DNA of 61,043 nucleotides, taken from Nitrospirota bacterium (lineage in GTDB: Bacteria; Nitrospirota; UBA9217). A model generated the notes under the pieces. That model saw only the letters and a program-made list of their open reading frames with translations, had not been told where the DNA came from and ran no database searches. Position 1 is the first letter of the stretch; every line of letters begins with the position of its first letter. The DNA is taken from assembly GCA_963741205.1 (NCBI GenBank), contig CAVUHW010000005.1, positions 1 to 61,043 on the forward strand, read 5' to 3'. The translations under genes were made by a program, and so were the position numbers. This document shows positions 1 through 61,043 of the stretch, piece after piece.

Positions 1-139
1 TTTCATTGCCTTCTACTGAGCGACCGCAGAAAAAGCTTTTGCAGACCGAAGTATGCGAGAGCGGCAGGATCGTCAACTAGGGCACACCTTCGGAAATACG
101 AAAAGACGAGCGATTGATCGCCGCCTATCCGGGGTAGGG

Positions 140-230
140 TGACTTCTGGTTGTACTATTCAGCGCGTTTTCCATCCTGTAGTTCACGCTAAACACAAATC
201 GTGGATCTGCGCACTTCATGTCGTGAGTAT
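140..230 (+). repeat. Array-associated non-coding repeat, copy 1 (3' module)
   Basis: catcctgtagttcacgctaaacacaaatcgtggatctgcgcacttcatgtcgt matches copies at about 7620, 10890, 14180 and 23217. Confidence 0.85.
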
Positions 231-520
231 CAACACGTCGAATCTCCTGTACTATTGGTGTTCTTTCTTTGGCAACGATCAATACTTCTACATCTTATAT
301 TATTTGCTTAAGGTTTACTCGTTAAAGTCCAGCATAAGGAGCCAAAGACTGCAATCTGGGCACCCATCTCCACATGTGAGATGGAGATCCCCTTGACGGT
401 TTTATTGACTCTGCTGAACTAAGCCAGAATGCCAGCATTGCTTTTCCGGTTCAATGCCTATCCCTGATTCAAGCAGATGATGCGCAAGCCCGAGTCTCTG
501 TAACATACCCGAAACATCAA

Positions 521-556
521 AAAAGGGCAGCCACGCTGGAACCGCGGCTGCCCTTC
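521..556 (-). terminator. Rho-independent terminator of the upstream minus-strand surface protein gene
   Basis: gggcagcc...ggctgccc hairpin with an A-run on + (U-tract on -) just after the stop at 586. Confidence 0.7.
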
Positions 557-585
557 CTCATTTCTTATTGCCAAGGAACTGCCTC

Positions 586-3030
586 TTATTGAGTCTTGTA
601 GCTCCATACAGCACTCGAAGTCTGGCCGCCTTTGCCGTCGTCCGCAATGACCTTCCAGAAATACGTCGTGTTCGTCGTGAGGCCGGACACCTGGGTACTC
701 AACTGGTTGGCCGTGGCGCTGATCGGTGGCGTCGTCGCGTTGTCGTTGCTGCTTGAGTGGCAGGACATGAATACAACTCCAGAGAGCAAAAGGCATGTGA
801 TGGTAAGCATCGTCATCCTCGAGCGCTTTGATCCGCTGCCCGCGATGAAGCCGATCAAAATGATCCCCGCTCCGAAACTCCCCAGGCCGGCAAAGAACAG
901 TCCGGATGGCGCGGCTGCCGTAACGTCGGCATTCGTGCAGCCCGTCGTCATGGCCTGATCTGTACAGTTGTTGAAATGGTATATCACCGCGTCGCCATCG
1001 GGGTCCGCCGACTTGTTCCAGACGAACGTCATCGTAGCGGGGATCCCGGTCTGTCCGTTGATCGGCGAAACAAGGACGGGTTGCCGATGGGGGATTGTTT
1101 CCGGCCGCGGATATCCCGGCCCCGCTCACCGTCATGGTGACCGACGGCCTGTCCGGCCTCGTTGCTCGGAATATCGAATGTATCCGAGAGACCGCTGTTG
1201 GCGGTCGGCGCAAAGTGGACCGTGAGCGTGACAGTTGGCGGCCGGCGCAATCGTTTGACCGGAACACGGGTCTGCGGTGATGCTGAAAGGAGCGGCGAGC
1301 GGATCTGCGCTCGCGATCGTGCCGATGACCAGATTCGCGGTTCCCGTATTGGTGATGGTGACCGTCGCATCGGCCGTAGTTTCCGATCGCAGTGCCTGCC
1401 GAACGGTACCGCGTTATCATTCGCAGGGGCAATGGAATCCGTGACCGAGATGATCGGCACCGGCGACGGCTGTGCCCGTGCCGCTGAGGGCAAACGACGA
1501 CAGTCGGCGTAGCCGGGTCATTGCTCGGGATATTGAAAGTATCTGCTCGAAGCCGCGGCGGCGGTCGGCGCAAACCGCGCGGTTATCGTGCAGCTTCCCG
1601 CGCGCGGCAGCGTCATGTCCCGAACAGAGTGTTGGCCGAGGATGCTGAACGGCGCTGCAAGGGGATCTGCAACGGCGATGGTGCTGATGATAAGGGCGCC
1701 GTCGCCGGCATTGCTCAGGGTAATCAGATGATCAGAGGTTGTCCCGGTGGTCACGGTCGCCGAAATCGAAGGGCGGCGCGAGCGTAACCGTGATCTTCTG
1801 GGGCCTGAACTCGAATGCGCCCATGTCGCAGGTTGCCACGCCGTCAAGGGGAATGTTGCCGTCCACGGGCCGCGGGATTCCCCGTGCGTCCGTGGGAGGA
1901 CAGACTGTTGCCGAGCCCTTGTCGATGGCCGGGCTTCCCGCGGGTAGAGCAGTGGTTTGAAGAGCCCCCCCGTTAAGGGCGAGCGCGCCGAGCAGAGGGT
2001 CGGTATTAGGCAGGTCGCCTGGGCCGGCAAAGCCGCAGGTATTGCCGTTGTCAAGGTTGTTTCCCTGTGACGTGATCGCGCCGCCGCAGTTGGCGGGCGT
2101 ATTACCCGAGATGATCGTATTTCTGACCGTTACGATACTGCGGCGATATTTCGAATGCCGCCGATGGCAGCAACCGCTGCAGTGGACGTATTGCCGCTTA
2201 TCGTGACATTTTGCAGAGTGACGGTGCCGCGGTGTTGTCGATGCCCGCACCCTGTCCTGCCGAGCTATTGCCGCTGATCGTAATGTTCGTGAGCGTTATC
2301 GTGCCGTTGTTTTGGATCCCGCCGCCGGTGGTGTTGCCGCTCACTTCGCCGATGGTCCAGGTGAGCACTCCGGCCGCTCCGTTGTTGACACCGCCGCCGG
2401 TGGAGTCATTGTTCGTTACCGCGACCGTGTTCATGGGAGGGTACCGGAGTTGTCCACTCCGCCGGCTCCGGGAGCAGCGCCTCCGGCCTTACAGGCCGTG
2501 ACGACAGCATTGTTCAGCGTAACCGTTGTACCATTACCTACATGAATGCCGCCGCCCAGCCCGACGATGTTATTCCCGTTGCGGATGGTTACGCCCGAAA
2601 TGGTCACATTAGCGCCTACCCGGGTCTCAAACACTCTGTCGAGCGCGCCGCCGTCGATAATCGTCGTGGCCGCACCGGCGCCGGTGATGGTAAGCGCGCC
2701 TCCGAGTCCGGTGATGTTGAGGTCGCCGGTTGCAGCCGCATTTTCACCTGCTCCGGGAATGGTCAGCGTATAGGTCCCTGCAGGGAGGATAATGGTGTCG
2801 GCAACTCCGACGGAAGCATTCGCCGCCTGGATGGCCGAGCGGAGCGTGCATTGCCCTGCCCCGCTCACGCAATTGGCGGCAAGGCCGGCCGCGTCGAGCC
2901 GTGCTGTTGACCGTGAAAGTGTGCTGGCATGACCCTGGACCGGCCACAGGAAAAGCAGCATGAGTCCCAGTATGACGCCCCTCCCTGTTGGATTGAAAAG
3001 CTGTTTTGTTGCATGTTCATATCGTTTCTA
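586..3030 (-). CDS. Large secreted or surface protein (CSLREA-like N-terminus, choice-of-anchor Q beta-helix, choice-of-anchor D/Ig-like domains, C-terminal FN3-like domain); split by several frameshifts
   Basis: Fragments 2431-2961 (CTLRSAIQAANA, GDLNIT, DRVF), 2198-2434, 1732-2250 (ALPAGSPAIDKG, DARGIPRP..CDMGAFE) and 586-1032 (NTTYFWKVIADDGKGG) are collinear; RBS aaggagg near 3035; start approximate. Confidence 0.75.
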
Positions 3031-3705
3031 CCTCCTTAATGGGTTTTATGTACGTGATTATATATGAGTAAACAAGAGCTCATGCTTACAGTCCAGATAA
3101 GCGTGCGTTAGATGGTAGAACGATATCAACGAGGATACGTGATGCGGATGATTCACGCTATCATTCATCCCATGTAACTAGGGGAATTGCTTGGTTTTCG
3201 GATAAGAACCACACTTTTTCTTATCGATAGATATTAATATACCACAATGATGCAAGATTTTATTAAAGCGGATTAAAAACCCGGTTTTTATGTACCAGCT
3301 TAATACTGTCTCGATATTGGGACCCTACTTTACTTTACGTTAACGATGAACATTCTGTCCCCGATTCGGAACAGTTCCCGCTCCATGCGCAGGACATCCG
3401 GCGGGACCTCGCATATCTTCCGAAGCTCCTTCTCGAACATGGGGACCAGTTTGTCATTCAAGCGAGCTCCATGTCCATGAGGAAGACGGCTATGTTCATG
3501 TTGATGGGGGATATGGAGAGGCAAAGATTGCATTCCGAAATTAATAGTCGATGAGTTAAAATATTAGACCATCATGATGAGGAAAAGTGAATAAGAAAGC
3601 GTAATGAGCTGCAAACATGGTGCATATGATTCCCGATTTGCTTTATGAATTAAAAAAGAATTCCAGATGGATGTCTATGCCCACTTGGAAGATCTGGAAA
3701 TGATT

Positions 3706-4907
3706 TTAATCGATCCAAAAATACTCATTTTGAGAACTCGTGTCTAACGGACGGGATGGACGACCAGCCCGGATGCCATTTGACTTCAGACCTGAACTCC
3801 GATTGACCGGCAGCAGTATCGAGTTTGCCGCTTTGTGTTCCGCCTCCACGGCAATCCATTTCAATTCAATTTCAACTCTCGATTTAATCGCAATCGAGGA
3901 CGTGCCATCGGGCTGAAGCGTCCCTTCGACTTCAAGCGTGCATTCACGGCTCCATGCCACTCGACGGCACTGTACCTCCAGAAATATCGTTGCGTTGTTA
4001 GAGCTTTTCCTGTTCAGCTGCCCCATTCGGCACCATTCATCGTGAAGGAACCGATAGCTGCCAACGGCAATGCTCTGGATACTGACGTTATCTGCCGCTC
4101 TTTCTTGACACCTTCGCCAACTCCCATGGTTGCCTTATTCCCTCAATGGCGTCGCGGTAATCGTTATTGTCTTCCGTCTAGGGTTCCTTTTACTTCAACA
4201 TCGGCCCCAACAATGAGGTCTGCCGTCGTCAGATCGGGCATGTTCATTGTTACGGTGCGTTTACCACCGACGATTGTTCCCGATGGTCAAGCCGTTCCCT
4301 GTCACCGACGGTATTTCCGTGAAGCTCGGCCTTGCCGCTTGCACAAATGCATTTCTCTGAACTGAAATCCGTGTGCGCATGAAAAACACCCGAGTTACTG
4401 CATGCGGCCGTGAGCCTCGACTCCGGGATGCGTCGTGCCCGGTGAGCTTGGTTTGCAGCCCGGTTCAGCGCATCGGATACCCTTTGTCTTCAAATGATGG
4501 CGGTTGCCCTCGTAGCAACCTCCATGTCCCATGATCGATTAGCGTACCAGTGGTGCCGCTTACGACAACATTTGCCGCGGGTCCCGAAGTTCCGGCTGGA
4601 ACTCAATGGACTTGGATTCGCCCTTTTTCGTGGTTGCGTCGACAGCCCCTTTGACCGTGACATCATTCCGATCTTGAGGTCAGTTTGCACATGAGCTGTA
4701 TCGTCGAATTTGAATGTAACGGATGCATCGGGTGCATCCGCTTTCTTCGAAAATTCGACACCTTTGACGAATACGCTGCCGAAACCTGTGATGACGCCTG
4801 TGGTTACTTACGTCTTTGCAGCCATAACGGCCGTGCCGCTGTTACTGCTTGTACCATGACACCCAATAAAGGGCAGCGTCATGGTCAGCAGTACAGTGAG
4901 AAACATG
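3706..4907 (-). pseudogene. DUF5666-domain lipoprotein, disrupted by stops and frameshifts
   Basis: Lipoprotein-like start (LPFIGC), GVITGFGSVFVKGVEF and LEVEGTLQPDG...EIELKW repeats; several in-frame stops. Confidence 0.6.
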
Positions 4908-5119
4908 CTTCTCCTGAATTTCGCGTTAATGATTCGATCTCCTCTAGTTTTTCTATTCTTAATTGAACATTAGACGAACCACCGGTCAAAAGGTTACAGC
5001 GAAAAAACTTTCCAGAATACTTCCTGTACTATGCACACGGCCTCATCGTGCCGGGAGTGTAATTTTCATGTCGTAACATTCAGCGAGACCTTCATCCTTT
5101 TATGTTAAAAGTCAAGTCT

Positions 5120-5561
5120 GGTGTAGACTGGACAGGCTGGCCGAGGTTTTCCCCCGGGTTTTAGATGTTTTTTTTAATGGTCATGAAAGTGTGCCAGCCG
5201 TAGGGGGATTCCCCGGTGCATTCATCGTTAGTGAGACTTTTCTTTGTTGGGACAAAAAACGATTCTCACAAATGCCCCAGGATCAATTTCCCCGGGGCAG
5301 TCCATATCCTGATACCCCCTCCGTAGGATCCTTTCTCGGGATTTGCTCACAGAACGGACAAATCTTTAAAACCACGCTTTTATCAGCAGACATGCCTACA
5401 TCATAAAAGGCAGCTGCATTTCCTTGATCATGTATTAAAGTTGTGGGTCCGCAGTCTGTAGTAGTGCAGACACGCTTCATGAGCCGGCTGCAGGATGCAA
5501 CAAAGCGGTACCCACGATGGATCAGGTTCTAAGATTGGCCGCTCTAACGTGGTCCCGTTTC
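5120..5561 (-). ncRNA. Candidate seekRNA/bridge RNA region of the IS1111-type element
   Basis: Non-coding region 3' of the transposase; the minus-strand transcript contains CAUCCUG (5491-5497) and ACUACAG (5456-5462), matching top and bottom strands of CATCCTGTAGT around the shared core. Confidence 0.6.
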
Positions 5562-6632
5562 TTATTGTATAACCGCAGGCACATACTCCTTCTGGTTCTT
5601 CAGGACGTATCTGATGCGGTTCAATAGCTTTCTAGCGATATGAACGATGGCCCTTGTTTTTGGCATGTTCTTAGAGAGGCGTTCAAATGCCATCAGCAAC
5701 GCCGGGTCTTTCCGTGTAGCAATCCACGAGCTTTCAATAATCAAATGCCGAAGTGATTGGTTGCGTCGGTTGGTAATGCCTGTTGTTATGTCCTTTTCTC
5801 CGCTGGAGTCCGTATTGGGGATGAGACCGACATAGCTCGCAAGTTTGTCGAGTGATCCAAACCGATCGATATTACACAACTCCGTGAGAAACGTCATGGC
5901 GGTGAGTGTGCTGATCCCCGATACGGTTTTTAACAATTTCACATTAGCTTTATATTCATCTGACCGAGAGAGGACGCGAATGTTCCGATTCAATTCGACA
6001 ACGATCCCTCGGATATGGTGTAACTCTTGGAGATGCACCATAAAGGAGACATTGCCACTAGCCTTTTCCATGCGGATCGCCTCAAGCCATTTAATGAACT
6101 TGCTTGACCAGTTACTGGTAACAATGTCAGTGGGTAGATGAATGCCATAAAAAGCGAGCATGGACTTGATCTGGTTCTTGCACCGGGTCTGCTTCTTGAC
6201 CATGTTTCGTCGGGTTCTGATCAAGCTGCGATCTTCGACCTTTATCCGGGTGGGAACATAGATTCCTACAAGCTCTCCGTTTCTATGGCATCGGGCAAGT
6301 TTGCGGCAATCTACCTTATCGGTTTTGCCTGCCCGTTCCTTGTCTGTTGTCGGAATGTCAGCAGGATTTACCACTATGCAGTCGATGCCTTTTTCTCTTA
6401 ACTGGTCGTGGATCCAGAATCCGGAATAGCCGGCTTCATAAACAGCGTGATAGGTTGCGCCAGGGAAGTTCCGATTCAAGTAGTTGGCAAGAACCGATGG
6501 GTCCGGCGGTTGTGTAAAGGTCTTATGTTCAAACTGTTGAGTCAAGATGCATACACTCCAACTTTTCTTATGAACGTCCAAACCGACATAAATATGTTGA
6601 CCGCTGAAATCGAGTTTGCTAATGTTAATCAT
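5562..6632 (-). CDS. IS110-family DEDD transposase/recombinase
   Basis: YVGLDVHKKSW, YEAGYSGF, KTDKVDCRKLA, GLIPNTDSSG motifs; intact 356 aa. Confidence 0.95.
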   Translation of the reverse strand: MINISKLDFSGQHIYVGLDVHKKSWSVCILTQQFEHKTFTQPPDPSVLANYLNRNFPGATYHAVYEAGYSGFWIHDQLREKGIDCIVVNPADIPTTDKERAGKTDKVDCRKLARCHRNGELVGIYVPTRIKVEDRSLIRTRRNMVKKQTRCKNQIKSMLAFYGIHLPTDIVTSNWSSKFIKWLEAIRMEKASGNVSFMVHLQELHHIRGIVVELNRNIRVLSRSDEYKANVKLLKTVSGISTLTAMTFLTELCNIDRFGSLDKLASYVGLIPNTDSSGEKDITTGITNRRNQSLRHLIIESSWIATRKDPALLMAFERLSKNMPKTRAIVHIARKLLNRIRYVLKNQKEYVPAVIQ

Positions 6633-6712
6633 GGCAAGTCTCCTTTCGGTGTATTTTGGTCGCCTAAACGAAAATATACCTTAAGTCAGACTTGCCATTT
6701 TAATCATAAGGT

Positions 6713-6770
6713 CTGAAGTTCACGCCAGAGACCAATCGCAGTTTTGCGCACTTCATATCGAATTTATCAT
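6713..6770 (+). repeat. Array repeat copy 2, right half (left half about 5040-5098, split by the IS)
   Basis: ctgaagttcacgccagagaccaatcgcagttttgcgcacttcatatcg aligns with the other copies. Confidence 0.75.
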
Positions 6771-6829
6771 CCCAATCAGCCCTAGAAGAGACTACGAAGA
6801 GCATCGGCACAATTTCCCATTGTTTCCTA

Positions 6830-6883
6830 AAAGCGGACATTTCTACTTTGCTAAGAATAGGACATTTCTACTTTGGCTTGACA
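6830..6883. mobile_element. Solo IS end remnant (ISNCY/IS1202-like)
   Basis: Tandem ggacatttctactttg x2 ending in ttgaca; no associated transposase. Confidence 0.5.
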
Positions 6884-6949
6884 TACCCCGTCGATGCCGT
6901 TGACAACTTTTTAGAACAGGCATATATTCGTCGGAAGATTTAAACCGGC

Positions 6950-6967
6950 TTGGCATTATCATTGCTA
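6950..6967 (+). promoter_or_regulatory. Sigma-54 -24/-12 promoter
   Basis: tTGGCAttatcaTTGCt with exact GG-N10-GC spacing upstream of the DMT transporter. Confidence 0.7.
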
Positions 6968-7066
6968 AACTGGTAAACATCGAAAATCGTTCTTTCCTAC
7001 CCGGTTTATGGGTAGATAATCATTGGTTGAACAAAAGGGATAGACACAACCAAGGAGAGGCCACCG

Positions 7067-7510
7067 ATGAAATGGTTTTCAGTGCTGTTGGCTTTTGTGG
7101 CAGGCGCGGTCCTGCCGCTGCAGGCGGGCATCAATTCCCAGTTGAAAGGATATGCGGGCAGTGCTGTCGTGTCGACATTCATTTCATTCCTCGTAGGGAC
7201 CGTGGCGCTGTTTGCGCTGACGCTCGGTTTGCGGCTGCCGTGGCCGTCCCTGTCCGTGCTTGCGCAAGCACCCTGGTGGGCATGGACCGGCGGCCTGCTG
7301 GGAGCCGTGCTCGTCTACCTCGCAATCGTGCTGGCCGAGAGCCTGGGTGCGGCCGTGATGGTCGCCCTTATCATAACGGGACAGATGGTGGTCTCTCTCA
7401 TCCTGGACCATTATGGCCTGGTCGGGTATGCCAGGCACCCCATCAATCCCGCGCGCGTCCTGGGCACGGTGCTGCTCCTGGCTGGGGTGTTCCTGATACG
7501 GTATAAATAG
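7067..7510 (+). CDS. DMT-family small membrane transporter (YdcZ/DUF606-like)
   Basis: AGAVLPLQAGINSQL, PWWAWTGGLLGA, GQMVVSLILDHYGL motifs; RBS aaggag. Confidence 0.9.
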   Translation: MKWFSVLLAFVAGAVLPLQAGINSQLKGYAGSAVVSTFISFLVGTVALFALTLGLRLPWPSLSVLAQAPWWAWTGGLLGAVLVYLAIVLAESLGAAVMVALIITGQMVVSLILDHYGLVGYARHPINPARVLGTVLLLAGVFLIRYK

Positions 7511-7559
7511 GCTGAAACGTTGAGAGAGTTTCGAACCATTTTTACAGAGAGGGAAAGTG

Positions 7560-7680
7560 ACCTGCCCCGGCCGTGAAAAGGGGGGCTGATCTTTTCTGGT
7601 AGAAATGTTCAGTCTCAATATCATCCTTTTATGTAGTTCACGCCAGATACAAATCGTGGATCTGTGCACTTCATATGGTA
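7560..7680 (+). repeat. Array repeat copy 3, with a 5-nt insert at the core
   Basis: ctgatcttttctggtagaaatgttcagtctcaatatcatcct-tttat-gtagttcacgccagatacaaatcg. Confidence 0.9.
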
Positions 7681-8000
7681 ATCCGAAGCAACTACCCATA
7701 GTACCTTGAAGTAGGCTCTACGATTGAGTGCATTCTACCTTCTTTTCAGCTGGCCAATACGGCTGGCCCTCTACTCTGCCCATGCAGTCCCGCCGCCATA
7801 TTCCCAGGCAGTTTCATAGAGCAGATGCACGTTAGAAACGCTTCATCACCCTTTTCCCCTCCTATGTTTTACCCATGCCCTCTGAGAACAATTTCCCTTG
7901 AACCTAAGAGTTTATGCGGATATACAAAAAACCCTTCTTTTGATAAGGTTTATCTAACGGTAGAGAGAAACATATAGAGCGTGAAAGGAGGGAACACATC

Positions 8001-8369
8001 ATGCTTACACTTACTGGAGGACAGGTGGTCAAGAACGGAACGTATTGGGATATGACAACCGGATTCAGGGTAGATATGGACCAGGAAGGCGCTTTGCCCG
8101 GAGGGAAGAACGCAAAGTACGTCAAGACTTCGTCGGGCGTGATCATGCTGGCCGGTCCCATTCTCGGGCTCGTCTACATCATTGCCCTGCCGATCCTGGG
8201 AGTCGTAACGGCCTTCGGGCTCCTGCTGCAGAAAACGCTCGGCGGCGTGTTCAATTTCGGCAGAACCATCGTCTCCTTCGGATGGAGGCCCGCCGAGTCC
8301 TATCTAAGGGGAAAGAACAAGAAGAAAGAGGATGCTGATGGGGCCGGGAAGCAGCCGAAGACACGCTAA
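8001..8369 (+). CDS. Hypothetical membrane protein
   Basis: 122 aa ORF with strong RBS and a hydrophobic segment; C-terminus SFGWRPAESYL shared with the next gene. Confidence 0.8.
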   Translation: MLTLTGGQVVKNGTYWDMTTGFRVDMDQEGALPGGKNAKYVKTSSGVIMLAGPILGLVYIIALPILGVVTAFGLLLQKTLGGVFNFGRTIVSFGWRPAESYLRGKNKKKEDADGAGKQPKTR

Positions 8370-8431
8370 CAGGGAATGGCCTTGTCGATGAGACAATAAC
8401 CTTACTATTCCACCCCAAGGAGGATGAAACA

Positions 8432-8830
8432 ATGAATACCATGTTTGATTTCGTAACCCATGTCAAAGGAATCGAGTATATCCTGTCTCTTGGCCTGATC
8501 GCCGGGTATCTTATCGTCTGGGAGGCGCTGAAACCGAAGCCGTTCCGCACGGTCAAGGAGGTTGGGCAGGAAGATCTGGCGCATTTGAAACGCAGAGGCA
8601 TGCCGGAAATCCTGAAACTGGCCGGCAGAGTCGTTTCCGCGCCCTTTGTCGGATTGTTCTATATTGTCACACTGCCTTTCAGCATGGTCGCTGCCCTAGC
8701 CTATGCGGTTTACACGGGAGTTGCCGGAAAGGGAGCATCCTTCTCCTGGCGGCCGGCGGAAGCCTATCTTACCGGCAAGAAGAACAAGAAGCAGGAACCT
8801 TCGGACACGAACCGGCCTGAAAAGAAATGA
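8432..8830 (+). CDS. Hypothetical membrane protein with an HmcD-like N-terminus
   Basis: TMFDFVTHVKGIEYIL N-terminus; SFSWRPAEAYL C-terminus; RBS aaggagg. Confidence 0.75.
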   Translation: MNTMFDFVTHVKGIEYILSLGLIAGYLIVWEALKPKPFRTVKEVGQEDLAHLKRRGMPEILKLAGRVVSAPFVGLFYIVTLPFSMVAALAYAVYTGVAGKGASFSWRPAEAYLTGKKNKKQEPSDTNRPEKK

Positions 8831-9080
8831 TCTGCCCTCGAGGGAGAAGCTTTTCCGGGACCGGGAACGCTTCTCCCCGTGATGGAATCGTCACGAGCTG
8901 ACTGTGAAATATTCGAATTCCAATTAAAAGAAGGCAGCATCTTTCCATCCTATCTCTATTGTTCTTACCCGTTCTCTGCGCACACCATAAAGTTTAACCA
9001 CAATGTTTGTAGCGCTTACCCTAATAATACCACGCCTAAAACATTGACAAATCTTCATATCGATGCTTTTATCTATGTAG

Positions 9081-9190
9081 TTCCCGATCAAGCCAAACCC
9101 TTCGCGAGAGGGGGACGGAAAGCGGCGGGTCTTAAAAGACCAAGATGGCCGAGCTGCCGAAGGATAATCTTTGTGCAGGTCGGCTTTTTC
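9081..9190 (+). promoter_or_regulatory. c-di-GMP-I (GEMM) riboswitch with terminator-type expression platform
   Basis: GCCAAACCCTTC-GCGA-GAGGGGGACGGAAAGC...GCCGAGCTGCCGA; G at the specificity position; downstream gcaggtcggc + U-tract can pair with gccgagctgc; ttgaca upstream. Confidence 0.9.
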
Positions 9191-9304
9191 GTTTGGTAGA
9201 GGAGGGGATATCTACAAGAAGGACAGTCCATACTAGAATCATGCCACTTACTGTTTGTCAGTTCCCAGAATGAGTATTCAGTAAACATTGAAAGGAGTGA
9301 ATCC

Positions 9305-10111
9305 ATGTCGATCATTACTATTTCAAGAGGGTCCTACAGCAGGGGTAAGGAGGTTGCCGAACTCGTGGCTGCTGCGTTAGGGTATGAATGCATTTCGAGA
9401 GAAATTTTGCTGGAAGCCTCGGAGGAGTTCAACACACCGGAGCTGAAACTGGTCAGGGCACTCCATGACGCGCCTTCGATTCTCGACCGCTTCACGAACG
9501 GAAAAGAGCGCTATGTCGCATATATCCGGTCCACGCTCCTAAAACATGTGCGGAAAGATAATGTTGTGTATCATGGGCTGGGGGGCCATTTCTTTTTACA
9601 GGAAATCCCTCATGTCTTTAAGGTCAGAATCATCGCCGAGCTCGAAGACCGGCTCATGGAGGAGATGAAGCGTGAGAAAATATCCGCGGAAGAGGCGCGC
9701 TATATCCTGAAAAAGGATGACGACGAGCGCCGCAAGTGGACACTTCATCTGTATGGGAAAGATACAAGCGACGCAAGTCTTTATGACATGATGCTGCACA
9801 TCAAGACGATGAGCGTAAGAGACGCCGTCGAAATGATTCAGTGTGCCGTGAAACGCCCTTGTTTCCAGACCACGCCACAGTCTCAGGCCGTTCTGAACAA
9901 CCTGGTCCTGTCGTCCCAGGTGGAGGCCCAGCTGGTAAAGCAGTTCCCGTCTATTACCGCGTATGCGGAAGAGGGCGTGGTTACCGTCAGTATTAAAGCG
10001 CCATTGAGTCATGAGGATGAAATAACAGCACAGGTTAAGGAGGACGCTGGCAAGGTAGAAGGTGTCAAAACCGTAAAAGTATATATTTCTCCTTTGCCCA
10101 CTGGCGATTAA
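9305..10111 (+). CDS. Cytidylate kinase-like family protein with C-terminal BON-like domain
   Basis: IITISRGSYSRGKEVAELVA, VYHGLGGHFFL, DDERRKW, YDMMLH motifs. Confidence 0.9.
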   Translation: MSIITISRGSYSRGKEVAELVAAALGYECISREILLEASEEFNTPELKLVRALHDAPSILDRFTNGKERYVAYIRSTLLKHVRKDNVVYHGLGGHFFLQEIPHVFKVRIIAELEDRLMEEMKREKISAEEARYILKKDDDERRKWTLHLYGKDTSDASLYDMMLHIKTMSVRDAVEMIQCAVKRPCFQTTPQSQAVLNNLVLSSQVEAQLVKQFPSITAYAEEGVVTVSIKAPLSHEDEITAQVKEDAGKVEGVKTVKVYISPLPTGD

Positions 10112-10169
10112 CAACAGTACGTGGGGAGGGCTACGATATATCTACAGAAGCACAAAGGAGGACACGACC

Positions 10170-10682
10170 ATGACGACAAAGAAGTCACTGCGGGTTCTCG
10201 TCGGCATCTGTGTGATCTCCGCCTGCGTGCTTGGGGCGACCATGCAGGCGGGGGCAGAGACCCTGAACTACAAGACTTACACCTGGGTGATTAAATGGGA
10301 GAGAGCGCCGGTCGGCGATGTGGAGGGGCATGCGGTGAATCTTGTGGTGCGCGGCGGATTTAACGTATTTGAAAACGGGGAGGTTGCGACGGCTAACGCT
10401 GTCGGAACAAATGATTACATCAACGGGGCAGGCCCGTTCATGCAGTATGTCACCATCAAGTTTCCCGATGGGTCTACCATTATGTACAAGAGTCAAGGGA
10501 CGATGGGAGCAGGAGGGGGAGCGGGCGCATATACCAGCGAAATCATCAAAGGGACAGGCCGATTTGAAGGAATCAAGGGGACGCAAAGCGCTAAACTGAA
10601 GTACCTTCCCCTCGAACCAGGGGAAGCTGGAGCACGGGGATACGGGGAAGGAACGATCACCTACACCCTCCCGTCCAAGTGA
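10170..10682 (+). CDS. Secreted hypothetical beta-barrel protein (cassette-type)
   Basis: Signal peptide; IIKGTGRFEGIKG motif; followed directly by an attC-like site. Confidence 0.85.
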   Translation: MTTKKSLRVLVGICVISACVLGATMQAGAETLNYKTYTWVIKWERAPVGDVEGHAVNLVVRGGFNVFENGEVATANAVGTNDYINGAGPFMQYVTIKFPDGSTIMYKSQGTMGAGGGAGAYTSEIIKGTGRFEGIKGTQSAKLKYLPLEPGEAGARGYGEGTITYTLPSK

Positions 10683-10698
10683 ACGGCGGGTGAGAGCC

Positions 10699-10765
10699 GG
10701 CTAACCCCCGCATCCACACCGACGCGTGCAAGATCGGCGCGCATGGGTGATGCGGACCGTTCTAA
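10699..10765 (+). other. attC-like integron recombination site
   Basis: ggctaac...cgcatc[c]ac[a]cc / gggtgatgcg...gttctaa: AAC/GTT ends and a hairpin with two extra bases on the left arm. Confidence 0.8.
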
Positions 10766-10940
10766 TGCACCTTCAACTCGTATTTCACGCTTTGCAAATC
10801 GAGTGTGTCCGCGTAGTTGTAAGTGACGTTGATGCCGGCCGAAAAAAGTCAGTCTGATCTTTTCTGGTAGAAATGTTCAGTCTCAACGTCATCCTGTAGT
10901 ACACGCCAGATACAAATCGCGGATCCGCGCACTTCGTGTC
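10766..10940 (+). repeat. Array repeat copy 4, starting at the attC end
   Basis: gttgtaagtgacgttgatgccggccgaaaaaagtcagtctgatcttttctggtagaaatgttcag...catcctgtagtacacg. Confidence 0.9.
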
Positions 10941-11069
10941 GGAGATCACGTCCTTAAGCGTGTCGTCGCCCTCGCCGCTGATCAGCATGTTGAGGGAGTA
11001 GGTCTCCCGCGTTATGATGTGTTGAGATGCGATGAAGCAGCTCAACCTTTCTGGATAGTCGTAGATCAT
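10935..11069 (-). pseudogene. Fragment of a sigma-70 family (RpoD/RpoS-like) gene, region 3
   Basis: RETYSLNMLISGEGDDTLKDVISD resembles the SLETPIGEEGDSxLGDFIED motif; fused directly to the repeat. Confidence 0.5.
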
Positions 11070-11297
11070 AAACCTGGAGAAGAGTGCAAGAGCATGGGAC
11101 CCGTTTCAACTCATTGAAAAGTCATAATCCGCGAGATGTCCTTCTCAGCCGTTATCGAAATTTCAAATCTAAGATGCAGTTCATGAAGAACGTATAAATT
11201 CTTGAAACAAGAATTATCTATAATATCGAACGATCAAACAAAAGTGAATTGACAAAAATCCAACTCTCCACCAGGTTCAATAACTGGGGGACGTCAC

Positions 11298-12598
11298 TCA
11301 GTCCGGCGGCTTTACCGGGTGTTCAGATCTTCCCGGTGCATAGTATGCAAAAGTGTTTCTGCCCGTTTCCTTAGCGTAATACAGTGCGCTGTCTGCATAT
11401 CGGAAAAGGGCATCGATATCTTCAGTGTCGTCAGGATACACGCTGATGCCTATGCTAATCGTGATAGAAAGGTCGCACTCGGCGACGACGCACTTCTCCC
11501 TGAACTCGTTCAGGATCTTCCGGGCAATTCCGGTGATGTCCTCCCGCTGCTCAAATCCGCCGAGAAAGATGGTGAACTCGTCCCCCCCGATCCGGGCAAG
11601 GGCGTCCGAATCCCTTATCGCAGCTTTCAGACGCGCCGCGACCGTCCGGAGCAACTGATCGCCCACTTCATGTCCCTGCGTGTCGTTGATCTCCTTGAAG
11701 CGGTCAAGGTCAAGGAACAACAGCCCCGCTTTTTTTTGATTGCGGTGGGTTTCTGCCAGCCCGAACTGTAAGAGTTCCATGAAAAGACGCCTGTTCGGCA
11801 GACCAGTTAGTGAGTCATGATTTGCCATGTGCCGTATCTTTTCTTCCAGCAGTTTGCGCTCCGTGATGTCCACGATGAAGGCGATGCCATCCGGCTGGCC
11901 TTCGAGCTTTGCGGCCCCGAAGAGACCCCAGCGTCGCGAACCGCCTGGGCCGATATATTCCGTTACATAGGGTGTGATACGGCCGCTCGCTTTGAACGCC
12001 GCGGCAACTTTGAGCATGTACGGCATCCACTTCACCGGCACCAAGCGGTCCCAGCGAACTTTGCCTGTCAAGAGGTCCTCCCGGTTGTGGCCAATCATCA
12101 AAAGAAACGCGTCATTGGCCTCAGTGATCCTTCCATCAGTGTCGAAGTAGCCAATGCCGATTATGCCGCTCTCGCTCAAACGCCGGAAGCGTAGCTCGCT
12201 GCGCTGCAACGCCTCGACATCCCGTTTCCGCTCGATGGCATACCGAATGGACCGCGCCAGGAGGCTGCCGTTGATCTGCCCTTTTACCAAATAGTCCTGA
12301 ACGTCCAAGTGCAGTAGCTTGATTGCCACCTCTTCATCGTCCTGGCCAGTAAACACGACGATCGGAATCTCCGGCGATTGCTTTCTGACCGCCTGAACTA
12401 CCTCGATTCCATCGCCATCGGGAAGCCTCAGATCAACGAGAGCCACATCAAAGCCGCCCTGCTTCAGGAAACAAGCCCATCGGAGAGCCGAGGGGCATGG
12501 ACACAGGAAAAGCCATGCGGCTTAACCATAATGCGGATGAGTTCGGCATCATCAGGGTTATCCTCGATGGTAAGCACTTTTATGGCGGACTTTATCAT
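11298..12598 (-). CDS. REC-PAS-GGDEF diguanylate cyclase (frameshift near 12465)
   Basis: VLTIEDNPDDAELI, DLRLPDGDG, HDSLTGLPNR, RDSD I-site, RIGGDEF. Confidence 0.9.
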
Positions 12599-13105
12599 AG
12601 CGCACCCTATCTATATTACTGTATTCTCACCCGGCAGGGAGATGATCCTATTTATACATCTAAAATATCACTGGCTGTAAGTAGCCTCTGTGATTTAAGT
12701 TACATGGGGCTCAGCATCTCATATGTATCGGTTTCCGTTGCAACATTGAAGGTGCTTCGCGGAGTAACCGAATCGTGGATTAAGTAAAGAATATCATATC
12801 TAGTTTTCAGTTATGCCTACTTCCTGAACGTCGCGCCTGACACTTTCCTTTCAAACGTTACTTTCATGCCGAATTAAACGTCATTCTTAATATTGTGCTG
12901 ACGTATTCATGAAATCTGCCCATGGGTATTTCTGCCTATAGACAGGCCTTTTCCCCGCTGATAATATACGGCAGTTCCCTGAAATGGGATTAATCGCCCA
13001 AGGATAGGTCTTCAACGACCGATATACAGCATATCATAAATGGTTCTCAAAAATTAGGCGCATTTTTTAAAGAGACATCGTCAAGAGCTATGTCGGAGCT
13101 GGGGA

Positions 13106-13498
13106 ATGGAACGAAAAGTACTCATTATCGATGATAATGACGATGACATCCTGATAACGAAGTCTATTCTTTCCAAGATCGGGTTGGGAATCACGATTGA
13201 GGTGGCGTCAAGCGGTGAAGAGGGGCTCGCGCATGTCCGGGAGGGAACGGTTCTTCCGGCGCTAATATTGCTTGACGTAAAAATGCCGGGGATGAGCGGC
13301 ATTGACGTGTTGCGAAAAATACGCAGCGAAAAACGACTTGCCTCTATTCCTGTGGTTATGGTCACCCATTCAATTCTTGAATCTGACTTCGTGGCGTCTT
13401 ATAAGTCCGGCGCCAGCAGCATCCTTCTCAAGACAGCAGACACAGATAAATTCAAGAGATACATGCTGAATCTTTTTGAGAACTTCATGGCAAAGTAG
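13106..13498 (+). CDS. Single-domain response regulator
   Basis: LIIDDNDDD, LILLDVKMPGMSG, IPVVMVT. Confidence 0.9.
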   Translation: MERKVLIIDDNDDDILITKSILSKIGLGITIEVASSGEEGLAHVREGTVLPALILLDVKMPGMSGIDVLRKIRSEKRLASIPVVMVTHSILESDFVASYKSGASSILLKTADTDKFKRYMLNLFENFMAK

Positions 13499-13657
13499 CC
13501 CGGCATTCGTCAAGATGATACGACTCCGTGATGAAAAAAACAATATCAAATTTCTCACGGATATCCGATGAAGAGGATCTACGATCAACTCGATCCGCGT
13601 GGTAAGATGCGAGTAGATGATGATTTGAGTGCCGTGCGATCAGAGAAAGGAGAAGAA

Positions 13658-13945
13658 ATGTCACCTGATAAAATTCAAGCTATTCGTGATTATCTGGGTA
13701 AACGCTTCCCACACTCAAGACATGATGATGAAATCGATTTCGATAGATATGGACACAAATTCCGAATCGTTACAAATGACTCGGTGTTACTGTTTTCTGT
13801 CTCTGCATCATTTATCGAAGATAATGAGATAGACATACTGGCCAAGACACTTGATAGACTTGAAATAGTTAGCCAATTAGAAAACAATCAAGAGTCAACC
13901 GTTATAGTCAGAAAATCTGGCATATCAGTCGTTCCGAGAAATTAA
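13658..13945 (+). CDS. Hypothetical protein
   Basis: AT-rich ORF with RBS aaagga before ATG 13658. Confidence 0.6.
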   Translation: MSPDKIQAIRDYLGKRFPHSRHDDEIDFDRYGHKFRIVTNDSVLLFSVSASFIEDNEIDILAKTLDRLEIVSQLENNQESTVIVRKSGISVVPRN

Positions 13946-14001
13946 TTGACTTGACCTGCAAACGAAAGTATCGCATATCAAGGATAACTTAAGGACACTG
14001 T

Positions 14002-14038
14002 TTCTAACATTGTCTTGCATCCGACAAATCAGTTAGAT
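14002..14038 (+). other. Collapsed attC-like remnant
   Basis: ttctaac...gttagat complementary core ends but too short for a full site. Confidence 0.35.
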
Positions 14039-14104
14039 CAAAGTTTATTGATTAGAAACAGCCTCCTCAACATTCTCCCTTCATACCACAGGCTTGTGTT
14101 GCAC

Positions 14105-14235
14105 ATTAGTAAGTGTCGTTGATGCTGGCCGAGAAAAGGTAGTCTGATCTTTTCTGGTCGAAATGTTCAGCCACATTAACATCCTGTAGTTCACGCATGT
14201 CGCTTATCGCGAGTCTGCGTACTTCCCGTCGAATT
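14105..14235 (+). repeat. Array repeat copy 5
   Basis: gtaagtgtcgttgatgctggccgagaaaaggtagtctgatcttttctggtcgaaatgttcag...catcctgtagttcacg. Confidence 0.9.
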
Positions 14236-14423
14236 TACCAATTCCACAACGATAAATCTCACGTTGACCGGCATTGATGTTTGCTGTGGACCTGAATGCT
14301 GTGTTGATTATTGCACGTCTCTATCTATTATCCTCAGAGAGAAAAATATTACCCAATTTTCCAGATTTTGGTATCATAAACTCCTGGCGTGCACACATGG
14401 ATATTTAGCGGGGGGTATCCCTA

Positions 14424-16488
14424 ATGAAAAGGATTGTATATACATTGGAAGCAGTATTGTTTCTTCCTGTGATCATGGTGGTTCTGAGCTGCGGACCTGA
14501 TGGGAAAATAATCAGCCCATATTCTCGAATAACGTCCCTGTTGCGAATGCCGGGCCCGACCAGAACGTGACGACGACAACGGTAGTAACACTTGATGGCA
14601 GCGGGAGCAGCGATACCAACGGCGATGCGTTGACATACAGTTGGTCATTTACGTCAAAACCTGCTGGGAGCACGGCGATGCTATCCAGCTTGGCGGTGGT
14701 CAATCCAACATTTACCGCGGACAAGGACGGGGCGTATGTACTCAGCCTCGTGGTCAACGACAGCACGGCAAGCAGCACGGCGGATACGGTGACGATCAAT
14801 GCAGCAACAGCCAACTCGGCGCCTGTTGCGAATGCAGGTCTGGACCAGAACGTAGCGACGACAACGGTAGTAACACTTAATGGCAGCGGGAGCAGCGATA
14901 CCAACGGCGATGCGTTGACATACAGTTGGTCATTTACGTCAAAACCTGCTGGGAGCACGGCGATGCTATCCAGCTTGGCGGTGGTCAATCTAATGTTTAC
15001 CGCGGACAAGGACGGGGCGTATGTACTCAGCCTCGTGGTCAACGACAGCACGGCAAGCAGCACGGCGGATACGGTGACGATCAATGCAGCAACAGCCAAC
15101 TCGGCGCCTGTTGCGAATGCAGGTCTGGACCAGAACGTAGCGACGGCAACGGTAGTAACACTTAATGGCAACGGAAGCAGCGATGCCAACGGCGATGCGT
15201 TGACATACAGTTGGTCATTTACGTCAAAACCTGCTGGGAGCACGGCGACACTATCCAGCTTGGCGGTGGTCAATCCGACGTTTACTGCGGACAAGGATGG
15301 AGCGTATGTACTAAGCCTCGTGGTCAACGACGGCACGGTAAGCAGCACGGCGGATACGGTGACGATCAATGCAGCAACAGCCAACTCGGCGCCTGTTTCG
15401 AATGCCGGTCCGGACCAGAACGTAGCGACGACAAGGGTAGTAACACTTGATGGCAGCGGGAGCAGCGATGCGAATGGCGTATGCTCACTTACGCTTGGTC
15501 GTTTACATCAAGGCCAGCCGGAAGCATGACAGCGCTTTCAAGTTCCACAGTGGCCAAACCAACGTTTACGGCTGACAAAGACGGGGCGTATATACTTAGC
15601 CTCCTGGTCAATGATGGGCAGGTAAACAGCGCAGCAGATACCGTAACAGTAATAGCTTTTAGACCAGTCCCTGTACCTGACACTGGCCAGTCGACTCACT
15701 ATACCGCTACGTTTGGTGAAGACGCCGACTATCTCATTAACCCGCAGTCATTTGCAGACAACGGGGATGAAACAATCACTGACAATATTACTGGGCTTGT
15801 GTGGCAAAAGCAGGATGACGGAATAATCCGTAACTGGTCGGATGCGAATACGTATTGCAATAACAATAGCCCTGGCTTGCCTGGTTCTGGTTGGCGACTT
15901 CCAACACGTATGGAATTGTTGAGTATTATAAACTACGGTAAAGATAATCCTGTAGCTGACATTTCATATTTTCCAAATACCAAATCATTGTCGTACTGGA
16001 CGTCTATTACGACCCCAAATAATACGACCATTGCAAGGCTCGTTGGCTTCGATTATGGCACGACGGGCATCGGGAATAAAACCGACACTTCCTACGTACG
16101 TTGCGTTCGGGGAGGAGCTGCGTTAAAGAGCATCATAGACAACGGAGACGGTACCATCACCGACGCATTCACTACTCTCATGTGGCAAAAACAGGACGAC
16201 GGGACTACGAAGACATGGGAGGGTGCAATAGCCTACTGCGAAGGCCTAGTCTTTGCCACATATTCAGACTGGCGACTGCCGAACATCAAAGAATTGAGTT
16301 CCCTTGTAGATGACGGCAGATATGTGCCGGGAATTGATACCTTCTATTTCCCCAATACGCAATCTTCGGTCTATTGGTCTTCTACAACCTCTGGATGTAC
16401 GGTTGCTGGATGGGGTGTAAACTTCTGGGGCGGGGATACAGATGCCTTTAGTAAGGTCAGTTCCTATTCTGCTCGGTGTGTTCGCTAA
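14424..16488 (+). CDS. Lipoprotein with PKD/K319L-like Ig repeats and two C-terminal DUF1566 (Lcl) domains; frameshifts near 14510 and 15480
   Basis: Lipobox VLSC; PVANAGxDQNV..TLDGSGSSD repeats; DNITGLVWQ, WRLP, YWSS, VRCVR motifs twice. Confidence 0.85.
14536..15480 (+). repeat. Intragenic tandem repeat, 285-bp unit, about 3.3 near-identical copies
   Basis: Shadow ORFs recur at 14641, 14926 and 15211 (period 285). Confidence 0.95.
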
Positions 16489-16504
16489 GGAAAATCGCAA
16501 GGCA

Positions 16505-16675
16505 TTACTACCAGAAAATTCGCAGTTTTTCAACCGACCTCAGACGAGAACTTGTAGCTGGTCTTGACGCAGCCCAGAGAAAAGATGACTGAACTATTCT
16601 GATTGAAAAGTTCAACCAAACGAACATCCTGACGTTTTGTTTTCATAATCTTTCCCTTACCGCACACTACATCTG
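16505..16675 (+). repeat. Array repeat copy 6 (diverged)
   Basis: taccagaaaattcgcagtttt...cttgtagc...ctgaactattctgattgaaaagttcaa...catcctgacg. Confidence 0.65.
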
Positions 16676-16923
16676 GAATCTCTTATTTCATTCCTTATAG
16701 CGACATCAAATATATTTGACATCATAATTGAAGAGGCATAGAATCGGATCGATAATCGCATAAGTTCTCTGATCCAGTGTTTTCGATCTTGGGGGAGGTT
16801 GCCACAATGGCATTTTCCCTGCTAAACTCTTAACACCGGAAATCCGATGTTGAGTAGTTCAGGAACTATATAATCAAGTGTTGGGCGGGTAACGCTGACA
16901 TTAAAAAACTCACGAAGGGCCGC

Positions 16924-17340
16924 ATGAAAAAATCAACCTATATCTTTCTCCTCGCTGTCTTTTCTTTTTCTTCTTAGTAGTCGGGTGCGGAAGCAGTTCA
17001 GACGAGTCCCCAGCCGCAGACTGTGGCACTAAATCAGAGCGATTCAGGCACAACGGTTTCCCTCCACCAAAACCAAATCATGACTGTCTCTCTCCAAGGC
17101 AACGGATCAACAGGTTACATTTGGGAGGTAGTACCTGGAGCTGAGACAATCCTAACGCAGCAAGGCAATCAAGAATTTGTGGCTGATAGCAATGCGATCG
17201 GATCTGGCGGGACATATAAATTTAAGTTCGAGGCAACTGCGCTGGGCACTGCGCCCCTCAACCTTATCTACCATAGACCTTTCGAGACAGGTGTAGCCCC
17301 TTTGCAGACATTCGGGATAACAGTGACTGTTGGCAGTTAG
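16924..17340 (+). CDS. Protease inhibitor I42 (chagasin-family) lipoprotein; frameshift in the signal region
   Basis: LQGNGSTGYIW, IGSGG, LIYHRPFE motifs; VVGC lipobox. Confidence 0.85.
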
Positions 17341-17359
17341 CTGGACAACGGAGAACTTC

Positions 17360-17432
17360 ACTAATTGATGGCCCCAGCACGCGAAGCGGCCTGTTTCGCT
17401 TCGCTCTCAGGTCATCCGCACCACCGTTCTCT
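17360..17432 (+). other. Degenerate attC-like hairpin
   Basis: gcgaagcg...cgcttcgc hairpin ending ggtcatccgc..cgttc, located after the gene stop. Confidence 0.4.
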
Positions 17433-17464
17433 CCCTCGCTGCGCTCGGGATTCTGCAGGTTTCT

Positions 17465-17635
17465 ACTGGTATTCGTTAAAGTTTTAATAGATCGCAACTC
17501 CAACAGTTGTAGGTGTTGTCGATGACCGTGATGGCGCCAAAGAACAACAGATGCCATTCGTAACTTTCAACGATTCCTGCATCCTGGACTAATCGCCGAG
17601 TGCAGAACTTGGAAATTATAACTTTCATGCCGTAA
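17465..17635 (+). repeat. Array repeat copy 7 (subtype B)
   Basis: gtaggtgttgtcgatgaccgtgatggcgccaaagaacaacag...attcctgcatcctgga, close to the copy at 27847. Confidence 0.85.
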
Positions 17636-17779
17636 TCGATGCCCCTTATGATTTAGATTCATTCAGCAATCTGAATCACGCCTCCTCTATTTCAATATAT
17701 TCTACTTGCCCCTTATACCGGAATAAAGTATCCTCGCAATATAAGTACAAAAATATTCCGGTGTTGGTCTCGAGTATCC

Positions 17780-18493
17780 ATGCCAAATAGAATAAAGTTC
17801 ATATGCCGCCTCTGTTTCGTCCTTCTCTTGTCAGCAGGGTGCGTAAAGAACCATGTGAACCTAGAGGAGAGTGGCATGCCTGGTGCTCGTACAGTCATCG
17901 TCGGTTCGATCAGTGCTGGCGAGAAGGGGTTACCCGTTACGGGAGAAACCCTGAAAGAGAGGCCAACCCGTCGAGGAGAGCACTTTACTATTCTACGCTT
18001 GGCCGGGGATAGGCCAGCGATGAGCTGCGATATCGTCGTGGTCGGCCGAAAGCCGAACTTTCATAAACCGATCAATGCGGTGTACGAATGGACGGGAAAA
18101 GGGTTCATGTTGGGCGTGCGTGTTGCAGCAGGTCTGGGCCCAGCTGCTGTCGGCCCGCCCCAGGTGGGACTGGAGGGACTGGCAGTGGGACTGGCAGTCA
18201 TAATCACGCCAATTGTTGCAGGAGCCGCATGCGGGTTCGCGGTTGGTGTGGCCGATGGAATCGAGAAGACCGTCGAACAACTGGGAAAAACAGTGACAAA
18301 GGAGGAACGGATGATCACCTGCACAACCTATGCGTACGACAGCGTCGATCGGATCACGCTCATGCGCATGTATACGGCAGACCGCACCCAAGAATTGGTG
18401 CGTACCACGTTCTAATACGAGGGGCAAGGGAGAATTCCGAGAAGAGCTGTGGTTAACAGCTTAGTAGAGGGAACGGAACAAGAAGTGCGATAA
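17780..18493 (+). pseudogene. Hypothetical lipoprotein with a probable premature TAA at 18413-18415
   Basis: LSAGC lipobox; the reading frame continues past the TAA (YEGQGRIPRR...EVR*). Confidence 0.55.
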
Positions 18494-18544
18494 ACTCAAA
18501 TAGGTGCTTTTGAGATTTTCCCATATTGTATGACGAACAGTTGG

Positions 18545-18662
18545 ATGACACCAAAATGTAACGTGAGACGGATCAGTGATTTTTTCGATGAAAAATAATC
18601 GTCGCGTCTTGCATCCTGACATCGCAAAAATAGTCAGCAGAGAAATTGTGCAGTTCATACTA
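18545..18662 (+). repeat. Array repeat copy 8 (diverged), interrupted at its 3' end by IS630
   Basis: gcatcctgacatcgc...tgtgcagttcatac aligns with catcctg...gcacttcat. Confidence 0.55.
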
Positions 18663-19763
18663 ATACAAACGCAATAAAGTTTGTTACAAATTAGCCTATT
18701 TATGTTATACTGGGAGGCATGAAAACCTCTCCCGTAAGTTCTGAAAAGGTAACCAAAGAGCAATTGCTGGCCCTCGCCGAAAAAGTGCCCGGAGCCTGGA
18801 TTGGCATAAAGATAGCCACCCTCCTTTTGGTACTGGAGGGGCAGCGGCCGGGTTGGATCTCAGAGGTTCTGGGACAGACCCGGATGAATGTGAATCGCTG
18901 GACGCGGGCGGTAAGCAAGGACGGCGTAGAAGCCTTGATCCCGAAAAAGCCGTCGGGCCGTCCAATCCGCATGACGCCGAAGATTGTGGCCCAGTTGGAG
19001 CGTCATCTGGAGGAATCGCCTCAGAAGTTTGGATTGAACCGCGTTCGTTGGGACGGCCCCACGTTGGCGACCCATTTACAGCGGCAGTTCGGGGTAAAGC
19101 TGAAAGTCCGCCAAGCCCAGTATTGGATGCATCAACTCGGGTATCGGTTAAAGCGGGCCAGTCATGTTTATCTTCAGGCGAAGGCAGAAGACGCGAAGAA
19201 ATTCGCCCGGAACCTAAAAAAAACTCAAAACGCTGGGCCCTAAAGAAACCATTGTTTTTCAGGACGAAAGCGGTTTTACCCTGCATCCAAGGCTCGGCCG
19301 CGGATGGGCGCTTCTGGGAAAGCGATTGAAGGTTCCGACGACCAGCCAGCATCAAAAACGCTTGAATGTTTCCGGCTGGGTGGCTCCTCTCCTGGGCCGC
19401 GCCGGGATGATCCAGACAGAACGGGGAAACCGCGAGGGGTTCCTCAAAGTGTTGCAACACCTTTATAGTCAGCTTCGCGGCTACACTATCTGGCTGTATG
19501 TTGATCGAGCACGTTGGCATAGAGGCGATCCGATACGGGAGTTTCTGAGAAAGCATCGAAGGCTCCGACTCGTATATTTGCCACCTTATCAGCCCGCCTT
19601 GAATATGCAGGAGCGGATATGGCGACAGATTCGTTATGAATCAACCACCAATCGGTGGTTCGATAATCTTGATGCAATCTGGGCCACAGTTCAGAGAACT
19701 CTTGACTCGTGGTCAAAGCACAAAATCAGGCGACTTTGTAACATTACTTAGTGCGTTATATTA
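18661..19763 (+). mobile_element. IS630-family insertion sequence
   Basis: TA at both ends; imperfect terminal inverted repeats taatacaaacgcaataaagtttgttacaaa / tttgtaacattacttagtgcgttatatta. Confidence 0.9.
18719..19751 (+). CDS. IS630 transposase, HTH ORF plus DDE ORF joined by a +1 shift at the A8 run near 19216-19223
   Basis: HTH ORF 18719-19243; second frame has FQDESGF, YVDRARWH, LPPYQPALNMQERIW. Confidence 0.9.
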
Positions 19764-19836
19764 AATTCGTTAACCTACCTACATTAAAAAAAATTCATCA
19801 AAATTGTCGACTATCTGACGTATAAGACATAATAAT

Positions 19837-20601
19837 ATGAACCCAAAACCAATTTCTCAAAGGAAATCTTTCATCGGTAGCTTTCATAACCATTCGACAT
19901 GGTCGGATGGCGTATATACACCCGATGAGCTGGTTCAAAAGGCCATAAAGCTACAGTATGGTTCTATTGGTATTACGGACCACTATGTTACCACGAAAGG
20001 GGGTATTAATTATGTTGGGAATGATCAACTAGAACCATATATTAAGGAGATAAAGAGTTTAAACAGCAAATATGACGGAATAATAAGGGTCTTAGCTGGG
20101 CTTGAGATCGACACGTCCACTGAGAATCCGAATCGGAAGAAACTGCCATTCGATAAGCTGAATAAGCTGAACTATGTCCTTTTCGAATATGTTGATGATG
20201 AATACAAAGATGCTTTGACATTAACGGATATTATTGCTATTAGAAAAGAGCTAAGCTGCCACGTAGGGTTGGCACATGCGGATGTGGAGATGCTAATCGA
20301 CAAATATTCTGCATCAGGCCTGGCAACGAAGCTGAGTGATAATAATATATTCATTGATGTATGCGGATCAGAAAGAAACGTCATATGGGATTCTTATGAC
20401 AGAGGCACTATAAGCAGGCAGTTTCGTCTGAAGATTGAAGGACTAGGAGAAGAGTTCAAAAACGAAGCAAGGAAGCACCACGTGAAATTTCTTCCTTCCT
20501 CAGATACACATTATGACAGCGACAATGACAAAATGGCAGATGCCGAAATTGCATTAAGAGTAATTGAAGATTACAAGCTGTCTATCCTTGAACTATTCTG
20601 A
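19837..20601 (+). CDS. PHP-domain phosphoesterase
   Basis: HNHSTWSDG, GITDH, GLEID, LAH, SSDTH motifs. Confidence 0.9.
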   Translation: MNPKPISQRKSFIGSFHNHSTWSDGVYTPDELVQKAIKLQYGSIGITDHYVTTKGGINYVGNDQLEPYIKEIKSLNSKYDGIIRVLAGLEIDTSTENPNRKKLPFDKLNKLNYVLFEYVDDEYKDALTLTDIIAIRKELSCHVGLAHADVEMLIDKYSASGLATKLSDNNIFIDVCGSERNVIWDSYDRGTISRQFRLKIEGLGEEFKNEARKHHVKFLPSSDTHYDSDNDKMADAEIALRVIEDYKLSILELF

Positions 20602-20684
20602 TTCGCGCTTGATTATTAGGGATTCGATGTTCTGTAAGAAAACGCCACGCTTGCCAGTAAAGTCAAATCGTTGACGCAGGTTAT

Positions 20685-20855
20685 AATCGATATTTCGCAG
20701 CCATTTGCAGTAAGCGCTGGTGCATGATTGTAAGGTGTTGTCGATGACCGCTAGAATGTCGAAGAACAAAAAGACCATTTGTAACTTTCGTCGAATCCTA
20801 CATCTTGAAGTTGTTGTTTTTGACTGATACACTGAGATGCATGTTTCCTGTCGAA
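20685..20855 (+). repeat. Array repeat copy 9 (subtype B)
   Basis: gatatttcgcag...gtaaggtgttgtcgatgaccg...ccatttgtaactttcg...catcttgaagtt. Confidence 0.8.
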
Positions 20856-21263
20856 TTCTTGTGAAGGATATTTGTTTGAGTCCACCATGGGGAGCAATAA
20901 CCACGTAACGGGGCATCCCGCACTACGAGATGAATCGATTTCCTTGCGTTGTACTATTTTGACTTTGCCGGACTATACATTAGAGTCCGGCATTGACCCT
21001 CCGCATTCCCCCTCAACCCCGTTGTATGTTTTACTATGCCGATATAATTTGACATGGCCATCGAACGAGCCTAAAATCGTTCATCAAATCGCAGTGTATT
21101 TTCAGGCCCCCGTGTTACAGAAACGGGGGCTATGCCGTCCCACTAATACCGGACTTCTGGAAAAGTAGTGACGGTTATCGTCCTTATAACGGTGATATTC
21201 CCAAAATCCGTTGCTATCTATCCATTATCATTATTACCTTGTTGAACTAAGGAGAAAATATAC

Positions 21264-21833
21264 ATGAGTAAAAAGCCGGTTGCTGCTGGGAAAAGCAGCT
21301 TTGATTTAATTAATCCATCAGATTTTTTCTCAAATATCAAAATCCATCCAAGCGCTCAAGTACTTGATGTGGCCTGTGGGGTTGGCCGCTATAGTATCGA
21401 AATTTCAAAGTTATTAGATGAAAAAGGCTTGATCCATGCCGTAGATTTATGGGAGGAGGGAATTGAGAGTCTAAAAAACTCGATACGAGAACAAGGCATA
21501 TCAAATATAAGCCCAATAAAAGCTGATATAACAAAGCATGTTCCTCTCGAAGATGAGTCGATTGACTTCTGTCTAATGGCGACAGTTCTTCATGACCTAT
21601 CTCCCAATGAACAAGATTCAACGCTTAAAGAAGTAGTCAGAGTTCTAAAGCGCGACGGCGTTCTCGCAGTCATAGAGTTTAAAAAAATCGATAAAGGGCC
21701 TGGGCCTCCAATAAGCATAAGGATTTCCGAACAAGAGGCAGAAGAAAAAATCAAAAAATACGGTTTTCTGGAAACATACCGGGGAGAGATTGGCGAATTT
21801 AATTACTTGATGAATTTCAAAAAAACCACATAG
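21264..21833 (+). CDS. Class I SAM-dependent methyltransferase
   Basis: VLDVACGVG, PLEDESIDF, RVLKRDG. Confidence 0.9.
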   Translation: MSKKPVAAGKSSFDLINPSDFFSNIKIHPSAQVLDVACGVGRYSIEISKLLDEKGLIHAVDLWEEGIESLKNSIREQGISNISPIKADITKHVPLEDESIDFCLMATVLHDLSPNEQDSTLKEVVRVLKRDGVLAVIEFKKIDKGPGPPISIRISEQEAEEKIKKYGFLETYRGEIGEFNYLMNFKKTT

Positions 21834-21845
21834 GAGGGAACATAT

Positions 21846-22655
21846 TTGAACAAACCTCGCATCGCGTTTTCAGGAGTTGTTCTTCTATTGCTCGCCTGTT
21901 TTGCAGCTCCGCTTTTGGCAGCCACCACAGAATGCACGTCGCAGTACCGCGACGGCATCGCCCCCGATATTACGAACGAAAAAATAGCCGTGAAAAGCCG
22001 CGAGCTCTGCTACCAGAGTTTCGCCGTGATGAATTCGGGCATTACCCGGTCCCCACTCTGGTCCGCCGAACACCTGACCCGCGAAAAACTAAAAAGCGCA
22101 AAGGGTTTGCGACGTGTCAATGATTTTCATGCCGAAGACCGGCTTCCCGCCTCAGAAAGGGCGGAACTGAACGACTATGCAAGGTCGGGTTTCGACCGCG
22201 GCCACATGGCGCCAAGCGCCGACATGCCGAATGCAAAGGCCCAGCGGGAATGTTTTACCCTCGCAAACATGATCCCCCAGAACCCAAATAATAACCGCAA
22301 CCTATGGGAGGGGATCGAAGCGGCGGTGAGGACCCTCGCTGCACGTGAGGGCGAGCTATATGTGATTACAGGACCCCTGTATCTGGGAAGCAAAGTTCAA
22401 AGAATCAATGGCAGGGTCATGGTGCCGACCCATATTTATAAGATTGTGTTCGATCCGTTACAGAACAAGGGGGCGGCCTATTATGTTGAAAACAAGCCGG
22501 GAATGGAATGGCGCGCCTTGAGCATTTCCGAGTTAGAAAAAACCGCGGGGATCAACTTTTTTCCCAAACTCCCCGAATCCGCGAAGCAGAACACGCTTAA
22601 TCTCCCGACACCCACTCCACACGGCCGCGGGAGCAGTTATCACCGGGAGCTATAA
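21846..22655 (+). CDS. Secreted DNA/RNA non-specific endonuclease (NucA/EndoG-like)
   Basis: Signal peptide; DYARSGFDRGHMAP, NMIPQ, NRNLWEGIE, YVITGP. Confidence 0.95.
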   Translation: MNKPRIAFSGVVLLLLACFAAPLLAATTECTSQYRDGIAPDITNEKIAVKSRELCYQSFAVMNSGITRSPLWSAEHLTREKLKSAKGLRRVNDFHAEDRLPASERAELNDYARSGFDRGHMAPSADMPNAKAQRECFTLANMIPQNPNNNRNLWEGIEAAVRTLAAREGELYVITGPLYLGSKVQRINGRVMVPTHIYKIVFDPLQNKGAAYYVENKPGMEWRALSISELEKTAGINFFPKLPESAKQNTLNLPTPTPHGRGSSYHREL

Positions 22656-22657
22656 TA

Positions 22658-22912
22658 ATGGCGAAGAAACCAAAAATATCTCCATTTGAGAACGAATCGA
22701 AGTCCCTGGGAATCGGAGGATTGACCATTGAGAACCGGATTGACCGCGTCTCCGTGTATGGAAGCATCGACATCACACGCGATAAGGACGGCCTGGCAAA
22801 CGCAGAGGAACTCAAAGCTATCCTCGACGCGATAGTGAGCAGGCTGCGGGGAGAGCAATTGCCCGATAAGATCAGCATATTCCAACAGACGAGGTTCCGA
22901 ATCCTTTCAGTA
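22658..22912 (+). CDS. Small conserved hypothetical protein coupled to the nuclease (C-terminal frameshift likely)
   Basis: Starts 2 nt after the nuclease stop; LTIENRIDRVSVYGSIDITRDKDGL; alternative frame ends PTDEVPNPFS. Confidence 0.7.
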
Positions 22913-23008
22913 ACTCATAGATCGAAGAAACATGATTTACTTAACTTAAGTTTGATAAATAGTCGCATTCATATGCGACTGCTTGATTTAATTAATCAAC
23001 TATAAGGA

Positions 23009-23068
23009 TTCCAACAAGCGGGTTAAGTCCACCACGAAGAGAGCGTGCGACTTACGCGCGAGTTCATG
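23009..23068 (+). other. attC-like site
   Basis: ttccaac..cgggt[t]aagtc / gacttacgcg..gttcatg. Confidence 0.7.
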
Positions 23069-23069
23069 T

Positions 23070-23270
23070 GATTGTTACCGGAATTTCGCAGTTTACCGAT
23101 TAAGCGCGGATCCAAATGGATAAAAGCTGTACCACGTGCCGAGAAATATCATCCTTGGGGAGCTGTGCCAGCCTGGAGCAGCATCAATTCCGATTGTAAA
23201 CTTCAGTGCGGCGAACATCCTGTAGTTCACGCGAAACACAAATCGCGGGTCTGTGCACTTCATGTCGTAG
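23070..23270 (+). repeat. Array repeat copy 10, starting at the attC end
   Basis: taccggaatttcgcagttt...catcctgtagttcacgcgaaacacaaatcgcgggtctgtgcacttcatgtcgt. Confidence 0.9.
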
Positions 23271-23593
23271 TTGTTGCCGTTGCCTTTGATGGAAACATCC
23301 ACACATCTTCCTGTAAATTGCACATGTGATATGATGAAAGCAGTTGTATGTTTCATGTGGAATTATTGCCTCATCTACAAAGAACATCACCACCCAGTGA
23401 TCGGGAAAACAGGTGTAAAAAAGTGACAACCCTAAGAATTCCCATTCTGCATTCCTATTCTGCATCGTTGACTTCACCAAAAGTTTGTGCTTTAGTTCAA
23501 ACATACGTCTGTAACCCACATTACACGACATTCTGAAAAGTATTCAGAATGGATATTAATGTTTCTTTGACACCCACTGGAACAAATAAATGA

Positions 23594-23710
23594 TTCCACG
23601 ATAAAGCCAAACCCTTCGTGAGAGGGGGACGGAAAGCGGCGGATCTTAAAAGACCAAGATGGCCGAGCTGCCGAAGGATGATGCCTTTGGTGAGCTCGTC
23701 CTTTTTATTT
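23594..23710 (+). promoter_or_regulatory. c-di-GMP-I riboswitch, second copy, with terminator
   Basis: Aptamer nearly identical to 9081-9165; cgagct...agctcg + U-tract; ttgaca upstream. Confidence 0.9.
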
Positions 23711-23747
23711 GGTAAATGATCAACAACGAGACAGAAGCAATGGAACC

Positions 23748-23861
23748 ATGAGCAACTACAGATTCATGAGAGCACTAAAGTATATACTAGTTAGTCTCAC
23801 GCTGATGTTAACCTCATGTGGAGGAGAAGGTGGAGGCACAAGAATAAAGGTGGCGCACTAG
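23748..23861 (+). pseudogene. Truncated lipoprotein remnant (37 aa)
   Basis: MSNYRFMRALKYILVSLTLMLTSCGGEGGG then stop; lipobox LTSC. Confidence 0.5.
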
Positions 23862-23892
23862 CACGTGACCGATCAGAAGGGAGGGGAGAGTA

Positions 23893-24186
23893 ATGGCAAC
23901 GCATATCGTTTTGATGAAGATGACGGATCAGGGAATCAAGGACGTCAAGAACGCACCACAGCGAATCGATGCAGCCGCCAAGGCCATTGAAGCAATGGGG
24001 GGCAAGATGACGGGCTTTTACTTCACGTTGGGTGAGTATGACTACATTGCCATCGTCGAGGGACTCACTGACGAAGCCGGTGCGACTTTCCTGCTGAAAT
24101 TAGGCTCCGCGGGGAATTCCAGAACAACGACGCTAAGAGCATTCACGAAGAACGAGTTCGCCGAGATGGTTAAGAAGCTGCCTTAG
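23893..24186 (+). CDS. GYD-domain protein
   Basis: TDQGIKDVKNAPQR, FTLGEYD, RTTTLRAF. Confidence 0.9.
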   Translation: MATHIVLMKMTDQGIKDVKNAPQRIDAAAKAIEAMGGKMTGFYFTLGEYDYIAIVEGLTDEAGATFLLKLGSAGNSRTTTLRAFTKNEFAEMVKKLP

Positions 24187-24471
24187 CCTCGTTGGTGAGA
24201 ATAAGGTGTGATAAAAGGCAATGTATCCGAATTCTAGTGCGCCACCCTTGAATATTGTGCATTGACTTCCACGATCAGCGAAGCCATGCTTGTCACAACA
24301 GAAGATATCGTCCTTGATTTCCCAAAATAGGTGCACCCTATCACAATTTTTTCTAACTATTAAAGCAAAGATGCAGCAACCTCGGAAGGAGATATGTCAC
24401 TGATTAAGACAGACACGCAGAAGCATATTCTGACGATATGTCGCCTAAAATATAGTGAAACACTTTGATGA

Positions 24472-24531
24472 TTCTAACAAATCGGCTCGCAGAGGTCGCG
24501 AAAACTTCGCCCCTCAGCCGAGCCGTTCACA
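24472..24531 (+). other. attC-like site
   Basis: ttctaac..cggct..agagg / ccctcagccg..gttcaca. Confidence 0.7.
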
Positions 24532-24760
24532 TGTACTTTTCATCTAGTCTTTCGCATTGAAGTTTAGTCAACACGCATGCGAGCTTGTAGATAGATTCCG
24601 TAATTTCCAATTGCCGCAACTTCAACGGACTTTAGCTGGGATTTGTTAAATATTCAATCCATCGAAACTCGTTTGCTCGTAGGTGGTGTCGAGATAGGCA
24701 TGATTTTAGAGGAGGTGTAAAATCTCAATTGGAATATGATGCGCACTCTTCTTTCTGTAT
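24532..24760 (+). repeat. Array repeat copy 11 (diverged)
   Basis: gagcttgtagatagattccgtaatttccaa...gtaggtggtgtcgaga shared with 27750 and 30730. Confidence 0.65.
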
Positions 24761-24897
24761 CTTGCACCCGTGATAATGTAAGCTTCATTGCATGTTTCAA
24801 GTGGAATCCTTGTCCATGAGATTTATCTTCGTGGCGTTTATCGATGGATTTATGCTATCGTAAGTCTCAATAGAATCAACTTTCAGGAGTGGGTATA

Positions 24898-25545
24898 GTG
24901 AAAAAAAGAATCATGGCGACCTTATTTCTCTTAACCTTGCCTACGGTTTTTACACTATCAGCGCAAGCCGCACAGGATGATAAACCCGTGGCAGTACAAT
25001 TCACCTCTCATGGCAGAACCGTGCATGGCCTGCTCTGAGGAAAAGGCTCCTATGGAGTAATCCTCTCCCATGGAGCAATCTATGACGCCGCGAGTTGGGC
25101 CCCGTTGGCTATTGATATCGCAAATAACGGTATTGTGGCATTGGCACTAGAAGAGGTGGAGCCTGATAATATTCTTGCGGCGCACTCCTTTCTTCGAGAA
25201 AAATACGGATTGAAAGCAACTGGGCTGATCGGAGCGAGTGCCGGTGGAAGCACGGCCCTGTCGGCCATGGCACGATCGCCGCAGCAGTGGGACCAATTAA
25301 TCCTGCTGTCAAGCGCTGGGGACGTGGGCGGAATCGGAACGGTGCCCAAGCTTTTTGTAGCAAGCGAAGGAGAAGGCATGGCTGAAACAGCCCAGATGAC
25401 AAAGGACTCGCCTGGTACGCAGAATGATGTGCTTATTGTAAGGGGCTCTGCTCACGCCCAGGCGATTTTTCGAACATCAGAAGGACCACGTCTCACGAGA
25501 GCCATTCTGGAACGCCTAGTCAATCGTGCGAAACAGGTGAAATGA
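24898..25545 (+). pseudogene. Secreted alpha/beta hydrolase with in-frame TGA at 25036-25038
   Basis: Signal peptide; GLL*GKGSYGVILSHG; GASAGG nucleophile elbow; GSAHAQ. Confidence 0.75.
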
Positions 25546-25937
25546 AGAGTATGTGTAACTTCTATCCGCTTCGCATATGCTGCTGCATGTGAACACATAT
25601 GAGAGTTTAGACTACTTCCTCCTACGAATAGTTGTGTTATAAAGATTACTATAGAAAGGCAGGAGAACTTACATTACTTCCTGGGTCCTTGAACCCTGAC
25701 TACAGTCTGTTCCCTGCCTCCCGTAGCCATGATAGGTTGATTGGGCCAACGAGCCCTGGTAACGCTGGAGGATTGGTCGGGAGGCGTTTCCTGCCTGTCT
25801 GCCAGTGTTCATTTTGTTCGAGTTAAGATAAAAAGGGAATTGATAAAATCAATGCATCGAGGATATAAGAACACGGGAATCATGCCGGATGCAATAAACG
25901 ACGATCCACCCAAAACGTCCCCCCAGGAGGGAATTCC

Positions 25938-26475
25938 ATGATATTGATCGGACCTTTGATGATAGAGCACAGGCTCATTGAACGGATGCTGGAATTGATC
26001 GAAAAAGAAGCGGCACGTTCCGCAGAAACACAAAATCGACGGGGCGTTCCTGGACAACGCGGTGGATTTCATCCGCTGGTATGCAGACAAGACTCATCAC
26101 GGGAAGGAAGAGGCGATTCTGTTCAGGGAAGTCGCCGGGAAGGAAATGATTCCCGAACACCGGGCTTTGCTACAGGAACTTCTTGAAGACCACAATTTTG
26201 GAAGAAGGACCACCGGCGAAATCCTCGAAGCCAAGGAGAAGTATCTCCAAGGCTCACGTGAAGCGTTTGGGATCCTCCAAGACAAATGCAGGACACTGAT
26301 TACTTTTTATCACGAACACATTCGAAAAGAGGACATGATCTTCTTTCCCGCATGCATGGAGTATCTCAGTGAAGAGGAAAAGAAGCCCCTGTTTGCGGAG
26401 TTTCAGGAAGCGGACAGGAAGATGATTCATGCAAAATATGGAGCTTTGGTCGAGAGGTATGAGAAAGGCATATAG
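25938..26475 (+). CDS. Hemerythrin-domain protein (frameshift near 26030)
   Basis: LMIEHRLIER, YADKTHHGKEEAILF, EHIRKED. Confidence 0.85.
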
Positions 26476-26764
26476 AGAACATCTTAGACATAATGGCTGC
26501 CCGATAAGAATATTGAGGACGTGCAGAATTGCGTTTGAATCATGCAATGCGGCCTACATCTGAACTGTTGGAGTTGCCGTGCTCAGCAACACTCAATATT
26601 TCATTCAGTATTTCTTAACATTGTCCTCATTGACAGCGCATCTGCCTCAGGTATATAGTCGTACTACCTTAGTCTTGAAACAAAGCCGATATGGCATAAT
26701 CATTACTAAACTAGATAACACCGCAAATCTGATATTATCGAGGGGGCTCGCTAATAACGGATTT

Positions 26765-26980
26765 TCGGTAATAACGAATCTGTTCCCCGGAGGCGTGCTC
26801 CAGTTTACCGACGTCTTAAATAATGGCTACTGGCACGCGAGGAGCCCGGAGTTCCTTCATTCGCGACTCATGCACCGCATTGAGTGGCTTCGTATACCTG
26901 CCGATCTGATTTTTATTGTCCTTGGTGTTGCACCGCTTGTCATGGCAATGGGTCTGAAATATGTACCGCGGAGAGAATAA
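26765..26980 (+). pseudogene. C-terminal fragment of quinol-dependent nitric oxide reductase (qNor)
   Basis: NLFPGGVLQ..GYWHARSPEF..EWLRIPADLIFI; the rest of the gene is absent. Confidence 0.75.
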
Positions 26981-27084
26981 TCTGCAGGTTGAAACTGATG
27001 AGGTCCCATACAAATGAAAGAGCTTACTGGTACAAAAGGCATCTGCTCCATCATGCAGCTGAATAAAAAAGGAGGGAACACAAA

Positions 27085-27519
27085 ATGAAAAAGTTGCGGA
27101 AAGTTCAGAAGAGTTTATAAGTATCATCAAGGAATGGATAGATTTGGAAGACAAGACAATTACAAGCGCCGACGAATTGATAGGCAAGGCGAACCAATCC
27201 CTTTGTGAAGATGAGAATGGAGATGGTCAAGCATGATTCAGGAAAACACAAAGAAATGCTGCAGTGGATAATCGATAACTTGACAAAGGAGGCCATACAT
27301 CTTACTCCCGATGAAATAATGCCTCTGTCCGCATTGCTGCATAAGCACTTGGAAGTGGAAGCCAAGTCTATTGTCCTTGCCAACAATGCTCTTAAAAAGA
27401 GCGGGCTTCCCATAGTGAGATATATTTTGTCGGCTCTGCTCGATGACGAAACAAAGCACCACGAACAAATTATTAGGTTAAACGATGAAATAAAGAAGGC
27501 AATATTGTCGGTAACTTAA
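27085..27519 (+). CDS. Ferritin-like four-helix protein (N-terminal frameshifts)
   Basis: RBS ggagg; HDSGKHKEML, HLEVEAKSI, LLDDETKHH. Confidence 0.7.
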
Positions 27520-27749
27520 CTTTTCATGAAAAAATGATATAGTGATAAAGTAAAAGGGCGGTCAGCGCTGTTGGACTATGATGGAAAGACTGAAGCAGCA
27601 CATGTAGAAAGCAAGCTGTATCGGGTCAAGGAAAACCGGATTCCGAGGGAGGGTTTGCTGCTACTTGGCCATGGGATATAACTTGCACTTGGGAGGTAAT
27701 ACAGCATTCTACTAGAAGTTTAGTATGCCGTTGACAATTTGCTAATGCT

Positions 27750-27970
27750 AGGCTTGTAGATATATCACGTAATTTCCAAACAATGAAACTTTCGTGAAGT
27801 ACAGACGGTATTTCGCAAGCTTGTCAGTTGCCCGTCTTGGGCATTAGTAGGTGTTGTCGATGACCGTGATAGCGCCGAAGAACAACAGACTCCATTCGTA
27901 GCTTTGATCGATTCCTGCATCCTGAAGTTCTCGCCCAACGATATCGTTTGAATTATCAACTTCATTCAGT
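27750..27970 (+). repeat. Array repeat copy 12 (longest, subtype B)
   Basis: gcttgtagatatatcacgtaatttccaaa...ggtatttcgcaag...gtaggtgttgtcgatgaccg...catcctgaagttctcg. Confidence 0.85.
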
Positions 27971-28168
27971 AATTGGCGGCAGTAGGATCAGCTCGATGAA
28001 GCTTGCTTAGATCCAGCGACGTCAGGAAAAGAAGGCATGGTATTAAATCGTTCTTCGCTTTTACGATGTTTCGAACAAGGGGCAGAGAAAAGATTCTCTG
28101 CCCCCCTGTTATTTTGACGGTTGCCTCCATAGCCGATACTCGTTCTTCGTCACTGAATAATGCGCTTC

Positions 28169-29071
28169 TTAATTGTTGTTTGCTCCCTGGTCTATCCAGA
28201 TTTTTATGATGAGTTGATTGCTCGAGCTGAAAGGACCTTTTCCTAACGGCATCCGTGCTGTTCCCGCGGGCAGTCCGATACCGCTGACCCGCTGATAGAG
28301 AACGCTGTTCACGGAGTCTCCGGGAACAACCAGCGTACCGGTTGTTTTCGACGCGGGCTGGTTCACGAGGGCCGTATATGACGCATCCGAGGTCAGGTGG
28401 AGAAAACTCGCAATGCCGGACGAGCTGTGGCACTCTGCGCACATGGCGCTCAGGAGGGACTGGATCCGCCATTTAAACGACACGGCCGGCGTCGCTCCCG
28501 GCTCCACCTCTACGCCGTCCATGACGTCTCCGGTGAATAGCATGTCGTTGGCATTTACGTTGACGTGACATCCGATGCATCCATCCACTTTCCCCGAGAG
28601 TACTACCGTTCCGTCCGGCAGATATTCTGCCCAAAACCAGTCCCCCGCTGCGGGGTTGAAATTCTGGACCTTGTACATCACGGTGAGAGCGGCAAGCGTT
28701 TTGTCGGGACCGTAGTTTTCCTTAACGACGATCGAGCCGTCAGCCATGCCGTGCTGTGCGGCGGGATCAGTTGCCGCGTTAATAGAATTCACCGCAATGT
28801 CGTTTACGTAGTTGTTAAGGAACGCGCCGTGCGGGTCCCTTCCCGGATAGAGCTTTGTGGTCAGCGGCCACGCAGCCCAACTGGTATAGGGGTTTTGGTT
28901 CTTGATGTAGTTAAAAAGCTGTGCCGCGTCCGCGCCCGGCAGGGTAGCCGGAGCAGGTGATTCGCCTCCCTTGCTGCCGCAGGCCGTCAAGCATAATGCC
29001 GCCAGAAAAAACATATAATATGACGTCATTCTTATCCTGCCTCTCGAGTTCATCTTCTTCTCCTTTCTCAA
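28169..29071 (-). CDS. Cytochrome P460/c'-beta family lipoprotein with a second c-type heme domain
   Basis: LTAC lipobox; GSIVVKENY, TVMYK, GDWFWA, CIGCH; second CAECH...RMP domain; terminator hairpin near 28078-28105. Confidence 0.85.
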   Translation of the reverse strand: MRKEKKMNSRGRIRMTSYYMFFLAALCLTACGSKGGESPAPATLPGADAAQLFNYIKNQNPYTSWAAWPLTTKLYPGRDPHGAFLNNYVNDIAVNSINAATDPAAQHGMADGSIVVKENYGPDKTLAALTVMYKVQNFNPAAGDWFWAEYLPDGTVVLSGKVDGCIGCHVNVNANDMLFTGDVMDGVEVEPGATPAVSFKWRIQSLLSAMCAECHSSSGIASFLHLTSDASYTALVNQPASKTTGTLVVPGDSVNSVLYQRVSGIGLPAGTARMPLGKGPFSSSNQLIIKIWIDQGANNN

Positions 29072-29257
29072 TCTTAATCGTGAAATCCATTAAGATAAGT
29101 ATAGCGCGCATTTTTCACCCTAAGCGAAGGGTCTAGCAAAATGTCGGGAAAAGCTAGATTCTTCGTCATGCTCGAAATGACAAACCGGGCTGATTCGGCA
29201 TTCGTGAAAAAGGCTCATCAGAGTTGTAAAAGGAGCCGCCGGCGACCGCCGACACCC

Positions 29258-29335
29258 CATGATGCCGGCCTGAAAGAAGAAATCTGAGGCTATTCAGGTT
29301 AAACTGTTCAGTCACAACATCCTATACTTTTAGTG
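29258..29335 (+). repeat. Array repeat copy 13 (partial)
   Basis: tgatgccggcctgaaagaagaaatctgaggctattcaggttaaactgttcagtcacaacatcct aligns with 10830-10895. Confidence 0.75.
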
Positions 29336-29398
29336 TCCTTATTTTTGGCAACAATCAATACTTCATCTTGAAGTATTGAGAAACAAGAGCACGATTTC

Positions 29399-29445
29399 CG
29401 CTAACCTGCTCCGAACTCAACATCGGAGCAATATTGACGTTATAC
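29399..29445 (+). other. Short attC-like hairpin
   Basis: cgctaac..tgctccga / tcggagca..gttatac. Confidence 0.35.
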
Positions 29446-29596
29446 GCTCTGTCGGGCAGATGCTCGGGCCAGAACCAGCATTTTCGGATTGTCTTCTATG
29501 TAGCAATAACCAACGAATGGGAAATCAATTACCCAAAAATGAAATACATTACGACAGGTAATCATATGCAATGCTGTATAATCAATCAGTTAAAAA

Positions 29597-29614
29597 TCGG
29601 CATGGTATTTGCTC
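29597..29614 (+). promoter_or_regulatory. Sigma-54 promoter
   Basis: cGGCAtggtatTTGCt, GG-N10-GC. Confidence 0.6.
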
Positions 29615-29883
29615 AGTTATAAAATATATTCATATTACTTTAATGTTTTTAAAACGTTTTATCGCGGCTGCGGGAAATAAATGAAAATGTCCAACGGATT
29701 CATTTACCGGTAAGTGCCAAAGGGAACAAGCTTCAGCAAGAATGCCCCCGAGCAAATAGCTCGGATCGAGTATCCGCTTAACAGCCGAACTGGTATCAAC
29801 GAGAATTCAATAACGACATATCGTTTAAGATACTCATTCGATAACATCGACAGTTCTTCATACCTTGTGACAGTATTCGTTCC

Positions 29884-29915
29884 TCAATAAAGCTAAACTC
29901 TTCGCGAGAAGGGAT
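29884..29915 (+). promoter_or_regulatory. Truncated c-di-GMP-I riboswitch (P2 half only)
   Basis: aataaagctaaactcttc-gcga-gaaggga resembles the 5' half of the two full copies; P3 is absent. Confidence 0.55.
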
Positions 29916-29934
29916 ATCCTGCAGTTTCCTTATT

Positions 29935-30531
29935 TTGATGACGAAAGAGAGGGGAAAAATGAAAGTAACCGGGAAAGCAATGATCGTTTTTATTATGGTC
30001 CTAGCAGTACTCCTCGCGTCAAATGTACCAGCATTTGCAAGGGAAGGCTTTTACCTTGGCGTGCAGTTGCCATATGACATTATCCAAGGAGATTTCGATG
30101 GTACGAATGCACCTTCCGTTGATTCGGGACTAGGTATCGGGATCATTTTCGGTTACGGAATCACTCCGAACTTTTCACTCGGATTAGATTTATCCTCTAG
30201 CAGACATGACGTCGGAGTCGATAGGATCAGCTTTACTGAATTCAGCTTCGACGCGAAATACGCCTTCCTTGCTTCGGAGCCCGTCCAGCCTTATCTCCTT
30301 GCGGGATACGGTGTCTATAGGCTCGGGGACAGCAGCCTGACGTTTGGCGGTAAAGGCTTTAACCTTGGTGTGGGCGTAGATTTCTATACCAAATCCAACT
30401 GGTCCTTCGGCCTAGGACTCATCCGAAAGTTCATTACCTATGACGAGGTAGTTAAAGGCGATGTAATACTGCAAAAAGATCTGAACGGCGACACAACAAC
30501 GATACGATTTGATGCTACCTATCACTTTTAA
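29935..30531 (+). CDS. Outer membrane beta-barrel protein (OmpA-TM/porin-like)
   Basis: Signal peptide; GFYLG, VQPYLLAGYG, FNLGVGVDFY; terminal YHF. Confidence 0.85.
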   Translation: MMTKERGKMKVTGKAMIVFIMVLAVLLASNVPAFAREGFYLGVQLPYDIIQGDFDGTNAPSVDSGLGIGIIFGYGITPNFSLGLDLSSSRHDVGVDRISFTEFSFDAKYAFLASEPVQPYLLAGYGVYRLGDSSLTFGGKGFNLGVGVDFYTKSNWSFGLGLIRKFITYDEVVKGDVILQKDLNGDTTTIRFDATYHF

Positions 30532-30684
30532 TACGCTGCCGCAGCAGCAATAAGCAAAAAACACTGGCAGCAATACGACCAGCATAGTGGCATTCTGCAA
30601 CTCCCATTAATTAGATTGCGTTGTATATTTGCAGATTTTCGCATAGCGAGCTCTCTATATTTCTCGAGACGTGAACCTCTTGCA

Positions 30685-30795
30685 TAGTACAACCGGAATT
30701 TCGCAGTTTTACCAACCGGGCTTAGCCGTGAGCTTGTAGATATATCCCGCGATTTCCAAAATATTAAACTCCTGCAAAGTACAAACGGAAGTCGT
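30685..30795 (+). repeat. Array repeat copy 14 (5' modules)
   Basis: aaccggaatttcgcagtttt...gagcttgtagatatatcccgcgatttccaaa. Confidence 0.75.
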
Positions 30796-30813
30796 TAGAT
30801 GTTCAATCCTTCT

Positions 30814-30975
30814 AAGTCCTACGAAAATTTTCCCTGGTTTAAAGATGCACCCGTCGGCAAGATCCTGAACGTCGAGGAACCGCGCCCAGGCCATTTCTAC
30901 TGGCCCGAACTGGATGTGGATCTCACCGCCGAGATTATCGAACACCCGGAGCAGTTTCCAGTAAAGATGAAGTAA
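30814..30975 (+). pseudogene. DUF2442-family (antitoxin-like) C-terminal fragment
   Basis: SYENFPWFKDAPVGKILNVEEPRPGHFYWPELDVDL..EHPEQFP; no start codon region. Confidence 0.7.
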
Positions 30976-31223
30976 TGCCTCGTCCGACAACTCCGGTCAG
31001 CGTGAAGCATCTGACCTATATTCCACATCGCCCACCTTCAGACGTTCCATGTTCTCCCTCGCAGAATCCATGTCCTCATTTTTTACAGTAGCGTGCGGAT
31101 TCTCTCTCTCTTTTGAAAATATCTTCGCATATGATATCGGTCGCCATGACGACTTCATCTTTTTTATCGACGTCAACAGGAATGAGAGAAAGAGAATGGT
31201 CGGCGGAGGCGGTGCGGTGAAGG

Positions 31224-31901
31224 TTACACCTTGCGGTGTTCTTTGATGCGCTCGAGGGCATTGCGGGCGATCAGGATATTTTCATCTGCTTCCCTGACAA
31301 TGCCCTTTGTCGTTAGCACCTTGAGGCATTTGGAAACGGCCTCCCGCGACGAGCCGATGCGGGCTGCCAGTTCCTTGTGAGTAAGCCTGCCCGCCTTCAG
31401 AAAGCCATGGGGGCCTGTTTCCTCGGCGGCCTCCAGGAGCGTCCTGACCAGCCGTTCACCCACTTCAAGGAACGCCAGGGATTCGATGAACTCGTCTGCC
31501 TTGCGAAGCCGTTCGACGATGGTCGCCATGAGTTCGACTGCGATGCTCGGGTTCTTATAGAGGACCTCGAGGAAAACATTTTTTTGCAGGACGGAAAGCT
31601 CCGAGTCCTTTTCCGCAACGATCGTGGCGGACCTGCCCTTTCCGTCGAGCAGGCTGAGCTCGCCGAAAAAATCCCCTTTTGCGAACTCAGCGAGCACGAT
31701 CTCGTCGCCTTCCTCGTCGGCCAGAACGGCCTTCAGCTTTCCGGAATTGACGATATAGAGGTCCGTACTGAGGTCCGTCTTGTGGAAGATCACGTCGCCC
31801 TTCTTGAACCGGGCGCTTTTGCAACGCGCGGCTATTTCCCTTAATTGGGAATCCTTCAGCTGCTTGAAGAGCGGTATGTTTTTGAGGTAGTCCGCGAGCA
31901 T
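31224..31901 (-). CDS. Crp/Fnr family transcriptional regulator
   Basis: GDFFGELSLLDGKGRSAT; LTHKELAARIGSSREAVS HTH. Confidence 0.95.
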   Translation of the reverse strand: MLADYLKNIPLFKQLKDSQLREIAARCKSARFKKGDVIFHKTDLSTDLYIVNSGKLKAVLADEEGDEIVLAEFAKGDFFGELSLLDGKGRSATIVAEKDSELSVLQKNVFLEVLYKNPSIAVELMATIVERLRKADEFIESLAFLEVGERLVRTLLEAAEETGPHGFLKAGRLTHKELAARIGSSREAVSKCLKVLTTKGIVREADENILIARNALERIKEHRKV

Positions 31902-31913
31902 AGGATGGTTCTC

Positions 31914-33518
31914 TTAGCGGTTAACTTCCTGCATCTCCCTCTTGAACTCCGAGGTGAAGTGGAAGTTGATCCCGGGGTTGGCCTCTATCATGTTCCGCAG
32001 GACCCAATCCGATTCGGCGAGAAACACGATATTGCCGTCCTTGTCCGTGGCGATGCGGTCCGATTTGAACCTGCAGAATTTGTCCATGTCCGCCTGGTCA
32101 TCCGCGGTGATCCAGCAGGCCTTGTGGATCGCCATGGGGGCGAAACGGCATTTTGCCCCGTACTCGTGTTCCAGGCGGTACTGCAGCACGTCGAACTGGA
32201 GCACCCCCACTGTCCCGACGATCCTTCTGTTTCCCTGCTGCTGCGTGAAGAGCTGGGCCACGCCCTCGTCCGTGAGCTGCTCGATGCCTTTTGCAAGCTG
32301 CTTGGACTTGGACGGGTCGAGGTTGACGAGCTCCTTGAAGACCTCCGGCGAAAACGTCGGAATGCCCTGGAACATGATCTTCTCTCCCTCGGTGAGCGTG
32401 TCGCCGATCTTGAAGTTGCCCGTATCGTACAGGCCGATCACGTCCCCGGGAAAGGCCTCGTCCACGATGCTCTTGCGCGCCCCCAGGAAGCTTGCCGGGC
32501 TGGTGAACCGGATATTCTTGCCCAGCCGCACGTGAAGGAACATCTTGTTCCGCTCGAACTTGCCGGAGCAGACGCGGATAAAGGCAATGCGGTCGCGGTG
32601 GCGGGGGTCCAGGTTCGCGTGGATCTTGAAAACGAAGCCGGTGAAGCTCTTCTCGTCGGCGCTGACTATGCGCTTGTCCGTGGGCCTGCTGCCCGGCGTG
32701 GGCGCGATCTCGGTGAAGGTGTCCAGGAGCTCCTTGACGCCGAAGTTGTTGATGGCGCTGCCGAAGAACACGGGCGCGAGCTCGCCGCGGAGATACGCCT
32801 TGACGTCAAAGGGATGGTGGGTGCCTTCGATCAGCTCCGCGTCCTCTTTCAGGCGAACGGCATAATCGCCGAGCTGCTGGTCGAGGACCGGATCATCGAG
32901 GCCGTTGATCTTGAGCACGTCGTCCGAGACCGTGACGCCCCCGGGCCGGAAAAGATAAAGGCTGCGGTTGTACAGATTGTACACGCCCTTGAAGGACGTT
33001 CCCATACTGATGGGCCACGAAAGCGGCTGGACCTTGATGGCGAGTTTCGCTTCGAGTTCGTCCAGAAGTTCGAAGGGCTCCTTCCCCTCCCGGTCGAGCT
33101 TGTTCACGAAGATGATGACCGGCGTATTGCGCATGCGGCAGACGTGCATGAGCTTCTCGGTCTGCTCTTCCACGCCCTTGACGCAGTCCACCACGAGGAT
33201 GACGCTGTCCACGGCCGTGAGCGTGCGGTAGGTGTCTTCGGCGAAATCCTTGTGCCCCGGCGTGTCCAGGAGGTTGATCTTGAGCCCGTTGTAGTCGAAG
33301 CCCATGACCGATGTGGCAACGGAGATGCCGCGCTGCCGTTCGATGTCCATGAAGTCCGAGGCCGTGCTCTTCCGGATCTTGTTCGACTTCACCGCGCCGG
33401 CGACCTGGATCGCGCCGCCGAAGAGCAGAAACTTTTCGGTGAGCGTGGTCTTGCCAGCGTCGGGATGGCTGATGATGGCAAACGTCCGCCGTTTCTGTAT
33501 TTCGTCAGAATAGTCCAT
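31914..33518 (-). CDS. prfC: Peptide chain release factor 3
   Basis: [42 protein letters not shown]. Confidence 0.98.
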
Positions 33519-33547
33519 AAGGCCTTGTTTTCAAATCCCTTGACGTG

Positions 33548-33570
33548 GTAGCCGCAAACTTCAGTTTGCG
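33548..33570 (+). repeat. GTAG-type REP-like palindrome
   Basis: gtagccgcaaacttcagtttgcg. Confidence 0.55.
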
Positions 33571-33779
33571 CGATTCTTGGTTATGATGAATATCGTGGCG
33601 CCAAGGGGACGCCCGCGAAGCGGGACTCCCACCAAAAAGACTACCGCGGATCACATAACATTGTATATGGAGCAAGCCCTGTAACATAACAACTGGAGTC
33701 AAAAAAGTCAAGGATTTCTTGAGGTTTGTAGGGTGTGGGGGCGGGAGAAGAAGGCAAAGCGCGAGCGAGGTACAGCGAG

Positions 33780-34580
33780 TCAACCCTTGTAGGCTCTACT
33801 TACAGCGTCATGAGCCAGAGCGGCCAGCTCTTTCCTCGAATCCCTCGTATGGACCTTGATGATCGGGAGCGGCAAGACCTCCGCCTCTACCGAAGCGATC
33901 GACAGGAGCCGGGGAAAGTGCTGTGAGAACGTAGCGCCGCCATAGTAAAAGATCCTGTCGCGGTTCTTCGGCGTCAGTGTTTCGCCATCCAGGCGGGTGT
34001 AGCGGAGGCAGAGAGGCAGGATATCGGCATCTGCCGTGATCGCCGCGTCGAAAAGGGCGTTCCTGAAGGGATGCACCCGTTCGCCGTTTGAGGTAGTGCC
34101 TTCCGGAAAGAGGACAACGGGATGACCCTCCCGCAACACGCGCGAGATCTCTGCGATCTCTTTTTTAAGCCCGGCAACCTTTCTTCGCTCTACAAACAGG
34201 CTCCCGCCGAGACGCGCAAGCATGCCGAGAAACAAGGTGCCTCCGAGCTCCGTGGAGGTGATAAAGACTGCGGGAACCAGAGAAGCGATGACGAGAACGT
34301 CGACGTACGAAACGTGGTTTGCCACGATGAGGATGTGTCCCGTTTTTTTCGGCCGCCCGTGGCCGAGGGAGACCCGGATGCCGAGCAGCCCCAGCATGAG
34401 CCTGGCGAAGAGGGAGGTATTTTTTAGCAGACGGGCGCGGCGCAGGCGAGAGCCTGTGGGTAGGGCCCAGAGAGCGCATGCACAGAGGATGTACATCATG
34501 AGGATGGAGGTGCTCCCCAGCCATTTGAGCAAAACTCGCATAGATAGGATGAGTCGAAGGCAAGGTCCGTAGAAACGCAA
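33780..34580 (-). CDS. Lysophospholipid acyltransferase (PlsC family)
   Basis: ANHVSYVD, FPEGTTSNG motifs. Confidence 0.9.
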   Translation of the reverse strand: MRFYGPCLRLILSMRVLLKWLGSTSILMMYILCACALWALPTGSRLRRARLLKNTSLFARLMLGLLGIRVSLGHGRPKKTGHILIVANHVSYVDVLVIASLVPAVFITSTELGGTLFLGMLARLGGSLFVERRKVAGLKKEIAEISRVLREGHPVVLFPEGTTSNGERVHPFRNALFDAAITADADILPLCLRYTRLDGETLTPKNRDRIFYYGGATFSQHFPRLLSIASVEAEVLPLPIIKVHTRDSRKELAALAHDAVSRAYKG

Positions 34581-34850
34581 GCCGTTGAAGACGGCGCTCT
34601 CTGGAAAGCCGGCGGCAAATTATCGCACAGCCCGGCGCTGTTTTCAATGGGAAAACGAGTTTTTTGCTGCCTTTACCCCTTTTAGAGAAAGCAGGCCACT
34701 GAAACCGGCTGCTTTTCAACCCTTGACTTGCCAAAAAAGTCGTGACCGGTGATCATTGCAAAGGTCCTCTAACGGGGTTTACTTCGGTCTGGAGCAGGGC
34801 TATACTTTAAGTGAAGACGGAAAGAAGGGATTGGCAGAGGAAGCGAAAGG

Positions 34851-35162
34851 ATGAGTATGCTCGTTGAATTCAGCGTGGTCCCGATCGGTTCGGGCGTAAG
34901 TGTCAGCCCGCAGATCGCCAGGGTGCTTAAAATAGTGGCAGACAGCGGCGTGACTTACAAGGCAAATCCCATGGGCACCGTACTCGAAGGCGACTGGGAC
35001 ACTGTGCTGGCAGTGGTCAGGAAATGCCACGAGGCCGTTATGAAGGATTCGGACCGGGCATTGACGAGGATCACGATCGACGATCGCAAAGGCAAGGAAG
35101 CCCGGATGGAAAAGAAACTCGAATCGGTGGAGCAGAAGCTGGGCATGAAGCTGAAAACCTGA
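34851..35162 (+). CDS. MTH1187 family thiamine-binding protein
   Basis: EFSVVPIG, NPMGTVLEG, IDDRKG. Confidence 0.9.
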   Translation: MSMLVEFSVVPIGSGVSVSPQIARVLKIVADSGVTYKANPMGTVLEGDWDTVLAVVRKCHEAVMKDSDRALTRITIDDRKGKEARMEKKLESVEQKLGMKLKT

Positions 35163-35180
35163 TCAAAAGGGAGGTGAACC

Positions 35181-35396
35181 ATGGACAGCAAAGGGAACGG
35201 AAGCAGCGCGGAACGCATCAAGATCCAGGAAAGGGCCCTGTCCAATCTGGCCGATACGATGAAGAAGCATGAGGACCGGCTCGACGACGAGATCAGGGAC
35301 ATCCAATCCGAGTTGAAAGCGCTCAAACTGTTCCTCGCGCGGAATGTACCCGAGTTCAAGAAGCAGTTTCCCGAGATTCAGCGAAAGCTGAAATGA
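35181..35396 (+). CDS. Hypothetical coiled-coil protein
   Basis: 71 aa ORF with RBS ggagg, operonic. Confidence 0.7.
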   Translation: MDSKGNGSSAERIKIQERALSNLADTMKKHEDRLDDEIRDIQSELKALKLFLARNVPEFKKQFPEIQRKLK

Positions 35397-35441
35397 ACGC
35401 TGTCCGGGGCTGGTTTTCCCCGCGACGAAGGAGGCGATTCT

Positions 35442-35973
35442 ATGAAGGCAGTCGCGAAAACGGTGAAAGATTACAAACTAAGCTACAAGAAAAAAGCGGT
35501 TTCGACCGATTCGTATCTTCCGCGCGGCGCAAGCCGCAACATGTCCGTGTGCGGGGGATGCCGCGCCGTGTACATGAACAAACGGTGGTATGCGGACGGC
35601 GACGCTTACAAGTCGGTACCGTGAACAACCGGGAAACAGACGTCAGGTGATCTGCCCGGCGTGCCTCAAGATCCGCGACAATTTCCCGGGCGGCATTGTG
35701 ACGCTGAAAGGGGATTATGTGCTCCCGCATAAAGCGGACCTGATGAACCTCGTCCGGAACGAAGAGGAGCGGGCCCGCGGACTCAATCCCTTGGAGCGCG
35801 TGATCGCCATCAAGGAGAACGGCTTCGGAAGCATCGTCATCTCAACAACGAATGAGAAACTCGCTCAGCGGCTCGGACGGGCGATCAAGAAGGCGTTCCA
35901 CGGCGATGTGGCCTATCACTGGTCGCACGACAACAAACTGGTGCGGGTCGAGTGGGTGAGGGAGATGGATTAA
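35442..35973 (+). CDS. BCAM0308-family zinc-binding protein (frameshift near 35615)
   Basis: CGGCRAVY..KRW, CPACLKIRDNFPGG, TTNEKLAQRLGRA. Confidence 0.85.
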
Positions 35974-36152
35974 AGAGAAATGTAGAAAACATTGAGGTTG
36001 AAGAAAAGAGGGCTGATTTCGATTAAGAAATCGGCCTTTTTTGTGGGCATTTTGAGACTTACCGGTAGGGATAATATAATACGTTACTCCCTTTGGGTGA
36101 AATACACCCATTTAGAAGGTTATTTGAGCGCTTCAGGGATATAAATGTATGG

Positions 36153-36191
36153 CAAAAAAGCCCCGGTGACATTGCGGGTCACCAGGGCTTT
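36153..36191 (-). terminator. Terminator downstream of tupBC
   Basis: aaaaaagccccggtgac...gtcaccagggct hairpin. Confidence 0.6.
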
Positions 36192-36283
36192 GGCGTAGCG
36201 CCACTCTTGTAAATACTCCTTCCATTTCGCGGAGGATATTTTTTTATTGTTCACCTTTCTGCTATCATCTCTCCGCCAAAAAG

Positions 36284-36940
36284 TCACCTTCCCCCCTGCG
36301 TTTCAATCATCCCGTCCTTCATGAGAAGAAGCACATCCGCCAGGCGCTCCGCCTGGTCCCGGTCGTGGGTGGTCATGATGACCGTCGTGCGGCCGCCTTC
36401 TTTCATCGTCTTGATGATGGACTCGATGATCGCTGTGTTTTCCAGGTCCACCGAGGCCGTGGGCTCATCGAGGAAGAGGATCTCGGGCTCGGTCACGAGC
36501 GCGCGCGCGATGCCGAGGCGCTGGGTCTCCCCGCTCGAAAGGGTGATGGCTCGTTGACCTGCCTTGTTCTCCAGGCCGACGAAGGCGAGCGCCCTGTTCA
36601 CCTTCTGCTCGATCTCGTCGCGGCGAACACCGCGGATCTTGAGGCCGTAGGCGACGTTCTTGAAAACGGTCGTGTTGAATACGCCGGTCCGGGCGAGGAC
36701 CATGGTCATCCGCCTCCGGAGCGAAAAATCCTGAATAAGCGGCGCTCCGCCCGAGATAAACGACAAATCCCCATTGTCCGGTTGTTCGAGCAGGGAGCAG
36801 ATGCGTAAGAATGTGGACTTGCCGCAGCCGTTGGGGCCCATGAGCACATAGGGCCCCATGCCTTCGAACGAAACGGAACAGTCTTTGAGAATGGTTTTGC
36901 CGCTGTACGTTTTTTTTATGTGAGAGGTGATAAGCTTCAC
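36284..36940 (-). CDS. tupC: Tungstate ABC transporter ATP-binding subunit
   Basis: GPNGCGKS, LSSGETQRLGIARA, LFLDEPT; GTG start overlaps the permease stop. Confidence 0.8.
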   Translation of the reverse strand: MKLITSHIKKTYSGKTILKDCSVSFEGMGPYVLMGPNGCGKSTFLRICSLLEQPDNGDLSFISGGAPLIQDFSLRRRMTMVLARTGVFNTTVFKNVAYGLKIRGVRRDEIEQKVNRALAFVGLENKAGQRAITLSSGETQRLGIARALVTEPEILFLDEPTASVDLENTAIIESIIKTMKEGGRTTVIMTTHDRDQAERLADVLLLMKDGMIETQGGR

Positions 36941-37641
36941 GGATTCGGGACCGCCTCCTTTCTCTGGATCGCATGGAGCGCGGCGTTCACAATGAAGGAG
37001 ATCGCCAGAAGAATGATGCCAAGGGCGAGGGCGAGTTCGAAATTTCCCTTGTCCGTTTCGAGGGCGATGGTCGTGGTCATGACCCGGGTGTAGCCAGCAA
37101 TGTTTCCGCCCACGATCAGGATTGCGCCCACTTCGGCCATGACCCTGCCGAAGGCGGCGATGACCGCAGAGTAGATTCCGTAACGCGCCTCGTGGATGAC
37201 GACCAGGGTTTCCTGCATCTGCGTTGCGCCGAGGGTGCGGGCCGCCAGCTTGATGAGGGGGTCGACGTTCGCGACTGCCGAGTGGCAAAGGGCGGTCACG
37301 ATCGGTATCGCGAGGATCGTCTGTGCGATCACCATGGCCGACGGGGTATAAAGCAGCCCCAGGAACCCCAGGGGGCCCCTGCGGGAGAGCAGAAGATAGA
37401 CCAACAGCCCGACCACGACCGGCGGAAGACCCATGAAGGTGTTCATGGTGCTGACCGCGAGTCCGCGGCCGGGGAACTTTTTAAGGCCGAGAAGAGAACC
37501 GGCGGGAAGTCCGACAACGATCGCAATCAACAGGGCAATCCCGGAGACTTCGAGCGAAAGGAAGATGATTCCGAAGAGCTCGGGGTTCAGATGAAGGATA
37601 AGGATAAATGCCTGCCTAAAGCCGCTCAGTATGGAGTCCAT
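36937..37641 (-). CDS. tupB: Tungstate ABC transporter permease
   Basis: NTFMGLPPVVVGL, FGRVMAEVGA, GGNIAGYTRVMTTTIALET. Confidence 0.88.
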   Translation of the reverse strand: MDSILSGFRQAFILILHLNPELFGIIFLSLEVSGIALLIAIVVGLPAGSLLGLKKFPGRGLAVSTMNTFMGLPPVVVGLLVYLLLSRRGPLGFLGLLYTPSAMVIAQTILAIPIVTALCHSAVANVDPLIKLAARTLGATQMQETLVVIHEARYGIYSAVIAAFGRVMAEVGAILIVGGNIAGYTRVMTTTIALETDKGNFELALALGIILLAISFIVNAALHAIQRKEAVPNP

Positions 37642-37744
37642 AGCTTAAATATCAATCTACCTAACCCGGACAAACCCCGACTAGTCGGGGCAGGCCGGCA
37701 GAGTCCCGCAACGCGGGAAACCAAAAGCTGTAGCAAAAGGCATC

Positions 37745-37864
37745 TCTCGCAAAGCCGCAAAGTTCGCAAAGAAGGACACGGCTTACTTCTGGTTTTAAAA
37801 CCCAAGAATTGAAGCTTTTGATTTATGTCAGGTTTCCCTTTGCGTCCTCTGCGTCTTTGCGAGA
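37745..37864. repeat. Intergenic inverted-repeat element; similar copy at 42517-42615
   Basis: tctcgcaaagccgcaaag ... ctctgcgtctttgcgaga. Confidence 0.7.
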
Positions 37865-37897
37865 AAATTTCTTGCCATTTTGAGAAGAACCTTGTTC

Positions 37898-38794
37898 TCA
37901 CGGCGACCTCCGGTAATACTCCCTTTGACCCGCGATCACGAGTACGACTCCGGCCAGGATGACGAACATGGCGATAACGCCTGCGCCCGTAATCCGCTCG
38001 CCGGCGACCCAGATGCCGAGAAGGACCGCCAAAACAGGGTTTACGTAGGCATAGCTCGTGGCCAGAGCAGGCCGGACGTTCTTCAGCAAAAACGTATAGG
38101 CGGTGTATCCCAGGAGCGACCCGAACAGCGCAAGATAGATCATTGCGGCTGTCGACCGCGTCGAGACGTTCGAGGGGATTCGCTCGCCCGATGCAAGGCC
38201 CACGACAAGAACCAGCGCCCCGCCGCTCAGCATCTGGGCTGCGCTCGCCATCATACCTGACGGCAGGGAAAGCCGCAGGCTCAAGACCGAGCCGAAGGAC
38301 CACGATGCCGCGGAGAGAACGAGGAGGGCCGCGCCCGCCGGATGGGCACGCAGATCGCCGTCGATGTTGAGAAGAACAATCCCGGCAAACCCGAGCGCGA
38401 GGCCGATCCATTCCGATCGCTGCGGCCACTGCTTCCAGATGCCGGAAAAGAGCACGGTCCAGAGAGGCGTCGTGGCGATCACCAGGGCCGCAATGCCGGA
38501 CCCCACCCACTGCTCCGCATATACGACCCCGCCGGTCCCTCCCAGAAGAAGGAACGCTCCGACAGCCGCAGACCCGGCCCATTGAGGTCCGTTGGGAACG
38601 CCGACCCCCTTGTATCTCAAGTAGAGATACATACCGGCTCCGACGACCATATAGCGGAACCCCGCCGTAAAGAACGGAGGGAAGTCTTCAAGCGAGATCC
38701 GGATCGCCAGGTACGTCGAGCTCCATGCAAGGTACAGGGTAATGAGCGCGATCAGGATTTTTACTCTTCGGTCGTCTTTCACGGGAGCCCGCAA
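37898..38794 (-). CDS. yedA: Drug/metabolite exporter (EamA, YedA-like)
   Basis: LYLAWSSTYLAI, ATSYAYVNPVLAV. Confidence 0.85.
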   Translation of the reverse strand: MRAPVKDDRRVKILIALITLYLAWSSTYLAIRISLEDFPPFFTAGFRYMVVGAGMYLYLRYKGVGVPNGPQWAGSAAVGAFLLLGGTGGVVYAEQWVGSGIAALVIATTPLWTVLFSGIWKQWPQRSEWIGLALGFAGIVLLNIDGDLRAHPAGAALLVLSAASWSFGSVLSLRLSLPSGMMASAAQMLSGGALVLVVGLASGERIPSNVSTRSTAAMIYLALFGSLLGYTAYTFLLKNVRPALATSYAYVNPVLAVLLGIWVAGERITGAGVIAMFVILAGVVLVIAGQREYYRRSP

Positions 38795-38923
38795 TTCCTT
38801 GTAGTGCAGTCTTGATATAAATTAAAAAAGCCACGGAATGGGCATTCCGCGGCCTAGTGCGGCCGGCATGTTCGACCCGGCCGGAAGATCCTGTCGCGGC
38901 TGACGGCGAAGATGCAGCAGGCG

Positions 38924-39430
38924 TCATTTCAGCTTTTGGATCACCGCTTTCAGGATGTCGGCCCTCGTTATGATGCCGATGAGTGTGTTCTTGTCGTCCA
39001 CCACGGTCAAGCGTCTGACCCGTTTATCGGACATGATCCGCACAGCTTCCGCGATATTCGCGCCGGGTTTGATGGTAAAGGCCGGCGACGTCATGATGTC
39101 TCCGACATGGTCTCCGAGCTTGCGTTCGCGGAGCGGTTCTCCGAGCATGTATTTCAACAGGTCTTTGAAAGTGTGCTCCCGGCTCACGCCCACCATCGAG
39201 AGTATGTCCGCCTGCGTGATGATGCCGATTACCTTGTTCTCCTTGTCCACGACGGGAAGACCGCTGATGTTTTTTTCCGACAGAATGTTCGCCACCTGCA
39301 CGATGCTGTCATATTTCGAGATGGCAAGAACGTTCGTCGTCATCACGTCGCGAACGTGCATTTCGAGTCCCATGGACGACCGTATATGCCCGCCACTGCT
39401 TTGTTCCGCACTCATGATAATGCCCTCCAC
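38924..39430 (-). CDS. CBS-domain protein
   Basis: VRDVMT, ISGLPVVD, IGIITRADIL. Confidence 0.9.
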   Translation of the reverse strand: MEGIIMSAEQSSGGHIRSSMGLEMHVRDVMTTNVLAISKYDSIVQVANILSEKNISGLPVVDKENKVIGIITQADILSMVGVSREHTFKDLLKYMLGEPLRERKLGDHVGDIMTSPAFTIKPGANIAEAVRIMSDKRVRRLTVVDDKNTLIGIITRADILKAVIQKLK

Positions 39431-39503
39431 GCCTTATAGAATAAATCTCCCGCCAACAGGGAGTGTCCTCCGCCCTCGAAGGAAGGGCTGAAGAGATAAC
39501 CCC

Positions 39504-40412
39504 TCACGGCGGGCACTTACTGCAAATCGATGTGAACAGCGCAGTGCTCAAGTAGCGGTCGCCGCGGTCGGGAAGAATGACGACGATCGTGCCGTCTTTC
39601 ATCTCCGTTGCTTTCTTGATTGCAGCCCACATAGCCGCACCGCTGCTCATACCGACGAACAGGCCTTCCTCAAGCGCCAGCCGGCGCGTGGTGCTGAAGG
39701 CGTCATCGTCCTGGACGTTCCACTTCTCATCGAGCCCGCCGGGGTTGAATATCTTCGGCACGATGGACTCCGTCATGTTTTTCAAGCCCTGGATCTTGTG
39801 GCCCAGGAGGGGTTCCACGCCCAGGACCGTGATCGAACTGCTGTATTCCTTGAGTCTCCTGCCCGCGCCCATGAGCGTGCCAGTCGTGCCCATGCCCGCT
39901 ACGAAGACGCTCACCTCGCCATTGGTCTGCTCATAGACCTCCCTGCCCGTTGTTTCGTAGTGGGCCTGGACGTTAGCGGGGTTGTCGAACTGGTTCGGCA
40001 TGAAGGTGCCTTGTCTATGCTCATCGTAGATCTTGTGCGCAAGCCGTATCGCGCCGTCGGTGCCTTCGTTGCCGGGGCTCAGGACGAGCTCCGCGCCAAA
40101 GGCCTCCAGCACTTTTCTCCGCTCCATGCTGACGCATTCGGGCATGACAAGCTTCACTTTGTATCCCTTGGCAGTGCCGACCATGGCAAGCCCGATGCCG
40201 GTATTGCCCGACGTGGCCTCGAGAATGGTCGATCCCTTCACGAGTCTTCCTTCCGCTTCGGCGGTCTTGACCATGTACCAGGCAATGCGGTCCTTAACCG
40301 ACCCGCCGGGATTATTCCCTTCGAGCTTGGCGAGGAGCCTGACTTTCGGATTCGGATTGATTCTGTCCAGCCGTGCAAGCGGCGTGTTGCCGATGCAATC
40401 GAGAATGCTCAT
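39504..40412 (-). CDS. cysM: Cysteine synthase (CysM-like)
   Basis: KLEGNNPGGSVKDR, EATSGNTG, GTTGT, PDRGDRYLST. Confidence 0.9.
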   Translation of the reverse strand: MSILDCIGNTPLARLDRINPNPKVRLLAKLEGNNPGGSVKDRIAWYMVKTAEAEGRLVKGSTILEATSGNTGIGLAMVGTAKGYKVKLVMPECVSMERRKVLEAFGAELVLSPGNEGTDGAIRLAHKIYDEHRQGTFMPNQFDNPANVQAHYETTGREVYEQTNGEVSVFVAGMGTTGTLMGAGRRLKEYSSSITVLGVEPLLGHKIQGLKNMTESIVPKIFNPGGLDEKWNVQDDDAFSTTRRLALEEGLFVGMSSGAAMWAAIKKATEMKDGTIVVILPDRGDRYLSTALFTSICSKCPP

Positions 40413-40520
40413 GAACGCTTCCCCCCGGGATACCCACGTGACATCCGGGCTGTAGTATAATGAATTTGCTCCTCGTCTGCAATATTTTTATCGTCGCCTA
40501 ATGCTGCAGCGAAACTTTTT

Positions 40521-40629
40521 TGTCATTCCCGCCCCTGCTTTAATCATGCTGGGGCAGGCTCCAGCGGGAATCCACGTTAAGATTTAGCCGGGGGAAAACC
40601 AATGGATACCCGCTTCCGCGGGTATGACA
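40521..40629. repeat. GTCATTCCCGC-type palindromic intergenic element; similar copy at 52453-52519
   Basis: tgtcattcccg..gcgggaatcca ... tggatacccgcttccgcgggtatgaca. Confidence 0.75.
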
Positions 40630-40690
40630 GCAAGAGTGGAAGTGCTTGTTCGGACAGGAAGTGGAAAAGCGGTCAATGCCGATGAAGGAC

Positions 40691-41863
40691 CTACTCTTGT
40701 TCCTTCAACTCCAGGTGGGCTATGAGGAGCCTCAAGACCTCGGAGGTCCCTTCCCCGATGGTGAGGAGCCTCGCGTCCCTCCAATGCCGGTGGACGTCGT
40801 ATCCGTCCGTATAACCATAGCCCCCATGGATCTGGATCGCGTCGTCGCAAACCTTGAGCGCCATCTCGGAGGCGAAGAGTTTGGCCTGCGAGATCGGCGA
40901 TACCATCTCTTTGCCCTTCTCTTTCAGCATCGCCGCGTAATACGTTAAAAGTCGCGCCGCATTGATGCCGGTTGCCATATCAGCCAGCTTTTGCCGGGTC
41001 ATCTGAAAATCCGATAGGGACCCGCCGAAGGCCTTCCTTCTTTTACTGTATGCGAGGGCTTTTTCATAGGCCGCCTGGGCTATTCCCACGCCCATCGCCG
41101 CAATGGACAGCCTTCCTGCATTGAGTATCTGTTTGGCGCACTCGATCCCCTTGCCCTCTTCTCCGAGGAGGTTTTCCCGCGGCACCGCGCAGTCCTTGAT
41201 TTGGATCGCCGATAACTTGTTCCCCCTGAAGCCCAGTTTCTGCATTTCGCCCTTCACCTCAAATCCCGGGGCGTCCCTCGGCACGATAAAGGCTGAGATG
41301 CCCATATCGGCTCTTGCGAAGACCAGAACGAAATCGGCCTCCCCAGGGTTTGTTATGAGCGTCTTACTGCCGTTCAGTATATATCTGTCGCCCTTTATAA
41401 CCGCTGTTGTCTGGAGGGCATTTGCATCGGACCCGCAGCAGGGTTCCGTGAGCGCGAAGGCTATAAGTTTTTTCCCTTCTGCAAGACCGCTTTGCAGGAG
41501 ATACAGGTTTTTCTGGCGCTCGTTGCCGAAGAGCCGAATGCCTTCACAGGCCATGTTCTGGACATCCACCTGAAGGGCGGTGTTTGCGCAGGCCTTGGCC
41601 AGCATTTCCAGGGCCGCGACGAAGACGGGACAGGGCAGACCCAGACCGTTGTAAGCTTTGGGGAAGGGGATGGCCATGATCCCTTTGTCCGCAACTTTTT
41701 CAAGGTTCCGTCTCGGAAACATCGTCTCCTGGTCCACCTTCTTCGCATCCGGCAGGATCTCCTTCTCCAGGAACGCGCCGATGGATTCAAGCAAGGCGTC
41801 ATAGTGAGCGGAGTCGGGAAAGAGCATCCCGATGATGTTTCTTTGCTCCTGAAGGTAGAACAT
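40691..41863 (-). CDS. Acyl-CoA dehydrogenase
   Basis: FALTEPCCGSD, NGSKTLITN, QIHGGYGY, IGEGTSE. Confidence 0.95.
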   Translation of the reverse strand: MFYLQEQRNIIGMLFPDSAHYDALLESIGAFLEKEILPDAKKVDQETMFPRRNLEKVADKGIMAIPFPKAYNGLGLPCPVFVAALEMLAKACANTALQVDVQNMACEGIRLFGNERQKNLYLLQSGLAEGKKLIAFALTEPCCGSDANALQTTAVIKGDRYILNGSKTLITNPGEADFVLVFARADMGISAFIVPRDAPGFEVKGEMQKLGFRGNKLSAIQIKDCAVPRENLLGEEGKGIECAKQILNAGRLSIAAMGVGIAQAAYEKALAYSKRRKAFGGSLSDFQMTRQKLADMATGINAARLLTYYAAMLKEKGKEMVSPISQAKLFASEMALKVCDDAIQIHGGYGYTDGYDVHRHWRDARLLTIGEGTSEVLRLLIAHLELKEQE

Positions 41864-42004
41864 GGTTCACCTCTGTAATGCGGATTCCGATAAAGCCGGA
41901 CACATGGATGAGCACGGGTCAATTCAAGCGCAGGACTAAACATGCCATTCCGTAAATCCGATTTTACGTGTGCTACTCGAAGGCGCATGTGGTCACATAT
42001 TCTC

Positions 42005-42484
42005 CTATGCCGGGACAAAATAGACATCCGTGGGTTTGAACTTGCAGTTCCGCAGGAACCTGGCCCTTACTCCCATCCCGATCTTGACTTCTTCGGGCTC
42101 CGCCCCGATGAGCCTCGAGAGGAACAGGGTGTTCACTCCGTCGAACTCCACGAGGATGAGGGTGAAGGGGGTCTCCTTGAGGAACGCCTCGCTCCCGTAG
42201 TAGCAGGTGGTGAAGGTATGGACCTTGCCGGAGAGGGGGAGTTCGAACCATTCGGTCTTTGCCCCGCATTCCATGCAGTGTCCGCGCGGCGTTGCATAGG
42301 TATAGCCGCACGCGGTGCAGCGGCTCCCCAGGAGTTTCTTTTTCGCGAGGCCGGCGAAGAACGGGGAGTCCTGGGCGTAGGAATGGATGTAGTCGATCTC
42401 ATAATGGTGCTTGATGATGATCGGGTCTGTATTGAAGAGGATCGTCCCGTCCTCGGTCTCGGGGATCTTTGCGTTTTTGTTCAT
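42005..42484 (-). CDS. DUF35 zinc-ribbon/OB-fold protein
   Basis: CTACG..PRGHCMECG, GKVHTFT. Confidence 0.9.
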   Translation of the reverse strand: MNKNAKIPETEDGTILFNTDPIIIKHHYEIDYIHSYAQDSPFFAGLAKKKLLGSRCTACGYTYATPRGHCMECGAKTEWFELPLSGKVHTFTTCYYGSEAFLKETPFTLILVEFDGVNTLFLSRLIGAEPEEVKIGMGVRARFLRNCKFKPTDVYFVPA

Positions 42485-42516
42485 GTCACACTCCCAAAAC
42501 CAAAATCCAAAGCGTC

Positions 42517-42615
42517 TCTCGCCAAGACGCAAAGTACGCAAAGGAAATCTTTAAATCTTGGGTTTCAAAAATCAAATGATGGAGTCTTTCTTTGCGAGCT
42601 TGGCGTCTTTGCGAG
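42517..42615. repeat. Intergenic inverted-repeat element
   Basis: tctcgccaagacgcaaag ... cttggcgtctttgcgaga. Confidence 0.7.
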
Positions 42616-42635
42616 AAAAGCATTTGTCGTTTGCT

Positions 42636-43927
42636 CTACGCCTTTTCCAGGATCGTCACCGTGATATACGTCCCCGTGCCTGCATGGCTGTGAATGAGCC
42701 CGCGCTTTGCGTTCGGGATCTGGAGCGTGTCGTCCTTGAGGTGCTTCCCGATGGTCCCCTGGAGCTGCCAGAAGGCGAAGACCGCCTGCATGAGGCCGGT
42801 GGCGCCGACCGGATGGCCGCAGGCGAGGAGGCCGCCGGAAGGGTTCACGGGAATCTTCTTCCATGGTCCCGGCATGAAGTCGAGGCCGTAATCGACGCCC
42901 GGCAGAAAGGGCGCGCCGGACTCAACGAATTTTCCGCCTTCTCCGTAGCGGCAGAGCCCCAGGTCTTCGTAGGTCTGGATCTCCGATGACGTGTATGCGT
43001 CGTGGAGTTCGATGAAGTCCAGTTCCTTTGACGGATTCGCGATACCCGCCATCGTGTAGGCGAGCTTTGCCGCGGTCCTTCCGGCGCGGAAGGAGTGGAC
43101 GCCGGGGTATTTGAGGTCTTGGTACTCCTCGGCGGACTCGTGGGGGAGAAGGATCACCTTGCCATGGGGACGGTCCGCCATTCTCATGGCGTCCGTGCCG
43201 CAGCCGACTCCGGTGATCCTGACCGGACTGTTGCAGAGCTTCTGCGCCGTCTCTTCGGAGGCGAGGATCGCCACTGCCGCGCCGTCGGACATCTGGCAAA
43301 TAGTCGCGCATGGTAAGGGGAGTGGAGACCATGGGGGACGAGCGGACATCCTCGATCGTCAGCTTCGCCGGGCTCTGGGCATAGGGATTATGGAGGGCGT
43401 TCCGGTGGTTCTTGACCGCGACCATGGCCATCTGCTCCACCGTGGTCCCGAATTCGTGCATGTGGCGCTGCACCATCATGGCGTAGTAGCCCGTGTAGAA
43501 GCCGCCCACGGGATAGTCGAAGTTCGTGTCCGAGGCGAGGGCGATGAACTCGTTTCCCTTCCAGGTGTTCACCCTGCTCATGGTCTCGAACCCCATGGCC
43601 AGGCAGACCTCCATCCTGCCCGAGGCGATCGCCTCCCACGCGGACTGCAAACAGAGGCCGCCGGTCGCCCCTCCTCCCTCGATTCTTCGGGACGGCTTGG
43701 GACAGAGCCCGAGGTAGTCCTGGACCATCGCGCCCGCCTTGAGCTGGCGGGTGAAGTGGTCGGAGAAGTAGGAGCAGACGCTCCCGTCGATCATGTCCCG
43801 GGTGAGGCCGGGACAGTCCGAGAGTGGCGTAGTCAAAGGCCTCCTTCACCATGAGCCGGAAGTCCTTCTCCGGATGGGCCTTGGCGAATTTGGTGATGCC
43901 GCCTGAGATCATGTAGACCGGACGCAT
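42636..43927 (-). CDS. Thiolase (SCP-x/archaeal type); frameshifts near 43300 and 43825
   Basis: RPVYMISGGITKF, KNHRNALHNPYAQ, SDGAA, ELHDAY, NPSGGLLACGHPVGATG. Confidence 0.9.
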
Positions 43928-44164
43928 TGATTATAGCCCTTTCTGATGGATATACATTGATGATAGCGCCGAATACCCGGTTGTCAAGACAGGCATTCAA
44001 AGTGGCGGATATGACAAGTAGGCTACGACTGGCGGGAAAAGGCCGAGCGGATCAAGGGAGGCGAAACATCCCGGCAACGTGAGCGCTTTCTCGGCGTTGC
44101 AGGGTGAGAAATGGGAATTATTTACAGGACCGTCGCATCTGTGGCCCGGTGGATGTTGCGGACT

Positions 44165-44728
44165 CTAACCGGATATCTTATCGATAAAGAACTCCTCGAT
44201 CTTGGATGAATTTGTCCTTGCATACGATTGGTGCAGACTTGCCTTCTTTGTGTGAAATTCGCTCTCCGAAATAAGGCCGGCCTCCCTGGCCCTGTCTAGA
44301 ATATCCATTTTGTCCCGTAATTCAGCTTGGTCCTCTTTTGATAATTGGGCCACCCGGGCCAAGTCCCTTTGCAAACGCTTTTCACGGTAGTTCTTCATCG
44401 CCTTTTGAACCAGGTACGCTGTTACGGCTGTCGCCATAATCGGCAAAAAGACGGAAAGAAATTTGTAAGTCGTGGAGCTGACCACATGAGTTCCGCCTTT
44501 CATCAGGCCCCAGGAGGCCAGATATCCCCTGAGCGGCGATGTGGTAAAGTTAGAGACCACCCACGATCCAACCACGAGCCCCGAAATGGCGCTGACACTC
44601 GGAATTTGGCTGAAGACCTGTTTATTGAGGTAAAAGGCCAGCTCTCTAAATTCTTTGTTTAATTTGGCCTTATCCATCTTCTTCAAATTCTGGAGAATCG
44701 CTATCAGGTGATCAATCAGTTTATCCAT
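44165..44728 (-). CDS. Hypothetical membrane protein
   Basis: Two hydrophobic segments and a SHOCT-like end (EAGLISESEF..KK). Confidence 0.7.
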   Translation of the reverse strand: MDKLIDHLIAILQNLKKMDKAKLNKEFRELAFYLNKQVFSQIPSVSAISGLVVGSWVVSNFTTSPLRGYLASWGLMKGGTHVVSSTTYKFLSVFLPIMATAVTAYLVQKAMKNYREKRLQRDLARVAQLSKEDQAELRDKMDILDRAREAGLISESEFHTKKASLHQSYARTNSSKIEEFFIDKISG

Positions 44729-44908
44729 AGCGGATAGAATAAACCCGGCAAGAGTGATTGTCAAGTTGGAACATCGCCATTTCGGACAAGGGGAAAAAGG
44801 TTTTGCCAGGACGTCGCCGGTCTTGCCTCTGTCTGTCAAAAGCGCTAATCTTAAGGTAAGATTGAACGCTTGAGATCGGACCGCGCCGTTACCGTTAAGG
44901 AGAACGAC

Positions 44909-46856
44909 ATGGAGAGGGAATTTGTCTGGAAGCCGAGCGATGATTATATAAAGAGAAGCAAGCTGAAGCGGTTCATGGATAAGCACGGGATAAAGGACTT
45001 TCAGGACCTTCTCGCAAAATCGACCGTTGATATCGAATGGTTCTGGAACGCGGTCATTGAAGATCTGGACATCGAATTCTACCGGCCTTACGATAAAGTC
45101 GTCGATCTCTCCGGGGGCATCCAATTTCCCAAATGGTGCGTGAACGGGAAGATGAACATCATCCATAACATGCTCGACAAATATATCGACACGCCCGTTC
45201 AGGACAGGATCGCTGTGCGCGCCGAATCAGAGGATGGGGCCGTAAGGCTCCTGTCCTACCATGACCTCTGGACGGAAGTAAACCGGATGGCGAATGCCCT
45301 CCGGGAGCATGGCTTCAGCAAAGGCGACATCATTGCCCTCTACTTGCCGATGACGCCGGAGATCGTTATTGCTTTCTGCGCGATCATAAAAATCGGAGGG
45401 ATCGTTCTTCCCCTATTCTCCGGTTACGGCCCCGGTCCCATCTCGGTAAGGATCGAGGACACCAAAGCCGCGGGTGTTTTCACCTGTGACGGCACGATCC
45501 GAAAAGGGAAAAAAGTCCTCATGAAACCGGTGCTCGATGAGGCAATCAAGGATATCCCCTCGGTGCGGAAAGTGATCGTATACCGGAACATCGGGGAACA
45601 TGTTGCCGTCACGGACAGAGACGTGTTCTGGGACGAGATCATGAAGGGGAAATCGAATTTCGCAGACACGGAGCATACTGATGCCGAAGATATTCTTACG
45701 CTCCTGTATACGAGCGGCACGACAGGAAGGCCCAAGGCAGCGGTCCACACTCACTGCGGCTTTCCGGTTAAGGGCGCACAGGACATGGCGCACGGCATGG
45801 ATATTCAGGAATCCGATGTCATGTTCTGGGTAACCGACATGGGCTGGATGATGGGTCCGTGGGAGGTGTTCGGGAGTCTGATCCTTCGGGCAACGATAAT
45901 GCTCTACGACGGTTCGCCCGATCATCCCGACATAGGACGAATCTGGTCGATTGTCGAGAGACATGGCGTAACCTGCCTCGGCGTCACGCCCTCATTGGTA
46001 CGGATGCTAATGGCCGCAGGGCAGTGGACCGGTTGAACGTTATAACTTGTCGTCATTAAGGACCTTCGCCTCTACCGGCGAGCCCTGGGACAGCGAGAGC
46101 TGGATGTGGCTATTTAAGCAAGTGGGGAAGGGGAAAATCCCGATCATCAATTATTCAGGAGGAACGGAGATCAGCGGCGGCATACTCATGGGGAACGTCC
46201 TGACGCCGTTAAAACCGACGGCTTTTTCAGGGCCGGCCCCAGGGATGGCTGCAGACGTGGTTGACGAGAACGGCGAGTCTGTTAGGGGGGCGGTCGGAGT
46301 ACTTGTTGTCCGGAAACCCTGGATCGGAATGGCGCGGGGGTTTTATAACGACCCGGAGAGATATGTAAACACCTACTGGTCCCGGTACCCGAATGTATGG
46401 GTCCATGGAGATTTTGCGCTGATCGATCGCGATAACCTGTGGTACATACTCGGAAGGTTCGATGATACCATCAAGGTGGCAGGCAAGAGGATCGGTCCGG
46501 CAGAGGTGGAAAGTGTCGTGATGGAGCATCCCGATGTCATGGAATCCGCGGCAATCGGGATCCCGGACCCGGTGAAGGGGCAGGCAATCATCGTCTTCTG
46601 TGTTGTGAAACCCGGCAGGGAAAAGACAGAAGGGTTGGAAGAGGAAATAAAGAGCCTCGTCGCTCTGAAAATGGGAAAGCCTTTTGCGCCGAAGAAGGTG
46701 CATCTCGTAAGTGATCTTCCCAAGACGCGGAACACGAAGATCATGCGGAGGGTGATACGAAGAGCATACGCCGGAGAAGATATTGGCGACTTGAGCTCGC
46801 TCGCAAACCCCCAGACGGTTGAGGAGATCGGAGCAAGGGGCAGGGAGAAAGAGTAA
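44909..46856 (+). CDS. AMP-forming acyl-CoA synthetase (acetyl-CoA synthetase-like); frameshift near 46020
   Basis: [42 protein letters not shown]. Confidence 0.92.
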
Positions 46857-46882
46857 AGGTTATGCCATTTCGGGAGGTGAGC

Positions 46883-48422
46883 ATGGAGTTCCTCAAAAGC
46901 TTGGGAATCAAAAAAATAAATTCAGGGATATCGACAGGAAGCTGGTGGGACACGGACGCCGCAGACATCATGATTGACGTCGTTTCTCCCGTTGATGGAA
47001 AGCACATCGCCTCCGTCAGGCAGGCCACGAGAGAGGCGTATGATAAAGTCGTTAAGACCGCCGCAGTCTGCCTTTCTCCATTGGCAGTTGGTCCCGGCCC
47101 CGAAGCGGGGCGAGATCGTCCGGCAGATCGGCCTCAAGCTTCGGACCTATAAAGAACCCCTGGGCACGCTCGTCTCCTACGAGATGGGCAAGTCCCTCCA
47201 GGAAGGATTGGGCGAGGTCCAGGAGATGATCGATATCTGCGACTTCGCGGTGGGGCAGTCCCGGATGCTGTACGGCTTCACCATGCACTCCGAGCGGGAA
47301 GGGCACCGGATGTACGAGCAGTACCATCCGCTGGGACCTGTCGGCATCGTGACCGCGTTCAATTTCCCCGTATCGGTATGGTCCTGGAACGCCATGCTTG
47401 CCGCGGTATGCGGCGACGTGATGATCTGGAAACCGTCGCCCAAGGTACCTCTTTCCGCCATCGCCGTGCAGAAGATCATAGCGGGGGTCCTCAGGGAGAA
47501 CGATCTTCCCGAGGGGATATTCTCCCTGGTGATCGGACAGAACGCTGTCATCGGCGAAGCGCTGCTATCCGACCCGCGCCTGCCGCTCATCTCTTTCACC
47601 GGCTCGGTGCCCATCGGCCGTCATGCCGCGGAAGTCGTGGCAAAGCGGCTTGGGAGGACCATTCTGGAACTTTCCGGCAACAACGCCATCATCCTGACCG
47701 AATACACGGACCTGAACCTCGCGCTCCGCGCCGTCGTCTTCGGCGCTGTCGGCACAGCCGGGCAGCGTTGTACCTCCACACGCAGGCTGATCATTCATGA
47801 GGCGGTTTATGACAAGGTCAGAAACGCTCTGATAAAGGCCTATGAAGGCCTTCACATCGGCAATCCCCTGGATGAAAAAAACCACGTGGGACCCTTGATC
47901 GACAAGACAGCCGTGGCCTCCTTCACCGACGCTCTCAATGCCGGAAAAGAGCAGGGGTGCCGCGTGATCTATGGCGGGCAGGTGCTCTCCGGTAAAGGGT
48001 ATGAATCAGGCTGCTACGTGGTACCTGCCCTTGTGGAGGCCGAGAACCAGTTCCCCATCGTACAAAGGGAGACCTTCGGTCCGATACTCTATCTCATAAA
48101 ATATTCGGGCGACGTGTCCCAGGCCATCGCCCTTCAGAACGACGTGACGCAGGGACTCTCATCCGCCGTCTTCACCACCGACATGAGGCAGGCTGAGGAG
48201 TTCCTCTCCGCCACCGGCTCCGACTGCGGCATCGCCAACGTCAACATCGGCACCTCAGGAGCGGAGATCGGTGGCGCTTTTGGAGGCGAGAAGGAGACCG
48301 GCGGGGGAAGGGAATCAGGCTCCGACGCCTGGAAGGCCTACATGCGCCGCCAGACCGTGACTGTCAATTACGGGACCGCGCTGCCCCTGGCCCAGGGGAT
48401 CAGGTTCGATGTAGGGTCCTGA
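46883..48422 (+). CDS. Aldehyde dehydrogenase (ALDH7/piperideine-6-carboxylate dehydrogenase-like); frameshift near 47070
   Basis: AFNFP, FTGS, LELSGNN, GTAGQRCT, GAEIGGAFGGEKETGGGRESGSD. Confidence 0.92.
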
Positions 48423-48426
48423 GTTT

Positions 48427-48560
48427 TTCCTCCCCCTTCAAGGGGGAGGTGAGGAGGGGGATGTGTCAGGCAGAAAGTCGCTGATAAGATGTAGACCATC
48501 CCCACCCCTGCCGGATACAACTCCCCTCACCCCTGCCCCTCTCCCGCAGTGGGAGAGGGA
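48427..48560. repeat. Palindromic intergenic element
   Basis: cctcccccttcaagggggagg ... ccctctcccgcagtgggagaggg. Confidence 0.6.
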
Positions 48561-48611
48561 AAAAGGGAGCGTGGGCTTCATCTTTGAGAGAGTGAACGGA
48601 AGGAGCACCTC

Positions 48612-49674
48612 ATGAGCAAGCTGTTTTCACCATTCACCCTGCGCGGGATCGAATTTAAGAACCGCATCTTCGTCTCTCCCATGTGCCAGTATTCGAGCTG
48701 GGAGGGGATGCCGACGGACTGGCACCTTGTTCACCTGGGGAGCCGTGCCGTGGGCGGCGCAGCCCTCGTCATGGTGGAGGCGACAGCTGTCAGTCGCGAA
48801 GGCCGGATCAGCCCGGATGACAGCGGTATCTGGGCGGACGAACACTCCGAGGCATTTGCCCTGATCGCCAAATTCATCTCCGAACAGAGAGCGGTTCCCG
48901 GAATCCAGCTCGCCCACGCCGGGCGCAAGGCATCGACCGACGCGCCGTGGTGCGACGGGAGGCCGCTCAAGCCGTATGAGCGCGGATGGCAGCCGCTCGC
49001 ACCGAGTTCCATCCCCTTTGCCGACGGCTTTCCCATACCGCGAGAAATGACCGTGAATGATATTGATGACGTGGTCGCGCAGTTCAGGGATGCAGCCAAA
49101 CGCAGCCTTGCTGCGGGGTTCCAGGTCGTCGAGGTCCATTCTGCGCATGGTTATCTCCTACACGAGTTCCTCTCCCCGCTCTCCAATAAAAGGTCGGATG
49201 AATACGGCGGGAGCCTGGAAAATCGTATGCGCTTTCCGCTGAGGGTGGCCATGTCGGTGCGCGAGGTCTGGCCGGACAAGCTTCCCGTCTTCGTCCGCAT
49301 CTCCGCAACGGATTGGGTGGAGGGCGGGTGGGACCTTGCGCAGTCAATTCAGTACAGCATGCGGCTTAAGGACGCTGGGCGTCGACCTTATCGACTGTTC
49401 CGCCGGCTATCTCATGCCCCGCGTGCACATCCCCGAAGGACCGGGTTATCTGACCCCCTTTGCAGCCGCGATCCGGCGCGAGGCAAAAATTGCGACAGGC
49501 ACGGTCGGCTTCATTACCGAACCTGCCCAGGCCGAGCAGATCGTGACTACGGAAATTGCGGATGCAGTTTTTCTCGCTCGCCAGATGCTTCGTGACCCCT
49601 ACTGGCCGCTCCATGCGGCAAAGGCGCTTGGCGTGGACCTGCCCTGGCCGGTCCAGTATGCCCGGGCGAGGTGA
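48612..49674 (+). CDS. NADH:flavin oxidoreductase (YqjM/NamA-type old yellow enzyme); frameshift near 49375
   Basis: SPMCQYS, QLAHAGRK, HSAHGYLLHEFLSPLSN, LRDPYWP. Confidence 0.92.
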
Positions 49675-49683
49675 GGAATAACC

Positions 49684-50718
49684 GTGAATGAAGGCGATCG
49701 CATTGCCGGTATCGATATTTCTCCGCCTCTGGCCATGCTTCGGATAATCGAGGGGTTCTGGCTTTCCCGGGCGCTAGCCATAGCCGTTAAGCTCGATATC
49801 GCCGACCTTCTGAAGGACGGACCGAAGAGCATCGAGGAACTGGCCGACGCCACCGGGACGCATGCCCCCTCGCTCTTTCGCGTGCTGCGCGCGCTTGCCG
49901 GAGCGGGCGTTTTCAACGAATATGAAAGCGGCCGCTTTGCCGCGACCAATCTTGCCGCCACGCTCCAGACCGGCGTTCCAGGATCGCTTCGAGGTTTCGT
50001 GCTCGAAGAATTGGACGAAGAGCATTACAGCGCGTGGAGCGACATGATGCACAGTGTCATGACCGGCGAGACCGCCTTCGACCATCATTTCAACATGGAT
50101 CTGTGGACGTACCGCGCCCGGCATCCGGAAGACGCAAAGACCTTCGACGAGGCAATGGCGAACATGACCGAGGCGGCCGTCGGGCCGATCCTGGGGGCGT
50201 ATGACTTCTCATCATTCGGCACGGTGGTTGACGTAGGGGGCGGAGATGGAAGTCTTCTTGCAGCCGTCCTCAAGACGCACGCCGGCATGAAGGGGGTGCT
50301 TTTCGACGTCCCGCGCGTCATTCACAAGGCAGAGCACCGGATCGGGGCAGCAGGGCTGACGGACCGCTGCCACATTGTCGCCGGAGATTTTTTTAAATCG
50401 ATCACGCCAGGCGGTGACGCTTACATCCTCAAGGCGGTCATCCATGATTGGGACGATGAGCGCGCGGCGGCCATCCTCAGGAATTGTCGCCGCGCCATGG
50501 CGGAGAACGGCAGGCTGCTTTTGATCGAAGCCGTTATCCCTCCCGGCAACGGGCCGTTCTTCCACAAGTTCATGGACCTCAATATGATGGTGATGACCGG
50601 CGGCCGCGAGCGCACCGAAGCGGAGTATCGCGCCCTCCTTTCGGCAGCGGGCTTCAAGCTGACGCGGATCGTCCCGACGCAATTCGAGTTGAGCGTGATC
50701 GAGGCGATGCGCGATTGA
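49684..50718 (+). CDS. O-methyltransferase (dimerisation + Methyltransf_2)
   Basis: VDVGGGDG, AGDFF, IHDWDD, GGRERT. Confidence 0.93.
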   Translation: MNEGDRIAGIDISPPLAMLRIIEGFWLSRALAIAVKLDIADLLKDGPKSIEELADATGTHAPSLFRVLRALAGAGVFNEYESGRFAATNLAATLQTGVPGSLRGFVLEELDEEHYSAWSDMMHSVMTGETAFDHHFNMDLWTYRARHPEDAKTFDEAMANMTEAAVGPILGAYDFSSFGTVVDVGGGDGSLLAAVLKTHAGMKGVLFDVPRVIHKAEHRIGAAGLTDRCHIVAGDFFKSITPGGDAYILKAVIHDWDDERAAAILRNCRRAMAENGRLLLIEAVIPPGNGPFFHKFMDLNMMVMTGGRERTEAEYRALLSAAGFKLTRIVPTQFELSVIEAMRD

Positions 50719-50873
50719 GTTTGGCTGCCTTGCGGTATACCACTGCACGGCAAAACAGAAATGGACAACAATAGAAAACGGACATCATGCGGCCGCCGGT
50801 ATCGATGAACGCCATAGCCGCTGTTGCACTGCGATATAATTGACACGGAAAGACTACTATTTGGGAGGACCCC

Positions 50874-51455
50874 ATGAACGGCAAACCGATCAGCCGGTAT
50901 CCGGCGCCGGCACTTCAGGACCTGCCGCAGGACATTAAGGACCGCATCCTGGCGGTACAAGACAAGGCCGGCTTCGTGCCGAATGTGTTTCTCGCCCTCG
51001 CCCACCGGCCGGACGAGTTCCGCGCTTTTTTCGCGTATCACGAGGCGCTCATGGAAAAGGAGGGGGGGCTCACGAGGGCGGAACGCGAGATGATCGTGGT
51101 CGCCACCTCGGGCATGAACCAATGCCAGTACTGCGTCGTTGCCCATGGGGCCATTCTGCGCGTCCGCGCAAAGAATTCCCTGATCGCGGACCAGGTCGCC
51201 GTCAACTACCGCAAGGCTGACATCACACCGCGCCAAAAGGCGATGCTCGACTTCGCCGTGAAGGTGTCCCGGCATTCGGAGGAGGTTGGAGATGCAGACT
51301 TCGACGCGCTGCGCCAGCACGGCTTTTCAGACGAGGATATCTGGGACATCGGCGCCATCAGCGCTTTTTTCGCGCTGTCTAACCGCATGGCCAACCTGAT
51401 CGACATGCGACCGAACGACGAGTTCTACCTTATCGGGCGGGTGCCGAAGAAGTAG
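50874..51455 (+). CDS. Peroxidase-related AhpD/CMD family protein
   Basis: GFVPNVF, EMIVVATS..NQCQYCVVAH. Confidence 0.92.
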   Translation: MNGKPISRYPAPALQDLPQDIKDRILAVQDKAGFVPNVFLALAHRPDEFRAFFAYHEALMEKEGGLTRAEREMIVVATSGMNQCQYCVVAHGAILRVRAKNSLIADQVAVNYRKADITPRQKAMLDFAVKVSRHSEEVGDADFDALRQHGFSDEDIWDIGAISAFFALSNRMANLIDMRPNDEFYLIGRVPKK

Positions 51456-51488
51456 CCGGCCGGTCGCCGGTGGAGGGACAACGTCATC

Positions 51489-52421
51489 ATGATTCGAACG
51501 CAACGCCCCATGCACACCTATTCCATCATCGCGCGTGACCCCCTTACCGGTGAATTCGGGGCCGCAGTCCAGTCTCACTGGTTCGCTGTTGGGACGCTCT
51601 GTCTCTGGGCTGAAGCAGGCGTGGGTGCGGTTGCGACGCAGGCACTTGTAGATCCCGGTTACGGCAAGCTCGGACTTGAATTAATGCGGGCAGGGAAAAG
51701 CGCGCCGGCGGCGCTCCGAGGCTTGCTCGCCGCGGACGAGGCCCGCGAAGTCCGTCAGGTAGCCATGATCGATAGGGAGGGCCGCGTCGTAGCCCATACC
51801 GGCAAGAAAACCATTCCCCTTGCAGGGCACGCTATCGGGAAAGGCTTCTCAGCGCAGGCGAATATGATGCTGAACGATCGGGTATGGCCTGCCATGGCAC
51901 AGGCCTTTGAGATCACCGCGGGCGACCTGGCAGAGAGAATGATGGCTGCGCTCGAGGCGGGACAGGCTGCGGGCGGCGACATACGGGGCCAACAGTCGGC
52001 CGCGCTTATTGTCGTCGCGGGCAAACCCACGGAACGGCCCTGGACGGACCGGACGTTTGATCTCCGGGTGGATGACCATTCCCAACCCCTGAAGGAACTT
52101 CGCCGTCTGGTCGTGCTTCAGCGGGCATACAACCACATGAACGCGGGAGACAAGGCCATGGAGCACAGGGACAACGTGAAGGCCCTTGAGGAATACGGGG
52201 CTGCCGCGGAACTGGCGCCTGACAATCTCGAGATTGTGTTCTGGCATGCAATCGCCCTCGTGAACATGCAGCGCATCGACGACGCCCTGCCGCTCTTCCG
52301 GAGCGTCTTCGCAAGAGACAAAAACTGGGTGATACTCACGCCGCGCCTCGCGGAGGCGGAGCTGATCCCGAATGATCCGCGGCTGATCGAACGCATCTGC
52401 GGAGTCGACGCTGATCGCTAG
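51489..52421 (+). CDS. DUF1028 Ntn-hydrolase-like protein with TPR
   Basis: HTYSIIARD, GVGAVATQA, GGDIRGQQSAA, LRVDDH. Confidence 0.9.
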   Translation: MIRTQRPMHTYSIIARDPLTGEFGAAVQSHWFAVGTLCLWAEAGVGAVATQALVDPGYGKLGLELMRAGKSAPAALRGLLAADEAREVRQVAMIDREGRVVAHTGKKTIPLAGHAIGKGFSAQANMMLNDRVWPAMAQAFEITAGDLAERMMAALEAGQAAGGDIRGQQSAALIVVAGKPTERPWTDRTFDLRVDDHSQPLKELRRLVVLQRAYNHMNAGDKAMEHRDNVKALEEYGAAAELAPDNLEIVFWHAIALVNMQRIDDALPLFRSVFARDKNWVILTPRLAEAELIPNDPRLIERICGVDADR

Positions 52422-52452
52422 TGTAGAGTGTAATAGGCCTCTATCCTTATTC

Positions 52453-52519
52453 TGTCATTCCGGGCTTGACCCGGAATCCAATTTAAATCGGATGGATTCC
52501 CGCTTTCGCGGGAATGACA
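52453..52519. repeat. GTCATTCC-type palindromic intergenic element
   Basis: tgtcattccgggcttgacccggaatcca..tggattcccgctttcgcgggaatgaca. Confidence 0.75.
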
Positions 52520-52594
52520 TCGTAAAAATGTAATTATAAATAAAAGCGTTTGGCTCACTTCACTAGCCGTTCGATACTGGCACAGGAGAGGCAA

Positions 52595-53035
52595 ATGAAT
52601 ATCCCCGAAATTACAGAAAGACTGATGGCTGCCAAGAAGCAGAAAGACCTGAGCTTTGCTGACCTGGGGAAGATCGTCGGCCGCGACGAAGTCTGGATCG
52701 CGGCGCTGTTTTATCGCCAGGCAAGCGCCTCAAGGGAAGAGGCCTTGAAATTGACGGCCGCACTCGGTCTTGGTCCTGATATCGCCGAGGCGCTCACAGA
52801 GTTTCCCGTAAAGGGATTGGGGGTTGTCGTGCCTGCCGACCCTCTTCTGTATCGCTTTCATGAGATCATGCAGGTCTACGGCATGCCCCTCAAGGCTGTG
52901 ATCAATGAGAAATTCGGCGACGGGATCATGAGCGCTGTTGACCTGATATTAACAGTCGCCAAGGAACAGGATCCTCATGGTGACCGCGTGCGGATTACCC
53001 TGTCAGGCAAGTTTTTGCCTTATAAGAAGTGGTAG
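52595..53035 (+). CDS. cynS: Cyanase
   Basis: [26 protein letters not shown]. Confidence 0.95.
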
Positions 53036-53125
53036 CGAACCCTCATCCGTCAGCATCAAGATAAAGAAACAAAATCCGGGAGGCATGTTGAATCGTTTGT
53101 CCTCATTAGCGAGAGAGGGCCGCTG

Positions 53126-53809
53126 ATGGCCGTCAACTTAAAATTGCTCGCGGCGGAAACTGCAATCCTGTTTCTGGTCATTGCTTTGCTTTTATTTCTT
53201 CCCGCCGGCACAATCGCCTGGCTTTCCGGCTGGATCTTTCTCATTCTGTTTTTTGGTTTTGTCATTGCCGTCACGGTATGGTTATCCCGGCATGACCCTG
53301 GATTACTCCAGGAGCGCATGACCTTGTTCAAGCCCGATCAAGAAGCGTGGGACAAGGTGCTGGTTATCTTGGTGGAGATCCTCTTTTTTGCATGGCTGGG
53401 CTTTATGCCGTTGGACGCTGTTCGCTTTCGATGGTCACATATGCCGGTATGGCTTCATCTTGCCGGTGCGATTATCCTGTTGTTCTCGTTCTACCTTTTT
53501 TTCCTGACGTTCCGGGAAAACCCGTACCTGTCACCTGCCGTACGCATTCAGAAAGAGCGAGGGCATACGGTGATCTCGACGGGTCCCTACCGCTATGTGC
53601 GTCATCCGATGTATGCGGCATTCATCGTCTTTGCTCTCGGGACATCCCTCCTTCTGGGGTCATGGTACGGCGTTCTTTCCGGGTCAATCCTCGTGGTCGT
53701 CATTGCGAGACGGGCTGTGTTGGAAGAACGCATGTTACGGAAGGAACTAAAAGGCTATGACCGCTATATGGACCAGGTCAAATATCGTCTTATTCCCTTT
53801 GTCTGGTAA
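53126..53809 (+). CDS. Isoprenylcysteine carboxyl methyltransferase family membrane protein
   Basis: TGPYRYVRHPMY, EERML, YRLIPFVW. Confidence 0.9.
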   Translation: MAVNLKLLAAETAILFLVIALLLFLPAGTIAWLSGWIFLILFFGFVIAVTVWLSRHDPGLLQERMTLFKPDQEAWDKVLVILVEILFFAWLGFMPLDAVRFRWSHMPVWLHLAGAIILLFSFYLFFLTFRENPYLSPAVRIQKERGHTVISTGPYRYVRHPMYAAFIVFALGTSLLLGSWYGVLSGSILVVVIARRAVLEERMLRKELKGYDRYMDQVKYRLIPFVW

Positions 53810-54082
53810 GGATGATCGTGCTTACCCGTGAAAATGCTGTCATGCAGGGAATGCAATACCCGATGCATCAACGATGACAACCTCGAAATGAGATTACGTT
53901 TTATTCTTTCATAGAATGCCTACTCTCTAATTGAGTCTTCCGCTTTAACGCCCTTTCTCATCCGCCGCACAGAGCAAGACCCATCCGAACGACCAGATGC
54001 TCATGTGCAGGCCGCTATAAGTTATGCTATATTGTCAACTGAACGGTAACATCATCCCAATCCAACAAGAAGGAGGTAGTGC

Positions 54083-55399
54083 ATGAGGGTATTAAGAAGT
54101 ATTGCCGTATTTGCCTTTCTCGTTCTGCCCATAGCAGCGTTCTCCCACTTGAACGCCTATGCCGCAGAAATGAAAAAGGCGGCGTCTATCGACGAACTGG
54201 CAAAGATGTATGATTCGACAGGCTGCAAAACGTGCCACGAGGACATCTATAAGGAGTGGGAGCAGTCCATCCACTCCCGGTCCATCTACGGCACCGGCAG
54301 GACCGCGGCGACCATCAAGACGACGGTGGCGGTGGGACTCATGAGCTGGAAGTATTCGGGAGTGAAGAAGCCCGAGGATGTGACGGTCAAGAACCTCATG
54401 ATCTGTGCCAAGTGCCACCTTCCGCAGCTTGCCGAGGCAACGGACGACGTGGCCAAGGAGATCGTCAAGAACGCCTACATCTACACCGACCCCAAGACGA
54501 GCGATGAGGCGCGCGAAAAGGCGATCGCGAAGCTCTCGAAGGTGAACATCAACTGCCTCATCTGCCACCAGCGGAATGCCATTACCCACAAATGGGTGGA
54601 CGGGTTCCCGGAAAAAGACACGGTCTACGGTTCAAGGACGGCGCCCATGCCGATGCCGCGCATCCGAAGATGAAAGAAGAGCCCAATCATGGACGAGTCC
54701 ATCCTCTGCGGCCAGTGCCATGGTCTGGGCCCGAACCTGGAGCTCGAGAACCCCTCGCAGTGCGCCACGCTCTACGGAAGCTACCTCTGGGCCTACCGCG
54801 CTGAGGGCGGCCAGGAAAAATGCCAGGAATGCCACATGAAAAAGAGCAAGCTCGGCCACAACATGCAGAGCTACCGCGACCCGGGCATGGGCAAGGCGGC
54901 CGTCGACTTCAAGGTCGAGACCCTGGGATATCAGTGGCGGGACGGCTCGAAGATGGTTCCGCAGGCGCTCGTGAAAGTAGAGATGATCAACCGCGCCGGC
55001 CACTCCATCCCGGATGGCTGACCAACCCCCAACCGGCTGGTCCTGGAAGTGACCGCTAAAGACAGTAATGGTAAAGAGTTGTTCAAGCAGTCGAAGATCT
55101 ACATGCCTATTCCCCAGCAGCTCGGCCGCGGCGACAAGATGGGCCGCGGACCCTATGAAAAGAGCGGCATCATCCGCGACAACAGTCTGCCGCCGGGCCG
55201 TCCCGTACTCGAAAGCTTCGAGATTCCCTTCCCCGTTGAAGAGGTCAAGAAAGACGATAAGGTCGTACGAACCATCAAGGATTACGACATGACCGTTGAC
55301 GTGGAGCTGATGTACCTGCCCTTCGGCACCAAGGAGAGCGGGCAGTTCACCTGGCAGAAGGTAACGAAGAAGGTGAGCATCGAAAAAGGCGGGGTATAA
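54083..55399 (+). CDS. extKL: Multiheme c-type cytochrome selenoprotein, ExtKL type (5 CxxCH, Sec at TGA 55019-55021); indels near 54630-54685
   Basis: CKTCH, CAKCH, CLICH, CGQCH, CQECH; GHSIPDG-TGA-PTPNRLVLEV continues in frame into ORF 55049-55399. Confidence 0.85.
55039..55054 (+). promoter_or_regulatory. Candidate bacterial SECIS hairpin
   Basis: ggtc-ct-GGAA-gt-gacc about 18 nt after the in-frame UGA. Confidence 0.6.
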
Positions 55400-55427
55400 G
55401 AGAACAATTTTCATCGTCAGGTAGCTT

Positions 55428-55483
55428 CAAACGCCGTCGTAACGCGGGCTCCTTCCGCCGCGTTCCGTCGGCGTTTGTTTTTT
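55428..55483 (+). terminator. Rho-independent terminator
   Basis: caaacgccg...cggcgtttg followed by a T-run. Confidence 0.7.
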
Positions 55484-55660
55484 GCCGGACGGCAAAATTG
55501 AAAGGATGCAGCACCGGATAAACTTCTGTATTCAGTGGCCTCCAGTGCCTAACACTTTAAACCAGCCTTAAAGCCCTTCGTTCATTCAATATTGAAACCG
55601 CCCACAGGTTTTTCCCAGCTGTTTCCATTGCTAAAAGCTAGCTAATCCTCTATCCATGCG

Positions 55661-55818
55661 TGTTACGACATCGTAACAACGCACTTACGCAGTATTTAAT
55701 AAATTTAACGTCATCCATAAGTATCAATCGTCTCCTTCCATGGTGTTTCGCAATCGTAACAGGATGCCCGCAGCAATTCATTGTTAATCACCGTGTTAGA
55801 TGCGGCATGAAACTTGTA
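55661..55818 (+). promoter_or_regulatory. Two palindromic activator sites and a sigma-54-like promoter
   Basis: tgttacgacatcgtaaca (55661-78), tgtttcgcaatcgtaaca (55744-61), cGGCAtgaaacTTGTa (55803-18). Confidence 0.6.
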
Positions 55819-55985
55819 TATGAGCACGCCATGGAAGTATTCTATTTTCCCGACGAATCACTTGCATCTATGATATATTTTAGGAACGTTCGCGAAAAAA
55901 ATGTGAAACCCCTCAGTACAATGCGGCGGAAATGGTTGGAATAAATCCACGGCATCAGAAATAATAAACGTGAGAGGAGGAAGGT

Positions 55986-56354
55986 ATGAGTATGAAAAGC
56001 TTTGTTGTATGCTGGTTGCTGCTCATGTTTTTTACGGCAGTTGGTGTTGCGGGCGCGGCGGAGAAAAACCTTGTCAGTTTGCACAAAGATGTGAGCAAGA
56101 TGAGCAACAAAGAGTGTCTTACCTGCCATGCCGACATCCTGAAGGCGGCCTCTCTCAATAAAAAGATTAAAACGTTTCACCGGTTACATCTTGAATCAAA
56201 ATTAGGAACGCCGAAGCAGTGCAACGAGTGTCACCAGTCCGTTGACGTGATGAACGGTTCGGCGGCCGGCCTGCGGAAACAGGTCGATCCGCAGATTTGC
56301 GCAGGCTGCCACCGTGGCGAGGTCAAGGGCGCCAAAGTATTGTTCGCACAATAA
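55986..56354 (+). CDS. Periplasmic triheme cytochrome c
   Basis: Signal peptide; CLTCH, CNECH, CAGCH. Confidence 0.9.
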   Translation: MSMKSFVVCWLLLMFFTAVGVAGAAEKNLVSLHKDVSKMSNKECLTCHADILKAASLNKKIKTFHRLHLESKLGTPKQCNECHQSVDVMNGSAAGLRKQVDPQICAGCHRGEVKGAKVLFAQ

Positions 56355-56366
56355 GGAGGAGCGGGA

Positions 56367-58698
56367 ATGAGCGACAAAAGAGTCATAACCGAGGAAGAGA
56401 AAGGCCTGTTCGAACAAATTACGAAAAAGGAATTTACGCGTAGGTCGTTCCTCAAGTGGACTTCGGCCCTTGCGGGAGCGGCCGTCGCGAGCGGCCTCCT
56501 GTGGGACGACAAACTCGGCCTTTTCCGGGAGGCCAGCGCCGAGGAGAAGATGGCCGGCAAAGGCAAATGGATATATACGGCCTGTCATCATTGCGGCGGG
56601 ACCACGGGAATCAAGGTGCATGTGGTTGACGGAAGGGTCGTGAAAATCGAGCCGAACGAGTATAACCCGATTGGGGTCATGAATACCTCGGCGGATTATG
56701 AAAAATTCAAGTCTCTCGGCGGCCGCATGTGTCCCAAGGGAAACGCAGCCGCGAGGACGCTCTATGATCCGGACAGACTGAAAAAGCCGATGAAGAGGGT
56801 CGGACCGAGGGGCTCGGGAAAATGGAAGGCCATATCTTGGAAAGAGGCCCTCGACGATGTATCGAAAAACCTGTTGCAGATTCGTGATAAGTATGGCCCC
56901 GAGGCGCTTGTCTGGTTCACGGAAGACGCGTCGTTTACGGACATGCAGTCGGATGTCAATCTTCTGTACGGCTCGCCGAATTTTTCGATGCATTCGAACC
57001 TCTGCGACGTAGCGAGGAAGGCATCGTTCAAACTGGTGATGGGAGACGACCGTCCGCTTGCCGACTTTGCAAATACGAAGTACGCCCTCGTGTTCGGCTG
57101 GAACCTGTTGGGCGCCACGAAGTGGTCCCATCTGCCGGGCATTTGGAACCTCGGCAGGGCGCGCGGCGCAAAGATGGTTTATGTTGATCCTGTCTTCAGC
57201 CAGACCGCCGCAAAAGCGGATGAATGGATACCGATCAGACCGGGAACGGACGGCGCCTTTGCCCTCGCGCTCGGGCATGAGATCGTGGTGAACAAATGGT
57301 ACGATGAGGAATTCATAACGAATTACACGGTGGGATTCGATAAATATACGGCGTTTATCGCGGACAAGACGCCGGAGTGGGCGGAAAAAATAACCTCCAT
57401 TCCTGCGGAAACGATACGCAGGATAGCGAAAGAACTCGCCTCGACAAAGCCTGTCGTTGTTGACGTCTGGAGCGGCCCAGGACATCATACGAACGCCACA
57501 GACGGCGGCCGTGCCATAGCGATGCTTCCGGCACTGCTGGGGCAGTATGACAAGCCGGGCACGATGGTGAGCAGGCAGGCCAAGGGCGGCAAACGCCGGG
57601 CCTTCAACGTGGACAAGCCGAAGGCGGCGAGGATTGACGGACTTGGTACGAAATACCCCTTCGCCCACGGATCGGGGATATACACGGAGACGCGTGACGC
57701 GATGCATCTCCGGCCAGCCCTATCAGATCAGGGCCGGCGTATTCATGATGCAGAACTTCGTCATGTCGGTCCCGAACACGCAGAAGAACATCGAGGCCCT
57801 GAAGAAACTCGAATACATGGTGGTGTTCGATACGATGATGAGCGAGACCGCCGAGCTTGCGGACATCGTCATACCGGGCAGTCATTATCTCGAACGCTGG
57901 GAGATCTGCGCCGACTGGGTCACCTTCCCGGCCACTGCCATACGGCAGCCCGTGGTGAAGTCGGTGATCAACGGCATGACCGAACAGGAGTTCATCCTCG
58001 CCCTCGCCAAGAAAATGGGTCTCAAGGACAAGGACGGCAAGACCCTGCCCGATACCTATCCTGAATACATATCCGACCAGCTCAAGAATGGCCCCATCGG
58101 CAAAACGCTTGAAGAGATGCTTGCGCTCCCCGGCGCGGTGTTCATCGGCGGAGAAACTAATTACGAGAAATATAAGAAGGACGGATTCAAAACGCCGTCG
58201 AAGAAAATCGAATTCTACTCGGAGCAGATGGAGAAAAAGGGGTTGAATCCTCTTCCTGATTATGTGGAGCCGACCTTCAAGCCGACATCCGATTTTCCGC
58301 TCTATTTGGTCAACTTCAAGCAGTCCGAGCATACCCATACGCGGACGTTCAACAATGACTGGCTGATGGAGATGAAGGCGGACAATCCGCTCATGATGAA
58401 TTCTGCCACAGCGGCGAGGCTCGGGCTTAGTGACGGTGATCCGATCTGGCTGGAGTCTCCTTTTGCAAAGGCAAAGGCTACTGTCCAGGTCACGGAAAGG
58501 ATCCATCCGGAGGTCGTCGCACTGCACCACGGCTACGGCCATTGGGGATTCGGGAAGGTAGCACGAGGTTCTGAAAACAAGATCAATCAGTGGTGCCCCG
58601 CGGGCACTGCGGACGGCCAATTCCTTGCGGGTGTCTCAGAAAAGACCTCGGGCATGGCGGTCCACAAAGAAATCGGCGTCAGGATCATAAAGGCATAG
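56367..58698 (+). CDS. Tat-exported molybdopterin oxidoreductase catalytic subunit (PsrA/PhsA/ArrA-related); frameshift near 57705
   Basis: TRRSFLK Tat motif, MCPKG, YDPDRLKKP, HSNLC ligand, IRPGTDGA, HHGYGH. Confidence 0.9.
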
Positions 58699-58711
58699 GG
58701 AGGCGATAACC

Positions 58712-59290
58712 ATGGCGAAGAACCCGAATCAGATGGCATGGCTTTTCAACGAAAAAAATTGCATTGCCTGCAGAGCGTGTGAGGCGGGCTGCAAACAGGA
58801 GTTCGACCTCCCCGTCGGGGTAAGACGCAGGAGGGTCATTATCAAGGAAGAGGGCAAATATCCGAACGTAAAGGCGAGGTACATCACCTCAGCCTGCAAT
58901 CACTGCGAGGAGCCCTCATGCATGAAGGCCTGTCCGGTGCAGGCGATAACAAAGGAGCCGGAGTTCGGCGTCGTCCTGATCGACCAGGACAAGTGCATCG
59001 GCTGCAAGCGCTGCGCAGCGGCGTGTCCGTACGGCGCGCCGACCTTCGACGAGAAAAAGAAGAAGATGGACAAATGCACCTTCTGTATCCACAGATTGAA
59101 GGTAGGACTTCCGCCCGCATGCGTAAGGACCTGCCAGGGCTACGCCCTTTCAAACGGAAGGCTCCCGGATGTGGAGGCAGGCAACGCCTTTCCTGATCCG
59201 ATATTCAAGGGAGAGATCGTCGACCGACTGCCCAATTTCGCGGACCCCAAATTGACGATTCCGTCGGTAAGATTCGTCGAAAACAAATAA
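58712..59290 (+). CDS. 4Fe-4S subunit (DmsB/PsrB-like)
   Basis: CIACRACEAGC, CNHCEEPSC..CP, CIGCKRCAAACPY, KCTFC. Confidence 0.95.
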   Translation: MAKNPNQMAWLFNEKNCIACRACEAGCKQEFDLPVGVRRRRVIIKEEGKYPNVKARYITSACNHCEEPSCMKACPVQAITKEPEFGVVLIDQDKCIGCKRCAAACPYGAPTFDEKKKKMDKCTFCIHRLKVGLPPACVRTCQGYALSNGRLPDVEAGNAFPDPIFKGEIVDRLPNFADPKLTIPSVRFVENK

Positions 59291-59335
59291 GGAGGCGGGA
59301 GGGGCGGGATTTCCCGCCCCTCCTGAATTGCGGTT

Positions 59336-59925
59336 ATGACGACAGCGGAAACAGCGGCGCTGGGAGAGGCGATTGGTTTACTCAGCAGCATCTATCTCTG
59401 CAAGCCTTCCCGGGAGGCTGTTCAAAACTGGAAAACTGCGCTTGCAGAGGATACGTCGATTTTTCTTTTTGACCTGAAGAAGGCGACCATCAGTATCGAT
59501 CTGAATTCGGAAGAGGAACTGGAAAATCTTTTATCGGAGTATACCCGTCTTTTTATCGGACCGTATAAACTGCCCTGTCCGCCATGGGAATCGGTCTATA
59601 CGTCTCCGAAGAGACTCATGATGCAGGATGCTGCTGCGAACGCGATGAAGCTGTATCACGAAGCAGGTCTGACTCTTGGCGATCCCGAAGTGATGCCTGA
59701 TCACATAGGCGCAGAGTTAAGCTTTCTCTCTCTCTGCTTCAGCGGATGCATTCGGAAAAGAACGGAAAAGATGATTATCCGGGTATCACGGAAAAACTTC
59801 TGAACGATCATCTTTTGAAATGGACTCCGGACTTCACTAAAGATATGGAAGAGGCTGCGGATACTTTGTTCTACAAAGAGCTGGCCAGGGCCACAAGGAA
59901 GGTGATAGACTTTGTCGGGAGATAA
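59336..59925 (+). CDS. TorD/DmsD family chaperone (frameshift near 59730)
   Basis: EYTRLFIGP, PPWESVY, PDHIGAEL. Confidence 0.9.
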
Positions 59926-59978
59926 TGGGATGAGCGACGATTTTCGAAACAGCCCTCAAAACTGATTTTGACACGCTC

Positions 59979-60575
59979 TTGCAGGAATCCGTTAAGGTTC
60001 ACGGCCACCTCTGCGCCGGGCAGGTGCTGGGTGTCCGCATGTCCATGCTCGGGCTCCGGGAGATCGGCATCAGCGATCCGAAAGGGGCGGACCGGAAGAG
60101 CCTGATCGTTTTCATTGAGATGGACCGGTGCGCCACGGACGCCGTCCAGTCCGTCACGGGGTGTAGTCTCGGAAAGAGAAGCATGAAATTCATGGACTAC
60201 GGCAAGATGGCGGCGACATACATGAATCTTAAGACTGGCAAGGCGATACGGATCGTTGCCCGGGAGGATTCGCGCGAGAAGGCAAAGCGGTACTTCCCCG
60301 AAATTGAGAACAAGTATTCGGGACAGCTTGAGGCGTACAAGATCATGACCGATGAGGAACTTTTCGGCGTGATGGAAGTCGTCGTTAACGTAGCGCCCGA
60401 GGACATGCCGGGAAGACCGATGCGAAGGGTGCAATGTGACTCCTGCGGCGAGCACGTCCAGGACATGAGGGAAGTCTACCAGGACGGCAAGGTCCTGTGT
60501 ATTCCCTGCGCGGGTAAGGGTTACTACGAAGTGAAAAAATCTTTTTTGGCGGTGCGTTATGCAGAAAAGACATAA
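59979..60575 (+). CDS. FmdE-family protein with C-terminal zinc finger
   Basis: HGHLCAGQVLG, DRCATDA, TGCSLGK, CDSCGE..CIPC. Confidence 0.92.
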   Translation: MQESVKVHGHLCAGQVLGVRMSMLGLREIGISDPKGADRKSLIVFIEMDRCATDAVQSVTGCSLGKRSMKFMDYGKMAATYMNLKTGKAIRIVAREDSREKAKRYFPEIENKYSGQLEAYKIMTDEELFGVMEVVVNVAPEDMPGRPMRRVQCDSCGEHVQDMREVYQDGKVLCIPCAGKGYYEVKKSFLAVRYAEKT

Positions 60576-60924
60576 CGGCCTGGATATCAGGTCGAAGATA
60601 TGGATTGAAGTAGACGGCGAGCCGGTATTCGGCCGGGGAAGACGTTTTCTTCTTGAGGCCATTGATACTCACGGGTCCATCAACAGGGCCGCCGAAGAGG
60701 TGGGTATTTCGTACCGCAAAGCATGGGGCCATATCAAAGCCATGGAAGAGCGTCTCGGCGTGAAGCTGATCGATCGACAGACCGGCGGGAAGAACGGCGG
60801 CGGCGCGCTTCTTACGGAAGATGCGAGGGTATTTCTGAAAAAGTTCGAACTGATGGAGACAGGCATTCGTGAAATAGTTGATGAGAAGTTTAAGGCCCTT
60901 TTCGCGGGAGGTTCGCATGTGTGA
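60559..60924 (+). CDS. ModE-like winged-helix regulator (no molybdate-binding domain)
   Basis: FGRGR, GSINRAA, SYRKAW, GGKNGGGA. Confidence 0.9.
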   Translation: MQKRHNGLDIRSKIWIEVDGEPVFGRGRRFLLEAIDTHGSINRAAEEVGISYRKAWGHIKAMEERLGVKLIDRQTGGKNGGGALLTEDARVFLKKFELMETGIREIVDEKFKALFAGGSHV

Positions 60925-61043
60925 CACAGTGCATCTGAGGGACAAAAAACAGGGACCAGGACCATCCCGGTTCGTGAAGCCGTCGGTACGGTCCTTGCGC
61001 ATGATATAACGGAAATCCGGCCCGGCGAATTCAAGGGACGCGC
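60917..61043 (+). CDS. Molybdopterin-binding protein, partial (runs off the window)
   Basis: IPVREAVGTVLAHDITEIRPGEFKG. Confidence 0.75.

Follow-up and report, generated by a model that had tools for sequence, protein, structure and literature searches.

A Modular Interspersed Repeat without a Hairpin Separates Accessory Genes and Is Targeted by IS110-Family Elements in a Nitrospirota Genome

Interspersed repeats that organize accessory genomes are well studied in few cultured bacteria and hardly in uncultured phyla. BOX elements have stable stem-loops and inverted-repeat-like ends, MITEs are miniature inverted-repeat transposable elements, and a single strand of an integron attC site folds into an imperfect hairpin (R''-L''...L'-R') with the end boxes RYYYAAC and GTTRRRY. 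IS621 targets REP sequences and has a CT core. The BOX elements of Streptococcus pneumoniae are modular boxA-boxB-boxC interspersed repeats (PMC3049150). REP or conserved intergenic sequences are reported as the targets of IS110-family elements (i.e., IS621 and ISPpu10; PMC11208160; bioRxiv 10.64898/2026.03.19.712850), and IS1111-attC elements (PMC11187229) serve as another comparison system.

The window (i.e., the whole 61,043-nt stretch of Nitrospirota DNA analyzed here) contains a real non-coding repeat of ~170 to 200 nt that lies between unrelated genes of the accessory genome, within a large island specific to the strain. A sequence-only covariance model built from 28 copies (R1) identified 15 copies between positions 135 and 30761 (cmsearch, E ≤ 3e-4), which are spaced 0.8 to 4.8 kb apart and all lie on the minus strand, and zero copies past 30761 even at E ≤ 1. 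The original prediction of a same-strand series with no copy after 31 kb was thereby confirmed, and 13 of the 14 places that it listed were recovered by profile; the copy claimed at 18545 was matched by neither profile. The copies and associated features are as follows, with the pieces at 5061-5098 and 6713-6771 counted as one copy split by an IS.

135..234, minus strand: repeat copy, modules A and part of B (model 4-103; R1 cmsearch 51.4 bits, E 9e-15)
5061..5098, minus strand: repeat copy, B-side half (model 61-98), cut off by IS (R1 E 2.9e-4; nhmmer model 49-91; junction read)
5099..6711, minus strand: IS110-family IS inside a repeat copy, transposase ORF 5562-6632 (Pfam DEDD_Tnp_IS110, Transposase_20; junctions read)
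6713..6771, minus strand: repeat copy, module A half of the IS-split copy (model 4-62; R1 E 5.5e-6)
7554..7683, minus strand: repeat copy (model 10-136; R1 58.9 bits)
10696..10770, plus strand: attC-like imperfect hairpin, after gene 10170-10682 and directly before a copy (sequence; DNA fold -14.3 kcal/mol, z -0.40)
10769..10949, minus strand: repeat copy, full length (model 7-187; R1 109.2 bits)
12734..12880, minus strand: repeat copy (model 6-151; R1 28.9 bits, E 7.8e-8), absent from the original list
13983..14081, plus strand: attC-like hairpin, after gene 13568-13945 and before a copy (inverted repeat I2; fold z -3.38)
14096..14243, minus strand: repeat copy without module C (model 3-150; R1 100.9 bits)
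16499..16688, minus strand: repeat copy, full length (R1 98.7 bits)
17350..17432, plus strand: attC-like hairpin after a chagasin-like gene, end boxes GGAGAAC/GTTCTCT complementary (fold z -2.22; boxes pair in the MFE structure)
17451..17642, minus strand: repeat copy, full length (R1 98.3 bits)
20674..20858, minus strand: repeat copy, full length (R1 85 bits)
23008..23073, plus strand: attC-like hairpin before a copy (sequence; fold z -1.08)
23070..23277, minus strand: repeat copy with a 26-nt insertion in module B (R1 77.7 bits; alignment)
24621..24807, minus strand: repeat copy, diverged (R1 29.9 bits, E 4e-8)
26527..26620, minus strand: repeat copy, partial (model 3-96; R1 24.8 bits, E 1.4e-6), absent from the original list
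27752-27808: extra partial repeat piece beside copy 27790-27976 (repeat family D8)
27790..27976, minus strand: repeat copy, full length (R1 91.3 bits)
29205..29375, minus strand: repeat copy (R1 35.6 bits)
30678..30761, minus strand: last repeat copy, module C only (model 112-194), at the island edge (R1 23.8 bits, E 3e-6)
31224..33518, minus strand: core genes bounding the island, crp-like regulator 31224-31901 and prfC 31914-33518 (Pfam; synteny with 4 congeners)

Genome-wide, a profile search revealed 77 copies on 20 of the 50 contigs, and their orientation is uniform inside every one of these contigs. Exact IUPAC patterns were insensitive, the best of them recovering 10 matches vs 77 copies. 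Owing to the degeneracy of the copies, the exact motifs proposed originally seldom occur in the form given: the 27-mer has 3 matches (0 expected) and the 14-mer 2 (0.82 expected). The repeat is intergenic, belongs to the accessory genome, and usually lies 50 to 100 nt behind a gene, in a fixed orientation opposite that gene; the gene preceding a copy was co-oriented in 53 of 73 cases (crude ORF calls). Many copies are truncated. A CRISPR array was rejected, the units being degenerate, 170 to 200 nt long, and 0.8 to 4.8 kb apart, which supports the earlier view that the element is too long and too degenerate for CRISPR or attC.

A strain-specific island has inserted between crp and a PLP-enzyme gene, and the array makes up one of its ends. 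The island site is empty in all four congeners, in which prfC is followed within 144 to 361 nt by a homolog of C10:71980 (4/4; crp is along in 3), and the 120 kb around the site in these congeners contains no repeat copies. That the cargo between copies consists of unrelated genes with their own promoters, as had been proposed, is supported, and strong sigma-70-like cargo promoters lie just past module A at 16716, 21049, 23567, and 26630. The cargo includes small genes and toxin-antitoxin-like pairs, and a chagasin-like gene precedes the hairpin at 17350-17432. The cargo stretch 7819-8961 recurs at 94% identity on contig C31, for which the profile lists no repeat copy. C10 carries group II introns, which lie nested within the island and show no tie to repeat copies.

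Among relatives, 31 of the 36 genomes that belong to the same uncultured Nitrospirota family carry the repeat, and none of the 24 from 11 further families in the phylum does. Copy counts in relatives were capped at 41 scored candidates. In the near-closed genomes G001 and G002, copies are dispersed genome-wide on both strands, with local clusters and some singly placed copies. The original prediction had named a known MITE or REP scattered genome-wide as evidence against it; the scattering is indeed REP/BOX-like, and no described family was matched. Plasmid and phage collections gave no match to any copy, and metagenome contigs with relatives of the endonuclease cargo (best 60% identity) carried no copy in the best 13 of 23 loci. 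One DNA run (share 0.06, contigs) yielded only short diverged pieces and one low-depth opposite-strand joint and was uninformative.

Within the repeat, three modules (A, ~1-55; B, ~45-125; C, ~125-170) form a mosaic joined by short conserved motifs. Of 116 in-register pairwise alignments of copies with ≥80% identity, 47 begin at model -5 to 10 and 39 at 40 to 55; 31 finish in the bin at 55 and 39 at 100 to 130. The sharpest boundary (model ~50-55) coincides with the IS110 insertion point ATCCT^CTG, and no IS accounts for the second (~110-130). By eye, what had been described as a separate second module (gcttgtagatatat..aatttccaa) looks like a diverged variant of the third one in that description. 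The anchor motifs are conserved across genera and the intervening segments vary at constant length, which suggests a selected function of the repeat. Most modules common to two copies are without common flanks. Module C is accompanied by upstream cargo in two paralogue groups that are independent of each other, and the similarity stops at ~+46 to +50.

At least two distinct IS110-family elements insert specifically at one of the anchor motifs. The genome encodes 13 IS110-type genes, 3 of which interrupt a repeat copy at ATCCT^CTG(A/T)A, with CT on both sides; those on C5 and C41 represent one IS, and the one on C45 is another IS, inserted the opposite way round. IS110/IS1111 targets are characterized by independent insertions that hit a single position and have a core dinucleotide in common, and the proposed "landing site" is borne out in the sense that three IS110-family insertions occupy the identical position. 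The junctions of the IS in the window (5099..6711) read ...CATCCT/TTTATG and ...AAGGT/CTGAAGTT (slashes mark the joints), and a non-coding region of ~460 nt lies 3' of its transposase ORF. Read for guide loops complementary to the target, this 3' region showed one 7-nt match (CATCCTG), which is about chance level. A possible fourth insertion in the repeat was seen on C14 (E 0.004).

We consider the repeat, with a probability of about 50%, to be a lineage-specific, non-coding, modular interspersed repeat of the BOX/REP type that is targeted by IS110 elements and provides portable homology. It is similar in kind to BOX, REP, or ERIC (i.e., short, non-coding, intergenic, multi-copy, and lineage-restricted) but has no hairpin, with no palindromic or stem-loop signal in the fold of either strand, and belongs to no described family. 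The three modules would assort independently, joined by the short conserved anchor motifs, and the repeat would have accumulated in the large strain-specific island of the present genome; recombination via IS copies and common modules may reshuffle modules and cargo between copies, which could give the array its cassette-like look. Against a passive repeat, the array looks more ordered, with 15 of 15 copies on one strand over 31 kb and four after attC-like hairpins. Alignments inspected by eye showed at most a weak gapped resemblance to terminal inverted repeats, and neither target duplication nor a filled-versus-empty site was found for the repeat; its own mobility is therefore hypothetical. 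This reading also names no function for the conserved anchors and has no IS that would explain the second module boundary.

Other explanations are less probable to differing degrees. That a small protein-coding gene on the minus strand has decayed into these copies is largely refuted and highly improbable: a conserved ATG at the start (TTCGACATGAAG) and translations of some copies that look alike by eye speak for it, but no frame is consistently open among 42 copies of ≥100 nt (stop-free in 16 on the element strand and in 11 on the other), in line with the original remark on reading frames. Moreover, conservation has no codon periodicity (p 0.84, 0.43, and 0.94), there is no synonymous excess (best p 0.03 among 12 uncorrected tests), and Pfam searches of 10 ORFs at E ≤ 1 gave no family in common, so the decayed paralogues of a known protein family that had been named as contrary evidence were not seen. 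The DUF4160 and DUF2442 models match only true cargo genes (C9:7541-8025 and window 30820-30951) and miss the copies. Nor is the suggested ncRNA family supported, since RNAalifold gave 0 consensus pairs on 17 and on 28 copies, mean fold z is near 0 on both strands (-0.15 and 0.04 for 18 full copies; -0.22 for module A over 43 copies), and Rfam gave zero matches at the gathering score. It also seems rather improbable that the repeat is a functional regulatory module that would insulate or control neighboring accessory genes, either as a platform of fixed-spacing protein-binding motifs or as an antisense RNA without structure. The conserved anchors at constant spacing, the fixed orientation relative to the preceding gene, and the promoters just past module A are consistent with such a role; in addition, a homologous unit in two other genera has its promoter and riboswitch region 5 to 8 nt past the end of a copy, and G001 has a conserved T-rich motif ~15 nt upstream, on the strand of the element. 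However, the conserved part contains no consensus promoter (1 of 11 minus-strand promoter-like matches is at the copy start), truncated copies are frequent, and internal binding-motif repetition is borderline (best score 3.1 vs a null maximum of 3.03 in 30 shuffles). By the same score, iteron-like internal repeats were not significant.

Two recombination-based readings concern the array as a whole. We regard as quite unlikely a degenerate integron cassette array (i.e., an attC cluster without integrase) in which many cassettes would start with the repeat, either as a conserved 5' leader or as what is left of an ORF-less cassette. The claim of at least four copies starting at an attC-like end is broadly correct: imperfect hairpins (DNA-fold z -0.4, -3.4, -2.2, and -1.1) with the 3' box GTTC(T/A)NN or ATTCTCC end 0 to 30 nt before 4 of the 15 copies, and the same arrangement is visible by eye on C9, C41, and three G001 loci. 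The small genes and toxin-antitoxin-like pairs are cargo typical of chromosomal integrons, and contig C18 encodes a true integron integrase with classical attC cassettes. Yet 11 of the 15 window copies are without such a hairpin; C18 contains zero repeat copies; the integrase, found in 17 of 36 family genomes, does not track the repeat (31 of 36), G019 having 4 integrase matches and 0 copies, in a comparison in which only 30 candidates were scored for G001, G011, and G026; and genome-wide, only 3 of 28 flanks past module C fold unusually well, no better than the other flank (p 0.61). The attC counts rest on inspection because three home-made attC scanners were blind or unspecific (17 matches in the array half vs 12 in the core half), and no attC model was buildable because the MAFFT/RNAalifold consensus of 8 attC-like sites gave 0 pairs. 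The copies are not confined to attC arrays, as their dispersal in G001 and G002 also indicates. A classical attC was rejected for the repeat itself, which lacks the imperfect hairpin fold; its ends (..TTAACAAATTCG and ..CCGGTTG(T/A)AAC) include AAC and GTT, in boxes that are non-complementary by eye. A stand-alone amplified ORF-less cassette, as first suggested, does not fit copies that start gene-bearing units, only 4 of 15 of them after an attC-like hairpin. Unlikely, too, is a second cassette system independent of the integron integrase, in which cargo plus one repeat would be inserted into other copies by an unspecified recombinase or by RNA-guided IS110-type recombinases at ATCCT^CTG. The strict co-orientation inside every contig, the unrelated cargo with its own promoters, the sharp module boundary at the IS110 insertion point, the cargo moving with module C, and the absence of the island from the congeners all point toward it, whereas two or three boundary zones instead of one crossover point, the scarcity of common flanks, the repeat-free cargo copy on C31, and the singly dispersed copies in G001 and G002 do not. 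Furthermore, no recombinase gene is regularly beside the arrays, and G000 has only 7 Phage_integrase matches; a tyrosine recombinase link was rejected, as the multi-copy recombinase genes in G001 and G011 are not beside copies. The fuller version, in which the repeat is the attachment site of cassette accretion without integron integrase and IS110-type or other recombinases build co-oriented super-arrays of tens to >100 kb, as between crp and the PLP-enzyme gene, is doubtful in our estimation.

If the repeat is a true recombination site, it would represent a second kind of cassette system. The interspersed repeat favored here is notable in being hairpin-less, modular, and conserved across a whole family, in marking accessory-gene unit boundaries in a large strain-specific island, and in attracting, as a multi-copy target found in nature, at least two recombinase elements of the IS110 (bridge-RNA) type. 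How RNA-guided IS select "safe harbor" repeats can therefore be studied on it in a natural setting. The repeat and its IS also allow cassette-like gene shuffling to be tested outside integrons.

Compared with known systems, the repeat is similar to MITEs in size, copy number, and non-coding nature and likewise includes truncated and diverged copies, but it has no convincing terminal inverted repeats or target-site duplications, and no autonomous parent element was found. As with integron attC sites and IS1111-attC elements, co-oriented sites lie between unrelated cargo, promoter-bearing or promoterless, in a strain-specific array targeted by IS with DEDD transposases, and a few true attC-like hairpins are present inside the array, as in attC arrays; unlike attC, the repeat has no hairpin and, by eye, no complementary R/L boxes, is 170 to 200 nt long, is unlinked to an integrase, and is dispersed outside arrays. 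With BOX elements, it shares a short, non-coding, intergenic, and lineage-specific character, many copies per genome, and modules in varying combinations, and it differs from them in the missing fold signal on either strand and in its long co-oriented arrays in an accessory island. Like the REP targets of the IS110 family, it is a multi-copy intergenic repeat with several insertions at one position and CT on both sides; unlike them, it is not palindromic, and its target position is shared by two different IS in opposite orientations.

An iterated nhmmer profile of the element (170 positions; threshold, E ≤ 1e-4) detected 77 copies on 20 of the 50 contigs of the 4.27-Mb genome assembly, in which the window corresponds to contig C5, positions 1 to 61043. 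Truncation was common among these copies, and every element-bearing contig carried them in one orientation only. The original prediction had placed about 14 copies in the window, and a direct-repeat search of the window revealed repeat families of 57 to 123 nt at those places. R1, a sequence-only covariance model trained on 28 aligned copies (alignment A1), identified 15 copies there, including 13 of the 14 predicted places and 2 others (12734 and 26527); the predicted copy at 18545 was not recovered. All 15 copies lie on the minus strand and the last ends at 30761, with no further copy in the window even at E ≤ 1, in agreement with the predicted single strand and absence after 31 kb. Elsewhere in the genome, a 1,648-nt segment including a partial repeat copy is shared at 99.9% identity between C19 (approximately 8.3 to 10 kb) and C21 (approximately 58.5 to 60.1 kb), which reflects either a recent duplication or assembly redundancy.

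In minus-strand orientation, the start of the element lies near TTAACAAATTCGACATGAAG and its end near CTGCGAAAT.CCGGTTG(T/A)AAC(ATG); additional anchors are at CTTCAGGATG, CTGAA..TTTCGACC.GAAT, and CATCGAC..CACCTAC. Identical anchors are retained in other genera, and the segments between anchors are fixed in length and fall into discrete subfamilies of very different sequence. Among 116 in-register pairwise alignments of ≥80% identity, starts fell at model positions -5 to 10 in 47 pairs and 40 to 55 in 39 pairs, and ends fell in the bin at 55 in 31 pairs and at 100 to 130 in 39 pairs. Because these boundaries cluster at a few positions, the element is a mosaic of modules A (~1 to 55), B (~45 to 125), and C (~125 to 170). 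In some copies, conservation extends another 75 nt upstream of module A.

We assign a probability of about 0.5 to the reading of this element as a modular interspersed repeat that lacks a hairpin, is specific to the lineage, builds up in the flexible genome, is a preferred target of IS110 insertion sequences, and would supply portable homology, with a putative role in reshuffling. R1 was applied to 36 further genomes from the family and to 24 genomes from 11 other families of the phylum (per-genome counts refer to the best 41 candidates). The element was found in 31 of the 36 (5 had no detected copy), including all 14 of the same genus, and in none of the 24. Plasmid and phage collections contained no match. 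In the near-closed relatives G001 and G002, copies are spread over several contigs and both strands with locally co-oriented clusters. On G001 contig C1, the listed copies are plus-strand up to ~0.68 Mb with two exceptions, and the two listed beyond 1.04 Mb are minus-strand, which suggests that polarity is possibly tied to replication or gene direction.

The cargo between copies is mutually unrelated (cytidylate-kinase-like, GGDEF, response regulator, PKD/Lcl, chagasin-like inhibitor, PHP, methyltransferase, nuclease, GYD, hemerythrin, P460, and outer-membrane proteins) and mostly plus-strand in the window. At the island border, prfC in all four congeners is followed within 144 to 361 nt by a homologue, running downwards, of the PLP-enzyme gene at C10:71980, with crp accompanying prfC in three of the four; the 120 kb taken around the prfC site in these congeners lacks the element. 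Since their junction is empty, C5:1-31000 occupies this site in the present genome together with at least some of C10 past 72 kb, where seven co-oriented copies lie at 76.9 to 110.7 kb. Apart from matches of ≤70 nt, both 10-kb pieces sampled further on lacked DNA homologues in G001 and G002. The DNA at this site makes up a large island specific to the strain, to which C9, C41, C45, C40, and C32 probably also belong. Cargo also moves independently of the element: window positions 7819-8961 have a 94% copy on C31, a contig without a repeat copy.

The island has several other features. At C10:78-84.5 kb (locus L048, 8107-14504), a cluster of group II introns, with no fewer than four copies or pieces (matches to Rfam D1-D4 and D5-D6; four RVT_1 open reading frames [ORFs]), adjoins another IS110 and an IS3-like element. 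Two c-di-GMP-I-GGC riboswitches (plus strand; 9083-9162 and 23597-23676; 69.7 and 71.8 bits) stand at the head of cargo units in the window; this ~110-nt stretch occurs at many places in 22 of the 36 family genomes, several per genome among the best 8 candidates each, and the class appears unusually abundant in the lineage. A secreted protein has PKD domains encoded by four tandem 285-nt repeats (14537-15647, plus strand; 73 to 98% identical) and then an Lcl_C domain, and the reading frame seems split (14567-15529 versus 15481-16488). At the edge of the island lies a DUF2442 fragment (30820-30951, plus strand; profile positions 26 to 70 only) that has no DUF4160 partner; DUF4160 and DUF2442 occur as an intact pair at C9:7541-8025.

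The element is not coding. As predicted, no frame is consistently open across copies; three-base periodicity in conservation was absent from the three modules (P = 0.84, 0.43, and 0.94), no synonymous excess was found within two subfamilies (best P = 0.03 of 12 uncorrected tests), and ORFs overlapping copies matched no Pfam family. A slight similarity to DUF4160/DUF2442 did not hold up when tested. Nor does the element represent a structured RNA or a DNA hairpin site: in the window, Rfam matched only the two riboswitches and not the element, RNAalifold gave 0 pairs on both strands, and 18 full-length copies showed no folding advantage over shuffled sequences (mean z, -0.15 and 0.04), which speaks against the noncoding RNA family originally considered. 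A 12-nt motif repeated inside the element was borderline at best. A regulatory DNA or RNA module is a distinctly improbable account of these copies. It would fit the strong promoter-like sites directly beyond module A in four cases, which also accord with the predicted unrelated cargo with its own promoters. Crude ORF calling showed co-orientation for 53 of 73 genes preceding a copy and for 46 of 75 genes following one.

Two further alternatives concern gene cassettes. Four window copies start 0 to 30 nt past an imperfect hairpin with AAC...GTT ends, as the original prediction had noted.

AttC-like imperfect hairpins preceding element copies in the window
10696-10770, imperfect hairpin before a copy, fold z of -0.4
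13983-14081, imperfect hairpin before a copy, fold z of -3.4
17350-17432, imperfect hairpin before a copy, fold z of -2.2
23008-23073, imperfect hairpin before a copy, fold z of -1.1

Two integrase-proximal sites have z values in a similar range (-1.1 and -1.9). Such hairpins would suit a leader of integron cassettes, which is quite unlikely; a true cassette-recombination site, independent of the integron integrase, we also consider unlikely. Across the genome, the flank next to module C shows no hairpin enrichment (z < -2 in 3 of 28; P = 0.61 versus the other flank); thus, the array includes a few integron-type sites, and the repeat itself is not one. C18 carries the bona fide integron integrase (score, 367 bits against a cut-off of 265) and three classical attC-like cassettes but no element copy, and the integrases in 17 of the 36 family genomes do not follow element presence. 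At C18:131982-133454 (minus strand), the integrase match (~312 amino acids [aa]) lies within a 498-aa open frame, and those in most relatives lie within frames of 440 to 560 aa; the excess may represent an extended N terminus or simply open frame. Identical tyrosine-recombinase genes in G001 (10 copies; 295-aa frame) and in another family genome, G011 (11 copies; 313-aa frame), appear to constitute a separate family of mobile elements, and none is adjacent to the repeat.

The evidence for IS110 targeting comes from a profile search of insertion sequence (IS) flanks and from junction reading. The genome has 13 IS110-type genes, and in the copy that had appeared split (5040/6713), an IS110-family IS occupies 5099-6711, with its 3' noncoding region at 5099-5562. 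Three insertions occupy one identical position in the element: C5 and C41 carry one and the same IS, and C45 carries a different one, oppositely oriented. The junctions of all three read ...ATCCT-IS-CTG(A/T)A..., with CT flanking both sides, at model position 48/49, the sharpest module boundary; a fourth insertion, on C14, is possible. The landing site originally envisaged is therefore found in the sense of an IS110 target. IS110 elements are described (PMC11208160, PMC11187229, and bioRxiv 10.64898/2026.03.19.712850) as choosing targets via a guide RNA and as often using intergenic repeats.

Follow-up and report, generated by a model that had tools for sequence, protein, structure and literature searches.

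We analyzed a contig stretch of 61,043 nt (the window) from an uncultured soil Nitrospirota lineage, which harbors a complete insertion sequence, denoted IS-A, whose transposase is read on the minus strand of the window. Its principal features are as follows.

5099..6714, minus strand: IS-A, complete IS of 1616 bp, one CT core copy counted
5097..5098, no strand assigned: left CT core copy (AG on the transposase strand), directly after the left target half CATC
6713..6714, no strand assigned: right CT core copy, directly before the right target half GAAGT
5562..6632, minus strand: transposase/recombinase of 356 aa, DEDD type (Pfam, NCBIfam)
5099..5120, no strand assigned: right IS end (transposase orientation) and inverted-repeat arm, carrying a –35-like TTGACT
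6687..6712, no strand assigned: left IS end and the other inverted-repeat arm, carrying a –10-like TATGAT

These limits, with CT at both junctions, are those proposed in the initial annotation and can be read directly from the sequence; excision of 5099-6714 in silico fuses ...CATC-CT with GAAGTTCACGCC. The transposase matches PF01548 (E 1.3e-15) and PF02371 (E 7.2e-17) and scores 209 bits against the NCBIfam model NF033542, "IS110 family RNA-guided transposase" (cut-off 140), and on the strength of these matches it is assigned, by sequence, to the broadly defined IS110 family of DEDD-type, RNA-guided transposases. The GL-P----SG motif is visible in the translation as GLIPNTDSSG. Similarity to the structures of IS621 and ISCro4 is weak (E about 1e-6), and the transposase of IS4321, the sole named IS1111 member in the protein comparison, is 23.6% identical over 82% of the length (E 4e-7); in these pairwise comparisons, the IS-A protein is thus no nearer to IS4321 (E 4e-7) than to IS621 (E 1.2e-6). 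The gene-upstream left end is 82 nt long and the gene-downstream, non-coding right end 463 nt, and a long non-coding region 3' of the transposase gene is the layout of the IS1111 group. IS-A is an intact IS110-family member with an IS1111-type layout.

Members of the IS1111 group carry perfect or near-perfect subterminal inverted repeats of 11 to 13 bp, beyond which the termini extend by 7 (or 6) and 3 bp. The longest inverted repeat in IS-A pairs 5096-5120 with 6687-6711 over 25 nt, is 72% complementary when ungapped, and needs indels; the right terminal extension is readable as 3 bp and the left one as 3 to 5 bp, not 6 to 7.

Two further full copies of IS-A, ≈94% identical, lie elsewhere in the genome (C9:13174-14788 and C41:13754-15369), as does a fragment at a contig end (C36:89-333), which gives three full copies and one fragment. 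The transposase reading frame is open in all three full copies, and IS-A has probably been active recently, as judged from sequence. All three full copies and the fragment adjoin CATC-CT-GWAGT, as CATCCT on the left and/or CTGWAGT on the right, in agreement with the target anticipated for such copies, and all face the same way with respect to the repeat described below; farther from the core, their flanks are unlike each other.

CATC-CT-GWAGT forms the core, and the most conserved part, of a ≈150-nt directional repeat with 58 matches in the genome (nhmmer), the orientation of which is uniform in each array contig. The members in the window, all found with nhmmer, and the core sites, found by a window search, are the following.

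10819..10972, plus strand: intact target repeat member
102-260, 7568-7682, 14109-14268, 16555-16635, plus strand: other members
17509-17647, 20733-20812, 23147-23298, 27847-28005, plus strand: other members
172, 10890, 14180, 23216, 27918 (GAAGT form), plus strand: CATCCTGWAGT sites

The right half of the repeat interrupted by IS-A is itself an nhmmer match (6713-6773). Three of the exact sites listed in the initial annotation (172, 10890, and 14180) stand as given, and a fourth, placed there at 23217, is read here as 23216. Five CATCCTGWAGT sites in the window compare with 0.03 expected, a number attained by none of 100 shuffles, and genome-wide 15 of the 18 unoccupied perfect 11-mers fall inside members of the repeat family.

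The non-coding right end of IS-A contains two 7-mers, CAUCCUG and ACUACAG, at the positions on the transposase strand previously claimed for them. An RNAalifold consensus of 17 sequences places both in a predicted RNA domain, arranged as follows.

5443..5515, minus strand: target-binding domain of a predicted non-coding RNA
5505-5515 paired with 5443-5452, minus strand: outer stem of this domain (consensus fold)
5491-5497, minus strand (read 5497-5491): 5' loop guide CAUCCUG, followed by the inner stem-loop
5456-5462, minus strand (read 5462-5456): 3' loop guide ACUACAG (consensus fold)

Both 7-mers are unpaired and face each other across a single internal loop, an arrangement that the initial annotation had offered as a check, and they occupy identical loop columns in 17 of 17 aligned sequences. 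The loop is flanked by two stems with compensatory changes. The consensus contains 35 pairs, with 95.7% of cells paired versus 35 to 44% when the partners are slid, and compensatory change, G-U pairs among them, is seen in 16 of the 35. In the orientation of the IS, CAUCCUG complements the top strand over the core and right flank, and ACUACAG complements the bottom strand over the left flank and core; combined, the two guides spell ACTWC-AG-GATG, which is CATC-CT-GWAGT on the plus strand of the window. The copy on C41 carries the guide variant ACUUCAG, an exact fit to its GAAGT site, whereas the copies in the window (C5) and on C9 have ACUACAG but GAAGT sites, a mismatch at one position that is either tolerated or reflects drift of the guide after insertion.

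It could be argued that the 7-mers and the matches to the IS ends discussed below arose by chance and that the protein alone picks the target, for example, via the inverted repeats, since 7-nt matches are not rare in a region of 463 nt. Matches of this length alone are indistinguishable from chance, and therefore covariation across relatives decides the matter. We compared 31 elements, the three copies from this genome and 28 of 34 fetched relatives, the latter with transposases 54 to 90% identical to that of IS-A. Among these elements, 19 guide types are represented. Out of 8 positions, an average of 4.83 agree between the 3' guide and the left flank of the same element, versus 3.03 with foreign left flanks (30 flanks); for the 5' guide and the right flank, the corresponding values are 6.25 and 3.68 (28 flanks). 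The summed guide-flank score is 320, whereas permuted scores average 200.6 (sd 15.5) and peak at 272, with none of 10,000 permutations attaining the observed value, in a set where related elements share ancestry, so that not all insertions are independent events. Several relatives (L022-26 and L036, L028 and L034, L031, L032, and L035) have guides that spell wholly different targets over 8 to 11 nt, and in L037 guides identical to those of IS-A accompany an identical target sequence. Poor fits are found in L045 (right flank, 3/8), L018 (left flank, 2/8), L035 (left flank, 3/8), and L033 (4/8 and 5/8). Relatives with other guides thus occupy correspondingly other targets, as had been foreseen. 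The covariation over 19 guide types, the length of the retargeted matches, and the fixed loop columns of the 7-mers make a chance origin extremely unlikely, even though one of the end matches, CCUUUUAUG, turned out to be unconserved (see below). The initial proposal that the non-coding RNA is programmed to the repeat core is supported by the insertion sites, the covariation, and the loop position. Family, site- and orientation-specific insertion, guide-flank covariation, and the fold are established by computation.

Covariation between an internal segment and the flanks is silent on which molecule pairs, and the RNA is a prediction; the internal target copies could accordingly act as DNA, or be relics of old insertions, with the downstream region serving some other function. 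We regard this as very unlikely. The stems hold their pairing through compensatory change, a sign of a single strand that folds; such RNAs have been demonstrated for members of the family (PMC11187229; PMC11208160); and the transposase passes NF033542, a model named for RNA-guided transposases. We consider it highly likely that IS-A encodes an RNA-guided recombinase directed to the repeat core by a two-domain RNA.

The second, donor-type domain of this putative RNA lies directly downstream of the first on the transposase strand and is divided as follows.

5364..5440, minus strand: second, donor-type RNA domain (RNAalifold, pair counts)
5418-5431, minus strand: 5' loop, inside the closing stems
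5386-5417, minus strand: inner hairpin with a variable apex (consensus fold)
5373-5385, minus strand: 3' loop, with AUAAAAG at 5377-5383

Two matches to the IS ends had been noted here: CTTTTAT on the plus strand at 5377-5383, which is AUAAAAG on the RNA, and CATAAAAGG on the plus strand at 5402-5410, which is CCUUUUAUG on the RNA. The former holds up, since it belongs to a conserved loop motif, AUARAAG, that matches the right IS end and tracks it. At the A/G position, loop motif and right end agree in all 29 elements readable at both, including L040, in which the motif is one base shorter; this covariation concerns one position with two states and thus represents few evolutionary events. The latter does not, as it falls in the variable apical hairpin and is not conserved. 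Alignment and folding of the relatives revealed no convincing guide for the left IS end, whose complement has only AAGG in common with the 5' loop of this domain.

Reading of the sequence gives TTGACT as the reverse complement of 5110-5115 and TATGAT as that of 6703-6708, and joining the ends via one core places TTGACT, 17 nt, and TATGAT in succession, a predicted junction promoter whose spacing is unchanged in relatives with a different right end. If IS-A behaves like IS621, ISEc11, and ISKpn4, joining of its ends in the excised circle would create a promoter, from which both the RNA and the transposase gene would be transcribed. The 463-nt right end would encode a two-domain guide RNA of the seekRNA or bridge RNA kind, the internal loop of its first domain presenting both guides; the RNA-protein complex would then pair with both target strands and recombine them at the CT/AG core, so that the IS inserts in one orientation between units of a cassette-like repeat array and no gene is broken. 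We infer that the RNA is produced and bound by the recombinase and that the element circularizes. No circle junction of IS-A was seen in four DNA runs examined, which consist of contigs and thus do not show RNA ends; no empty donor site was seen for the copy in the window; and among the 24 sequencing runs listed, none was an RNA run with the sequence. Searched against Rfam, IS-A matched no family, one chance-level match aside.

Close characterized counterparts of IS-A are the seekRNA-encoding IS1111 members ISEc11 and ISXne4 (Siddiquee et al. 2024, PMC11187229), which likewise have the non-coding region 3' of the gene, list the top-strand complement and then the bottom-strand complement with overlap at the insertion point, and have relatives redirected by loop changes while the stems stay constant. 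The same report places the top-strand complement first in IS1111-type seekRNAs (PMC11187229), and IS-A, with CAUCCUG 5' of ACUACAG, has this same order. In contrast to ISEc11 and ISXne4, IS-A has imperfect, gapped inverted repeats, a protein very distant from that of the IS1111 member IS4321, and an uncultured soil Nitrospirota lineage as host, and it is known from sequence alone. IS621 (Durrant et al. 2024, PMC11208160; structure 8WT6) resembles IS-A in its target and donor internal loops, in a 2-nt CT core at both junctions, and in a promoter that forms at the circle junction, the counterpart of which in IS-A is predicted; in contrast to IS-A, IS621 encodes its RNA upstream of the gene and has the two guides in the opposite order. 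Members of the IS1111-attC group (ISKpn4, ISPst6, and ISPa25) also land in one orientation at a repeated, recombination-like site between cassettes and include diverged transposases with a common target, but the target of IS-A is not attC, and its repeat lacks a conserved hairpin. The REP-targeting elements ISPa11, ISPpu9, and ISPpu10 likewise represent several IS110-family lineages on one abundant intergenic repeat, whereas the repeat here is ≈150 nt long, directional, kilobase-spaced, and non-palindromic. The mechanism is not new, having been described in 2024; IS-A provides a clear instance of it in nature. Its relatives, with guides rewritten for other targets, form a natural data set on RNA-guided recombination and offer builders of bridge and seek RNA tools ready-made guide/target pairs from an unexplored phylum.

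Two more IS110-family lineages of this genome, IS-B and IS-D, are unrelated to IS-A (≈22% protein identity) and are inserted at the same repeat core, each with its own matching guides; a third additional lineage sits at the outer edge of the repeat. By layout, two of the core-targeting lineages are of the IS1111 and one of the IS110 type. IS-B (C45:1165-2568) has the IS110 layout and a guide order opposite to that of IS-A, and it is thus IS-B, not IS-A, that has the layout of IS621. A single genome therefore contains three very different recombinase lineages on one core dinucleotide, the one with the IS110 layout having the opposite guide order, which makes it a test bed for how IS1111 and IS110 layouts read one site.

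The initial annotation had mentioned attC and REP sites as targets of some IS1111 elements; the repeats here are a dispersed family at kilobase spacing, neither attC nor REP, situated between cassette-like blocks of unrelated genes. An attC site is an imperfect palindrome with R''/L''/L'/R' boxes that an integron integrase serves, and the repeat was rejected as such a site: no consensus structure was found on either strand for 35 full repeats, single-strand folds give z-scores from +0.97 to –2.72, Rfam gave no match, and no R''/R' consensus was detected by eye. The sole IntI of this genome is on another contig, one without repeats, and no IntI scored above the cut-off in three related genomes. 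The repeat was also rejected as coding sequence, as substitutions lack three-base periodicity (counts of 789/718/766 for the left half and 1385/1438/1214 for the right); several frames are open over short stretches, one minus-strand frame is protein-like, and most copies have a stop ≈18 codons upstream of the core. A known RNA was rejected as well, since the window has no Rfam match at gathering thresholds, and a search of 10700-14400 with E up to 5 likewise had no match. IS relatives in one of the three related genomes (G001) occupy look-alike sites. A repeat profile built from the present genome gave no match within 80 kb of G001, single-sequence searches of G001 recovered the IS flanks and one further intact site but nothing else, and dense arrays were not seen in the G001 DNA searched. 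No recombinase adjoins the right end of the array (≈28 kb), past which lie cytochrome P460-like, outer-membrane, Crp-type, RF3, and acyltransferase genes.

The left and right halves of the repeat assort independently and join at the core. C41:2836 and C5:14109 have a common right half and differing left halves, as do C34:83951 and C9:11298, whereas C5:27847 and C5:17509 have a common left half and differing right halves; in each such pair, similarity stops within CATCCTG. Four duplicated segments (C9:11241, C9:7310, C9:4800, and C9:4804) terminate no more than 10 nt from a core, a duplicated segment in the window starts at one (14179), and in one metagenome contig the right flank at 6713 is attached to another left half. 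Shuffling of the repeat units by IS110-family recombinases, or recombination between IS copies in different repeats followed by precise excision, would account for halves recombined exactly at a core that three IS lineages cut, and would add to RNA-guided insertion as the main explanation. We nonetheless find this doubtful, as homologous recombination in the conserved core or a site-specific recombinase of another kind would leave the same pattern, no intermediate was seen, the duplicated segments often have their partner copies away from any array, and the metagenome support is a single short contig. Rearrangement of the array by IS-A itself is plausible. That the repeat marks an integron-integrase-independent cassette array, built or shuffled by RNA-guided recombination at the CT core, seems unlikely; if true, the three core-aimed IS lineages would be cassette-moving machinery, the bridge-recombinase counterpart of the integron. 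The target repeat has no integrase beside it and shows breakpoints at the cutting site of the IS.

Finally, the window contains a remnant of a second core-targeting lineage.

25622..25800, plus strand: orphan IS-B left end with guide RNA region, 87.5% identical to C45:1161-1341

A transposase gene is absent after this end; its guides are ACUUCCUGG and GACUACAG, and its left flank ends in ACTTCCT. Orphan RNA modules are also reported for ISPpu9 and Ssr9 (PMC12288879), and the orphan end in this genome may be likened to that case.

IS-A, an IS110/IS1111-type element (5099-6714), contains a single long reading frame whose product harbors both Pfam domains of IS110-family transposases, clears the 140-bit cut-off of the NCBIfam model "IS110 family RNA-guided transposase" with a score of 209, and has as its only related solved structures the IS621 and ISCro4 recombinases (E ~1e-6).

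5562-6632, minus strand: transposase frame of IS-A, 356 aa

The noncoding portions (82 nt upstream of the gene and 463 nt downstream) conform to an IS1111-type layout. CT is present at both junctions (5097-5098 and 6713-6714), and the longest internal inverted repeat pairs the ends of the element, 5096-5120 with 6687-6711, in an imperfect match of 25 nt that is 72% complementary and requires indels. Uniting these ends via one core would generate TTGACT, a 17-nt spacer, and TATGAT at the predicted junction of a putative circle. The left IS end (6688-6710) is also complementary to the stretch that spans the ribosome-binding site and transposase start (6619-6641; 23 nt, 78%), and most relatives conserve the complementary sequences; such pairing may form a hairpin that keeps read-through transcripts from being translated.

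The assembly (50 contigs, 84% complete, and related to soil Nitrospirota MAGs) contains three full copies of IS-A sharing ~94% identity, in all of which the transposase frame is open, plus one contig-end fragment. The initial annotation placed the insertion in the core of a repeat, and this holds genome-wide: the three full copies are bounded by ...CATCCT on the left and CTGAAGT... on the right, CTGTAGT... comes after the fragment, flanks diverge farther than ~7 nt from either junction, and all copies point the same way with respect to the repeats around them. The window contains CATCCTGWAGT (W is A or T) five times, where 0.03 occurrences would be expected, and 15 of the 18 unoccupied occurrences genome-wide fall inside members of this repeat, of which nhmmer finds 58, clustered on a few contigs with one orientation per contig.

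102-28005 of the window, and contigs C9, C41, C45, C32, C10, C14, and C40 of the same genome: repeat members, directional, ~150 nt

In the window, the repeats delimit cassette-like blocks of 0.7-9 kb holding unrelated genes, mostly on the + strand, with the final repeat at ~28 kb and ordinary housekeeping genes beyond. The best-conserved part is the core CATCCTGWAG; the repeat has no consensus structure, no Rfam match, and no three-base periodicity, and is read as noncoding. It is without link to an integron integrase and has none adjoining it: the one IntI of the genome sits on a repeat-free contig and none of three related genomes encodes such an enzyme above cut-off.

The region downstream of the transposase, read on the transposase strand, contains CAUCCUG (5497-5491) and, after 28 nt, ACUACAG (5462-5456). 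With the target written in IS orientation as ACTWC-AG-GATG, the first guide complements the top strand across the core and right flank, and the second complements the bottom strand across the left flank and core, such that the core is covered by both. The guide ACUUCAG of the C41 copy fits its own GAAGT site exactly; the C5 (window) and C9 copies carry ACUACAG in GAAGT sites, a single mismatch.

Scanning a single genome from each species retrieved 34 related loci (49-90% identity to the query), mainly in Nitrospirota MAGs and in some cases in Desulfobacterota-type, Bacteroidota, or other MAGs; 28 were examined, with six partial matches (L038, L041-L044, and L046) omitted. Because left ends are nearly constant, junctions are readable, and they reveal loop segments that covary with the flanks. 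L013 and L014 pair guides GCUUCAG and CUUCCUG with flanks ...GCTTCAG and AGGAAG/AGTAAG; in L022-26 and L036, which occupy a quite different, CTGCG-rich repeat, 10-11 nt of the right flank match the complement of the 5' guide; in L028 and L034, L031, L032, and L035, the guide spells out the element's own right flank over 8-11 nt; and L037, with guides identical to those of IS-A, is located between ...ACTACAG and AGGATG.... In G001, the genome of L013 and one of the three related genomes above, IS relatives occupy look-alike sites that have short blocks in common with the repeat.

Scored over eight core-adjacent positions, the 3' guide averages 4.83 against its own and 3.03 against foreign flanks (30 left flanks), and the 5' guide 6.25 and 3.68 (28 right flanks). 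The covariation of guides with flanks across relatives called for in the initial annotation is evident: the summed score of 320 is reached by none of 10,000 guide-type permutations (mean 200.6, sd 15.5, maximum 272), a comparison in which the insertions are not all independent, since related elements share descent, and which leans conservative because similar targets among related types raise the scores of shuffled pairs. Four flanks were excluded: the L018 right end, which another insertion has removed; the right end of L030 and left flank of L031, cut by contig ends; and the right flank of L029, which a second partial copy adjoins. This right end (about 3069-3636) abuts a partial copy of the start of the element's own downstream region, in a tandem or nested arrangement. 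Fits are poor for the L045 right flank (3/8), the L018 (2/8) and L035 (3/8) left flanks, and L033 (4/8 and 5/8), the left end of which is altered.

An RNAalifold consensus for 17 representatives aligned over ~195 nt consists of two domains. In domain 1, an outer stem encloses an inner stem-loop, with the first guide in the loop on the 5' side and the second in the loop on the 3' side, so that the two 7-mers sit on opposite sides of one internal loop, the geometry by which the initial reading was to be checked. Domain 2 shares this plan. The fold has 35 pairs, 16 of which show compensatory change; 95.7% of cells are paired versus 35-44% with slid partners, and none of 500 shuffles matches the observed values in four of five measures. 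The 3' loop of domain 2 carries AUARAAG, identical to the terminal nucleotides of the right IS end together with the core, and its A/G state agrees with the right end in 29 of 29 readable elements (including L040, where the motif is shorter by one base), an agreement that reflects few events because only two states exist. Of the IS-end matches originally noted in this RNA, this loop stands, tracking the right end; the CCUUUUAUG match covers the inner stem end and apical loop of domain 2, a hairpin that varies freely among relatives with the same left end as IS-A (several also with the same right end), and is for that reason taken as coincidence. The 17-sequence alignment and fold revealed no guide directed at the left IS end. 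The original observation is confirmed, and insertion sites, covariation, and fold support the reading of IS-A as an RNA-guided element.

According to extracts of PMC11187229, the complement of the top strand comes first in IS1111-type seekRNAs, as it does in IS-A, and IS110-type elements have the reverse order; the placement of the RNA after the gene and the predicted junction promoter likewise match descriptions in extracts of PMC11187229 and PMC11208160. Layout and guide order place IS-A in the IS1111 group, whereas the form of its inverted repeat and its protein relatedness (23.6% identity to the IS4321 transposase) speak clearly neither for nor against this. Overall, the element is a new and apparently deep-branching representative of the RNA-guided IS110/IS1111 kind.

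Three further IS110-family lineages (IS-B, IS-C, and IS-D; 21-31% protein identity to IS-A) are found in this genome.

C45:1165-2568: IS-B, RNA upstream of gene, 21.5% protein identity to IS-A
C10, about 87950-89200: second IS-B copy, carrying ACUUCCUGG, after ...ACTTCCT
25622-25800 of the window, + strand: orphan IS-B left end with guide RNA region, ACUUCCUGG, after ...ACTTCCT
C14, about 37973-39728: IS-D, RNA downstream, 21.6% identity to IS-A
C32, about 2190-3733: IS-C, ending at the outer left edge of a repeat (...CAG, then TAGGTGTTG)

Two of the three, IS-B and IS-D, are inserted at the repeat core with matching guides. IS-B on C45 lies between ...CATCCT and CTGTACT..., and its loop segments GCAUCCUGG and AGUACAG fold onto opposing sides of an internal loop; read in the orientation of IS-B itself, the guides come in the opposite order to those of IS-A, as expected for an IS110 layout. 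The orphan left end retains its own target-matching loops with no transposase gene following, and resembles the free-standing Ssr9 modules of ISPpu9 as described in extracts of PMC12288879. IS-D is flanked by ...AGTTCAG and GATGCT..., and the region downstream of its gene contains CCAUCCU and AGUUCAG. IS-C on C32 carries ACCUACU, with which its left flank is at odds; in the C12 copy (about 49000-50560), the guide is different and the flank differs correspondingly. Such convergence of several unrelated lineages on one core within one genome is beyond the ordinary.

The left and right halves of the repeat assort independently, with similarity stopping within CATCCTG; four duplicated segments terminate ≤10 nt from a core, and another begins at the core at 14179. 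In one short metagenome contig, the right flank at 6713 is fused to another left half, and in a second, IS-A is found beside a different CATCCT flank. Half-swapping and core breakpoints fit recombination at the core, whether homologous, IS-driven, or by another enzyme.

Other recombinases and array features were also noted. The integron-type integrase (C18:131982-133436, minus strand; TIGR02249, 367.5 bits, cut-off 265) has a long N-terminal extension and lies on a 196-kb contig with no repeat-family member nearby. G001 and G002 (the genome of L037) each carry at least 10 copies of near-identical tyrosine-recombinase genes (about 295-322 aa), two of which in G001 fall in a region also carrying IS relatives. 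At 18719-19751 (+ strand), two adjoining frames resemble, by eye, a transposase from a different IS family that has been split in two. A 285-nt unit is repeated four times in tandem (14537-15647; 73-98% identical), giving the product of a long + strand frame repeated domains of ~95 aa. Finally, two riboswitch aptamers, 95% identical over 84 nt, each precede a + strand gene within an array block.

9083-9162 and 23597-23676, + strand: c-di-GMP-I-GGC riboswitch aptamers (Rfam RF03167), 69.7 and 71.8 bits
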